Origin: Prorocentrum cordatum
Taxonomy: Eukaryota
Direction: 5' to 3'
DNA length: 56,708 nucleotides
Assembly (NCBI GenBank): GCA_963575745.1
Contig: CAUYUJ010000073.1
Location: 62,001-118,708, forward strand
Both the position numbers and the translations under genes were made by a program. The notes beneath the pieces were generated by a model, which was not told the origin of the DNA, did not search any database, and saw only the letters and a list, made by a program, of their open reading frames with translations. Below are positions 1 through 56,708 of this stretch, one piece after another (position 1 is the stretch's first letter; every line of letters starts with the position of its first letter).

Positions 1-109
1 CGCGAACGCATCGCGCCGAACGTACGCCTTCAGCCTCCACGTTGAGCTCCATATCAACACGGCACGTGTTGCGTGTGGCGCATCGGGGCAGCCAAGCTCA
101 TGCCAAGAG

Positions 110-303
110 TCGGCGGCGAGCGAGGGGGAGAAGTGAAAAGGAGAAGGCCTTCTCAGAAGCTTCGGAAGTCCCCCGGCCTTCTGAGAAGGTTTGTAGGCCT
201 TCCCCGATGACCAACAAAAGGTTCTCAGAGGGCGCGAAAGCTTCTGAGAAGTCCCGCCGAGAAGGCCTTCGCCTTGTCGGTTCCCCCCCTCGCTCGCCGC
301 CGA
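110..303. mobile_element. MITE-like element with 19-bp terminal inverted repeats; degenerate second copy at ~428-629
   Basis: TCGGCGGCGAGCGAGGGGG (110-128) is the exact reverse complement of CCCCCTCGCTCGCCGCCGA (285-303). The interior is rich in CCTTCT(C/G)AGAAG motifs. Similar ends recur at ~428-448 and ~610-629. Confidence 0.6.
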
Positions 304-894
304 ACGAGGAGCCCTGGCGCAGCCCATGGCCCCGCGCACGCACCACGGAGGGACGGCCCCCCCGGCGGCGCCGGCCCGCGAGCGCCGCGAGGCGGCGGAG
401 GTCCACCAGCGCAGTGCGATGGAGGCTCGGCAGCGAGCGGAGGGGGGGAAGCGAGAAGGAGAAGGCCTGCTCAGAAGGCGGCCAGACTTCTCACAGGGTC
501 TCGCGCCTCCTGAAAAAAGCCTTCCGTGTCTTCGGGGACAGCTCAGAGAACTGGTCAGAAGGCCAGGGGGCTTCCGAGCCCTCTGGGAAGGCTCGCTCGT
601 TCTCATATTTCCCCCCTCGCTCGCCGCCAAGCAAGAGGCGACCTCGTCCCGCGCCCTCCGCATCGTGGCCGTTGCGGGCATGCCGCCGGAGGAGGCGCGC
701 GAGCGGCAGGGGGACGATGGCGAGGAGGCCAAGGCCGAGGCCGAGGCGCGCAGCAGAAAGAAAGCAGCAGACAGTCAACCCGCACAGGAGGGATGGGCAA
801 ACTTACCAAGGGTATACCCCCTTGCAGCCTTGCCTCCTCGGCCCATCCTTCCCAGACACGATCGCGTCGCAACAGAATCAGGACGGGAGGTTTT

Positions 895-1020
895 TGGCCA
901 ATTTCGGCCTCGGGGGGCCCTCGCTGGGCCTCGGGACCGTCAAAGTACGCCGCAGGATGAAAAGTCGGTCCCGGGGAAAGGGTCGGGACTTCCAGGGTTG
1001 AAAAATTCAGGACGTCGCAT
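895..1020 (+). repeat. ~100-130 bp dispersed repeat family; other copies at ~8520, 10060, 11280, 12130, 13230, 13610, 21270, 21660
   Basis: Shared core resembling TTTCGGCCTC-GGGGGCCCTT-CCGGGCCTCGGGGCCG-CAA...GGTCCCGGGGAA-GGGTC. The copies I found are all in the same orientation. Confidence 0.6.
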
Positions 1021-1147
1021 GTCTGGGAAGGGCACCCTTGCATCCTTGCCTCCTCGGTCCATCCTTGGCCACTTTCGCTGGCCGCGCCCCGCTCGAGAAG
1101 CTTCGACATGGCCTTCCAGGGTCCTTGCATCCTTATCGTGCGTTCTT

Positions 1148-2791
1148 ATGGTACGGGTCGACTGTAAACGTCAACTCTCGGAGCTTGGCGCCGATCTCAG
1201 AAATCTGCGCGGACCTCCGAGAAGTGCTGTTTGTGCCACTTTTTGTTTTTCGACTGGCGAGGAGACCAAGTGCGACGCCGAGGCGGAGGCAACCGTGGCA
1301 GCGCCGCTGGCCTCGCCAAAGTCGCGGCCGCCGTCGCTACGACAGGAAGCGGCGGCGCCAGTGCTGGCACCCACGTGGCTCGACGCGGGCGTGGCGGCCG
1401 CGTTGTTCCGCGAGGCTGCGGCGGTGCTGGTGTCTTTGGAGCCCGCTGGGCAGCTCTGCTGTGAGATCTGCGAGCTGCTCTCACCGGGAACCCCTGGCTC
1501 CGACTGCAGCCATGACCACGACTCGGAGGGGCGATTGCTCGCGCGGGCGCAGCAGCGGGCGCAGCGCTGGCTTCCGCGCCTGGACACGCTCGCGGGCCAG
1601 CTGGAGTTTGAGGCCAAGGAGGCTGACGCGCGGGCGCAGCGGGTGAACCCCAGAGGTGTGCTGGAAGACGCCCGCTTCGTGTGCTCTGCAGCGGGGCCCG
1701 CCGTGCAGCGGATGCAGACCGACCTGGGGGCGGCCGCGGCCGTAGGGGCACTGACCCTACAGGACGAGCTCGAGCAGTTCGCGGCCGACGTGGCGTCGGG
1801 TGCCTGCGGGGGCCGAGGAGGGCCGATGGCTGGCCCAGGCATGCCCGAGGCCCTCTCCGAACTGTGGGCGGGGTTCGGTGGCGCTGCAAAAGGGTACGCC
1901 TCCTTCGTGGAGGAGGTCGCGAAGGTGCCCTGCCCTGGAGAGGCCCTCGGCGCCGGCGCGGCGTGGCGCCGCCTCCTCGCCGAGGTGGAGGTCGCGCTGC
2001 TGCTCGCGCACCTGGGCGGCCAGGCCATGGCCTACATCGGCCTGGCGCAGGCGCAGGCGCCGAGCGGGTCCTGCGGTGGCCTCCTTCCAGACGGCGTGGT
2101 GGCCCGGAAGGTCATGATGAGCGTCGTGCTCCCGCCCCTGCAGCGCCGCGCCCGCTACGTCGCCGCGCGGGTGCAGTGGTGGCTACGGCGCCAGGCGGCG
2201 CTATCGCTGGAGCGGATGCGGACTCCGGCGGAGCACCTCCCTGGCAAGCTCCATTCCCCCACGTTGGCGCGGTGCCGGGCGGCGTTGTGCTCGGGACCCG
2301 CAGTGGCCTCGCTCGTCGAGGAGGCGCTGGACGTCGCGGCCGCGGCCGCCTCTGCACAGGTGCTCTCGGACCTGGACGCCGTGCTTGCGGCGGGCTGCCT
2401 GCACCCGCGGCTGCTGCTGCTTCCTGGCACGCGGCCAGACGAGGGTCTTGTGGGCCTGGAGGTGGCGCCCAGGTCCGGTGCCAAGCGGCGCGTGTTGGAG
2501 GAGATGCAGGCGAGAGCTTCCGTGCCCGCTCACGGCACTCAGACGCGCGCGCTGGTGGCCGCTTGCTTCCGCAAGCTTCGCACCGCCGTGGCGGGCAAGG
2601 CCGTGGGTCTCGCGCTCGTCGCGCAGGCGGCCTTCGCCAACCGCCTCATCGACGAGGCTGCGCGCAGCGAGCAGCTCGGCAGCGGGCGATGCGCGGCGCT
2701 CACGGCCGAGCACGAGCGGCTGACCGAAGCGGGCAGACAGGCGGCAAGCCGTGCCTCAGCGCAGGGGTGGCTGCGCGATTGCGAGGCGTAG
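1148..2791 (+). CDS. Dynamin-related (DrpC/ARC5-DRP5-like) stalk/GED-region protein lacking a GTPase domain; start uncertain (nearest in-frame ATG 1148, protein-like from ~1253)
   Basis: 3' part of ORF 326..2791. Ordered motifs LTLQDELEQF, GAAWRRLLAEVEV, PLQRRARYVAARVQWW, LVEEALD, HPRLLL, AKRRVLEEMQAR, LVAACFRKLRTAV recall the post-GTPase region of myzozoan DrpC and plant ARC5 (recognised from memory). No P-loop is present. The 5' part of the ORF runs through repeats. Confidence 0.55.
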   Translation: MVRVDCKRQLSELGADLRNLRGPPRSAVCATFCFSTGEETKCDAEAEATVAAPLASPKSRPPSLRQEAAAPVLAPTWLDAGVAAALFREAAAVLVSLEPAGQLCCEICELLSPGTPGSDCSHDHDSEGRLLARAQQRAQRWLPRLDTLAGQLEFEAKEADARAQRVNPRGVLEDARFVCSAAGPAVQRMQTDLGAAAAVGALTLQDELEQFAADVASGACGGRGGPMAGPGMPEALSELWAGFGGAAKGYASFVEEVAKVPCPGEALGAGAAWRRLLAEVEVALLLAHLGGQAMAYIGLAQAQAPSGSCGGLLPDGVVARKVMMSVVLPPLQRRARYVAARVQWWLRRQAALSLERMRTPAEHLPGKLHSPTLARCRAALCSGPAVASLVEEALDVAAAAASAQVLSDLDAVLAAGCLHPRLLLLPGTRPDEGLVGLEVAPRSGAKRRVLEEMQARASVPAHGTQTRALVAACFRKLRTAVAGKAVGLALVAQAAFANRLIDEAARSEQLGSGRCAALTAEHERLTEAGRQAASRASAQGWLRDCEA

Positions 2792-4334
2792 GCTCGCCCT
2801 GGCCGACCAGAGGGCAGCTCCAGGGGGAGGGCAAGAGACCCGAGCGCAGGGCGCGGGCGCGGCGGCGCCGCGCGACGAGCCAGAGAGGTCCAGCGGCTGC
2901 CAGGCCAAGGGAGCCCCCGAGCGGCCCTGCGGGCGCGGCGCGGGCCAGCCGCGCGGCCCCTGCCGCCGCGGCGCTGGCGCAGGGCGTGCTGTGGGCTGCA
3001 GCAGCACGCGACCGGGCCGACTGCCGGGGGTTGGGCAGGCTCGGGGTCCGAGTGGCGCAGGGCGGGCGGTGAATTGGCGGCGCGGGCCGCCGCGCGCGGG
3101 GGCGCAGCGTCAGGGTGAGCGCAGGCGGCACCAGCGCGGCTGGGCAGGAAAAAGAGGTCGCGTCTCTGAGGGCCTCCAGCGCGGTGACGCTTCATTGCCC
3201 GCGGTTGTTCCTCGGTTGCGGCCTGAGGGCGCTCAGGCCGCAGCAAGCACGGCCTGGGACGAGATCGAAGCGTCTCCTGGGAAGCGGCCGAGATATCCTG
3301 GGACCACGTCTTGAATTATGGTGTTCCAACCTACTTAAGCCTGGATCACCAGAAAGAATTTCGAGCACCTGAAAAAGTAACTCGACGGTTTTCACGTGTC
3401 GGGCCCTGGGAGACACTCGTCCGACACTGTTTCGACACTCTTTCGACACTCTTTCGACACTTTTCCGTGTGCTCGAAATTATTTCTGGGATGCGGTCCTG
3501 AACGAAATACGGCGTCGGAGGTCCAGGATCACGACTTCTCCCCTCCACCGCGCCAGTGATGACCGAGGCAGCTGCGAACGCCACTCGCTGGCGGACACTG
3601 GCCACTGATGGCTCGCTGTCCCCCCTGCCTCAGATTCCTGGCCTCTCTTGGTCCACCTCCGGCCACCCACCACCTCGTGCTGGTTGCGCTCGCCCCCGAC
3701 GGACGGCTCCAGCGGCAGCGCGCGCCTCGCGGCAGAGCGAAGTTAGCCAAGCGAGGAAGAGCACCCCGGCCCCGATGAGTGGCGCTTTGCGAAGCGGCCC
3801 GGGGCGTCTACGGAGCAACCCTTCCCTGGTCGGTTCCTTCCCCGGGCGCGCTTACTGAAGGCCTTCGCCCGCAGGGGTATTCGTTCAGAAGACAGAACAA
3901 CCGCATACGGCCGGGCCTAGGACAGAAGGACATCATTCAAGAACATGAGGCCCTCCGGCGGCCAAACTAAAGAACATTCGAGGGTACCCTCCCCAAGGAT
4001 GCACGAGACCATCCAACAATCACGAAGAACATTGGGGTACCCTCCCCGAACCAACCTCGATCTTATATCTCGGTCCGAGAGTAAGAACAAACGTTCGGAG
4101 GTCCGCGTGGATTTCAAGGATCGGTGCCGCGCAGATCCAAGAAATCCGCGCGGGCCTTCGAACATTCATGCTGATACCGCATGCCGCTTGTCCTTCTTCC
4201 CTCGGCGCGAGTGCTGTCCCTGTGCCTCCTGGTGGTCCTCCCCGCCTCTCCTTCTCGTGAGGGTGGTCCTCCCGGGCGACGCGGCGCAGGCCCGGGGCGG
4301 CCGGTGCGGGCCCGCGCGGGGCTCTGCGAGGGGG

Positions 4335-4742
4335 AGGGAGGGAGGGAGGGAGGGAGGGAGGGAGGGAGGGAGGGAGGGAGGAGGAGGAGGAGGAGGAGGA
4401 GGAGGAAGAGGAGGAGGATTCGCCGAAGCACGGTCGCAACAGCGTGTCGCGCCGCCAGTTCTGACCCACCAGCGGGACACGCTATCCACCTCCCGGTCCG
4501 CGAGCCTCCACGTCCCGAGCTCTTCGGGGGCGGTCAAGAGGGGGGAGATGACTAGGAGGAGGAGCAGGGAGGAGGGGGAATCAGGAGGAGGAGAAGGAGG
4601 GAGGAGGAGGAGGAGGAAGGAGGAGGAGGAGGAAGGAGGAGGAGGAGGAGGAGGAGGAGGGGGAAGGAGGAGAAGGAAGAAGGAAGGAAGGAGGAGGAGG
4701 AGGAGGAGGAGGAGGAGGAGGAGGAGGAGGAGGAGGAGGGGT
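4335..4742. repeat. (GGGA)n and (GGA)n microsatellite tracts
   Basis: Directly visible. Similar tracts at ~5330-5450, 5990-6097, 13113-13210, 15250-15430, 16500-16580, 18410-18505. Confidence 0.95.
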
Positions 4743-5568
4743 GGATATCATGGCGGGGGCCATGATATCTCCACAGATCTCATGGCGCCTCTTCTTATTT
4801 CCAACCGTCCCCGGCCCCCCCTGGGCCGCGCACATGCCGGCAGCCATAATTTACGCCCCCCCCCCCTCTTTGACGACCCCCTCTTGGCCGCACCCGAAGC
4901 TTTTCTGAGCCTCCCGCCCCGCGGAGCGGAGCGACACGCGATCCGCTCGCAGGGCACAGAGCTCTGCTGGGGCCGCCGCGGCGGCGCGCTGTGCAGCCCC
5001 TGTGGGGCCACGAAGCGTGTGAGGGGTGTGAGGGGTGTGCGTAAAGGGCTGGCGGGGACGCATGTGGACGCCGCCACTGGGGCCTTCGGTGGGGTCCCCT
5101 ATCGGGCCACGAAGCGCGTGACGGGCCTCGCCTGGCCCCGCGGAGCTGGTCGTTCTGGCGCAGTGGTGCCTCGGCGCCGCTCTCGCCTCGGCCGAGGTGC
5201 TGTTCTTGCGCGCGGACGACCCCCGCGCCGCCACGCCGCGCGAGGCCGGCCCAGCAGCCGGCGCGACGCGCGGAGCGCACGTCCAAAGGCCCCGAGCGTG
5301 GTCGGCCCGAGCTTTTTTCCCCGGGCCCCTCCTCCCTCTTCTCCTCCTCCTCCTCCCCTCCTCTCCCCTCCTCTTCCTCTCCTCCTCCTCCTCCTCCTCC
5401 TCTCCTCCTCCTCCTCCTCCTCCTCCTCCTCCTCCTCCTCCTCCTCCTCCTAATCCCGCGAGGCAGAGCGGCACGCCAATCCAGCTCACAGGGAGTAATC
5501 CTTAATCCTTCCAAAACACCATTTCTGGTACGCTGACCGTGGGAATCCGTGCAACTCTTGCTTAAAAC

Positions 5569-5870
5569 GAATGTGCGAGGTGCTAAGGCGAGAGCCACAT
5601 TTTGAAAAGGAGCCGCCCTCAATCCGTGAAGCTTTCGCACATGTTTAAAGCGAATGTGCGCGGCGGTAAGGCGAGAGCCACATGTTGAAAGCCACCCGCC
5701 CTGAATCCGTGAAACTCTTAACGAATGTGCGCAGCGCTAAGGCGAGAGCCACATTTTGAAAACCACTCGCCCTCAATGTGTGAAACACTTGCAAATGTTT
5801 AAACGACTGTGCGCGGTGCTGAGGCGAGAGCCACATTTTGAAAACGACCCGCCTTTCATTTGTGAAATTG
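5569..5870 (+). repeat. Tandem ~70-82 bp repeat (4 units); same family at ~16650-16840 and ~17200-17450
   Basis: Core GAATGTGCGCGGCGCTAAGGCGAGAGCCACATTTTGAAA is repeated. Both main arrays are followed by GGTGCGACAGGGAG-AGTTAT (~5953 and ~17521), so they belong to a larger dispersed element. Confidence 0.8.
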
Positions 5871-7889
5871 CTGCCACTTCTAAGGCTTCAGAGTTATAAA
5901 TGGTGAGGAAGTCTCAGTTGAAACGCCCAGCCCACCCTAAAAATTGGTTTCGGGGTGCGACAGGGAGAAGTTATTTACAAGGAATAGGGATGGAGGAGGA
6001 GGAGGAGGAGGAAGAGGAGGAGGAGGAGGAGGAGGGGCAGGAGGAGGAGGAGGAGGAGGAGGAGGGGGAGGAGGGAGAGGGGGAGGAGGAGGAGGAGTGA
6101 ACTCGGCGCGACTCCAGTTATGAGCCCATGCTGGTCAGACCAGAAGAAGAAGATCACCTCCGAAGACTCAGAGGAGGGCCAGTTGAGACAACGGTAGTTG
6201 GACTTCGGGGGCGGCCCTCGTCGTCACCGCTGGGCGCAGCTTGGAAAGTTGGCACGTTCGGACCCCGTTAGGGATCCAGAGATCGATTTTGAGCTGACAT
6301 TATCTCAAGTCGCCCTCCTCCGATTGAAGCTCGCAAATGGTTGAGGCTCAAAACGGGTGAAGGCCAAGTCAACTGCAACGGGAACGCGCATCCGCATATT
6401 TCTTGTGTTAGTCTGTATTGGCTTTGGTGGCCTGGTTTGCATTGTAGCGCAATGCGGTGAAGCGCAGCGCAGCACATTGCATGCCATTGCGTGTTCTTGC
6501 TTGTTTGCTTAGTTGTTGTTTGCATGTCTGTTCTGCCCTGAGTTGCTTGGGTTCGCGTTGATTTGCACTACGTTGACTCGAATCGCATTGGAGTGATTCG
6601 CGAATCGCGAGTCACTCCAATGCGATTCGCGAATTTCGCGATGCCATGAGTTGTGTTGTGTACCATTGCATTGCGTTCATTATGTTGCGTTGCTTATCGT
6701 GGCATTTCCTGGTTGCATCGCATTGCGTTGCGTTGCAGGGGGAGGTCCTTAAAGAAAGGAGGGACCCTCCTCGAAGAAGCCAGGGGGGTATCATTTCGAG
6801 GACCCAGCGCCGGAGTGCATCGCCACTGACACTCTCACATATCAAATTGAGGAGTCCCCCAGGCAAAGTCCGCCCGTAAAGCCCAGGAAAGAACGATGAC
6901 AACAAGAAACAGCAAAACAAAAACGCAAACACTTAGAACGGGGGGTGGGGTGAGCGAACGGTCCACGTGGCATCCAGGGGAAGAAATCTGTTGGCAGCGT
7001 GTTCGAGGCATATCTGTTTTGTCCGAGGCGATCGTCATGTGGTCTGACCAGGACGTCCTTTGCAGCGACCACGCTTAGCTCTGTAATGCACTGCTGCAGC
7101 GCGCGTGCTCCAGAGATCCCCGAACCAAGAGGCCGCTGAAAGCTTCCCGAGGCCTCTGAAGGCCCGAAGAGGGGGAAACAGGCAACAGCAACAAAAACTC
7201 CTCCTCACCCTCACCCTCCTCATCCTCCTCCTCCCCCTCCTCCTCCTCCTCCTCCTCCTCATCATCATCATCATCCTTGTCCTCATCATCCTCTTTACTC
7301 CTCTCCCACTTCTCCCTCTCCTCCTCCCCCGCCGCCTCCTTCTGCTCCTCATCATCATCATCAACAACATCATCATCATCATCATCAATAACATCAGAAT
7401 CACCATCTTCATCAGCATCAGCACCATTCATCATCAACAGCAGCATCATCACCAGAATCATTCCTCACGTGTTCTCCCCCGCCTCCTCTTGTTCCTCACA
7501 CGATCTCCTTTACCCGTAGTCCTGCTCGTCCTCCTCTTCTTTCTTTTCATCCTCTTCCACCTCCTCCCCTCACGACGATGGTGACAAGGGCGTAACGGCG
7601 GCGATGGCAGCGGCGGCGGCGGCGGCAGAGTTCTCTGGCGCTCTCCAAAAGATGCTCTAAGGTGTCTCGGGGTGCCCCGGAGGCCTCTTGGGCGCCTCCA
7701 GGAACCCGAGGAGGGGCCGGAGGCGTCCAAGAGCGCGATGCAGCACGCTGGGAGCAAGTACCAACCAATAATTAGCTGGGTCACCTTGGGAGGGGCGAGA
7801 AAAAACAAGAAACAGAGGAGCCCCGAAGACAGAGGAGGAGGGCGAGAAGGCGGCAGCGACGGCGGCGGCGGCGGCGCTCCCGCGCAGAG

Positions 7890-7994
7890 GCCGGCAGGGA
7901 GGGCCTCGAGCGCGAGCTCGCCGAGGAGCGGCTCCGGGCGGCCTCGCTGGGCGGGCGCGCGGAGCAGCTGGAGCACGCGCAGGGACAGCTGGAG
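7890..7994 (+). CDS. Candidate internal exon of a coiled-coil protein (AGREGLERELAEERLRAASLGGRAEQLEHAQGQLE)
   Basis: 105 bp, phase 0, AG|G acceptor and AG|GC donor, heptad-like E/L/A/R composition. Not in the ORF track because it has no start codon. Confidence 0.45.
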
Positions 7995-8139
7995 GCCCGA
8001 TGTAGGGCTCTGCTGCCCGGGCCGGCGGCGCGGGGGGGAGTGAGCGCGGGCGGGCCTTCTCGGAGGGCGGCGGGGCTTCTCAGACGCCGCGGCGCCTTCT
8101 GAGAAGGTTCCTGCGTCTTCGGGGAAGGCTCAGAAGGAA

Positions 8140-8284
8140 GTCGGGCACGTCCCTCTACAGGAGGAATACTCAAAAATAATCAAAAATTAGTCCGGGGACG
8201 ATTTGGGGGTATTGTTGGCTAGTTCCGAGCATTACTATTTCAAAAGTATCCGCCTACATCCGTTTATAGGAGGACATGTCCGAC
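8140..8284. mobile_element. MITE family with GTCGGGCA(T/C)GTCCCCCTACAG-like TIRs and AT-rich interior; other copies ~11613-11764, 11888-12046, 14815-15002
   Basis: Imperfect ~20-bp inverted ends in four copies. The 11888-12046 copy is flanked by TTA on both sides and two others by TTA/TAA, consistent with PIF/Harbinger-type MITEs. Confidence 0.6.
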
Positions 8285-11018
8285 CTGAGCTTAGAAAACT
8301 CGTCAGAAGGCTCGAGGCCTTCCGAGCCTTCTGAGAAGGCCCGCCCTCTCTGACTTCCCCCTTGGGCTCTCTCCGTCGACTCGAACCGAGGTTACAGAGG
8401 GCTTCGGAAGGTTTGGAGCCGGCTGGGGTCCGAGGTAGCCCAGCACTGGTTCTGGTGCGCCGAAAGGGGGGCAGGTTCGAGGCGCGGGGTTCAACAAGGT
8501 GCTTCGCCTTGGTTCGGTCTCTGGGGGCCGTTTCCGGGCCCCAGGATTGTCAAAAACGGATATGGGGGACCCCAGGAGGGGGTCCAGAGACCGATTTTGA
8601 GCAGCTTTGCTTCCATCCGCCCTTGACCGACTTTCTCGGGCCCAACCAACTCGGACCCCTCGGCCGCTTCTGATTGATGCCTCGATCAACGAGATCAGTT
8701 CGCTGATCGGTTGTTGACCCTTGGGTGATCCGACGGCGTAGACTTGACCAATTGTCGCTGGGTGTTCCGACGAGATCAGTTGGTCTGAGGTTTTGTTTGT
8801 CGGTTCCTTCATCAACGATATCAGTTTGTTGGTCTGTCCAACGGACGAAGCCGGGGCGTCCGATCAGACTCCTGATCCACGCAGCACTCCGCGCTCTGGC
8901 ACTGGGCGGGCCGCGTGGCTTGGCGCGAACCAGGCCATCAGAAGTCACCAGCTGTGCCCTCGGCACGCGCTTCGAAGGCATAAGGGGCTGCTCCGCGTAG
9001 TCTGGTGGGGCGCTGCGAATGTGCTGTGGGGCCTGCGGAGTGATCCATTTCCCAGACCGACGTCGCAGCTTTGCCCCATGCCACCGATGCTGCCCGCCGC
9101 TGCAGGCCTGCTCCGCCAAGCACGGCTGGGGACGACGAGCCAGCACAGGGGAAGGGGTACAGAGCTCCAGGGACCCCGTCACGGCGAATTCGCAACATCG
9201 GAGGTCCCCGGAGGATCGACAACTTCAACTTCGGAAGTCCAACCTCCCCTTTAAGGGTTTGTGGTCCTCCGGGTCGCACGCCCACGGGAAAGTCCGCGCC
9301 CGTCCCAGATTTCTGGCATCGGGGTTTGTTGTTGCTCGTGCGCGGCCCCCCGAGTTTTCCACCCCACTCTCGAGGACAAGCTGTTCACTCAAGGTCGCTT
9401 TCTGAAGACGGGGGGCTTACAGTGGAGACCTCTGCCGAGAAACACCCTGCTTGCCTCCAGGGTGCGAGGGGTGCCCTGGGTTTCTTGGGTTTCGATGCTT
9501 TTGCCATGGAGAGCGTGACGTTCCCACACCAGAAACCGACGGACGTCCGGGGGTCTCAGGGTTGGGTCTCTTGTGGACTGGCCTCCACTTCACTGGAAGC
9601 CCCAACGCCTTCGAAGGAGCCTTCGCGGAAGCCTCCGACGGCCTCCGAGAAGCGGCCTCCCCTCTCCGGGAGGCCGACCCTCTCACCCCACCCCGCTCGT
9701 GCGCGCCGGCGGGGTCGAACCCAGGAGGGCCCCGGCGGCACCTTCATGCAGGAGGCCCTTTGGCGGCACCTTCATGCAGGGGGCGCCTTCGCCGCCGACA
9801 GCCTTGCCACGCCATACATGTCAATTGCATCCTAGAGCACGGCCGTGCATCAACCCTGGTTCGTATCGGTGGGGATCCAGTGGCATGCGTGCACATGCGT
9901 TGCACCGCTGGTGGTACCAAAACCCTTTGTGTGAAATGCCTTTGTGTGTGTTTTCTGGCTCCTATGAGAAGCAGTCACGCCCTCCTCATTATTGCCCCAG
10001 ACAGGATCGCGTCATAGCAAAAAAAATCGGGGCGTGAGGTGTTGGCCCTTCTTCCGCACCGGGAGGCCCTCGCCGGGCCTCGGGAGCGTCAAAAGACAGC
10101 GAAAACAGGTCCTGGGGGGTCGGGACTTCCAGTGACACCGTCAAATCAGAACGTCGCGCGTCTGGGAAGAGGTTTTCTTGGAAGCCTCCGATCCTTGTTA
10201 GACCACCTAGACGCCCCCCTTCCCTAGCCCCCGACCAGGCTCTAGTCCAAAAAAGGGTGCCCCCGGGCTCTGTCTCGGCCAGTTCCAGGGGGAGCCTGCA
10301 CGCCCAAGAGCCTCCAGAGCAGCGACGCAGACGACGACGCCGCCACCGTCGACGGAAGCCTCTTCTGGGGCATGCTGCGAGGCGCTCGCGTCGCCCGACG
10401 CGTCCACAAGCCCCCGCGGGCGCGCGGGCAGACGAGCCAGCGCAAGTCCCAGGATTCCTTCGATCTCTCCATGTCACATGGATGTGCGTCGCGCCCATCC
10501 ACTTCCATAGCTATTTGTGCTCGAGTGCCTGGCAGTAGTTCTGTCGGGGCAGAGCTAAAGCTCAAGACAGACCCACAAGGCAAAAGCCCTCTTCCGGGGG
10601 ACCCCCGACCGACCACCAGCGGCCGACCCCGCGCGCGGCGCCCCCCAGAGGCCCCGACCCATTCCCAGGACCCGCTTTTCATCCCGCGTGGTTCTTCGGC
10701 GGCCCCGAAACTCTGGCCAAAGGCCCCCGGAGGCGGACAACAGCGCCAAACTTCCCGCCATGTTTTTTTCGTGACGGGGTGCCCGCAGTCGAGAGCGTGT
10801 CCTCACGGCCCGCTGGCTCTCTCGTCCGTCTCGTCGCTATGTCGGCGGCGATGCCTCGCGACCGCGACCGACGACAGACGGCCGACCCCGCGCGCGGCGC
10901 CCTGGCTGGCAGCCCCCGCGGGACCCCGGTCGACCCGTGGCGGGCCCGCCGACCAGCCCGACGTCCGCGGGGTGCGCGGCCGCGTTGAGCGCCCCACGTT
11001 TCGGCGGCGGGGGCTTTC

Positions 11019-11157
<139 letters not shown>

Positions 11158-13400
11158 CTTCCGAGGGCCGCCGAGGGCTCGGCGGGGCGGCGGGGGCCGG
11201 GCGACGGCGCCCTCGACCGCCGCGGGGCCACCCCAGACCCCTCGGGTCAGGCCACATCACGACGGAGGTGTTGTTCCTATTTTCGGCCCCTGGGCGCCCT
11301 CACTGGGCCCCAGGACCGCCAAGAGACAACTCGGGGTTTAAAAAAGTGTCCTGGGGACGGGGTCGGCTACGCGTAAGAGTGGCGCTTCGCCGGAGTGGCG
11401 TTTGGCGCGGGCTCACCAGGGCCCCCCCGATGGCGCAGCGCGATGCGATGGTGGCTGCCTGCGCGCTTGGATTTGGCCACCTTGCGCCCCCTTACTCCAC
11501 GCACGACAGGTCACTTCTGCCAAAGGTCGCTTTTGCGTGTAGCCGAAGCGGGTCGAGACTTCTGCGGGGCCACTTCCAATGAAGGAAGCATGGAATCGCA
11601 GGTCTGGGCTTAAGTCGGCACGTGCCTCCACAGAAGGAATATTCGAAAACAGTCCAAAAATAGTATGGGGACGATTCTTTTTAGTATTGTTTGACCACTT
11701 CTGAATGTTCTGACTATTTTCAATTTTGGGATTAAAATCCCCCTGTAGGGGGACATGCCCGACGTAAGTCTGGGCCCGAGGGTCCGCCGCCGAGGGCCCC
11801 ACAGCTCGGCGGGGCGCCGGGCGGGCGCGGGAGCCCTCTCGGCCGGGGAGGCGGGCCTGCCCCCCTGAGATTTGGGCGCCGCGCTTAGGTCGGGCAGGCC
11901 CCCCGTCAGACGGATTTTTGGGGGAAAAATGAAAAAGACACAGAGACTGCTCAAAAATTGTCAAAGAGAATCGAAAAATCATCCCCCTACTATTTTTCAT
12001 CATTTTTGAGTATTTCTCCTGTAGAGGGACAGGGACAGGCCCGACTTTAACGCTGCGCTCTTTTCACGACCAGGGCCCCAGACCCCTCGTGTCATGAAAG
12101 GAACACGGTGGGAAGTCTTGGGATGTTTTCCGCCTCTTGGGGCCTTTACAGGGGGCTCGGGGCCGGCAAAGTACGACGACGCAGGATGAAGAGCGGGTCT
12201 TGGGGAATGGATCGAGGCCTTTGAGGGGCGCCGCGCGCGGGGTCGGCCGCTAGTGGTCGGTCGGGTGTCCCCCAGAAGAGGGCTGCTGCCTGCTGCCTTG
12301 TGAGTCTGTCTTGAGCGTCAGCTCTGTCTCAACAGAGCTAATTACTGCCAGGCATTTTTGGGAGAGCGGGCCTTCCCTCATCCGACGTCGCCAAAAAGAT
12401 GCAACATGGTCAAAAATTCACGGCTGGAGCCCTACAGACCCCGTCTTGCTGCGTCACTGTTCGAGCTTGATCCATATGTGAGGGCCCCAGGGCCCGCAAC
12501 CTGGCGAAGACGCCCGCTGCGAGAATAGAATGCGACGCCAGGGTCTGAGGGTTGGGTGCTATGAGCGCCGCAGATCTTGAACCGAAAGGGCCACGGCCCG
12601 CCGGGGCGCCGCGCGTGGAGTCGGCCGTCGGTCGCCGGTCGACGCGCCCCGCGCCCCGCGCCCCGTTTCTCTGAGGTCCTGGCGCTGCAATGTGTGTGTG
12701 CCTTCGGCGAGGGCCCCGGGGCCCTCACAGACCGAGGCGGCTCGAGAGATTCTGGAGGGAGAACGGGCACAGGCACAAATCAACGTCGACTCGAAAAGGG
12801 GAAGACAAAATTCATAAGAGATGGAGAAGTATACGGGATCCTCGGAGGTGTGTCTCGATTTGTCTGTGTGCCTCGGGGCCCCTTCAGCAGTGGCGCAGAG
12901 ATATAGGGTCCGGGGCTCCAGTCGCGACTTTTCCGCGATGCTGCGATTGCTCGGGTCTCAGAGGGGGGGGGCCCGCGGCGGCGCCCTCGACCGCCGAGTG
13001 GCCCCCGAGGGGCCGCCGCCTGGAGATGGGCGGAGCGGCGGGCGGCCGCGGCGGCCTCTCGGCCAAGGGCCCAGACCCACCTCGAGTCGTGAGAAAGCAC
13101 GACGGGAGAGAGGAGGAGGGGGAGGAGGGGAGGGGGAGGAGGAGGAGGAGGAGGAGGAGGAGGAGGAGGAGGAGGAGGAGGAGGAGGAGGAGGAGGAGGA
13201 GGAGGAGGAGCACCTCCGTCTTGATCTGCCTCTGGGGGCCCTTTCCGGGCCTCGGGGCCGCCAAGAAGCGACTCGGGAGGAGAAGCTCATCCCGGGGAGT
13301 GGGTCCAGGTCGCCGGGGGTCCACGTCGTGAAGAGAGCACGACGTCGGGGGTCTGCGGGTCCGCCAGCCCCAGCTCGCCGCAGCCCCGTGTCCCGGCCAG

Positions 13401-13463
13401 GAGTGCCGTCGGGACGCGGCCGAGGCGCGCGCGGAGCTGGGCGGCCGCGGCCGGGAGCTGCAG
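13401..13463 (+). CDS. Candidate internal exon of a coiled-coil protein (ECRRDAAEARAELGGRGRELQ)
   Basis: 63 bp, phase 0, CAG|G acceptor, CAG|GA donor (a non-canonical donor known in dinoflagellates). Confidence 0.45.
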
Positions 13464-14017
13464 GAGCGGGGGGGTCAGCCAGCAGGTAGGCAACGGGGTT
13501 TTGGAGTCGGCTGGGGGGGTGACCGGGGTGGCCCAGCACCTCCTCGGGCCAGCAGGAAGGGGGAGGGGGGGGCAGGTTCGAGGTTCTGGGTTCGAGGAGG
13601 TGTGCTTTCCTTTTCGGCCTCTGGGACCCGCTTTCGGGCCCAGGACTGTCAAAACTGATCTGGGGTGGGGAAACTGCAGCAGATGGACCTCGGGAAAGGT
13701 TCAGGGACCGATTGTTCGCGGATTTGCATGTATCCCCCCTTATTGACAGATTTCTCGAGGTGTATCCAATTCAGACCCCCTGGCCGCTTCCAAGGTGACG
13801 GGGTTCAGCGCAAGCGGGGCTCAGCTAGAGCGACAAGTCTTGCAGGATCCTGCAAAGCAGGATTTTGGCCGAGCAGGGTCTTGGCCCCGCTCGCGGCCCC
13901 GGAGGCGGCTTGACACACTGGCCGAGCCAGGTTTGGGACGCCTCGGAAGATTGCAGCGCAACTTGTTCCCTAATTGGCCGAGTCGGATCTGCGCTGAGCC
14001 GGGTTGGTCCACGCCCG

Positions 14018-14395
14018 AGGGGAGGAGGAGGAGGAGGAGGAGGAGGAGGAGGAGGAGGAGGAGGAGGAGGAGGAGGAGGAGGAGGAGGAGGAGGAGGAGG
14101 AGCAGGAGGAGGAGGAGAGGAGGAGGAGGAGGAGAGAGGAGGAGGAGAGGAGGAGGGGAGGAGGAGGAGGAGGAGGAGGAGAGGAGGAGGAGGAGGAGGA
14201 GGAGGAGGAGGAGGAGGAGGGGGAGGAGGAGGGAGGAGGAGGAGGAGGAGGAGGGAGGAGGAGGAGGAGGAGGAGGAGGAGGAGGAGGAGGAGGAGGAGG
14301 AGAGGAGAGGAGGAGGAGGGGAGGAGGAGGAGGAGGAGGAGGAGGAGGAGGAGGAGGAGGAGGAGGAGGAGGAGGAGGAGGAGGAGGAGGAGGAG
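14018..14395. repeat. ~380-bp imperfect (GGA)n homopurine tract
   Basis: Directly visible; almost purely G/A. Confidence 0.95.
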
Positions 14396-17300
14396 TTCGG
14401 ACTGTCCACCCAGGCGGGCAGGATGACGCAGGCAGCGAGCGATCACGAGATGGAGTCCTAAGTCCACGTCAGCGTCTCCTCCTCCTCCTCCTCCTCCTCC
14501 TCCTCCTCCTCCTCCTCCTCCTCCTCTTCCTCCTCCTCCTAGGCTGCCATTTGGGTTCCTTGCGTGCGCTCAGGTGTCTCTGGACGGAGCCATAAGGTGC
14601 AGATGACGACGCGAGCGATCACGAGATGGAGTCAAGCACGCAGCGTGCGAGGCCAGACCGAATCGTGGAGCGCCTCTTGGGGCATCATGTGGTCCGCTGC
14701 AGGGGTGCACAGGCCCTGGATCGAAGGAGAAAAAACGCCACAGCGCGGATCCAAGAAATCCGCGCGGAGCGCCAAAAGTTTATGTTTCTGTAGTATTTTC
14801 TTCTTCTACGGTTATGTCGGGCCTGTCCCCCTACAGGGGGATTTTCGACGAAAAATAAAGAATACCCTAGAAATGATCCAAAAATAATACCAAAATAGTC
14901 TGGGTTTTATTTTTGGAGTGTTTTTTGGCTTTTTGGGGGTACTTTGGGGGTATTTTTTTTATTTCTCGTCGAGAATCCCCCTGTGGGGGGACACGCCCGA
15001 CCTAATTCTACGGGAGCCTCACCTACCTCCGAACCACCTGAGCCAGCCGGCGCCCCCTGCACAGTGGCCGCGCTGCTCTGCACCGCGCCGGCGCTGGCAG
15101 CCACGGAGAGGGCCACGGGCTTCCGCCCAGCGGAGCCTTGGCGAGCCCAGCCAGCGGTTTTCACGCAGAGGCGAGAAGCCCTGGGTGCGAGCATCGCTCG
15201 GGGGAGGGAGAGAGGCGAGCGTGTCCCTCCCCCAAGCAGACGTTGGAGGGAGGAGGAGGAGCTGAGTAGGGGAGGGGGAGAGGGAGGAGGAGGAGGAGGA
15301 GGAGGAGGAGGAGGAGGAGCAGGAGGAGGAGGAGCAGGAGGAGGAGGAGGAGAAGGAGGAGGAGGAGGAGGAGCAGGAGGAGGAGGAGCAGGAGGAGGAG
15401 GAGGAGGAAGAGGAGGAGGAGGAGGAGTGGGAAGAATAATAATGATAATGAGAGGAAGAGACAGCATCTGCAGAAGCAGAAGCAGAAGCAGAGGCTGGCC
15501 AGCAACAGGAAGGACATGATTGGGAAGAAAACGACGAAAAGAATGAAGAGGAGGAGGAGGAGGAGGAGGAGGAGCAGGGACAAGATCCACTCGTCCTCGC
15601 GGGCCCTTGGGGCCCCCCGCATCTCTTCCTTCACTCCCTCTGAGGCGTCCCTCCCCCCCTCTGGCGGCGGGCCCTGCCTCGGCCACTCTTGGGATCTCGG
15701 CGCTCGTGGGTGTCTTGGGCTATGGGTCCCCGCGTCCTCTTTTCTCCCGGCCCTTTGAGCCTTCTCGCCTGACCTGCGGGGCCCCTTGGAGCCCAGGCCA
15801 CTGTTGCAGCTCTGCGGTCGCGGCGCCGCGCGACGCGGCGGCGCGGTCGCGTTTCTGGAGGTGCTGGACACCGCGGCGTGCGCCACTGGGTGCGTCAGTG
15901 AGTGAGTGAGGAGCAAGATCTGTGTCAGGATCAGGAGCAGGAAGACACGGGAATGGCAAAAAGGGATAGGACGAGGAATGAGAACGGGAACAGGAGCAGG
16001 AGCACGAGGACAAGAGAAGAGGAAGAGGACGAAGAAAAAGAGGAAGGGGGAGACGACTAGGTAGGGGATGAGAAGGACGAGCAGGAGGAAGAGAAGAGGA
16101 AGGACGTGCAAACAAAGGGTCCCAAAGCCGCAAGCGAGTCCCAGCATGCACACGCAGGCCCCAGGGAGCATTCAGAAGGCACCAGGACGGCCTGACAGGA
16201 CTCACGATGGCCGCAACAGGGCCCCAAGAAGTACAAGATGGCCAGGATAGAGCCCAGGCAAGGGTTAGGAGGAGAAGGAGGAAGAAGTTTAAGAAGAGGT
16301 CGGGGCGGGGAGAGGGAGGAGGAGGAGGAGGAGGAGGAGGACCAGAGTAGACCCCATACGTGCCAACGATGCTGCAAGGCACCCTCCCATCCCAAGTCCC
16401 TGCCTCGCGCGTCCATACAAGAATGATTGTTCGCTGCATGAAGCGCCCCCCTTGAAAAACGAGTGCCCGCAATTTTGGCGGGAGCTCCGCTTTGAAGGAA
16501 TCCGCTCCTCCTCCTCCTCCTCCCCTCCTCCTCCTCCTCCTCCTCTTCCTCCTTCTCCTCTTCCTCCTCCTTCTCCTCCCCCCCTCTCTTCGGCTCCTCA
16601 GCCCCTCTCTTCGGCACCGGTTTCAGGCTGTAGTATCACTTGCTGATGAAATCTAAGGCGAGAGCCCCCTTTGAAATCGTACTGCCCTCCGTCCGTGTAA
16701 GTGTCGGAGGTTTCTGAAGCGAATGTGCGCGGCGCCCAGGCCATCCATTCGCTCAGCTGTCGGAAGTTTTGACGGCGAATGTGCACGGCGCTGAGGCGAG
16801 AGCCACATGTTGAAAACAAGTGGCCAGCCATCCGTGATTGTTTGAAACGTTAGGCCTAAGGGTAAGAAGATGCAAGGAAAACTCAAGCGAAACGCCTGGC
16901 CCAGCATACGGACACGCTTAATGCTGCAACAGGGACGGGAAATCTAGAAGGAAGATGGGAGGAGGGGGAGGAGGGGAGGGAGGAGGAGGAGGAGGAGGAT
17001 CAGTGTTAATCCAAGACGCAACAATGATGCTGCATTCTCTTCAAGTTCCGTAAAAGATGTGTGCTTCATTGCGGGCAGTGGCCCTTTCGAAGACAACCAT
17101 CTGAGAATCTCAGTTACGTCCTGACAATCCTGAATCGTGCCAGAACACCGTTCTTGGCACTTCGACCATACGTATATCTGAAACTGCTGCAAACTTTGAA
17201 GACAAATGTGCGCGGCGCCAAGGCGAGAGCCACATGTTGAAAAGAACCCGCTCTCCATCTGCGAAACTGTTGGACACTTTGAAGACGAACGCTCGCCGCG

Positions 17301-18022
17301 CTAAGGCGAGAGCCACGTTTTGAGACCAGCCCGCCCTCCACCCGTGAAATCGCTCCAAGCTTGGAAGACCAAGTTGCGCAGCGCGAAGGCGAGAGCCATA
17401 TTTGGAAAAAGACCCACCCTGCATCCGCGAAACTGCTCTAAACGTTTTAAGCTTCAGGATCACACGTGGCAAGGAAGGCTCAGGCGAAACGCACGGCCCC
17501 GCCCTACCAACACGTCTCGGGGTGCGACAGGGAGGAGTTATCAATGGGGGAAAAGGATGAAGGAGGCGGAGAAGGACGAGGAGGCAGGAGGAGGAGGAGG
17601 AGGAGGAGGAGACGACGCTCCTCTGGTGCCGCTGGGGCTCAGCTTGTCCAGGGGCACAGAAGAGGACAGCAGCCCTAGGAGGCCGCGCGCGCCGGGTCAC
17701 AGGCAGGCCTGGGCCGGAGATTCTGCCTCGGAGGGGGTCGGTGGGGAGCCTTGGGACGGGGGTCCATGCAAACGGGGGGTCGGCCAGAGCGCCCGATATC
17801 TTGCGGGATCTTGCAGAGCCGTGGGTGCACTGACCCTGGACCGGCGCGCAGGATCCTGCAGGATCCTGCGCAGCCCGACTGCCCCTCCTCCTCCTCCAGC
17901 TCCTCCTCTCCTCCCCGTCGAAGAGGAGGAGGAGGAGGAGGAGGAGGAGGAGGAGGAGGTCCCCGGTTTGCACCGGCCCGGGTCAGCAGAAGCTCGAGGC
18001 GGGAGCAGAGCCGCCGCGGCAG

Positions 18023-18106
18023 GACCTCCGGCAGCAGCTGGCCGCGGCGCGCCGCGAGACGGCGGAGGCGCGGGGCCAGCTGGAGGCCAGCGCGCGCGAG
18101 CTGCAG
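18023..18106 (+). CDS. Candidate internal exon of a coiled-coil protein (DLRQQLAAARRETAEARGQLEASARELQ)
   Basis: 84 bp, phase 0, CAG|G acceptor, CAG|GC donor. Ends in RELQ like the 13401 exon. Confidence 0.5.
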
Positions 18107-18428
18107 GCGGCGCCGCCGAGCCGCGCGCGCGCGCGCGCGTTCGCGCTCTGCCGCTCGCCGTCCGCGTGCCAAGCGTCCAACAGGCGAGCGGGGCGCGAGG
18201 CCGCCGGGAGCGCCGCGCGTGCGAGAGAGCCCTCCCGCGGCGCGCGCCGTGCCTCGCTTGGGCGGTGAGCGCAGCCAGCTGCCACTGCCGTGGGGAGCTC
18301 TGGGATGTCGTGTCGCTCCGCCGGGCTCTGGCCCACCACGCTCCGCCGCGACACGCTAGCCCGAAAAAGTCGCCACGTGGCTGAGGAAGGGAGAGAAGAG
18401 CAGCAGGGGAAGGGAGGAGAGGAAGAGG

Positions 18429-18459
<31 letters not shown>

Positions 18460-21400
18460 AGGGAGGAGGAGGAGCGAGGAGGAGGAGGAGGAGGAGGAGG
18501 AGGAGGCCTCCTAGATCCTAGATGGGGTCCGAGCACATGGGGTCGGAGGATCGCGCCGCATCGCCGATGCATCGGCGAGGCGGCTCGATGCGGAGCCCGA
18601 TTTTCTTCACGCAGACGTCGCCGATGCATCGTCGATGAATTGGCGACGCGGCGCGATCCTCCGACCCCATCTACTCGGACCCCATCTAAGAGGCCTCTAT
18701 AATACGGTCGGAAGCTTTGGGATGTCGTGTCGTTCCGCCGGCTCTGGCCCCCCAGCGTCAATGTCCTGAGCCTGTCCGGGCATCCCGCCCTGCGGAGCGG
18801 AGCGACACGTTGTGCACTCACAAGGCACACCGTGCCGCCGGGGCCGCCGCCGCGACACGCTGAGCAGAAATTACCGACCGTAACATCGCGACCCCCAGAC
18901 GGTGCGGGGACCACACCGTGTGGTGAGTCCGTGGGGATTCGGGGTGACTGCACGGTTTGGGGACCCGGGTCGTTCTCCGAAGACGTCTCAAGCGATTGGG
19001 GCTTACAAGTCCCAAAACCGTGCGGCAACGGACCTCGCGGTGAGGTATTCGGGGAGTCCGACGTCACCGTATTGTCTGTCACCGCTCCCTTTTGGGACCC
19101 CCAGTTATTGGGAGGAGGTCGGGCGCGGGGGCAGAGCTGGTCGGCAGGCCTTCGTGGGCAGGTGCTAACCGTGGAGGGCTGAGGATGGAACCTAACAGTT
19201 TCTGCCACAAGACCTTTGCGCGAAAGCTGTCGCAGCGGGGTAGCCAGGATGCTCTGCGCCGACACGCACGTGCGTCGAGCAAGCTCCACCACCGGTTGCG
19301 CGAACAGCCACTCTGGGCTCCACTGAAAGCCACCTTGCGCCGCACTGAGAGAGGGTCGGAAGCGCGACCGCCGATCTGCATGTGTCGCCTAGAAAAAAAT
19401 CAGTCCGAGCTTGTTGTAGAACGGCGAGGCGAGCTTTAGAACGCAAAAAAGAAGTGGATTGTAATCGCTTGCGTTCGAAAAGCACAAAAAATACAGAACG
19501 ACAGTGCGGTGCCTTGAATTCCATGTGCAGCCGAATGCCAATCGAAAGTAATGTCTGGAGCGGCCCAGGCACTTCTGTCCAGGAAGCCTGCTGCAGGTCC
19601 CGCCACCGTGCCTGCTCCGCACTCGGGGTGGCGAAGCTTCGAAGCACGGAGGCCGTCGCATGCGACACCTCTCCCGTCCCACGTCTTGAGAAGCTCTCTG
19701 GGGACCTACATCTGCTGGGACACTTGGAGCTGCCTTGGGGACTCCTTCGGGCCATCTTGGGCGGTTTGGGGGGCCCTCTCGTGCCGTGTCGGGGCCCTCC
19801 TAGTAGAACTCTGGGAAGTCTCGTGGGGCCGTCGTGGGGCTGTCTTGGGCCGTCTTGGTTCTTTCCAGAGGCCCCCTTGGGCCAGTTTGGGGCTCTATTC
19901 GGGCCGTCCTGGGCCATCTAGGAGCCCTCTTAGTCAGTGCGCCTTTCTGAGCCTTCGAAGACCTCAAGTGGACGGATCTTCGACCAAAGAGCGCGCACAG
20001 CGAAACACTGGAAAGTCTTTGGGGAATCAATGTGTCGGGTTCCTCAAGGGCCTCCTGGAGAACATCTTGGGCGTGGATGGGGCCTCTCGGGGTCCTCTTC
20101 GGATGTATTCGGCGCCTCGTGAGAGCTGTCAACTGCGTTTTGAAACTTGTTGGACCATCTTGGCAGTCTTTGCGGATTTCCTCGGCTGGCTCGGAAGCTT
20201 CGACGAGCCTTGAAGAGCGCTAAGGAGGCGTCAGGCCACCCAGGAAGTCTCGGAATGGGGAGATGCATGCAGGTGGACGCGTCAAGGAGGTGGGATCCCT
20301 TAGAAGGCTTACCGAAACCTTACTAGACAGCGCTTGGCATTCTTCGCAGCGTCAACGTGCCAGGGGGCACGGTGGCGGATAACAAAATATCAATCTCAGC
20401 GCCACGGATGAGTCAACACTTCTGAAGTCTCCTGGGGGCGCCAATCGCGTGCTCGTTTGCGCAGCAGTACAAGCCCGCATATTTAGGCAGACGCTTCGCG
20501 AGCACAGGGTTCACAAGGGTCACGCGCTATCACTCCCAACCCATGAAAAAAGGACGCGGACGCAATTCTTTACAAGTCGCTTCGAGGAAGCGCCGCAGCG
20601 ACATAGCCGTAGAAGGCCAAACGCTGCGCAGATTCAAGCCGCTACGCGGCATGCGCCTCATGCCGAAGGCTCGGCCTCGAATCCCGAGTCGGGCTCGGGC
20701 GCGGCTTCGGAATCCGATTCGGGCTCGGGCTCGGGCTCGAGCTCCAGCTCCACCACCCGGGCTGCAGCCGGTCGGCCGATGAGACTTCCCCCCCACGACT
20801 CTGCGGCCGGCCGCGAGCGAGGTCCACATCTCGACGCGAGCTCGTCGGGGAGGCGGCCAGAGGCCGCGACCCCTTCCGGGCCGCGGCCTCGGCCTCGGGC
20901 CCGGGCCGCCGCCGGGCCCCCGCAGCGGCGCGCGAGGCGCGGCCCCCTCGCGGCGCGGGGCCCCCGCGCACGGGGGGCGCGGGCGCCCTGGCGCCCCCTC
21001 CGCCCTCCGCAGAGGCCCGCGGCCTCGCGGGGCGGCGCCCCCGGGGGGGGGCCACGCGCGCGGGGGCCTCTCGGGCGCGGCGCGGCGGTGCGGAGGGCGC
21101 GGCGGCGCGGGGCGCCGCGAGAGGGAGCGCGCTGAGGGGGCGCGCCCGGCGGCGCCGAGGCGCCCACGAGCGGCGGGCAGGGTCCGCGGCCGCGCCCCCG
21201 CGGCCCCGACCCCCTCGAGGCACGAAGGAACCACGGCGGGAGGTCCCCTCTCCACTGTTCGGCCCCCGGGGGGCCCTTCCTGGGCCTCGGGGCCGTCAGG
21301 AAACGGCTCAAGAGGAAAAAACCGGTCCCCGGGGAAGAGGTCCAAACCTCTGGGGGGTCGACGTCAGGAAATGGTCGGGGCGTTCCGCGGTCTGGGTCCG

Positions 21401-23243
21401 CGGACACGCGGTCGCACGGATGCGTCCCGCGCGGGGCATCCCGGGAAGAGCGCCCCCCATCCGCGGGATCGCGGCCCAGGGGCCCGGCCCGCGAGGCCGC
21501 GGGCACGGACATACGTGCTTCGCCCACGAGGCTCGGCAGGGCCAGGCAGGCGGGCAAGGGCGTCGCTGGGTGGGCGCTGGCGCTCGCGGCCCGTCCCCGC
21601 GGGAGCCCGCCCCAGATCACGTCGTTAAAAAAAATCAGAACGGGCGGTTTTGGGCCATTTTCGGCCTCGGGGGGCCCTTCCCGGGCCTCGGGGCCGTTGA
21701 AAAACGATTCAGGATGAAAAACCAGTCCCGGGGAATAGGTCGAAACCTCTGGGGGTCGACGTTGCAAAAAGATCAGGGCGTCGCATGTCTGGAGCTCGTC
21801 TCTCCTCGGCCTGGGCGCCAAGGGGCTCGAGTCGAGCTGCCCTCCTTGGCTGGCTGCGTCTTGCCCCACGTCGCCCCGACCAGAAGACCTTCCGCGGAGA
21901 GCCGCCTGCGGGGCCCCAGGGCCGCCAGGGGCCAGCCCGCGACGGGAGACCAGTTCCAGGGCGCGGGTGTCCAGAGCTCCCAGGGCCGGCCCACGTGGCT
22001 GGAAGAGCACGGCGCCCGGGGCGTGGCCGTGCCATCCCTGCGGGCTGCAGACCCTTGGGGAGTTCGAGGGGCCTCGGGCCCGGCAGAGGCCCCACCTTCC
22101 GCGCGTCGCGCCCTCGGCGGGCGCCGGCGGAAGTCAAGATGCGGCGGGTCCCTGGGCGGAAGGCGGCGGAGGCCAGCGTGAGCCGTCCGCAGCCGTGGCT
22201 CCTCCACGGAGCCCTCGCGCCGTCCACGGGGGCCTTCCTGGGGGCCTCCCGGGGCCCCTGCACGGAGCACCCCGCCCTCCCGGCAGGGTGCCCCCCTCGT
22301 TCCTTGCCCCCGTGGGGTCGCGCCGCCGTGGTGGGGCCCAGGGTTTGTCGGGAGGCTCGCGGCGCAGGGAGGCCGCAGGATGGCCCAGGGGGGAGGTCGT
22401 GCTGCGATTCTGCGAGGCGTCGTTGCTGAGGGAGGGAAGCAAGGAGAGCAGAAGGAGGAGGAGGCGGAGGAGGAGGAGGAAGAGTTGAAGAAGGAGGACG
22501 AGGAGGAGCAGGATAAAGGACGATAGGAAGAAGAGGTGGAGGAGGGCGAGGCCGTGGAATACAAAAAGGGTGAGGAAGGGGAGGAAGAAGAGGATGAGGG
22601 TTAAGGATGGGACGGAGGAAGGGGAGTAAGGCGAGGAGGAAGAGCAGTGAAAAACATGAATAATGTGTGGATCAATGAACGTGGTGCCATATAAGTGGCG
22701 CAGGTTGTGGGGTACAAGCTATGTGGTGCAACATGTATATACAAACACACCTATATGCGAATGTGTGCATGTATACATATATATATATGTATATATACAA
22801 GTATGTGTATGTATGTGTAAGTGGTGCAAGCTGTGTGGAGGAAGCTATGTGGTACAAGCTACGTGGTGCAGCCGCCACACGAGGCGCACACGAGACGCCC
22901 AGGGTCGCCACGTACAGCCACCAAGCAAAAACTCGGAACCCTGGGCGAAAACACCGAACCCCTATGCCAATCACTAAGAAACATGACAGGAGTTCTCAGT
23001 GCACACGCGGCTTGGGGAGTCAGGAGACCGACCCAGGTGGAAGCCAAGGAGAATCGCTACAACCGTGGCATGCTGTATTGGTTAAATCTCCAGACCGGTC
23101 TCCAACGTCATGATTTGGTTTATGACGCCAGGCCCTGGAGCTCTCGACCCGTTCCCCGGGACCACTACGACGGCAACGACCACCACGACCGCGACAACGC
23201 CGACGACGACCAAGACCATGACGACGACAAGGTCGGCGACGCA

Positions 23244-23282
<39 letters not shown>

Positions 23283-23517
23283 TCACTACGCCGCCCAAGG
23301 CATCGCAGGAGCGCACCCAGGAGGCCGCGCCGCGGGGGGTGTGCCACGCCAGGATTGAGCGCGAAAGACGGCCGGCCGGACAGCGGGCGTCGAGTGGGCA
23401 GGACAGCGGCGAGAGAGAGGGCTCCTTGCACTCAGACCTTCGACGTCGCGAGTTTCATCAGTTCTTGGTAGCCAAACATTTTTTTGGGTTTCATATACAT
23501 ATCTCTATACACCTGTA

Positions 23518-24320
23518 TTCCCTTTCATTTGTTTGTTCGATCCGTGGGGGGTTGGAGCCCTCCCCCCAAAACGGGATCCCCGGCGTCCAGGGCTTTTGGA
23601 CGCCCCTCAGAGGGTCCCGCAAAATTTCTGGGCCTGGTTGGAAGTCCCTGCCAAGCCGTGCAAACGGGTCGGCGGCGGTCCCAAGAGATCTCCAAGACGG
23701 TCCAAGATGGCCCCAGACCTCCGCCAGACGCCCGAAGACGGCCCAAATATCACCTCCAAGAGGCTTTCGAAACGCAAGAAAGGTTGATTGTCCGTCTGTT
23801 GTTGTATGATTTTGGGCTACTCGCTTATCCGGTGTTCCCGGCGCCCGAGAACACCCGAGAGGCACCGAAAACCGCTCCAAGACGATCAAAAAAGGTTTCC
23901 TGACATTCCAAGAGTGCCCCAAGGCGGCCCAAGAGGGCTCAGAAATTGCCCACAGAGTGCCCCATGACGGCCCAAAATTGCCCCAAGACGCCCTCCGAAA
24001 GCATTCAAACCGTTACCCGAGACCACGATTCGCGGCATGGTGGCCCGAGGAGCCCCCAGAGGCCGCCAAAAGGCGCCAGGGACGTTTCCAGAGGCGCCCA
24101 AGGAGCCCCTAAAAAGATGTCGCGAGTTCCTGCATAAGCTCGCCTCGGAGGAGCCTCCGCAAGCAAATCTGAGGAGGACGGGGAAGGGTTTGCGGGGCAA
24201 TTGAGGCGAGAACGAGGAAGAGGAAGAAGACGAAGACACATGAGGGAAGGAGAAGAAAAAGCAATATGATAACGGTGATGGCGAAAACTACAACCGAGAG
24301 CGATCGCTGTTTTAATTGAT
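23518..24320 (+). mobile_element. Uninterrupted (empty-site) relative of the repeat element that hosts the nitrite reductase retrocopy
   Basis: CCCATGACGGCCCAAAATTGCCCCAAGACGCCCTCCGAAAGCATT...GAGACCACGATT...TGGCCCGAGGA (~23961-24051) joins the left flank (~40714-40745) and right flank (~45927-46000) of the retrocopy. Similarity continues to AACGGTGAT...CTGTTTTAAT. Confidence 0.65.
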
Positions 24321-24324
24321 CTGC

Positions 24325-27270
24325 AACGCTGGCACGAGCGGGGGAGATTGCGGTCGAAGCGCACATCATCAGACCCACCGCCAATTTTGAACATTGGGGG
24401 GAAGGGGGACGCGTTGACAGATGAATGTGGAATGAGTGTTCGCTTATTTGTTCCGAGGCCTGTGGGCATGTTGCCCGGCACGTGGCTACCCTCGAACTGA
24501 TTGGGGCGAACAAATACAGGAAGAGGTACACGGGAAAATGTTCGAGGGGAGGGCAGGAGAGGAGTCGTCTCAATCACTGCGAAAATCAAACCGTCAACCG
24601 TGGATTTGCCCTGGACTGAGTCAGACAGGGGCAAGTCGAACTTGAAACTTTGAACCACGGCGGCGGCCGACTGACAGCGACGACGCCGTCCAAGCATGAA
24701 ACGGCCAAAGCGGCCGCGCGTTGTCATGTTTAGCGCCCCCGGGACCACCAGGAGGCGCTTCGCGCATCCCATTTTTCCACGTATTATTCGTATCACTCGT
24801 CCCAGCACTCCTTTTTTGTCACATATTATTCGCATCACTCGTAAGATGAATACAAGAAAATCGTTTTCTTTCTACGAGTGATACGAGTAATATGTGAAAA
24901 CGAGGAGTAATGGGACGAGTGATACGAGTAATACGAAACGATATAATGATTGTCTTTCTACGGGTGATACGAGTAATATGTGAAAAAAATCAAGTCATGG
25001 GACAAGTGTCACGAGTAATACGTGACAAATAAGGCGCGGGACGACTCGGGCGCCAGAACACGAAAAAGTATGATATAGACATACATGTGTACACATAAAT
25101 ATACATGTGTTGGTATGTGTATATACACATATCATAAGCGGTCGCAAATTATTCATATCACTCGTCAGAAAAAGAAATAAGTACAATAATAATGTTTTCT
25201 CTCTACGAGTGATACGAGTAATATGTGAAAAAATAAGAAGCAATGGGACGAGTGGCACGAATAATACGTGACAAATAAGGCGCGGGACGACGCGGGCGCC
25301 AGAACACTACAAAGGATGAAGTAGACATACATATGTACACATGAATGTACATGCGTATGTGTATATATACACATATACAAATATGCCACCAGCTGTCGCG
25401 TATTATTCGTATCACTCGTCCCAAAAAAATACGATAGTAATGTTTTCCTTCTACGAGTGATACGAGTGATATGCCAAAAATACGTAGTAATGAGACGAGT
25501 GGCACGAGTAATACGTGACAAATAAGGCGCGGGGCGACTCGGGCGCCAGAACACTCAAAAAGGGGGATACGTACACACGTATGCACACATCAATATACAT
25601 GCGCATGTATGTATGATGATATGTGTGTATCTATATATATATATATATATGTGTATCAGAATGCTCTCGCAAAGATCCCCACCCGCAGAATCGCTCGGCC
25701 AACTCGCAAATGACGGGGTAAATTATAAGATGAGACGGTAGAGGGAAACAAGTACTGAACACTCCCCGCCTCCCCCCCCAAAAAAAAAACTCAACGCTGG
25801 CACGCGCGGGGGAGACTGCGGTCGAAGCGCACATCATCAGACCCACCGCCAACTTCGAACAATGGGGGGAGGGGGAGGCGTTGACAGATGAATGTGGCAT
25901 GAGTGTTCGCTAATTTGTTCCGAGGCCTGTCGGTATGCTGCCCGGCACGCGGCTACCCACGAACTGATTGGGGGGAAAAAATACAGGAAGAGGTACACGG
26001 GAAAATGTTCGAGGGGAGGGCCGGGGAGGAGTCGTCTCAATCACTGCGAAAATCCAACCGTCAACCGTGGATTTGCCCATAATATGTCACATATTATTCG
26101 TATCACTCGTAAGAAAAAGAAATGAGTACAATAATAGCGTTCTCTCTCTCTCTCTCTCTCTCTCTCTACGAGTGATACGAGTAATATCTGAAAAATAAGA
26201 AGTAATGAGACGAGTGGCACGAATAATACGTGACAAATAAGGCGCGGGACGACGCGGGCGCCAGAACACTACAAAGGATGAAGTAGACATACATATGTAC
26301 ACATGAATATACATGCGTATGTATATATATATATATACATATATGCCAAAAGCTGTCGCATATTATTCGTATCCCTCGTCAGAGAGAAAAATGTGTTCCC
26401 TCTACGAGTGATACGAGTGATATGTCAAAAATACGTTGTAATGAGACGAGTGGCACGAGTAATACGTGACAAATAAGGCGCGTGGCGACTCGGGCGCCAG
26501 AACACTCAAAAAGGGGGATACGTACACACGTATGCACACATCAATATACATGCGCATGTATGTATGATGATATGTGTATATATACATATAGATGTATCAG
26601 AATGCTCTCGCAAAGATCCCCACCCGCAGAATCGCTCGGCCAACTCGCAAATGACGGGGTAAATTATAAGATGAGACGGTAGAGGGAAACAAGTACTGAA
26701 CACTCCCCGCCTCCCCCCCCAAAAAAAAAACTCAACGCTGGCACGCGCGGGGGAGACTGCGGTCGAAGCGCACATCATCAGACCCACCGCCAACTTCGAA
26801 CAATGGGGGGAGGGGGAGGCGTTGACAGATGAATGTGGCATGAGTGTTCGCTAATTCGTTCCGAGGCCTGTCGGTATGTTGCCCGGCTCGCGGCTACCCT
26901 CGAATTGATTGGGGGAAAAAATACAGGAAGAGGTACACGGGAAAATGTTCGAGGGGAGGGCCGGGGAGGAGTCGTCTCAATCATTGCGAAAATCAAACCG
27001 TCAACCGTGGATTTGCCCATAATTTGTCACATATTATTCGTATCACTCGGCCAACCCGCAAATCATTTGGTAAATTAAAAGATGAGACGGTAGAGTGAAA
27101 CAATTACTGAACAATCCCCGTCCCCCAAACTCAACGCTGGCACGCGCGGGGGAGACTGCGGTCGAAGTGCAAATCATCAGACACACCGCCAACTTTGAAC
27201 ATTGGGGGGAGGGGGAGGCGTTGACAAATGAATGTGGCATGAGTGTTCGCTAATTTGTTCCAAGGCCTGT
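24325..27270. repeat. Composite satellite: ~285-bp module (24325, 25794, 26734, partial 27133) interleaved with TACGAGTGATACGAGTAATA modules in both orientations
   Basis: Near-identical AACGCTGGCACG...GTGGATTTGCCC blocks. Recurrent GTGACAAATAAGGCGCG-G-CGAC-CGGGCGCCAGAACAC. Higher-order period ~940-960 bp. Confidence 0.85.
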
Positions 27271-27629
27271 ACCCCAAACCCCCGGTACCCGCCCTCGTCG
27301 TCTTCGATCGTACCCCTTTGGGAGTATATCTTCCTTACCTGCCACGTGTATTTCGTGCAGCCCCTGAAACAAGGGAAAGGAGGACGGGTGGAAAGGGTAG
27401 GGAGAAGAATGGAGCACGAGAGAAATTAGCAGGAGGGGGGCAAGGAGCAGAAAACAAGTGGTAGAACCAGACGGGCAGATCGGGTGGGCAGACCCATAGC
27501 GGGCAGGTCGGGAAGGCGGGCCCAGGCGACGAGGTCGAGCAGGCGGGTTGCTGAAGCGTGGGTCCTGCATGAATCGCGAGCACGTATCGAGCGATAGCGC
27601 GAGTTCCAAGTAAATCGTGAGAAGAGCCA

Positions 27630-28030
27630 GCGTGGGCCACGAAGGGAGTAACATCCGAGGCCATAGAGGGCAGCGACGCGGCCGCTGAGGGCAGTACCGG
27701 GGCCACGAAGGGCAGCGAGGGGGCCACAAAGGGCGACAGCGGGGCCACGAAGGGCATGCATATGGGGCCACGACGGGCGCGAGCGAGCGGGGGCCACGAA
27801 GGGCATTCGTATACGTGGCCACAAAGGGCGACAGCGGGGCCACTGAGGGCGGCAAACGGGCCACGAAGGGCAGCGAGGGGGACACGAAGGGCGACACCGG
27901 GGCTACGAAGGGCATACGTATGGACGACGGGCGCGTGCGAGCGGGGGCCACGAAGGGCATAGAATGCGGGGCCACAAATGGCAGCGACGGGGCCATTGAG
28001 GGCAGCATCGGGGCCACGAAGGGCAGCGAG
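27630..28030 (+). repeat. ~21-24 bp minisatellite, core GGGGCCACGAAGGGC
   Basis: More than 15 diverged tandem units with short variable linkers. Confidence 0.85.
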
Positions 28031-28605
28031 CGAAGGCGACCGCGGAACCAGCACGGGCAACGAGGGGCATCGAAGGCGGGCGAGGGGCAGCGAGCGGCGA
28101 CTGCAGTCATTAACGGGCTGATCGGGCGGGCAGGCCCCGACGGGCGGGTCAAACGGGTGGTTCGTTGAAGCGTGAGTATTGCTTGAACCGCCAGGTAATA
28201 TAGCGGGAGCGCGATTCCTGAGCGGCGAGGACCAGCATCTGAACAAATTATGAAGAAATATTAAGCGAAGCGGTCCGGTGATAAGTTGTGAGGAAGTCCC
28301 AAGCGAGAACGCGATTCTGCAAGAAACTGTCCGGAATTATCCGGCGGGAGCCGCGATCCGGTGGCAAATTGCCAGGAAGTCCCAAGCGAGAGCGCGATTC
28401 TTCAATAAATTGTGCGGAAGTATTCGGCGGGAGCCGTTCTTGTTGTAAACCGGGGGCCAACGACAAATTTTGACCTTCAAGATTTTCCCCGGTAACAAAA
28501 AAACAGGGTACGAGCCCGGGGAGGGGCACTTCAATCTAAAAAATACACTGTTAACTTGGCGGGGGGGATCTGCAATAATAGTTTCTTTCATAAATGGGAG
28601 TTCAT

Positions 28606-28631
28606 CAACAACAACAAAAAAAAAGAAGAGC

Positions 28632-28669
<38 letters not shown>

Positions 28670-28682
28670 GAAGAAGAAGAGC

Positions 28683-28732
<50 letters not shown>

Positions 28733-28745
28733 GAAGAAGAAAGAA
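28606..28745. repeat. (AAC)n/(AAG)n microsatellite
   Basis: Directly visible. Confidence 0.95.
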
Positions 28746-30814
28746 ACCCCTTGCGGACGGCCTTCCCCCCCCGCCCTGGGGCACCTCTCCGACGGCCCCC
28801 TGGGCATCCCCGACCAGCCGCCAGCACTCCTGGACGCCGCGGAGGCCCCAGAGGCCTCGCAGCGAACCCCAGGATGCACAAGAGAGCCCGAGGAAGGCCC
28901 CCCCGAATGTCCCCAAGATGGCCAAAACACGACCCAGCAGGCTCCCAAGAGAGCCCCAGAAGACCCCAAAAGAGCCGCCGAGGGCAAGAGCCCTTGATCC
29001 GCCTTAGGTTTGCAAAGATTTTAGGGTTCTCCCCATTTCGAGCTTCCTGCGGCCCGCGACGAACCCAGAGGCTTCCTAGATCGCCCCCAGGCAGCTGGAG
29101 AATCCTCCAAGACTGCCCCAAGACCGCCCAAGAGCGCCCCAAGACGTTTCAAAGTGCCGCAAGATGGCGCCCAGGGAGCCCCACGAAAGCCCAGGGGGGC
29201 TCCCCAGGCGGCCCCCAGGGACCGCAAGACAGCCCAAGATGGCCCTAGGACGATGAACGCGGCCTCCAAGACGCTCCGACAGTCCGCCAGTACTACCCAA
29301 AATGTGCCCTCAGAGGGGCTCCCAGAAGCCTTAAGAACCTTCCAAAAGACCGTCAACTATCTCCCGAGTCGTTTCCAACATGGCAGTACGTCCTCCTGCT
29401 GCTCGTCCTCCTCCCCCTCATCTTCCGACCTCACTGCGCTGCATGATCATGCTCGAGACGGCTTCCAGGACGCCCCAAAGGGCCCCAAGGCGGCGCCCAG
29501 GGAGCCCAACGAAAGCCCTGGGAGCCCTCTCCTGCCCAATCCTTTTCCTCCCCCTCCTCCTCCTGATCCTCCTTCCTCGTCCTCCTCCCTTCCTCGTCGT
29601 TCTCCTCCTCCTCCTCCTCCTCCGCCTCCTCCTCCTCCTCCTCATTATTGCCCTCCCTGCCTCTTCTGCCCTCCTCCACCCTCTCCTCCTCGCCCTCCTT
29701 GTCCGACCTCACTACATTGCACTCTCATTTTTGAGAGGCGATCGGAAGTTCGGAGACGAAGGAAGGAAACGAGGGAGGGTCAGACGGGCCAAACGCCAGA
29801 GGGCAGAGAGAGTACAGTGGGACGACCATACACTTCCCCTCAGCAGGCACCCCGCTTTTCCTCCATCGTCATCGTCATCGTCCACATGCATTATGGTTCC
29901 TGCAAATGTTCTGTGTCCGACTGCTCCTCCGAATTGTCGGTGTCCGAGGGCCGCTTCCCGATCCCAAGGGCGTCTACACAACGATTCGGGATGACAATCC
30001 AGTCCCGGGAAGTCGAAAGAGGGATGAACAAACAGACTTGGGAAAGAAGTCTAAGGTCTGAAGGCCAGCGACTCGACAAACGCAGATCATCGGGGGCGTA
30101 TGCTATTTCGCACATAATGAATTGGCATCACTTTGTTTGCCTGCCCTATCCTTGTTTCAGCAACCTGCGGATAGCTTAGCAGACATGACTTTAACCCCCC
30201 GCGTGGTCACCACGTCCACCCCTCTCATAATGCAACTGAACCTGCAACTCCTCAACATCATGACTAATATCCCACTCACGGTTACCACCCTCCCCCCTGA
30301 TGATCATCACCATGACCAACTTTTTCCCCATATTGCCGACAGCGCTTTCCCAGTCATGATTTGAGCCTCATGCCACGACCATGCCACTTGCATCAAGATC
30401 ATGGCTGGAACCCCTCCCAGATTATGACATTTACACCCCTCGCGGTCATGTCATCAGTTTTTGTTCCCAGTCATCGGTTGCGAGGCCATTGCCCAGGTCC
30501 CGCGTTGCTATGACCTTCACCCCGCTGGCGGTAATGGCGTAAACACCCTCGACGTCATGACCGTCACCCGTGCTGGGGTCAGGGCTCACCCCAGCATCGA
30601 GGCCCTCACCTTGTTCGCGTCACAACCGTGCCCCTCCCCCATGGCGTGAGCATGCCGATGGCCTCCATCCAGCCCATGAGCCCCTCCCCCCTCCTGGTCA
30701 TTACTTTTCCTCTTTGGTGAGTCCTTCGGCAGTCCCCCAGCAGTGCCTGGATGCAGGACCAAGATCGAAGGCGAAGCGATGCAAGCCCTCAAGTCTTGCG
30801 TATGTGCATGAACG

Positions 30815-30917
30815 CGTATATATATATATATAGATATGTCAACACATACATACAAGCAAACATACATTCATACATACATACATACATACATACATACACA
30901 CACATACATACATACAT

Positions 30918-30952
<35 letters not shown>

Positions 30953-31011
30953 CACACGTACATACGTACATACATACAGACAGACAGGCACACAGACAGA
31001 CAGACAGACAG

Positions 31012-31060
<49 letters not shown>

Positions 31061-31156
31061 CATGCATGCATGCATACATACGTACCTACGTACGTACATA
31101 CGGACATACATACGTACGTACGTACATGCATACATACATGCATACTACATACATAC
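30815..31156. repeat. Compound (TA)n/(TACA)n/(CAGA)n/(CA)n/(TACG)n microsatellite
   Basis: Directly visible. Confidence 0.95.
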
Positions 31157-31787
31157 CAATCCGCCACCGAGCCTGGGTTGTGGGCCATTGGCCTGGAGGT
31201 TGTTCGTTGGGATGTTTGCATCTTTCGGCCCTCTTGGGAGGCCTCTTGGAGGCCTCTCGGTGGGGCCTCTTGGGAACCTCTTGGGGGCCTCACGGGGCCT
31301 CCTGAGGGCTTCTTGGGGCCGCGGGCTGTGTGGGAGCCGTTTTGGGGGCCTTTTTGGGCATTCTTGGATGCCTTCTTGAGAGGCCTCTTGGGGCGTCTTG
31401 GAGGCATCTTGGGCAGTCTGGGGGTCATCTTGGGCCGTCTAGAGGCGCCCCTTGACCGGCTTGTGCGCTGGGGAGCTACGCGAAAATCTGCGGGTCGTTC
31501 GGGGCGTTGCACCCGTCCCAGAGGTCATGCGGAACACTTCGGGATCGCCAAGAGCGCCCAGGAAATTGGTGGTCCGGGCCCTGACACAATTACAACGCTG
31601 GTTGCAGCAGCACAGTTGTGAGCACAATCTTGGCTGCAGCAGCAGCAGCACAACTGTCAGCCCTGGGGTGCACCATTTCGTGCCAGAAGCACGGTGGTGA
31701 ATAGACATATGTATATATTTATATAGATACAAATACATATATAATAGACATACATGTAAACAGAGAGAGAATATTTTTATATATATA

Positions 31788-34700
31788 CAAGACTGCATCG
31801 GCGCTGCGCGCCATGCACCTTGGTCCTTTCGAATTCGCACGCTAGTGGAGTGCAAGCGTGCGTACATGCGCACACACATGCGTATATGAATGCATAGTCC
31901 ATATGTACATATATACATACGTTTGTATGGATATGTACATGTAGACGCAAATTGTCAGTGTAACTCTGTGTGCGCATACACACGCGTATATCAGGCGGTA
32001 GTGGCCTGACCAGTTACTCATATCATCGCGCCACTAAAAGGCGCGAGGGTCTCAGGCAAACGTGTTCAGACTACCATGGGACAATGCGTCGCCGAGGTCA
32101 GTGTTGCGAGGACGTCCCGGGTGAAAATGGCCCGAACACCTCCGCTCAGGGGAGGGCATATCCGAAGTCAGCCGTGCGAGGAAGTTTCAAGCGAGGAGTG
32201 GTCTGAGCACCTCTGCTCAGGGCATCCTTGAACTAAGAGTTGCGAGAAGTCGCACGCGAAAGTGGCCGAACCACCATGGTGCAAGGCACCTCCGAAGTGA
32301 CACTTGCGAGAGTGTCTCAGGCGACAGTGGCTGGAACACCTCAACTGAGAGCGTCTCGGGCCCCAGAGCTGCGATGATGTCTCAAGCGAAAACGGCGGGA
32401 CCGATGCGAAGCAAGGCGCTTCTGAGGTCGGAGTTGCGAGCGTATCTTTGGCGAAGCGGATTAGATTATTTTCCGTTATCTCCTCTTCCTCCTTCCCCTT
32501 TTCTTTTCGTCCTCCTCCTGCTCTCCCTCCTCCTCCTCTTTCTGTTCCTCCTCCTCTTCCTCTCCCCCCTCTCCGCTTCTTTGTTTGTCCATTCTCCCCA
32601 CCCCTGGCGGCGCGGCGCGGCGCCGCTCGGCCTCTCTGCGAGTCAAGCAGCAAAAAGTGAGAGAACCCCCCCGAATTAGGAATGGTTTTTCCCAAGCCGC
32701 CAAGGGGGTCCGAAGGTGCTGCAAGAGGCGGTGCAGGTTTTGAAATCCCCCAGGGGCTCCTCGGATTCGGCTGGCCCTCGCCGGTTCTTGTCAGAACTAT
32801 GATGCATTGTCCATAATGCGAGGTCTCGGTTCCCAACAGCATTTCCGAAACTCGCCCACGTTGGCGCTCGCATCAGCGCGGTACCTACGGACTGAGGAAA
32901 GGGAGCGACTGGATTAGAAGTGAAGGGCCAGGCGGCTGAGAAAATAAGGGTTTGAGAAGGAGCGGGAAGGGTAGCTCTCGAAGGCCTCAGCGGAAATGCA
33001 GCGTCAACGCGCAGACGCTGGCCTCTCGAGCACGCGCTTCGGCCTGCCAGAGGGATCGGGTAGCAAGAGTTCCTTCCACACAAAATTCCGAATGAGAGCG
33101 TCGCCTCCATCGGACAGACGGTCCGACGCGCTCGGCACGCGGAGATCTCGACGCTGCATGACGCGGCCCAAAGCAACGTACAGGTGGCCGCGGGCAAAGG
33201 GGTCCGCTCGGGCGTCGACGGCGCACCTTTCCAAGGCGGCGCCTTGAGCACCGTTGAACGTGGACCCGTAAGCAGGCCGCAAAGGCATTTGCTTGCGCAT
33301 GACGCTGCAAGCTCCGCGGCCAAGACGCCACTGAAAAGTGGCACGCGGGATCGCGAAGGACTGCATGTCGAACGTTTGGACGACCGCGTGAAACCGGCGC
33401 ACCGCGGTCAAGATGACGGGCGTGCGGTTCATGAGGCGATCCCCACAGAATGGCGAAATCCCACCGCCTTTTCCGAATGTTTTCCCCGGCCGGAGAGAGA
33501 TGTGTTCTTTTGTGGCTCAGGGAAAGGGGGTAGCGCGGCAGAGGCCGCTGAAAAGGGGGGTTTAAGCGTACACGGTCCTCATTGTTAAGATTCCGAATCA
33601 ACTCGCACAGTGCGCCCGCGACCAAGCGAAGGCGATGAGGAGGAAACCCGAGGTACGTCTGGGCGTTCAGGAATTCGGTGGTCATGGTGTCGTCCAGGAC
33701 GGAATTTGCGTCGACTTCGATGGTGTCGGCGCTGTAGTGGATAACTTCCGTAAGGCCATGCTCCATGACCAGCCTATTGAGAACGAGGTTGTTGAAGTGG
33801 TCAACTTTCCCGTTCGTCGTCGCCACAATTTTTGCTCGAACGCATCGGCGAGGATCGCTCAGAACAGGGACTGTAAAATCAATGGCGTCGAGTTCGGATT
33901 GAACTTGCGCAATGCGCTCCAAAGGTACATGGCCCTGGACCCCGTTCCACGCGTGAGGCGCGGGGCACGTGCCGTTGCCGATGGATTCCAACCATTTCGT
34001 GAAGTCTGCGTCCTGCGCAGTCCGGCGGGCTTTGAACAGATGCCGCACGCGGAAGCGGCTCCAAGAGGCAGACATCCCCACGCAGCTTTGCACGATCTCC
34101 GCGCGAGTGCCGTACTTGACGACGGGCGGGATTTGTCGGAAGTCACCGTAGCACACGAACACCTTCGGCTTGTAATCGCCAGGCAGCGCCGACCGCAAGC
34201 GGGTTATCAACGCCACGACGCTATCCCAGGCGTTTTGTTTAGCCATCGGCCACTCATCCCATTGAATCAATCTGGCGGCTGCCAAGGTCCTTGCCTTGGC
34301 AGTTCTGGGGGTCACCGTGGATGTGAGGACGTCCTCGTCGACGGTAGGAATACCAAATGTAGAGTGAGCAGTCGCCCCGCGAACCAATTGCAGGGCCGCT
34401 TGGCCCGCGGTTGCCACGTTGCTGGCGGGGTGCCCAGCAGCTTCTGCCCAGTGCATGAGGAAATTGGCTAGCGTGGATTTGCCCGTGCCGGCGCGCCCGT
34501 GGACGGAGTAGAAGACGTCGGAAGTGGAACAGAACTGCGACTGGATCTCGTTCGCAAGGCGTCGAGCGTCTGAGGAACCGCGAACGCGCATGGTGAGGCG
34601 GCGGACTTCAGCGTCTGAAAGCTGAGGGGCCGGGTTGGTAGGAACGTCGTCTGGCAGAATTTCTGGCAAAGGGAACACGCTGCGGTCGCGGCCTGCTCGT

Positions 34701-37700
34701 CGCCATACACACAGCAACGACGCGGCCAGAGCAATGCGAGCAGAAGTCGCCGACACCCCTCGATCGAGGTAATCTTTTTGCAAATCTTTGTTGAAGCGAG
34801 CGACGAGAGTCCAAGGCGCGGAATCTCGATCCAACAGCAGGACAAAAACGAACGGCAATTGGGCCCCGGCGCAACGCAACTGGATGAGCTCCGGGATGGT
34901 GTCGCGGGCTGCCATGTCATGGGAGAAACGGCCAGTAGCCAACATAGCCTGCTCAAACGTAGGGCACTTGCGGCCCAAATGCGCGCGGCAGTCGTCAAAT
35001 GAACGTTTGGGGCAATGCAGAAGCATATGCCCGAGATAGAACGCTTCTTTCTGCCGGGGGAACTTCATCTCCAGACGGCACAACGGGGGTTCTCCACGTA
35101 ACCGGTTGTAGACAAAATGCTGCTGCCTGTCGGGCGCCGTGTCGCGCCAGATGCAGGTCGGGTTCTCCGTGTCGAGCTGGCCCCGCAACGTCGCCGGGCA
35201 ATTCTGGGAGTGCTGGAAGCGCTCGAAGTACTCCGCGTATAAGAGATCGTTGAAGAGGGGGTCGTCCAGGCGGTAGAAGTACCGCATCAAGGCGGAAACG
35301 GTGCTCTGCAAGGCGCTCTCTTCTTGGCCTTCAGTGAAGGAGATCCAATCTTGTCCGGGCATGTGCACGGGCAAGCACTGAACGGCAGGTGCACGCGTAT
35401 ACGTGACGTACCCGAAAATGAGCCAGAAGCACTCCGCGGCGCAGAGATACCGGCCGCGCAGCCAATCGGCGATCTCATCGTCAGAACGCTCGGCGGGGGG
35501 GCATGTCGTAGAGGGTGTAGTCTGGACCTTTGAACATATATTTGTATAAATACTCGAATAAGTTCACGTGTCCAGCGAATTTGACGTTGGCGCGGCCGCC
35601 CCACTTAATCAGGATCGCGGCGTTGTACTCGACGATGAGCTGGTTACAGCAGAGAGCGCGGCTTCCGCACGCAGCGCGCTTGGAGCCGCAATTAGGGCAA
35701 TGCCCGTTGCAGCTGCGGCGCCCGTGCAAAGGGCACCCGCGGCCGTCAAATTCAGTCTCTTCTCGGAGCGGCCATGGGCAGCCCTTGCTGCAAGGATCAG
35801 CAGGGTCTGCGGGGTGGCACCCGCGGTTGCATTTGCGAACCACGTGGCTGAGCACGAGGTCGCGAAGCACGCCAGGCTGCTCAGGAAGCTCGCAAGATGC
35901 ATTCGTCAACCTCTGCCGCGGTGGTCGGCGGGTCGTTGCAGCCGATGACGACGTGGGCATGAGGTAGTCCGCGCTCCTGGTATTCGACGACGCGCACGAT
36001 GCATTTGGACGCGCCGCAGAACTCTTTCTGGAGGAAAGACATCGTGATCAGGAGCTTGGCGTGGAAGACCCTCGTGACGACGTCGGGTCGGTCAGCGTGC
36101 GTTTGGCCTTCTCGGAGTTCCTGTTGTAGCTCAGGCCATTGGGTGGGCGCGGTGAGCGCGATAAACCAAGTGGGCGGTCCCAGTCGGCGGGCTGTTTCCA
36201 GGGCGTCGACCCGCAAACGTCGAAGGTGGCGAGGAGATCCCCGAACGGCGGAGGGCATGTAGTTAGTGCTTGTGAGCCGCTCGGTCAGCGGAGTGCGGCT
36301 GCCCAGGATCATTGCGCAGCACTTCGCAAAGGTGTTGACGTCGCGCGAGAGACGCGCGTTGCAGTGCCTTGACGCGTTGCAAACGCTCGCCCCCCATGCG
36401 GCAGTACACGTTGATGGCTCATTCGTTGAAGAGGCGCCCGCTCATGCGCATGCGGGAGAAACGTAAAGCCCGCTGCCGGCACCGCCACAATTGAGCGATC
36501 TTGCCGCGGGCGGGGGCGTTCAAGTCTGGCGCCCAGCCCCGACCGCCGCGCGGGAACCAGAGAGGGCACGATAGTGGTTCGTACATTTCGCTCACAGGCG
36601 GTAGGAAATCGCAGTGACCAGCTTTGGTTGTCCAGAAGTACACCGGTCGCGGGCATGCCGTTGCTCCCGAGCTGGCGTCCAAAATGGCAGCCACTTCCTG
36701 GACACCCTCGCCCCAACCGAGCCGTAAAGGGACATCCTGAATACCGCGACGTGGAGTGGCCAGTTTGGTGATCGCTTTCATGCACGGGTTATTGGGAAGG
36801 GTCATGCGCTCCAACTTTTTGACAATGCGGGGTTCGAGCTGAAGCCGCGCTGCCGTTTGGGAGCGGAGCTGAGGGTCGACGACGATGCACCGCACGGCGC
36901 TCTCAGCGTCGAGTTTCCACATGTTCTGGTACATGGTACCATGGATCTGCATGAAGAAAGGCTTGCGCGGGGAAAAATGCGTTTCCCGTTCCGACGAGCT
37001 GGACTGCATGTCGTGGACAGTCAGTGCGAAGAGGTTGTTGTAAGCACGCGAGGAGCCACTGAACGCGGGTGTCCGAAGTATATCCTGCATTGCGTGGTCC
37101 GGCCGTCGAAAGTACGCGTCGAAGTGAATGGCGTGTTTCCCCACTTGACAGCAAAACCCAACGCTTTCTGCAGCGCACGTAGCCGTTCCACAAGAGTCAC
37201 AAACTCGGGAGCGAAGCCCCAAAAGCATAGCTTGGACGTCGGGCGGCGCACGGCATGCGGCGCATTGGCGGGCGCTGCAGTGGAGAGCGTCGGGCATGCA
37301 ATCAGATTTCGGCTTCGCCTCTCCGCGCCCGAAACAGACGAAGGTCTCCATGCCGGGAATCGGGCGATATGCGGTACACAGTCGGGTTGCGCGGCACACC
37401 TCGCGTTTCACATAATGAGATCGTGGCCTGTGCCCCCCGCAACCCGAGCATGAGAAAGTCTGCGCTTCTGGCGGGGCGCGGCACGTGGTACATGCTCGGC
37501 TTGCGCGGCGCACGGCGTCTGCGAGGCAATCAGATCGCGGCCTGTGTTCTCCACGCCTGGAGCACAGTAGGAATGGTATTGGTGGGTTGGCAGATGCGGT
37601 AGCCTGAAGAACGCACTGAGTGCAAGCTCGTACGCTAGGCGGTCGGTCCAGCTGGGAGTTGGAGAAAGCGTCTCGAGGTAGACACTCAACGCAGGAAGCG

Positions 37701-39170
37701 CAAACGAACGAATCCGCCTTTCCGGGAGGCATCGTTCAGCATAATAAAATGAAGGATGCAGCCGAAGTGGCTGTGGAAGGAATCATCAAAACAGCGGTGG
37801 GAGAGCAAAGAAGACTGGTTGCCCCACAAACTTGGCAAGCGGGAAGAGGAAATTGAAGAGGATGAGGAGAAGGAGAAGGAGGAGGAGGAAGAGGAGGTGG
37901 ACGTTGCAAGTGTTCGCGCGGCCGTGAGCCCCCAGAGAGTGTTTCTCCAGGATGTGCGCTGAAACCGAAGGTTCCCGACGGCCTGATCTCCGAAATGTCA
38001 CAAAAACCCTGGTTCCCAACAGCGCGTCCGGATGAGGTGGCGTCGTGGCCCCGACGGTTTGCACTGAGTGTTGCGAGAGGCTCTGTCGAGGCGGGAGGAG
38101 GAACACGAAGAGGATGAGGAGAAAAAAGAACAGATTATGTGGACATCTGGGGCGCAGCCGAGGTGTCGCGGAAGAAATCCGCAGCAGAGACTTGTGAGAG
38201 TGAGGAGAGCTGCTTCTGCTAGACCTTTGGCGGGGCGGAACGCGAAACATCACGGGGCATTAGGAGAAGGAGGAGGAGGAGGAGGTAGAGGAGGAAGAGA
38301 ATGAGGAAGAGGAGGAGGAGCTCTTGGGCCCTTCGGTGATGCGAACGAAAAATGGCCTCGCTGCGCCAGTTTATACGACATCGACGACGACGAAGAAGGC
38401 GACGACAAAGAGAAGGGATAATGAGAGGGGGAGACCGCTGTGTTGGGATCTCGCGGTGCGCCTCTCGGGGCCCTCTGGGAGGCAGTTTTGAAGCCTCTTG
38501 GGGGTGTTTTGTGGTTCTTGGGAGTTTTTGTGAGGCCTCTTGGGGGCTCCTTGGGGCCTCTTGGGAGCCTCTTGGGGCCTCATGGGGCTCTCTCCAGGCC
38601 TTATGGGGCCCTCTCGCGGCGGAAAACTTAGTTTTTGAAGTTTTGGGCGCCCTCTTGGGTCTCTCTTGGGGCCGTCTTGGTGCTCTCTTGGGCCGTCTTG
38701 GGCGCCTCTCGGGCGGTCTCGGAGCCCTCCTGGACCGTGTTGGGGCCTTCTTGGGGGCCTCTTGGGCAGCACTGGGGCGATCTAGGGAGCCTCTTGGGCC
38801 ATTACGGAGCGTCGGGAAGCGGGAAAAGCGAGAAGACCAAAAACATCGAAAAACACATAGGAAAATCAACAAGTGTAGCCTCTCGGGGCTCTCTTGGGAG
38901 GCCTCTTGGGGGTCTCTGGGGGCGTTTTGGACGCGTCTTGGGCAATCTTGGGCCCAGATTGGGCGTCTTGGGCCGATCTTTGGGTGTCTCGGGGCCCCCT
39001 TTGGCCGTCTTGTGTTTTTTTTTTCCCGTCGCACTCGCAGGACAGACACGGATCACTCTGCAGGAGCGCCCCACAGGCTCGGGGAGGCCGAAATTCGCTT
39101 GGGGGGGGGAGGGGGCACCGTGTGTCGTTTTTCTGGGGTCCCCGGCCATGTAAGAATATATAAACAGGAA
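31788..39170 (-). mobile_element. Helitron, formerly autonomous; core certain, termini tentative
   Basis: Contains the RepHel pseudogene. Candidate 3' end: hairpin GCATGGCGC-GCA-GCGCC(G)ATGC followed by AGTCTTG|T ending at 31788 (minus strand). Candidate 5' end A|TTCCTGTTTATATATT at 39170. Other repeats lie between these ends and the gene, so linkage is inferred. Confidence 0.55.
33004..37732 (-). pseudogene. Helitron RepHel (N-terminal C4 zinc fingers + HUH Rep + PIF1-family helicase), broken by stops/frameshifts
   Basis: Collinear fragments: 36419-37732 (CxxC repeats, RAYNNLFA, YEPLSCPLWFPRG); 35881-36312 (GSPR, PTWFIALT, RPDVVTRVF, EYQERGLPHAH); 35481-35960 (IVEYN, YLYKYMFKGPD); 33578-35374 (GRAGTGKST, TAHSTFGIP, WDEWPM, GDFRQIPPVV, PPHRLRL, IRNLN); 33004-33441 (RKQMPLRPAY, AQG, LYVALGRV, NFVWKELL). 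Confidence 0.93.
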
Positions 39171-39200
39171 TATGTATATACATACATACATACATACATA

Positions 39201-40196
39201 CAAGACTGCATTGGCGCTTCGCGCCATGCGCTTTGTCCCGGACCCTCCCCGGCAAAGCAATAAAGCATCGCTTGCTTTTGCGGGGGGGACCTCGAAGCCT
39301 GGACGGGCGACCGGCTCATTTTTCTCATATCCCTGGTGCCTGCTGACACCGCGTTCGCCCGATGCGGTTGCACGCTTGTGCGCAGGAGCTGGGGGAATGA
39401 TATTTGTTCACGCGCATTGCCTGTCTCTCTCGATCGAGGAACTGAAACCTCGAGCCTCAAGCGTGGAACCGAAATCGTCGGGTCAGTTCGATGTACTTCG
39501 TAGGAAAATGCCGTCTGGGCGTTTGGGGAGCTCTTTTGGGCCGTCCTGGGGGACCCTTGGGCCGTCCCGGGGTCTTCTTGGGCCGTCTTGGGGAGCTGGG
39601 GGCTTCCAATGTCCTTTATGGAGATCTCCCACCCATGTTTTTCGTGGGTCTCTCTTGGGGGCCTTCTGGGGGCATCTTGGGTTTCTTGCAGGCAGTTTCG
39701 GGGCTCTCTGGGGCAGTCTTGGGGCCCTCTTGGGCCGTCTTCAAAGCCTCTGGGGGGGCCTCTTGGGCCGTTTTGGGGCGATATCGAGGGCCTATCGGGC
39801 CGCTTTGGACGCTGCAAAAACCCAAACAGCGGATATGTTAAATTTGCACACGTTCCCCAAGGAATGGGACGACGTTTACTTTTTCGGGGTTTTCTTAACA
39901 GCCTTTTCTGGCGTCTTGGGGGCCTCTTGGGCGGTTTTCAAACCATCGAGGTTCCTTTTGGAGCGCTCTGGTGCTGTCTTGGGTCTCTCTTGCGCTTCTC
40001 CGATGACCCCTCTGATCGCTTTGAGTCTGCTCGCAAGGCCCGGCAAGGCGCCCTGGGAGGCCCGGACGGGCCAGGTGACCTTTTCCAAGGGCGCCCAGGG
40101 GGCCGCTGAAACGTCCGAAAGGGTGTCCAGGCCGTCCCTGGGAGGGGGATCAAGTTTAGGGGGGGGGTCCGGGTAATTAAAATGTAGGGATAGGAA
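39201..40196 (-). mobile_element. ~1-kb non-autonomous Helitron-like element (duplicate at 47692-48730)
   Basis: Minus strand starts A|TTCCTATCCCTACATTTT and ends with hairpin GCATGGCGCGAAGCGCCAATGC-AGTCTTG|T, nearly the same end as at 31788. Both sides abut TA/TACA microsatellites. Interior has ~11-bp GGGCCTCTTGG repeats. Confidence 0.55.
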
Positions 40197-40215
40197 TGTG
40201 TGTATATATATATAT

Positions 40216-40263
<48 letters not shown>

Positions 40264-40726
40264 TCCTCCTATATTTTTACAAGCCGGGGGGGGGGGGCAT
40301 AAAAAAATTAACCCCAAGATCCGTGGCCCCGGGGGCCACCTGGAACCCCCTGCTGGAAGCCCCCCAGGCTTTCTGGAACTCTTGAAAGCCCCCGCTGGAC
40401 CTAGGCAACGGGCTCAAATCGGTCAGCAGGGCCGCCGAACGGTCCCCCGAGGGCCCCAAGAGGCCCCAGACACCCAGCAGACACCCCAAGACGACCCAAA
40501 GAAGACCCCCAAGAAGCTTTCAAAACGCGGAAAAACATTGATGCACGTTGGTTTTCGCATGAGTTTGGGAATGCTCTGTTCCTCGGTTTTCCTGGCGTCC
40601 GAGACCGCCCAGGAGGCCCGAAAGTCGCCCCACAATTGTCCGAAAGGGCTTCCAAGCAGTCCAGGAAAGCCCGAAGAATGCACACCAGGGTTCCAAGATG
40701 GCCCGAAGAGAGCCCCATGACGGCCC

Positions 40727-40745
40727 AAGATGGCCCCAAGACGCC
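40727..40745 (+). repeat. Target-site duplication of retrocopy 1 (partner 45908-45926)
   Basis: AAGATGGCCCCAAGACGCC lies immediately before the SL and immediately after the poly(A) remnant. Confidence 0.88.
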
Positions 40746-40767
40746 TCCGTAGCCATGTTGGCTCAAG
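40746..40767 (+). other. Genomic DinoSL sequence, one mismatch (5' end of retroposed mRNA)
   Basis: TCCGTAGCCATGTTGGCTCAAG versus canonical DCCGTAGCCATTTTGGCTCAAG. Confidence 0.92.
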
Positions 40768-40836
40768 CCATATATTGGTTCTGCGTTGCCCTTTCTTTTT
40801 ACCTCGTACACTCCGCAGATTCTTCCCGCGCCCGTC

Positions 40837-43800
40837 ATGCCGCGGTCCACGCCCGTGAGCTTCAAGGAGGGTCTCCAGGCCATCCCTGGCAAGTGGTACA
40901 TCAAGAACATCGCTGACCCGATCGAGTTGCAAGTCGCGGGAGAGGAGGTCCGATCCAAGGAGCCGCGCTTCGGCGGCCAGCCGCTGATCGGCAAGCCTCG
41001 GGATACAGAGAAGTTCGAGATGGACGTCCAGATGGGCGGTTTTCCGATGATTGCCTACGTGACCACCCGGCAAGAGCAGCACTTGATTGAGTTCTCGAAT
41101 GGGGGCACTTGGTCGAAAGATTCTCCCCTGAAGCAGGCAGCTGGCGACATGCCTGGCTCTCGGGGTACCCCCATGAGCGAGATCAATAAGCACAATACCA
41201 AAGACTCTGCTTGGGTGGTGCTGCACGGCAAGGTGTGCGATCTCACCAGCTTTATTGCGGATCACCCCGGGGGCGAGCAGGTCGTGCTCGATTGGGCCGG
41301 GAGGGACGCCACGAAGTTCTGGTCGGCGATCCACAAGAAAGACTGGATTCAGGAGCATACGAAGCCCGAGTGGTGCTTGGGAGCGGTGGGGCTGGAGCCA
41401 GTGGCGCCCGTCAGCGAGGAGCTGAAGAAGGCGCAGGACGAACTCAGGGCCTTGAAGGCGGAGCTCGCACGGCTCACCGAGGCCCCCACGAAGCCTTCCC
41501 TGGGGCTGCAGGACGCCTTCGCGGCAACGAACTCCGCGCAAACGAAGCCTGAGGCGACCAGCTTGCCCGCTGAGGTTGAAGCGTGCCCGCGACTGCAGCT
41601 CCACGGCAAGCGTGTTATCGTGATCGGCCACGGCCCAGTCGGCCATGATTTCATCGTGAAGCTCGTGGGCATGGTCGGCGATGGGGCTTTGGACATCACC
41701 GTGGTGGGCGAGGAGCCGCGCATGGCCTACGACCGCGTGCATCTTACGGAATACTTCGAGCACCGCGATGCCTCAAAGCTCAGCATGTGCGACAGTGAGT
41801 GGTTCACGGAGCACAAGGTTATTTGTAAAACCAACGTTCGAGCAGAGAAGATCGACCGCGATGGTTGTAGCGTTACTCTGCGCAACGTGAAGTCCAATGC
41901 CACGGAGGAGATGAACTACGATGCGTGCGTGATCTGCACAGGCTCCTACCCCTTCGTGCCGCCGTTGAAGGGCTTGAGCAGCGACGCCGTCGGCGTGTTT
42001 GTCTACCGCACGATCGAGGACCTCGAGGGGATGGTTTCGTTTGCGAAGAAGTCGACCAAGGCTGCTGTCATCGGCGGAGGCCTCCTGGGCTTAGAGGCCG
42101 CGAAGGCGGTCTACGACTTAGGACAGGCCACGCATGTGCTCGAGATGGCCCCGTACTTGATGCCGACGCAGCTGGACGAGGGAGGTGGACATGTTCATCG
42201 TCAGCGCTGGCGTCCGCCCACGTGACGAGCTGGCCCGCAACAGTGGCTTGGCTGTGGGCCAGCGTGGTGGCGTGGTGGTCAACGATCGCACGCAGAGCAG
42301 CGATCCTAAAATCTTGGCGTTGGGCGAGGTGGCTTGCTACAAGGGTCTCTGCTACGGGCTGATCGCTCCCGGCTGGGACCAGGCGTCTGTCTTGGCGAAG
42401 AATTTCGAATATGCGACGTGGGGCTTGAACTCAAAAACAATAGCAGCCAAGAAAGACAATGTTGCTTCTCCCGAGCCACCGCTCTACCAGGGCAGTGACT
42501 TGTCCACCAAGCTTAAGTTGCTTGGCGTCGACGTGGCCTCCTTCGGGAGTTCGCTCGATTTCTGGTTCAAGCGGCAGTTCGGAGACGATGCCAAGAAGCT
42601 TGGACTTTCTTTCACCTTGCAGACAGACCCATTCAGCGGCCTGTATCGGAAACTTGTCTTTCACGAGGAGACCCAGAAGTTGATGGGTGGTCTCTTGGTG
42701 GGCAACGCCGACGACTACTTCAGTCTACTTGGGCTCGCCAAGCAGGACAATTTGGGTAGGAAGGCACCAGTCGACCTGTTCATGGGAGGCAGTTCGGAAG
42801 AGAACGCGGAAGACTTGAGCGATGACGCCGTCGTCTGCTTGTGCCAGAAGGTCACGAAGAAGGAGGTCACGAAGAAGGACATTGTCGATGCGGTGAGGGA
42901 GAAGGACTGCGTTACGATGGCTGACATCAAGCGCTGTACGACCGGGGGTTCTGGTTGTGGCGGTTGCGTCTTGAACACAGGCTTCGCGCCGAAGATTATG
43001 AAGTTGGCGTTGGAGGAGTGCGGCAAGAAGGCATTCACCGGCATCAGCCCCAGCTTCCCCTTCACGCGCCAGGAGCTGCTTGAGATTATCAAGGTGAAGG
43101 AGTTGAAGACATACGAGGAGGTCGTCGAGACGTGCGCCAGGATGGGCAAGATTGCGGAACTCCAGAAGGCGCTAGCGGGCGACGAGGTTTGCAAGCCGGT
43201 CGTCGCCTCCATATTGGCCTCCCCGTGGCAGGAAAACCCCACCAAGGATGGGCTCAAGCAGCTACAGGACACGAACGACAGCTTCCTGGGCAACATCCAG
43301 CGCAGCGGGCAGTACTCCGTGATCCCCAGGGTGCCCGCTGGCGAGATCACGCCGGACGAGATGATTCTCATGGGCACCGTGGCCAAAAAGCACAACTTGT
43401 GGACCAAGGTGACGGGCGCCCAGCGAATCGGCCTCTTCGGTGCCAACATGCGGCAGCTGCCTTCCATTTGGGAGGAGCTCTGCTACGGGAAGACGTCCTT
43501 CATTTCTGCCGACGGCAAGGTTGCAGCGAAAGTCGACTGCGAGGGCATGGAGTCTGGGCACGCCTACGGGAAGGCCCTCCGCGCCGTGAAGACGTGCGTC
43601 GGGACCAGCTGGCGTCGCTTCGGCCAGCAGGACGCTGCGGGCATGGGTCACCGCGTCGAGCATCGGCACAAGGGCTTCCGGGCCCCGCACAAGTTTAAGA
43701 TGGGCGTCTCTGGTTGCATGCGCGAGTGCGCAGAGGCCCAAGGCAAGGACATCGGCCTCGTGGCGACAACCACGGGCTACAATTTGTATGTCGGCGGCAA

Positions 43801-44657
43801 CCACGGAACCTCGCCGAAGCACGCTACGCTCCTCTTGCCAGACCTCAGACGACGATTGCATCAAGTACATCGACCGGATCATGATGTACTGCACCTTCAC
43901 GGCGGACCCGCTCACGCGGACCTCGAAGTGGGTGGAGGGTTTGGAGGGTGGCATCGAGCATTTGAAGGAGGTCGTTGTCGATGACAAGTTGGGCCTTTGT
44001 GAAGAGTTGGACAGGCGCATGCAGGCGCAGGTAGACACCTACGAGTGCGAGTGGAAGAGGGTTGTAGACACCCCTGAGTTGCGGAAGAAGTTCCGGCAAT
44101 TCGCCAACGTTGACGACGTCAAGCACGGCGACCTCGAGTGGAGCACCCAGCGCAAGCAAAAAAAGATCGCCGTCGAGGACAAGCCCACCGTGATCGGCCC
44201 AGCGAAGATCGGCAAGGACAAGGCCGACGACACGTGGCACTGGGTGGACGTCGGCTCGCCAGACGACTTCCCCAAAGGCGCGGGCTTCGCGGTCAAGGTG
44301 AGCAAATCGGAGCTCGCTGTGTTCAACCATGTGGCCATGGGCAAGTGGTACGCCACGCAGAATTCGTGCCCCCACAAGCAGCTCCAGGTGCTAGGCCGCG
44401 GCCTCATCGGCATGCACGGCGACGCCCCGAAGGTCGCCTGCCCAATCCACAAGAACACCTACAGCCTGGATACGGGCAAGGGCATCAGCAATGCGGGTCT
44501 GAACCTCGCCAGTTTCGACGCGAAGGTCGAGGGAGGCCGGGCGCTCGCCCACTTGCCCCCCGACGAGGTCCTGGACAAGGCCCTCGCCTCAGAGGACCCC
44601 GAGGGCAACTCTGGGTGCTCTGGCAGCTGCGAGATGCCCAAGGACTTGCAGTGGTCA
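40837..44657 (+). pseudogene. nirB: Processed pseudogene of cytochrome b5-fused NAD(P)H nitrite reductase (NirB-NirD fusion), copy 1
   Basis: Three frames (ORFs 40786, 42185, 43788). Lesions: 146-bp deletion at ~42181, 15-bp duplication at 42850-42879, 2-bp deletion at ~43845, cluster-ligand Cys changed to Arg (CVGTSWRRFG), stop TGA->TCA at 44655. Confidence 0.92.
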
Positions 44658-45894
44658 GGAATGAGAACCTTGCGCGGCCACCTCCTAGTCTCGCTTGGAA
44701 GCCAGCAGCTTTCGCGACGTGTGTCTGCAAATGCGCTAGGACCATCCTCGATCTCGTTCGCTCGCTCACCTTTCTATTTTCTCTCTCCCTCTCTCTCTCT
44801 TTCTCCCGCGCACCCTTTCAACACTCTCGCTCCCATCGGGCTGTGTAGACGCTGTGGAATTCGAGGTAGCCTTCAAAGTCGGGGGGACAGGGAGGACGGG
44901 CAGGGGGTGGAGCCACCCTCCATGTTTTATCCGGGTCTGGTCCCACTGCGCTGGAGGGCGATTTTGCGGTACAGCCGTGCAAAGGTGCTCGCGCGCGTCA
45001 CCGCCTACGAATTGATGAGCCTTGCATTGCTCGTTCTGATTATGATTATTTGTTTCACGCTGGCCGAGGTGGCACCGATGCCTCTCTGGTCACCAGAGCC
45101 CGTCATCACGTTTGCACATTCGGTGCATTGTCTGGAGTGGACAGCTTGCGAGATGGAGTCTGGCACTGGCCGCTCTGGGTTTAGTCCTTGGACGCCCAGC
45201 CTTGCCCGTGTGGAACACAGCAAGTTGGGCGCTCTTATATGCCTGAAGCCCCCAGGTTCGGAGACCAAACAGTAGTAGCTCGCTCACTCTGATAGGAATT
45301 ATGATTGAAAAGCGGCCGCTGGCAGGGGCTTTTGGAACACCTTCCCGGTACATGCAATCAGGTTGTGTTGGCTCATCTTGTAAGAGGATGCCGCCGTGGA
45401 ACTCGAGATAACACTTCGCAGCTAGAATTGGACGGACGGTGGAGGGGTGGAGCCCCTTGGCTTGTTTCGCCCAGATGCCGCTAAGTTGGTGGTTGTACTG
45501 CGCAGCTGTGCAATCCCAAGGGGAGTCTTGCCCCGCTCGCTCTTCTGTATGTGCGTAGTTCCTGGATACTCACTTTCGCCCGTATCGAGTACAGCAGGTT
45601 TTGTTGTCTTTGTTTTTCTGGCCATTGCGCCAGCACCCAGCACGGGAGGCCAGCAGAGTTGCAGCACGTCGCTCATATTTCGTACCACAAACGGGTTGGT
45701 GGCGGACGTCGGGGAGCTATTTCCCAGTTGTGGTGCTGGACTGGCTGTCTGGATGTAGTGGCTATACAGCGTTGCCCAGACATTGAACGGAATTCATGTT
45801 CAGTCTCTTGTCGGAGATGGACCCCTGAGCCGTGCGATGCAGATCCGTGCGGAGCGTGATTGTGGCTCGGACGAGTAGAGCTCAGCTGCGCTTG

Positions 45895-45907
45895 AACAAA
45901 AAAAAGA
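45895..45907 (+). other. Poly(A) tail remnant of retrocopy 1
   Basis: AACAAAAAAAAGA directly before the 3' TSD. Confidence 0.75.
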
Positions 45908-46549
45908 AAGATGGCCCCAAGACGCCCCCGAAGCATTCCAAATCGTGACCCGGTCGTTCAGGGAGACCACGATTGGAAGCGGGATGGCCCGAGGAAGCCT
46001 CGAGAGGCCCCCAGAAATGCCAAGGAGGCCTCCAGAAGGCCCCAAGGAGCTTTTAAAAACTTTCGTGAGGCCCCTAGAAGGCGTTTCAAGGAGGAAGGAG
46101 TCTTCGAAAAAAGAGCACAGGAGGATGGGACAAGAATTCGCAAGGTAGGGCGAGAATGGGGAAGAGGAAGAGGAGTCATGAGGGGAGGATCTCGAGTAAA
46201 ATTATGAGAACGGTGATATCGGAAAATGCAACAAGGTGTTATCGCTAGATTGTCTGTTTTAATGTCCTGCCATTTTGCCTGCATGCCAAACTTCAAGGAC
46301 CAAGGTGCGCGGCGCGAAGCGTCGATGCTGTCTTACACACATATACAGATATCAATGTGTACAGACATGAATGCATATATATGTGTGTATGTGTATATGG
46401 AGGGTTTCGCCCTCTGCCTCCGCCCCCCTCCTCTTGCGATTAATTGCATGGCAACGCTTGATTGGTTGGTCGGTTTTCGTGTCGGCTAGCTGGCTGAAAA
46501 CTAGGTTGGTTGTCTTGTTGACGAAATTTGCGCGCGCCTGTAATGATCA

Positions 46550-47140
46550 AGCAAGGGTGGTGGCTTCGAAAGCCCGCATCCTTCGTAAATTATCAGGCAT
46601 TGTCGTCTCGGGTGCGCGCGTGCCATAGTTTACGCGGAGTTGCCGCCTCGGGGGCGAGAGCGTGGTGTAGTTTACCATGGGTTGTGGCCCCTAGAGAATG
46701 AATGCGTCTGAATGTACCCAGGGTTGTGGTCCCGCGAGCGCGAATGCGACGTAATTTAAAAAGGGTTGGCCTCGGCAGCACGAGAAAAGCGTAATCTACC
46801 AGGGGGTTGTGGGCTCAAGAGCGCGAGCGCGTCGTAATGTACGAGGAGTTGTGGCCTCGGGATCCCGAACGCGTTTCAACTTACAATGGATTGCGGCATC
46901 GGGAGCGCGAACGCGTCGTAATCTACTAGGGGTTATAGCCTCGGGAGCGCGAGCTCGCGCTGTAATTTACAAGGGGCTGTGGCCTCGGGACTGCGAGCGC
47001 ATTGTGCTGTCGGGCGCGCACCTCCGCCGTAGTTTGCGAGGGATTGCGGCCGCTGGAGCGCGCGCGTCGCAATCTACTGCGGATCTGTGTTTCCTAGAGC
47101 ATGCTGTAATTTTCAAGGGCCTGTGGCCCCCGAAGCCCGC
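46550..47140 (+). repeat. Diverged ~42-bp minisatellite (duplicate ~55210-55800)
   Basis: Units resembling GTTGTGGCCTCGGGAGCGCGAACGCGTCGTAATTTACAAGGG. Confidence 0.8.
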
Positions 47141-49219
47141 ATACGTCGCGTGTTTACATGTCTCAGGTCACCCAGAAGTTCCTAGGATGGGGTGGTAACG
47201 GGCCGCTTTCCGGCAGGGGAGGTGTAGGGCCGTCTTGAATTTTCAGCCTTGGAACGAGGAGCAATAACGAATGCCATTGGAATTGGCACTGGAAACGATG
47301 AGTAGAGGGTTGGATGCAGAGAACAGACAATTAAGCTTCGCAGACTTGTGGGCGCCAAGGGAACCGGCGGAGATATACACAGACATTTGTAAACATTCGG
47401 GCGTCTTGGGCCGATCTTTGGGTGTCTTGGGCCGATCTTTGGGTGTCTCGGGGCCCCCTTTGGCCGTCGTGGGGGCTTCTTTTTTCGCGTCGCACTCGCA
47501 GGACAGACACGGATCACTCTGCAGGAGCGCCCCAAAGGCTCGGGGAGGCCGAAATTCGTTTGGGGGGGGGGGCACCGTGTGCCGTTTTTCCGGGGTCCCC
47601 GGCCATGTAAAAAAATATAAATAGGAATATGTATATACACATACATACATACATACATACATACATACATACATACATACATACATACATACAAGACTGC
47701 ATTGGCGCTTCGCGCCATGTGCTTTGTCCTGGACCCTCCCCGGCAAAGCAATAAAGCATCGCTTGCTTTTGCGGGGGGTACCTCGAAGCCTGGACGGGCG
47801 ACCGGCTCATTTTTCTGATATCCTTGGTGCCTGCTGACACCGCGTTCGCCCGATGCGGTTGCACGCTTGTGCGCAGGAGCTGGGGGAATAATATTTTTTT
47901 CGCGCGTATTGCCTGTCTCTCTCGATCGAGGAACTGAAACCTCAAGCCTCAAGCGTGGAACCAAAATCGTCGGGTCAGTTCGATGTACCTCGTAGGAAAA
48001 CGCCGTCTGGGCGTTTGGGGAGCTCTTTTGGGCCGTCCTGGGGGACCCTTGGGCCGTCCCGGGGCCTTCTTGGGCCGTCTTGGGGAGCTGGGGCCCTCCA
48101 GAGGTCTATTGAAGCCATCTAAGGCCTCTTGGGGGCCTCCAATGTCCTTTTATGGGGATCTCCCACCCATGGCTTTCGTGGGTCTCTCTTGGGGGCCTTC
48201 TGGGGGCATCTTGGGCTTCTTGCGGGCAGTCTCGGGGCTCTCTGGGGCAGTCTTGGGGCCCTCTTGGGCCGTCTTCAAAGCCTCAAGGGGGGCCTCTTGG
48301 GCCGTTTTGGGGCGATATCGAGGGCCTATCGGGCCGCTTTGGACGCTGCAAAAACCCAAACAGCGGATATGCTAAATTTGCACATTTTCCCGAAGGAATG
48401 GGACGATGTTTGCTTTTTCGGGGTTCTCTTAACAGCCTCTTCTGGCGTCTTGGGGGCCTCTTGGGCGGTTTTCAAACCATCGAGGTTCCTCTTGGAGCGC
48501 TCTGGTGCTGTCTTGGGTCTCTCTTGCGCTTCTCCGATGACCCCTCTGATCGCTTCGAGTCTGCTCGCAAGGCCCAGCAAGGCGCCCTGAGAGGCCCGGA
48601 CGGGCCAGCGGACCTTTTCCAAGGGCGTCCAGGGGGCCGCTGAAACGTCCGAAAGGGTGTCCAGGGCGTCCCTGGGAGGGGGATCAAGTTTAGGGGGGGG
48701 GTCCGGGTAATAAAAATGTAAGAATAGGAATGTGTGTGTGTATATATATATATATGTATTCCTCTTCCTATATGTTTACAAGCCGGGGGGGGCATAAAAA
48801 AATTAACCCCAAGATCCGTGGCCCTGGGGGCCACTTGGAACCCCCTGCTGGAAGCCCCCCAGGCTTTCTGGAACTCTTGAAAGCCCCCGCTGGACCTAGG
48901 CAACGGGCTCAAATCGGTCAGGAGGGCCGCCGAACGGTCCCCCGAGGGCCCCAAGAGGCCCCAGACACCCAGCAGACACCCCAAGACGACCCAAAGAAGA
49001 CCCCCAAGAAGTTTTCAAAACGCGGAAAAACATTGATGCACATTGGTTTTCGCATGAGTTTGGGAATGCTCTGTTCCTCGGTCTTCCTGGCGTCCGAGAC
49101 CGCCCAGGAGGCCCGAAAGTCGCCCCACAATTGTCCGAAAGGGCTTCCAAGCAGTCCAGGAGAGCCCGAAGAGCACACCAGGATTCCAAGATGGCCCGAA
49201 GAGAGCCCCATGACGGCCC

Positions 49220-49238
49220 AAGATGGCCCCAAGACGCC
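49220..49238 (+). repeat. Target-site duplication of retrocopy 2 (partner 54564-54582)
   Basis: Identical AAGATGGCCCCAAGACGCC on both sides. Confidence 0.88.
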
Positions 49239-49260
49239 TCCGTAGCCATTTTGGCTCAAG
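49239..49260 (+). other. Perfect genomic DinoSL (5' end of retroposed mRNA)
   Basis: TCCGTAGCCATTTTGGCTCAAG is an exact 22/22 match, with the ATG 70 nt downstream at 49330. Confidence 0.97.
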
Positions 49261-49329
49261 CCATATATTGGTTTTGCGTTGCCCTTTGTTTTTACCTCGT
49301 ACACTCCGCAGATACTTCTCGCGCCCGTC

Positions 49330-52300
49330 ATGCCGTGGTCCACGCCCGTGAGCTTCAAGGAGGGTCTCCAGGCCATCCCTGGCAAGTGGTACATCAAGGA
49401 CATCGCTGACCCGATCGAGTTGCAAGTCGCGGGAGAGGAGGTCCGATCCAGGGAGCCGCGCTTCGGCGGCCAGCCGCTGATCGGCAAGCCTCGGGATACA
49501 GAGAAGTTCGAGATGGACGTCCAGATGGGCGGTTTTCCGATGATTGCCTACGTGACCACCCGGCAAGAGCAGCACTTGATTGAGTTCTCGAATGGGGGCA
49601 CTTGGTCGAAAGATTCTCCCCTGAAACAGGCAGCTGGCGACATGCCTGGCTCTCAGGGTATCCCCATGAGCGAGATCAATAAGCACAATACCAAAGACTC
49701 TGCTTGGGTGGTGCTGCACGGCAAGGTGTGCGATCTCACCAGCTTTCTTGCGGATCACCCCGGGGGCGAGCAGGTCGTGCTCGATTGGGCCGGGAGGGGC
49801 GCCACGAAGTTTTGGTCGGCGATCCACAAGAAAGACTGGTTTCAGAAGTATACGAAGCCCGAGTGGTGCTTGGGAGCGGTGGGGCTGGAGCCAGCGGCGC
49901 CCGTCAGCGAGGAGCTGAAGAAGGCGCAGGACGAACTCAGGGCCTTGAAGGCGGAGCTCGCACGGCTCACCGTGGCCCCCACGAAGCCTTCCCTGGGGCT
50001 GCAGGACGCCTTCGCGGCAACGAAGGCCGCGCAAACGAAGCCTGAGGCGACCAGCTTGCCCGCTGAGGTTGAAGCGTGCCCGCGACTGCAGCTCCACGGC
50101 AAGCGTGTCATCGTGATCGGCCACGGCCCAGTCGGCCATGATTTCATCGTGAAGCTCGTGGGCATGGTCGGCGATGGGGCTTTGGACATCACCGTGGTGG
50201 GCGAGGAGCCGCGCATGGCCTACGACCGCGTGCATCTTACGGAGTACTTCGAGCACCGCGACGCCTCAAAGCTCAGCATGCGCGACAGCAAGTGGTTCAC
50301 GGAGCACAAGGTTATTTGTAAAACCAACGTTCGAGCAGAGAAGATCGACCGCGATGGTTGTAGCGTTACTCTGCGCAACGTGAAGTCCAATGCCACAGAG
50401 GAGATGAACTACGATGCGTGCGTGATCTGCACAGGCTCCTACCCCTTCGTGCCGCCGTTGAAGGGCTTGAGCAGCGACGCCGTCGGCGCGTTTGTCTACC
50501 GTACGATCGAGGACCTCGAGGGGATGGTTTTGTTCGCGAAGAAGTCGACCAAGGCTGCTGTCATCGGCGGAGGCCTCCTGGGCTTAGAGGCCGCGAAGGC
50601 GGTCTACGACTTGGGACAGGCTACGCATGTGCTCGAGATGGCCCCGTACTTGATGCCGACGCAGCTGGACGAGGGAGGTGGCAAGGCCCTGGGGAAGAAG
50701 ATCGAAGACATGAATATCACAGTCCACACGAGCTCGCGCATAGCAGAAATCGTAGTTGAGAATGGCGTCTTGAAGGGCGCGCGGCTCAGCGACGCGAATC
50801 ACTCAGAGGAATACCTACTGGAGGTGGACATGTTCATCGTCAGCGCTGGCGTCCGCCCACGTGACGAGCTGGCCCGCAACAGTGGATTGGCTGTGGGCCA
50901 GCGCGGTGGCGTGGTGGTCAACGATCGCATGCAGAGCAGCGATCCTAAAGTCTCTGCGTTGGGCGAGGCGGCTTGCTACAAGGGTCTCTGCCACGGGCCG
51001 ATCGCTCCCGGCTGGGACCAGGCGTCTGTCTTGGCGAAGAATTTCGAATATGCGACGCGGGGCTTGAACTCAAAAAGAATAGCAGCCAAGAAAGACAACG
51101 TTGCTTCTCCCGAGCCACCGCTCTACCAGGGCAGTGACTTGTCCACCAAGCTTAAGTTGCTTGGCGTCGACGTGGCCTCCTTCGGGAGTTCGCTCGATTT
51201 CTGGTTCAAGCGGCAGTTCGGAGACGATGCCAAGAAGCTTGGACTTTCTTTCACCTTGCAGACAGACCCATTCAGCGGCCTGTATCGGAAACTTGTCTTT
51301 CACGAGGAAACCCAGAAGTTGATGGGTGGTCTCTTGATGGGCAACGAAGACTACTTCAGTCTACTTGGGCTCGCCAAGCAGGACAATTTGGGTAAGAAGG
51401 CACCAGTCGACCTGTTCATGGGAGGCAGTTCGGAAGAGAACGCGGAAGACTTGAGCGATGACGCCGTCGTCTGCTTTTGCCAGAAGGTCACGAAGAAGGA
51501 CATTGTCGACGCGGCGAAGGAGAAGGACTGCGTTACGATGGCTGACATCAAGCGCTGTACGACCGCGGGTTCTGGTTGTGGCGGCTGTGTCTTGAACACA
51601 GGCTTCGTGCCGAAGATTATGAAGTTGGCGTTGGAGGAGTGCGGCAAGAAGGCATTCACCGGCATCAGCCCCAGCTGCCCCTTCACGCGCCAGGAGCTGT
51701 TTGAGATTATCAAGGTGAAGGAGTTGAAGACCTACGAGGAGGTCGTCGAGACGTGCGCCAGGATGGGCAAGATTACGGAACTCCAGAAGGCGCTAGCGGG
51801 CGACGAGGTCTGCAAGCCGGTCGTCGCCTCCATATTGGCCTCCCTGCGGCAGGAAAACCCCACCAAGGATGGGCTCAAGCAGCTACAGGACACGAACGAC
51901 AGCTTCCTGGGCAACATCCAGCGCAGCGGGCAGTACTCCGTGATCCCCAGGGTGCCCGCTGGCGAGATCACGCCGGACGAGATGATTCTCATGGGCACCG
52001 TGGCCAAAAAGTACAACTTGTGGACCAGGGTGACGGGTGCCCAGCGCATCGGCCTCTTCGGTGCCAACATGTGGCAGCTGCCTTCCATTTGGGAGGAGCT
52101 CTGCTACGGGAAGACGTCCTTCATTTCTGCCGACGGCAAGGTTGCAGCGAAAGTCGACTGCGAGAGCATGGAGTCTGGGCACGCCTACGGGAAGGCCCTC
52201 CGCGCCGTGAAGACGTGCGTCGGGACCAGCTGGTGTCGCTTCGGCCAGCAGGACGCTGCGGGCATGGGTCACCGCGTCGAGCATCGGTACAAGGGCTTCC

Positions 52301-53279
52301 GGGCCCCGCACAAGTTTAAGATGGGCGTCTCTGGTTGCATGCGCGAGTGCGCAGAGGCCCAAGGCAAGGACATCGGCCTCGTGGCGACAACCACGGGCTA
52401 CAATTTGTATGTCGGCGGCAACCACGGAACCTCGCCGAAGCACGCTACGCTCTTCTTGCCAGACCTCTCAGACGACGATTGCATCAAGTACATCGACCGG
52501 ATCATGATGTACTACACCTTCACGGCGGACCCGCTCACGCGGACCTCGAAGTGGGTGGAGGGTTTGGAGGTGGCATCGAGCATTTGAAGGTGGTCGTTGT
52601 CGATGACAAGCTGGGCCTTTGTGAAGAGTTGGACAGGCGCATGCAGGCGCAGGTAGACACCTACGAGTGCGAGTGGAAGAGGGTTGTAGACACCCCTGAG
52701 TTGCGGAAGAAGTTCCGGCAATCCGCCAACGTTGACGACGTCAAGTACGGCGACCTCGAGTGGAGCACCCAGCGCAAGCAAAAAAAGATCGCCGTCGAGG
52801 ACAAGCCCACCGTGATCGGCCCAGCGAAGATCGGCAAGGACAAGGCCGACGACACGTGGCACTGGGTGGACGTCGGCTCGCCAGACGACTTCCCCAAAGG
52901 CGCGGGCTTCGCGGTCAAGGTGAGCAAATCGGAGCTCGCTGTGTTCAACCATGTGGCCATGGGCAAGTGGTACGCCACGCAGAATTCGTGCCCCCACAAG
53001 CAGCTCCAGGTGCTAGGCCGCGGCCTCATCGGCATGCACGGCGACGTCCCGAAGGTCGCCTGCCCAATCCACAAGAACACCTACAGCCTGGATACGGGCA
53101 AGGGCATCAGCAATGCGGGTCTGAACCTCGCCAGTTTCGATGCTAAGGTCGAGGGAGGCCGGGTGCTCGTCCACTTGCCCCCCGACGAGGTCCTGGACAA
53201 GGCCCTCGCCTCAGAGGACCCCGAGGGCAACTCTGGGTGCTCTGGCAGCTGCGAGATGCCCAAGGACTTGCAGTGGTGA
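49330..53279 (+). pseudogene. nirB: Cytochrome b5-fused NAD(P)H nitrite reductase (NirB-NirD fusion) retrogene, copy 2; one frameshift at ~52568
   Basis: Intronless. Motifs: b5 (KHNTKDSAWVVLHGKV..HPGG..H), FAD/NADH (VIGHGPVG, TGSYPFVPP, GGGLLGLEAA), BFD 2Fe-2S (CFC..CGGC), siroheme/4Fe-4S (CVGTSWCRFG, GCMRECAE), NirD Rieske (CPHK..CPIH), TGA at 53277. A single G is missing relative to copy 1, and several conserved residues are substituted. Confidence 0.9.
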
Positions 53280-53401
53280 GGAATGAGAACCTTGCGCGGC
53301 CACCTCCTAGTCTCGCTTGGAAGCCAGCAGCTTTCGCGACGTGTGTCTGCAAATGCGCTAGGACCATCCTCGATCTCGTTCGCTCGCTCACCTTTCTATT
53401 T

Positions 53402-53455
<54 letters not shown>

Positions 53456-54545
53456 CCGCGCACCCTTTCAACACTCTCGCTCCCATCGGGCTGTGTAGAC
53501 GCTGTGGAATTCGAGGTAGCCTTCAAAGTCGGGGGGACAGGGAGGACGGGCAGGGGGTGGAGCCACCCTCCACGTTTTATCCGGTTCTGGTCCCACTGCG
53601 CTGGAGGGCGATTTTGTGGTACAGCCGTGCAAAGGTGCTCGCGCGCGTCACCGCCTACGAGTTGATGAGCCTTGCATTGCTCGTTCTGATTATGATTATT
53701 TGTTTCACGTTGGCCGAGGTGGCACCGATGCCTCTCTGATCACCAGAGCCCGTCATCACGTTTGCACATTCGGTGCATTGTCTGGAGTGGACAGCTTGCG
53801 AGATGGAGTCTGGCACTGGCCGCTCTGGGTTTAGTCCTTGGACGCCCAGCCTTGCCCGTGTGGAACACAGCAAGTTGGGCGCTCTTATATTCCTGAAGCC
53901 CCCAGGTTCGGAGACCAAACAGTAGTGGCTCGCTCACTCTGATAGGAATTATGATTGAAAAGCGGCCGCTGGCAGGGGCTTTTGGAACACCTTCCCGGTA
54001 CATGCAATCAGGTTGTGTTGGCTCATCTTGTAAGAGGATGCCGCCGTGGAACTCGAGATAGCACTTCGCAGCTAGAACTGGACGGACGGTGGAGGGGTGG
54101 AGCCCCTTGGCTTGTTTCGCCCACATGCCGCTAAGTTGGTGGTTGTATTGCGCAGCTGTGCAATCCCAAGGGGAGTCTTGCCCCGCTCGCTCCTCTGTAT
54201 GTGCGTAGTTCCTGGATACTCACTTTCGCCCGTATCGAGTACAGCAGGTTTTGTTGTCCTTTGTTTTTCTGGCCATTGCGCCAGCACCCAGCACGGGAGG
54301 CCAGCAGAGTTGCAGCACGTCGCTCATATTTCGTACCACAAACGGGTTGGTGGCGGACGTCGGGGAGCTATTTCCCAGTTGTGGTGCTGGACTGGCTGTC
54401 TGGATGTAGTGGCTATACAGCGTTGCCCAGACATTGAACGGAATTCATGTTCAGTCTCTTGTCGGAGATGGACCCCTGAGCCGTGCGATGCTGATCCGTG
54501 CGGAGCGTGATTGTGGCTCGGACGAGTAGAGCTCAGCTGCGCTTG

Positions 54546-54563
54546 AACAAACAAACAAACAAA
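54546..54563 (+). other. Poly(A) remnant of retrocopy 2, converted to (AAAC)n
   Basis: AACAAACAAACAAACAAA directly before the 3' TSD. Confidence 0.75.
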
Positions 54564-56529
54564 AAGATGGCCCCAAGACGCCCCCGAAGCATTCCAAATC
54601 GTGACCCGGTCGTTCAGGGAGACCACGATTGGAAGCGGGATGGCCCGAGGAAGCCTCGAGAGGCCCCCAGATATGCCAAGGAGGCCTCCAGAAGGCCCCA
54701 AGGAGCTTTTAAAAACTTTCGTGAGGCCCCTAGAAGGCGTTTCAAGGAGGAAGGAGTCTTCGAAAAAAGAGCACAGGAGGATGGGACAAGAATTCGCAAG
54801 GTAGGGCGAGAATGGGGAAGAGGAAGAGGAGTCATGAGGGGAGGATCTCGAGTAAAATTATGAGAACGGTGATATCGGAAAATGCAACAAGGTGTTATCG
54901 CTAGATTGTCTGTTTTAATGTCCTGCCATTTTGCCTGCATGCCAAACTTCAAGGACCAAGGTGCGCGGCGCGAAGCGTCGATGCTGTCTTACAAACATAT
55001 ACAGATATCAATGTGTACAGACATGAATACATATATATATGTGTGTATGTGTATATGGAGGGTTTCGCCCTCTGCCTCCGCCCCCCTCCTCTTGCGATCG
55101 TTTGCATGGCAACGCTTGATTGGTTGGTCGGTGTTCGTGTCGGCTAGCTGGCTGAAAACTAGGTTGGTTGTCTTGTTGACGAAATTTGCGCGCGCCTGTA
55201 ATGATCAAGCAAGGGTGGTGGCTTCGAAAGCCCGCATCCTTCGTAAATTATCAGGCATTGTCGTCTCGGGTGCGCGCGTGCCATAATTTACGCGGAGTTG
55301 CGGCCTCGGGGGCGAGAGCGTGGTGTAGTTTACCATGGGTTGTGGCCCCTAGAGAGTGAATGCGTCTGAATGTACCCAGGGTTGTGGTCCCGCGAGCGCG
55401 AATGCGACGTAATTTAACAAGGGTTGGCCTCGGCAGCACGAGAAAAGCGTAATCTACCAGGGGGTTGTGCGCTCAGGAGCGCGAACGCGTCGTAATGTAC
55501 GAGGAGTTGTGGCCTCGGGATCCCGAACGCGTTTCAACTTACAATGGATTGCGGCATCGGGAGCGCGAACGCGTCGTAATCTACTAGGGGTTATAGCCTC
55601 GGGAGCGCGAGCTCGCGCTGTAATTTACAAGGGGCTGTGGCCTCGGGACTGCGAGCGCATTGTGCTGTCGGGCGCGCACCCCCGCCGTAGTTTGCGAGGG
55701 ATTGCGGCCGCTGGAGCGCGCGCGTCGCAATCTACTGCGGATCTGTGTTTCCTAGAGCATGCTGTAATTTTCAAGGGCCTGTGGCCCCAGGAGCCCGCAT
55801 ACGTCGCGTGTTTACATGTCTCAGGTCACCCAGAAGTTCCTAGGATGGGGTGGTAATGGGCCGCTTTCCGGCAGGGGAGGTGTAGGGCCGTCTTGAACTT
55901 CAGCCTTGGAACGAGGAACAATAACGAATGCCATTGGAATTGGCACTGGAAACGATGAGTAGAGGGTTGGATGCAGAGAACAGACAATTAAGCTTCGCAG
56001 ACTTGTGGGCGTCAAGGGAACCGGCGGAGATATACACAGACATTTGTAAACATTCGCCCGCAGAGTTCTGAAGTCGGCGTTGGCATTGGCCCTCCCTCCC
56101 CGCACCTCCTCTCTGCCTGGAGATGGGAAAGCTTGCCCCGGGAAGGGGGTCGAGAGTTCGGGGGGGGCCGTATTTCTCGGAGCTTGCCAGAAGGGCTCGT
56201 TGCACCTGGTCGGTTCGGCGCGCGTGGCCCAACGTCCCAGGAGCAGAGAGACAGAGGGCACAGGAGCGCCGCTTCCCCTCGCGCAGAACGGGCCTTCTTG
56301 AGCCGGACCTTGTTGCCGCTCCCGAGCCGCATCCCAGAGTGCACGGCGTCGGAGGGGATGGTTGCCCGAGGATGGCCAGGCTTTCTTCCGTCCAGCTGCG
56401 CTGCCGCGCGAGCCCGCCGCCGCGCTCGGGCGGGTGCGTGGGGGGTGGGGTGGGGGGCCCCGGCGGAGGCGCCAGGGGGAGGCACAGGGCCCAAGGAGGG
56501 CGCGGCCCAAGCTTCTGCGTTGTGGGGAG

Positions 56530-56700
56530 CCTGATGCTTGGGCTGTGGCCCCCCCAGCGCTGGCCCCCTATGCTCGGGCTTCTGCCCCTCATGCGCGCGC
56601 CCCTCATCCTGTGGCTGTGGCCCGCCGTGCGCTGACCCCTCATGCTGGGTATCTGGCCTCTCACGCGCTGACCTCTCACGCCAGGGCTTCGGCCCCTCAC
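56530..56700 (+). repeat. Degenerate minisatellite (GGCCCCTCATGC-like core), probably running off the window
   Basis: Recurrent (G/A)CCCCTCA(T/C)GC and GGGCT-TGGCC motifs. Confidence 0.5.
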
Positions 56701-56708
56701 GGATTGAT

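What the first reader, a model, noticed from the sequence alone, without database searches (positions are those of the whole stretch)
33004..53279. Directional T->C / A->G hypermutation ('reverse RIP') in the duplicated retrogenes and the Helitron
Seen: where family-conserved residues let me polarise differences between the two nitrite reductase copies, about 15 are T->C or A->G, arising independently in each copy. Copy 2: GRD->GRG, GVF->GAF, CYGL->CHGP, SLW->SLR, TK->TR, RQF->RQS. Copy 1: WC->WR, SLW->SPW, KY->KH, RY->RH, YY->YC, RVLV->RALA. Only a few go other ways (LVG->LMG, TGA->TCA). Helitron motifs drift the same way (FITLT->FIALT, EYQK->EYQE, PLSY->PLSC, HANV->RANV, FAHG->FARG, ALSRV->ALGRV). 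Many changes create CpG. Known: pseudogenes normally decay C->T/G->A, and dinoflagellates replace part of their thymine with 5-hydroxymethyluracil. Inference: a repeat-targeted mutagenic process, possibly hmU-linked, that inactivates duplicates and raises GC. Both strands are hit after the DNA duplication, so RNA editing does not explain it.
Basis: partly seen in the sequence, partly recalled or inferred. Interest (0 to 1): 0.85.

Follow-up and report, generated by a model that had tools for sequence, protein, structure and literature searches.

The report
One-strand T-to-C decay of dinoflagellate pseudogenes
Two tandem copies of a reverse-transcribed nitrite reductase gene and a neighbouring Helitron transposon in a GC-rich dinoflagellate have decayed mostly by T-to-C changes on one DNA strand at G-T-G/A sites, the reverse of normal pseudogene decay, but nothing shows that repeats are the target.

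Summary
One nitrite-reductase mRNA was retroposed once into a high-copy repeat, leaving a spliced-leader relic, a poly(A) remnant and a 17-bp target-site duplication. The 8.5-kb unit was then duplicated as DNA; the copies are 97.2% identical.

Polarised with 26 homologues, 34 nonsynonymous differences split 17 and 17 between the copies. They are T>C 19, A>G 6, G>A 3, C>T 0 and other 6. C>T is 0 of 286 opportunities (p = 1.6e-5).

Three features are new:
- **Strand:** the excess sits on the window's + strand. T>C runs at four times the A>G rate (p = 0.002).
- **Context:** it concentrates at 5'-G-T-R-3'.
- **Helitron:** its ORFs lie on the - strand, yet it shows the same + strand G-T-R to G-C-R changes (12 of 20 inferred changes).

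The co-duplicated 3' 2.7 kb has no excess (3 of 175 against 25 of 212 G-Y-N sites).

RNA editing and strand-symmetric biased gene conversion do not fit. A duplication-triggered "reverse RIP" is not supported. The closest known signature is uncorrected T·G replication mispairs (A:T>G:C at GTN/NAC, strand-biased). A link to 5-hydroxymethyluracil is plausible but untested. A base-calling artefact at modified thymines is not excluded.

The parts
33004..37735 (-). Helitron Rep/helicase pseudogene, split over several frames. It carries + strand G-T-R > G-C-R changes at conserved residues.
   Evidence: Pfam Helitron_like_N scores 9.3e-29 on 35881-36441. The homologues carry PIF1 helicase domains. At conserved columns there are 20 unique one-step changes: A>G 12 and T>C 3 on the element's sense strand, and no S>W change. 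Of the 12 A>G changes, 11 read G-C-R on the + strand.
38946..47403 (+). Tandem duplication unit 1: high-copy repeat, retrogene copy 1 and 3' flank.
   Evidence: Self-BLAST gives 97.2% identity to unit 2. The global alignment has 197 substitutions and 21 indels.
47404..56056 (+). Tandem duplication unit 2: high-copy repeat, retrogene copy 2 and 3' flank.
40729..40745 (+). Target-site duplication, 5' copy of unit 1. The same 17-mer recurs at 45910-45926, 49222-49238 and 54566-54582.
   Evidence: Four exact matches against 0 expected. Contigs of run X1 join 40742 to 45928, which is the empty site in other copies of the repeat (table 5).
40746..40767 (+). Dinoflagellate spliced-leader relic of copy 1, with one T>G mismatch.
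   Evidence: (1 mismatch).
49239..49260 (+). Spliced-leader relic of copy 2, exact.
   Evidence: 0 mismatches.
40837..44657 (+). Nitrite reductase coding sequence of copy 1 (cytochrome b5 + NirB + NirD/Rieske). It is broken by a 146-bp deletion at 42180/42181 and a 2-bp deletion at 43843, and its stop codon has changed to TCA.
   Evidence: An X1 contig spans the 146-bp deletion junction without a gap (record 6). Of the 34 polarised changes, 17 are in this copy, 12 of them T>C.
49330..53279 (+). Nitrite reductase coding sequence of copy 2. It is open except for a 1-bp deletion in a G run at 52568.
   Evidence: Of the 34 polarised changes, 17 are in this copy, 7 of them T>C.
44658..45909 (+). 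3' UTR and decayed poly(A) remnant of copy 1. The copy 2 equivalent is 53280-54565.
   Evidence: Only 2 of 80 + strand G-Y-N sites differ between the copies.
45910..47403 (+). Co-duplicated 3' flank of unit 1, which lacks the T>C excess.
   Evidence: 1 of 95 + strand G-Y-N sites differs. C/T differences number 5 and A/G differences 8.

Best explanation
**Shown.** A single retroposed nitrite-reductase mRNA was duplicated in tandem as DNA. Both copies, and a neighbouring Helitron in the opposite orientation, then accumulated independent point changes. An A:T>G:C transition dominates, and it falls on the T of the window's + strand, preferentially in 5'-G-T-R-3' (GTG/GTA > GCG/GCA).

**Inferred.** This is a DNA-level, strand-asymmetric, context-dependent mutational process acting on relaxed sequence in this chromosomal stretch. 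It is not a device that senses duplication. Its signature matches uncorrected T·G mispairs made during replication or repair synthesis: A:T>G:C at 5'GTN3'/5'NAC3' with a one-strand bias, as seen in mismatch-repair-defective cells.

**Speculative.** Thymine modification may raise the mispairing rate or hinder its repair in silenced DNA. 5-hydroxymethyluracil is abundant in dinoflagellates and enriched on repeats, and its oxidation product 5-formyluracil pairs with G.
For: **One insertion, then DNA duplication**
- Identical spliced-leader junctions, poly(A) remnants and 17-bp target-site duplications occur in both units.
- Differences other than + strand C/T are equally dense in the coding sequence (34 in 3527 bp) and in the 3' UTR plus flank (26 in 2746 bp).

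**Direction**
- T>C 19, A>G 6, C>T 0 among 34 polarised sites.
- T>C 19 of 350 opportunities against C>T 0 of 286, p = 1.6e-5.

**Strand**
- T>C against A>G per opportunity, p = 0.002.
- Over the whole unit, + strand G-Y-R has 24 differences against 192 T/T sites; the - strand has 5 against 166.

**Context**
- The 5' base is G in 12 of 19 T>C changes, against 32% of 365 opportunities (p = 0.005).
- GTG is hit at 8 of 53 opportunities and GTA at 3 of 14.

**Independent point events**
- Changes split 17 and 17 between the copies, with no runs (16 runs, p = 0.31).
- Only 7 shared derived changes exist.

**Same absolute strand in the oppositely oriented Helitron**
- 12 of its 20 inferred changes are A>G on its sense strand, and 11 of those 12 read G-C-R on the + strand.
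- At 33191 and 33237, contigs of run X1 from another Helitron copy keep the T.
- Of the 12 Helitron places listed where the window has C and X1 has T, 9 have a 5' G.
- Over 33004-47403, the X1 summary counts window-C/read-T at 127 places against T/C 57, G/A 44 and A/G 54.

**Known parallels**
- Mismatch-repair-defective E. coli spectra are dominated by A:T>G:C at 5'NAC3'+5'GTN3' and are strand-biased (abstract of bioRxiv 10.1101/346874).
- 5hmU is enriched on repeats in two dinoflagellates (passages of PMC11572971, and PMC11071213).
- Oxidised 5hmU is read as T-to-C (listed abstract of PMC6100112).
Against: - The 3' 2.7 kb of each unit has 172 unchanged + strand G-T-N sites but only 3 differences. 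Neither a replication-error model nor a transcription model explains this spared part.
- Local GC content does not explain it either (hit against unhit sites in the coding sequence, p = 0.97).
- The window shows no long-term depletion of GTR relative to YAC. The process is therefore either recent, local, or balanced by something unseen.
- The implied equilibrium GC of about 0.85 exceeds the window's 0.49-0.70. This argues against a uniform genome-wide bias of this strength.
- Replication direction, transcription direction, mismatch-repair status and 5hmU positions are all unknown here.
- All counts come from one 23-kb stretch of one assembly.
Confidence: 0.5

Rival explanations
1. The changes are a consensus or base-calling artefact. 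Modified thymines (5hmU) in native long reads are miscalled as C, so the 'mutations' exist only in the assembly.
For: - Dinoflagellate DNA replaces a large share of T with 5hmU (background passage of PMC11071213).
- Small indels in a G run and in a CT repeat accompany the substitutions.
- The X1 contig pieces over the coding sequence carry fewer differences from copy 1 than a pure copy 2 would: 6 of 13 and 7 of 10. This fits either a mosaic contig or absent variants.
Against: - A context-driven miscall should hit the same site in both copies, because their local sequences are identical. Instead the hits are independent: 17 and 17 unique changes, with 3 shared transitions (1 T>C and 2 A>G) among 7 shared changes.
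- A miscall should also hit the 172 G-T-N sites of the 3' part, and it does not.
- The 146-bp deletion is confirmed by an X1 contig.
- The strand asymmetry would need strand-specific modification.
Confidence: 0.2
2. This is a homology- or repeat-triggered defence hypermutation. Silenced retro-copies and transposons are marked, for example by thymine hydroxylation, and mutated T>C on one strand.
For: - The three affected elements are a transposon and two retro-copies.
- The changes destroy conserved residues.
- At G-T-R sites 11 changes fell on 134 copy-sites, about 8% per copy (67 opportunities in two copies). Differences other than + strand C/T amount to about 1% of bases between the two copies.
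- 5hmU marks repeats and represses transposons in Amphidinium (PMC11572971).
- One-strand coordination recalls RIP. This resemblance is recalled, not tested.
Against: - The co-duplicated 3' UTR and 3' flank are spared.
- Part of that spared flank is itself a very high-copy repeat (X1 word depth 569-1635 at 45484-46443).
- The tandem repeat at 25198-27049 shows no transition excess.
- No enzyme candidate was found in the window (Pfam on 82 ORFs).
Confidence: 0.12
3. GC-biased gene conversion, allelic or between the tandem units, favours fixation of W>S changes.
For: W>S 26 against S>W 5. Tandem duplicates recombine often; this is established knowledge, not tested here.
Against: - Gene conversion bias is strand-symmetric, but T>C exceeds A>G fourfold (p = 0.002), and + strand G-Y-R differences outnumber - strand ones 24 to 5.
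- Only 1 of the 26 W>S changes is a transversion, despite 859 transversion opportunities.
- The derived states show no tract structure (runs test p = 0.31).
- The 3' part of the same unit is unaffected.
Confidence: 0.08
4. The changes are RNA-level footprints. The two copies came from differently edited mRNAs, or were patched by cDNA of edited transcripts.
For: In the nitrite reductase copies the excess lies on the sense strand and mostly inside the coding sequence. Dinoflagellates are reported to edit nuclear mRNAs (search listing of PMC5357065; passages of PMC11114475).
Against: - The same insertion site, junctions and flanks, together with equal background divergence in flank and coding sequence, indicate one retroposition followed by DNA duplication.
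- In adjacent codons 873 and 874, the derived state sits in opposite copies.
- The Helitron carries the change on its antisense strand.
- The 5' flank outside the mRNA is also hit (11 of 74).
Confidence: 0.05

Closest known systems
Replication-error spectrum of mismatch-repair-defective cells (A:T>G:C at 5'NAC3'/5'GTN3', strand-biased; E. coli, bioRxiv 10.1101/346874, abstract read)
   Same: A:T>G:C transitions dominate. There is a 5' G next to the mutated T. One DNA strand is favoured. Events are independent single bases.
   Different: - The bias here is about fourfold, against the twofold reported for E. coli.
- There is an added 3' purine preference.
- The effect is confined to part of a duplicated unit.
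- The organism is a eukaryote of unknown mismatch-repair status with heavily modified thymine.
RIP (repeat-induced point mutation) of Neurospora and other fungi (recalled)
   Same: Duplicated or mobile sequences are riddled with one type of transition, in a dinucleotide-dependent way, which destroys the coding capacity.
   Different: - The direction is opposite (T>C, not C>T).
- The context differs (G-T-R, not CpA).
- GC rises instead of falling.
- The duplicated 3' 2.7 kb is spared.
- No link to a sexual phase or a cytosine methyltransferase is shown.
5-formyluracil / oxidised 5hmU mispairing with G (chemical 5hmU sequencing reads T-to-C; PMC6100112 listed abstract; PMC2673420 listed abstract)
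   Same: The base change is T>C on the strand that carries the modified thymine. The host has very high 5hmU, which is enriched on repeats.
   Different: - No modification data exist for this locus.
- Base-resolution mapping in Breviolum found no sequence motif for 5hmU (figure legend passage of PMC11071213), whereas here G-T-R is preferred.
Dinoflagellate retrogenes with DinoSL relics (PMC6050394, PMC5585692, PMC12014239; search listings only)
   Same: An intronless copy with a spliced-leader relic at the 5' end, a poly(A) remnant and a target-site duplication.
   Different: None as a retrogene. The substitution spectrum of such copies did not appear in the papers my searches listed.

Membership tests
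Dinoflagellate retrogene (retroposed mRNA) | DNA-encoded spliced-leader relic at the 5' end | tested here: met
   A 21-nt SL motif lies at 49240-49260 (0 mismatches) and at 40747-40767 (1 mismatch), with 0 matches expected by chance.
Dinoflagellate retrogene (retroposed mRNA) | Intronless copy with a poly(A) remnant and a target-site duplication | tested here: met
   The frame is continuous and colinear with 1314-aa homologues. An A-rich remnant precedes the 3' target-site duplication. The 17-bp duplication is present four times. X1 contigs show the empty site.
Helitron | Rep (HUH) domain fused to a PIF1-type helicase | tested here: met
   Pfam Helitron_like_N scores 9.3e-29. Homologues of the 721-aa ORF carry PF05970.
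Helitron | Terminal 5'-TC / CTRR-3' ends with a 3' hairpin | not tested
   The element ends were not sought.
RIP-like repeat-induced point mutation | C:G>T:A transitions | tested here: not met
   C>T 0 and G>A 3 of 34 polarised changes; T>C 19 and A>G 6.
RIP-like repeat-induced point mutation | Mutation extends over the whole duplicated length | tested here: not met
   In the duplicated 3' 2.7 kb, 3 of 175 + strand G-Y-N sites differ, against 25 of 212 in the SL-to-stop part.
RIP-like repeat-induced point mutation | Dependence on a premeiotic stage and a RID-type enzyme | not testable with these tools
   No genome is held for this window.
Mismatch-repair-deficient replication-error signature | A:T>G:C transitions dominate | tested here: met
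   25 of 34 polarised changes.
Mismatch-repair-deficient replication-error signature | Hotspot at 5'GTN3'/5'NAC3' | tested here: met
   The 5' base is G in 12 of 19 T>C changes against 32% expected (p = 0.005). In the Helitron, 11 of 12 changes fit.
Mismatch-repair-deficient replication-error signature | Strand bias that follows fork direction, seen genome-wide | not testable with these tools
   A strand bias is present, but fork direction and the rest of the genome are unavailable. The spared 3' part is unexplained.
GC-biased gene conversion | Strand-symmetric W>S excess that includes transversions | tested here: not met
   T>C against A>G, p = 0.002. One W>S transversion in 859 opportunities.
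RNA-editing footprint | Differences arise through separate RNA intermediates | tested here: not met
   Junctions, target-site duplications and flanks are shared, and background divergence is equal. The Helitron is hit on its antisense strand.

The most novel reading that the evidence does not exclude
Dinoflagellates may have a strand-specific genome-defence or silencing-linked mutator. In this reading, thymines of silenced retro-copies and transposons are hydroxylated (5hmU, then 5fU) in a G-T-R context on one strand, perhaps guided by transcription or by RNA. They are then fixed as C. The result inactivates the elements and raises GC and CpG, a thymine-based mirror image of fungal RIP.
Probability: 0.12. 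Interest if true: 0.9.

Novelty: new variant of a known kind. Interest (0 to 1): 0.6.

Why it matters
No spontaneous mutation spectrum for dinoflagellates turned up in my searches. Their DNA chemistry, with massive 5hmU and heavy cytosine methylation, makes the spectrum an open question.

A strong, one-strand, G-T-R-specific T>C process would bear on three matters:
- It would help explain the high GC content and the undepleted CpG of such genomes (CpG observed/expected 0.94 in this window).
- It would give a concrete, testable mutational consequence of 5hmU.
- It would warn that T/C differences between near-identical paralogues can be mistaken for the widespread 'mRNA editing' reported in these organisms.

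If it proves to be an artefact, it would instead flag systematic T>C errors in native long-read assemblies of 5hmU-rich genomes.

Tried and rejected
- **Own genome.** None is held for this window, so no genome-wide or single-copy control was possible.
- **Sequencing runs.** No RNA holder was listed. One DNA run, X1, held half of the sampled words.
- **Read table cut short.** The variants could therefore not be checked one by one.
- **X1 contig pieces.** Their difference counts (6 of 13, 7 of 10, and 11 where only 9 are possible) fit mosaics, a further copy or another strain equally well.
- **Runs X2 and X3.** They had nothing, or only repeat scraps.
- **Control gene.** Pfam on 82 ORFs found no conserved gene in 1-33 kb, so there is no control gene in the window.
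- **Close relatives.** No near-identical parent or fragment was found in the protein databases. The best was 82% among near-length proteins and 83% over a quarter of the query among short ones. Synonymous and UTR differences therefore stay unpolarised.
- **Three-copy polarisation.** Majority-rule polarisation in the 24-27 kb repeat gave too few events: T>C 6, A>G 4, A>C 4, C>T 4, G>A 1.
- **Negative tests.** Local GC does not predict hits (p = 0.97). GTR against YAC composition shows no long-term asymmetry. The derived states show no tract structure.
- **Earlier notes.** The scan's own findings returned nothing.
- **Literature.** No report of an AT>GC or T>C substitution bias in dinoflagellate nuclear DNA appeared among the papers listed. 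Only the top-ranked listings of those searches were seen.
Full report
**Anatomy**

The window is GC-rich (0.49-0.70 per 2 kb). A self-comparison shows an 8.5-kb tandem duplication: unit 1 is 38946-47403 and unit 2 is 47404-56056, at 97.2% identity. The global alignment has 197 substitutions and 21 indels.

Inside each unit lies an intronless nitrite reductase gene (cytochrome b5 + NirB + NirD/Rieske). Its closest database relative is 82% identical over 99% of a 976-aa query and is 1314 aa long.

Each copy has the hallmarks of one retroposed mRNA:
- It starts with the dinoflagellate spliced leader: exact at 49240-49260, and with one mismatch at 40747-40767.
- It ends in a decayed A-rich tract.
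- It is bracketed by the same 17-bp direct repeat, at 40729-40745 and 45910-45926 in unit 1 and at 49222-49238 and 54566-54582 in unit 2.

Contigs of the one public DNA run that holds this sequence (X1) join 40742 to 45928. They belong to a family seen at word depths of hundreds to thousands, so the target is a high-copy repeat whose other members lack the insert.

The two copies share junctions and flanks. Differences other than + strand C/T are equally dense in the coding sequence (34 in 3527 bp, 0.96%) and in the 3' UTR plus 3' flank (26 in 2746 bp, 0.95%). One retroposition followed by a DNA-level tandem duplication is therefore the economical reading. Differences between the copies then arose in DNA.

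Both copies are broken:
- Copy 1 has a 146-bp deletion, whose junction an X1 contig spans without a gap.
- Copy 1 also has a 2-bp deletion and a mutated stop codon.
- Copy 2 has only a 1-bp deletion in a G run.

pN/pS between the copies is 0.61, which indicates relaxed constraint.

**The observation**

I polarised nonsynonymous differences with 26 homologues, requiring the ancestral residue in at least 60% of them and the other state in at most 10%.

Of 58 nonsynonymous codon differences, 34 were resolved: T>C 19, A>G 6, G>A 3, A>T 2, and C>A, G>T, C>G and T>G 1 each. C>T was 0. Each copy carries 17. The 24 unresolved differences lie in poorly conserved columns or involve multiple nucleotides (listed). 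Five of them would add T>C or A>G at looser thresholds.

Against the number of possible nonsynonymous changes at 841 conserved codons:
- T>C is 19 of 350 opportunities and C>T is 0 of 286 (p = 1.6e-5).
- W>S is 26 of 1637 and S>W is 5 of 1828 (odds ratio 5.8).
- The implied equilibrium GC is about 0.85.

Only 7 derived states at highly conserved columns are shared by both copies. The order of copy-1 and copy-2 events along the gene is random (16 runs, p = 0.31). These are therefore independent point events after the duplication, not conversion tracts.

*The process is strongly one-stranded.*
- Per opportunity, T>C runs at four times the A>G rate on the + strand (p = 0.002).
- Unpolarised, there are 91 C/T differences against 51 A/G differences.

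*It has a sequence context.*
- The mutated T has a 5' G in 12 of 19 cases, against 32% of 365 opportunities (p = 0.005).
- GTG is hit at 8 of 53 opportunities and GTA at 3 of 14. All other trinucleotides together are hit at 8 of 298.
- Over the whole unit, + strand G-Y-R has 24 differences against 192 T/T sites; the same motif on the - strand has 5 against 166.
- 11 of the 19 T>C changes create a CpG. The window's CpG observed/expected ratio is 0.94.

*It follows the absolute strand, not the gene's sense strand.*
- The Helitron at 33004-37735 is coded on the - strand (Helitron_like_N; PIF1 helicase in its homologues).
- At conserved columns of its ORF pieces I could infer 20 unique one-step changes: A>G 12, T>C 3, A>C 2, and G>C, T>G and C>G 1 each. 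None is S>W.
- Columns after residue 660 of the 721-aa ORF were dropped because the frame is lost there.
- The 12 A>G changes are T>C on the + strand, and 11 of them read G-C-R there.
- At two of these positions (33191 and 33237), an X1 contig from another Helitron copy still has T.
- Of the 12 listed Helitron places where the window has C and X1 has T, 9 have a 5' G.
- The X1 summary for 33004-47403 counts window-C/read-T at 127 places, against 57 T/C, 44 G/A and 54 A/G.

*It is patchy.* Counting + strand G-Y-N sites that differ between the units:

| Part of the unit | Sites that differ | Sites examined |
|---|---|---|
| 5' flank | 11 | 74 |
| Spliced leader to stop codon | 25 | 212 |
| 3' UTR | 2 | 80 |
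| 3' flank | 1 | 95 |

The SL-to-stop part differs from the two 3' parts combined at p = 1e-4. Local GC does not separate hit from unhit sites (p = 0.97).

**What this rules in and out**

*RNA editing* is out as the source of the differences, for three reasons:
- There was a single insertion.
- The Helitron is hit on its antisense strand.
- The 5' flank, which lies outside the mRNA, is also hit.

*GC-biased gene conversion* does not fit. It cannot produce a fourfold strand asymmetry or the near-absence of W>S transversions (1 in 859 opportunities), and no tract structure is seen.

*A duplication-sensing 'reverse RIP'* does not fit, for two reasons:
- 2.7 kb of the same duplicate is spared, including a stretch that is itself very high-copy.
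- Another tandem repeat in the window (25198-27049, 94% identical) has an unremarkable spectrum: C/T 10, A/G 6 and transversions 15 of 31. Its properly polarised singletons number only 21.

*A uniform genome-wide bias of this strength* is hard to square with the window's GC content. It also does not fit the lack of any GTR/YAC compositional asymmetry.

The closest described signature is that of uncorrected replication errors. In mismatch-repair-defective E. coli, substitutions are dominated by A:T>G:C at 5'NAC3'+5'GTN3' and are strand-biased (abstract of bioRxiv 10.1101/346874). I recall similar T>C signatures in mismatch-repair-deficient tumours but did not check them.

A thymine-modification link is chemically reasonable:
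- 5hmU is very abundant in dinoflagellates.
- It is enriched on repeats and represses transposons (passages of PMC11572971 and PMC11071213).
- Oxidised 5hmU is read as C (listed abstract of PMC6100112).

However, base-resolution mapping in Breviolum found no sequence motif for 5hmU, and nothing here measures modification.

**The artefact question**

The artefact question stays open.

Three points argue against a systematic miscall:
- The two copies have identical local sequence, yet they are hit at different sites.
- The 172 unchanged G-T-N sites of the 3' part are essentially untouched (3 further sites there differ).
- The large deletion is independently confirmed.

I put the artefact at about 0.2.

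**Verdict**

- The direction, the independence of events and the DNA level are right.
- The repeat-targeting is not supported.
- The 5hmU link is untested.

The best reading (0.5) is a real, strand-asymmetric, G-T-R-specific A:T>G:C mutational process acting on relaxed sequence in this stretch. It resembles mismatch-repair-escaped T·G mispairs, possibly promoted by thymine modification. The spared 3' part remains unexplained.

No earlier report of such a bias in dinoflagellate nuclear DNA appeared among the papers listed.

Noticed in passing
window 38284-41163 and 45484-46443: The DNA flanking the retrogene belongs to a very high-copy repeat family. X1 word depth runs from hundreds to about 19,000, and the family has long proline/arginine/glycine-rich ORFs on both strands. 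Many X1 contigs join distant points of it, which suggests internal length variants.
   Followed up: partly
window 41973-42303: An X1 contig spans the 146-bp deletion junction of copy 1 but differs from it at 11 positions in 331 bp. Copies 1 and 2 differ at only 9 positions there. A further deletion-bearing copy, or a diverged strain, must therefore exist.
   Followed up: no
window 24300-27300: A tandem repeat of roughly 950-bp units lies in the AT-richest part of the window (GC 0.49-0.53). Its units are 94% identical, and older partial copies are 82-93% identical. Its substitution spectrum is flat, unlike that of the retrogenes.
   Followed up: partly
window 42849-42863 and 44788: Copy 1 carries a 15-bp in-frame tandem duplication (KEVTK). 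A (CT)n tract in the 3' UTR differs by 28 bp between the copies. Replication slippage has therefore also been active.
   Followed up: no
window 14017-14395, 4554-4739, 15249-15427, 30844-31156: Long purine-rich trinucleotide arrays ((GAG)n, (AGG)n, (GGA)n) and an (ACAT)n array lie on the + strand. They coincide with strongly positive GC and AT skew between 12 and 30 kb.
   Followed up: no
window 1-33000: No Pfam family at E <= 0.001 was found in 78 long ORFs, apart from weak low-complexity hits at 28496-29245. The many long ORFs are probably by-products of the high GC content.
   Followed up: partly
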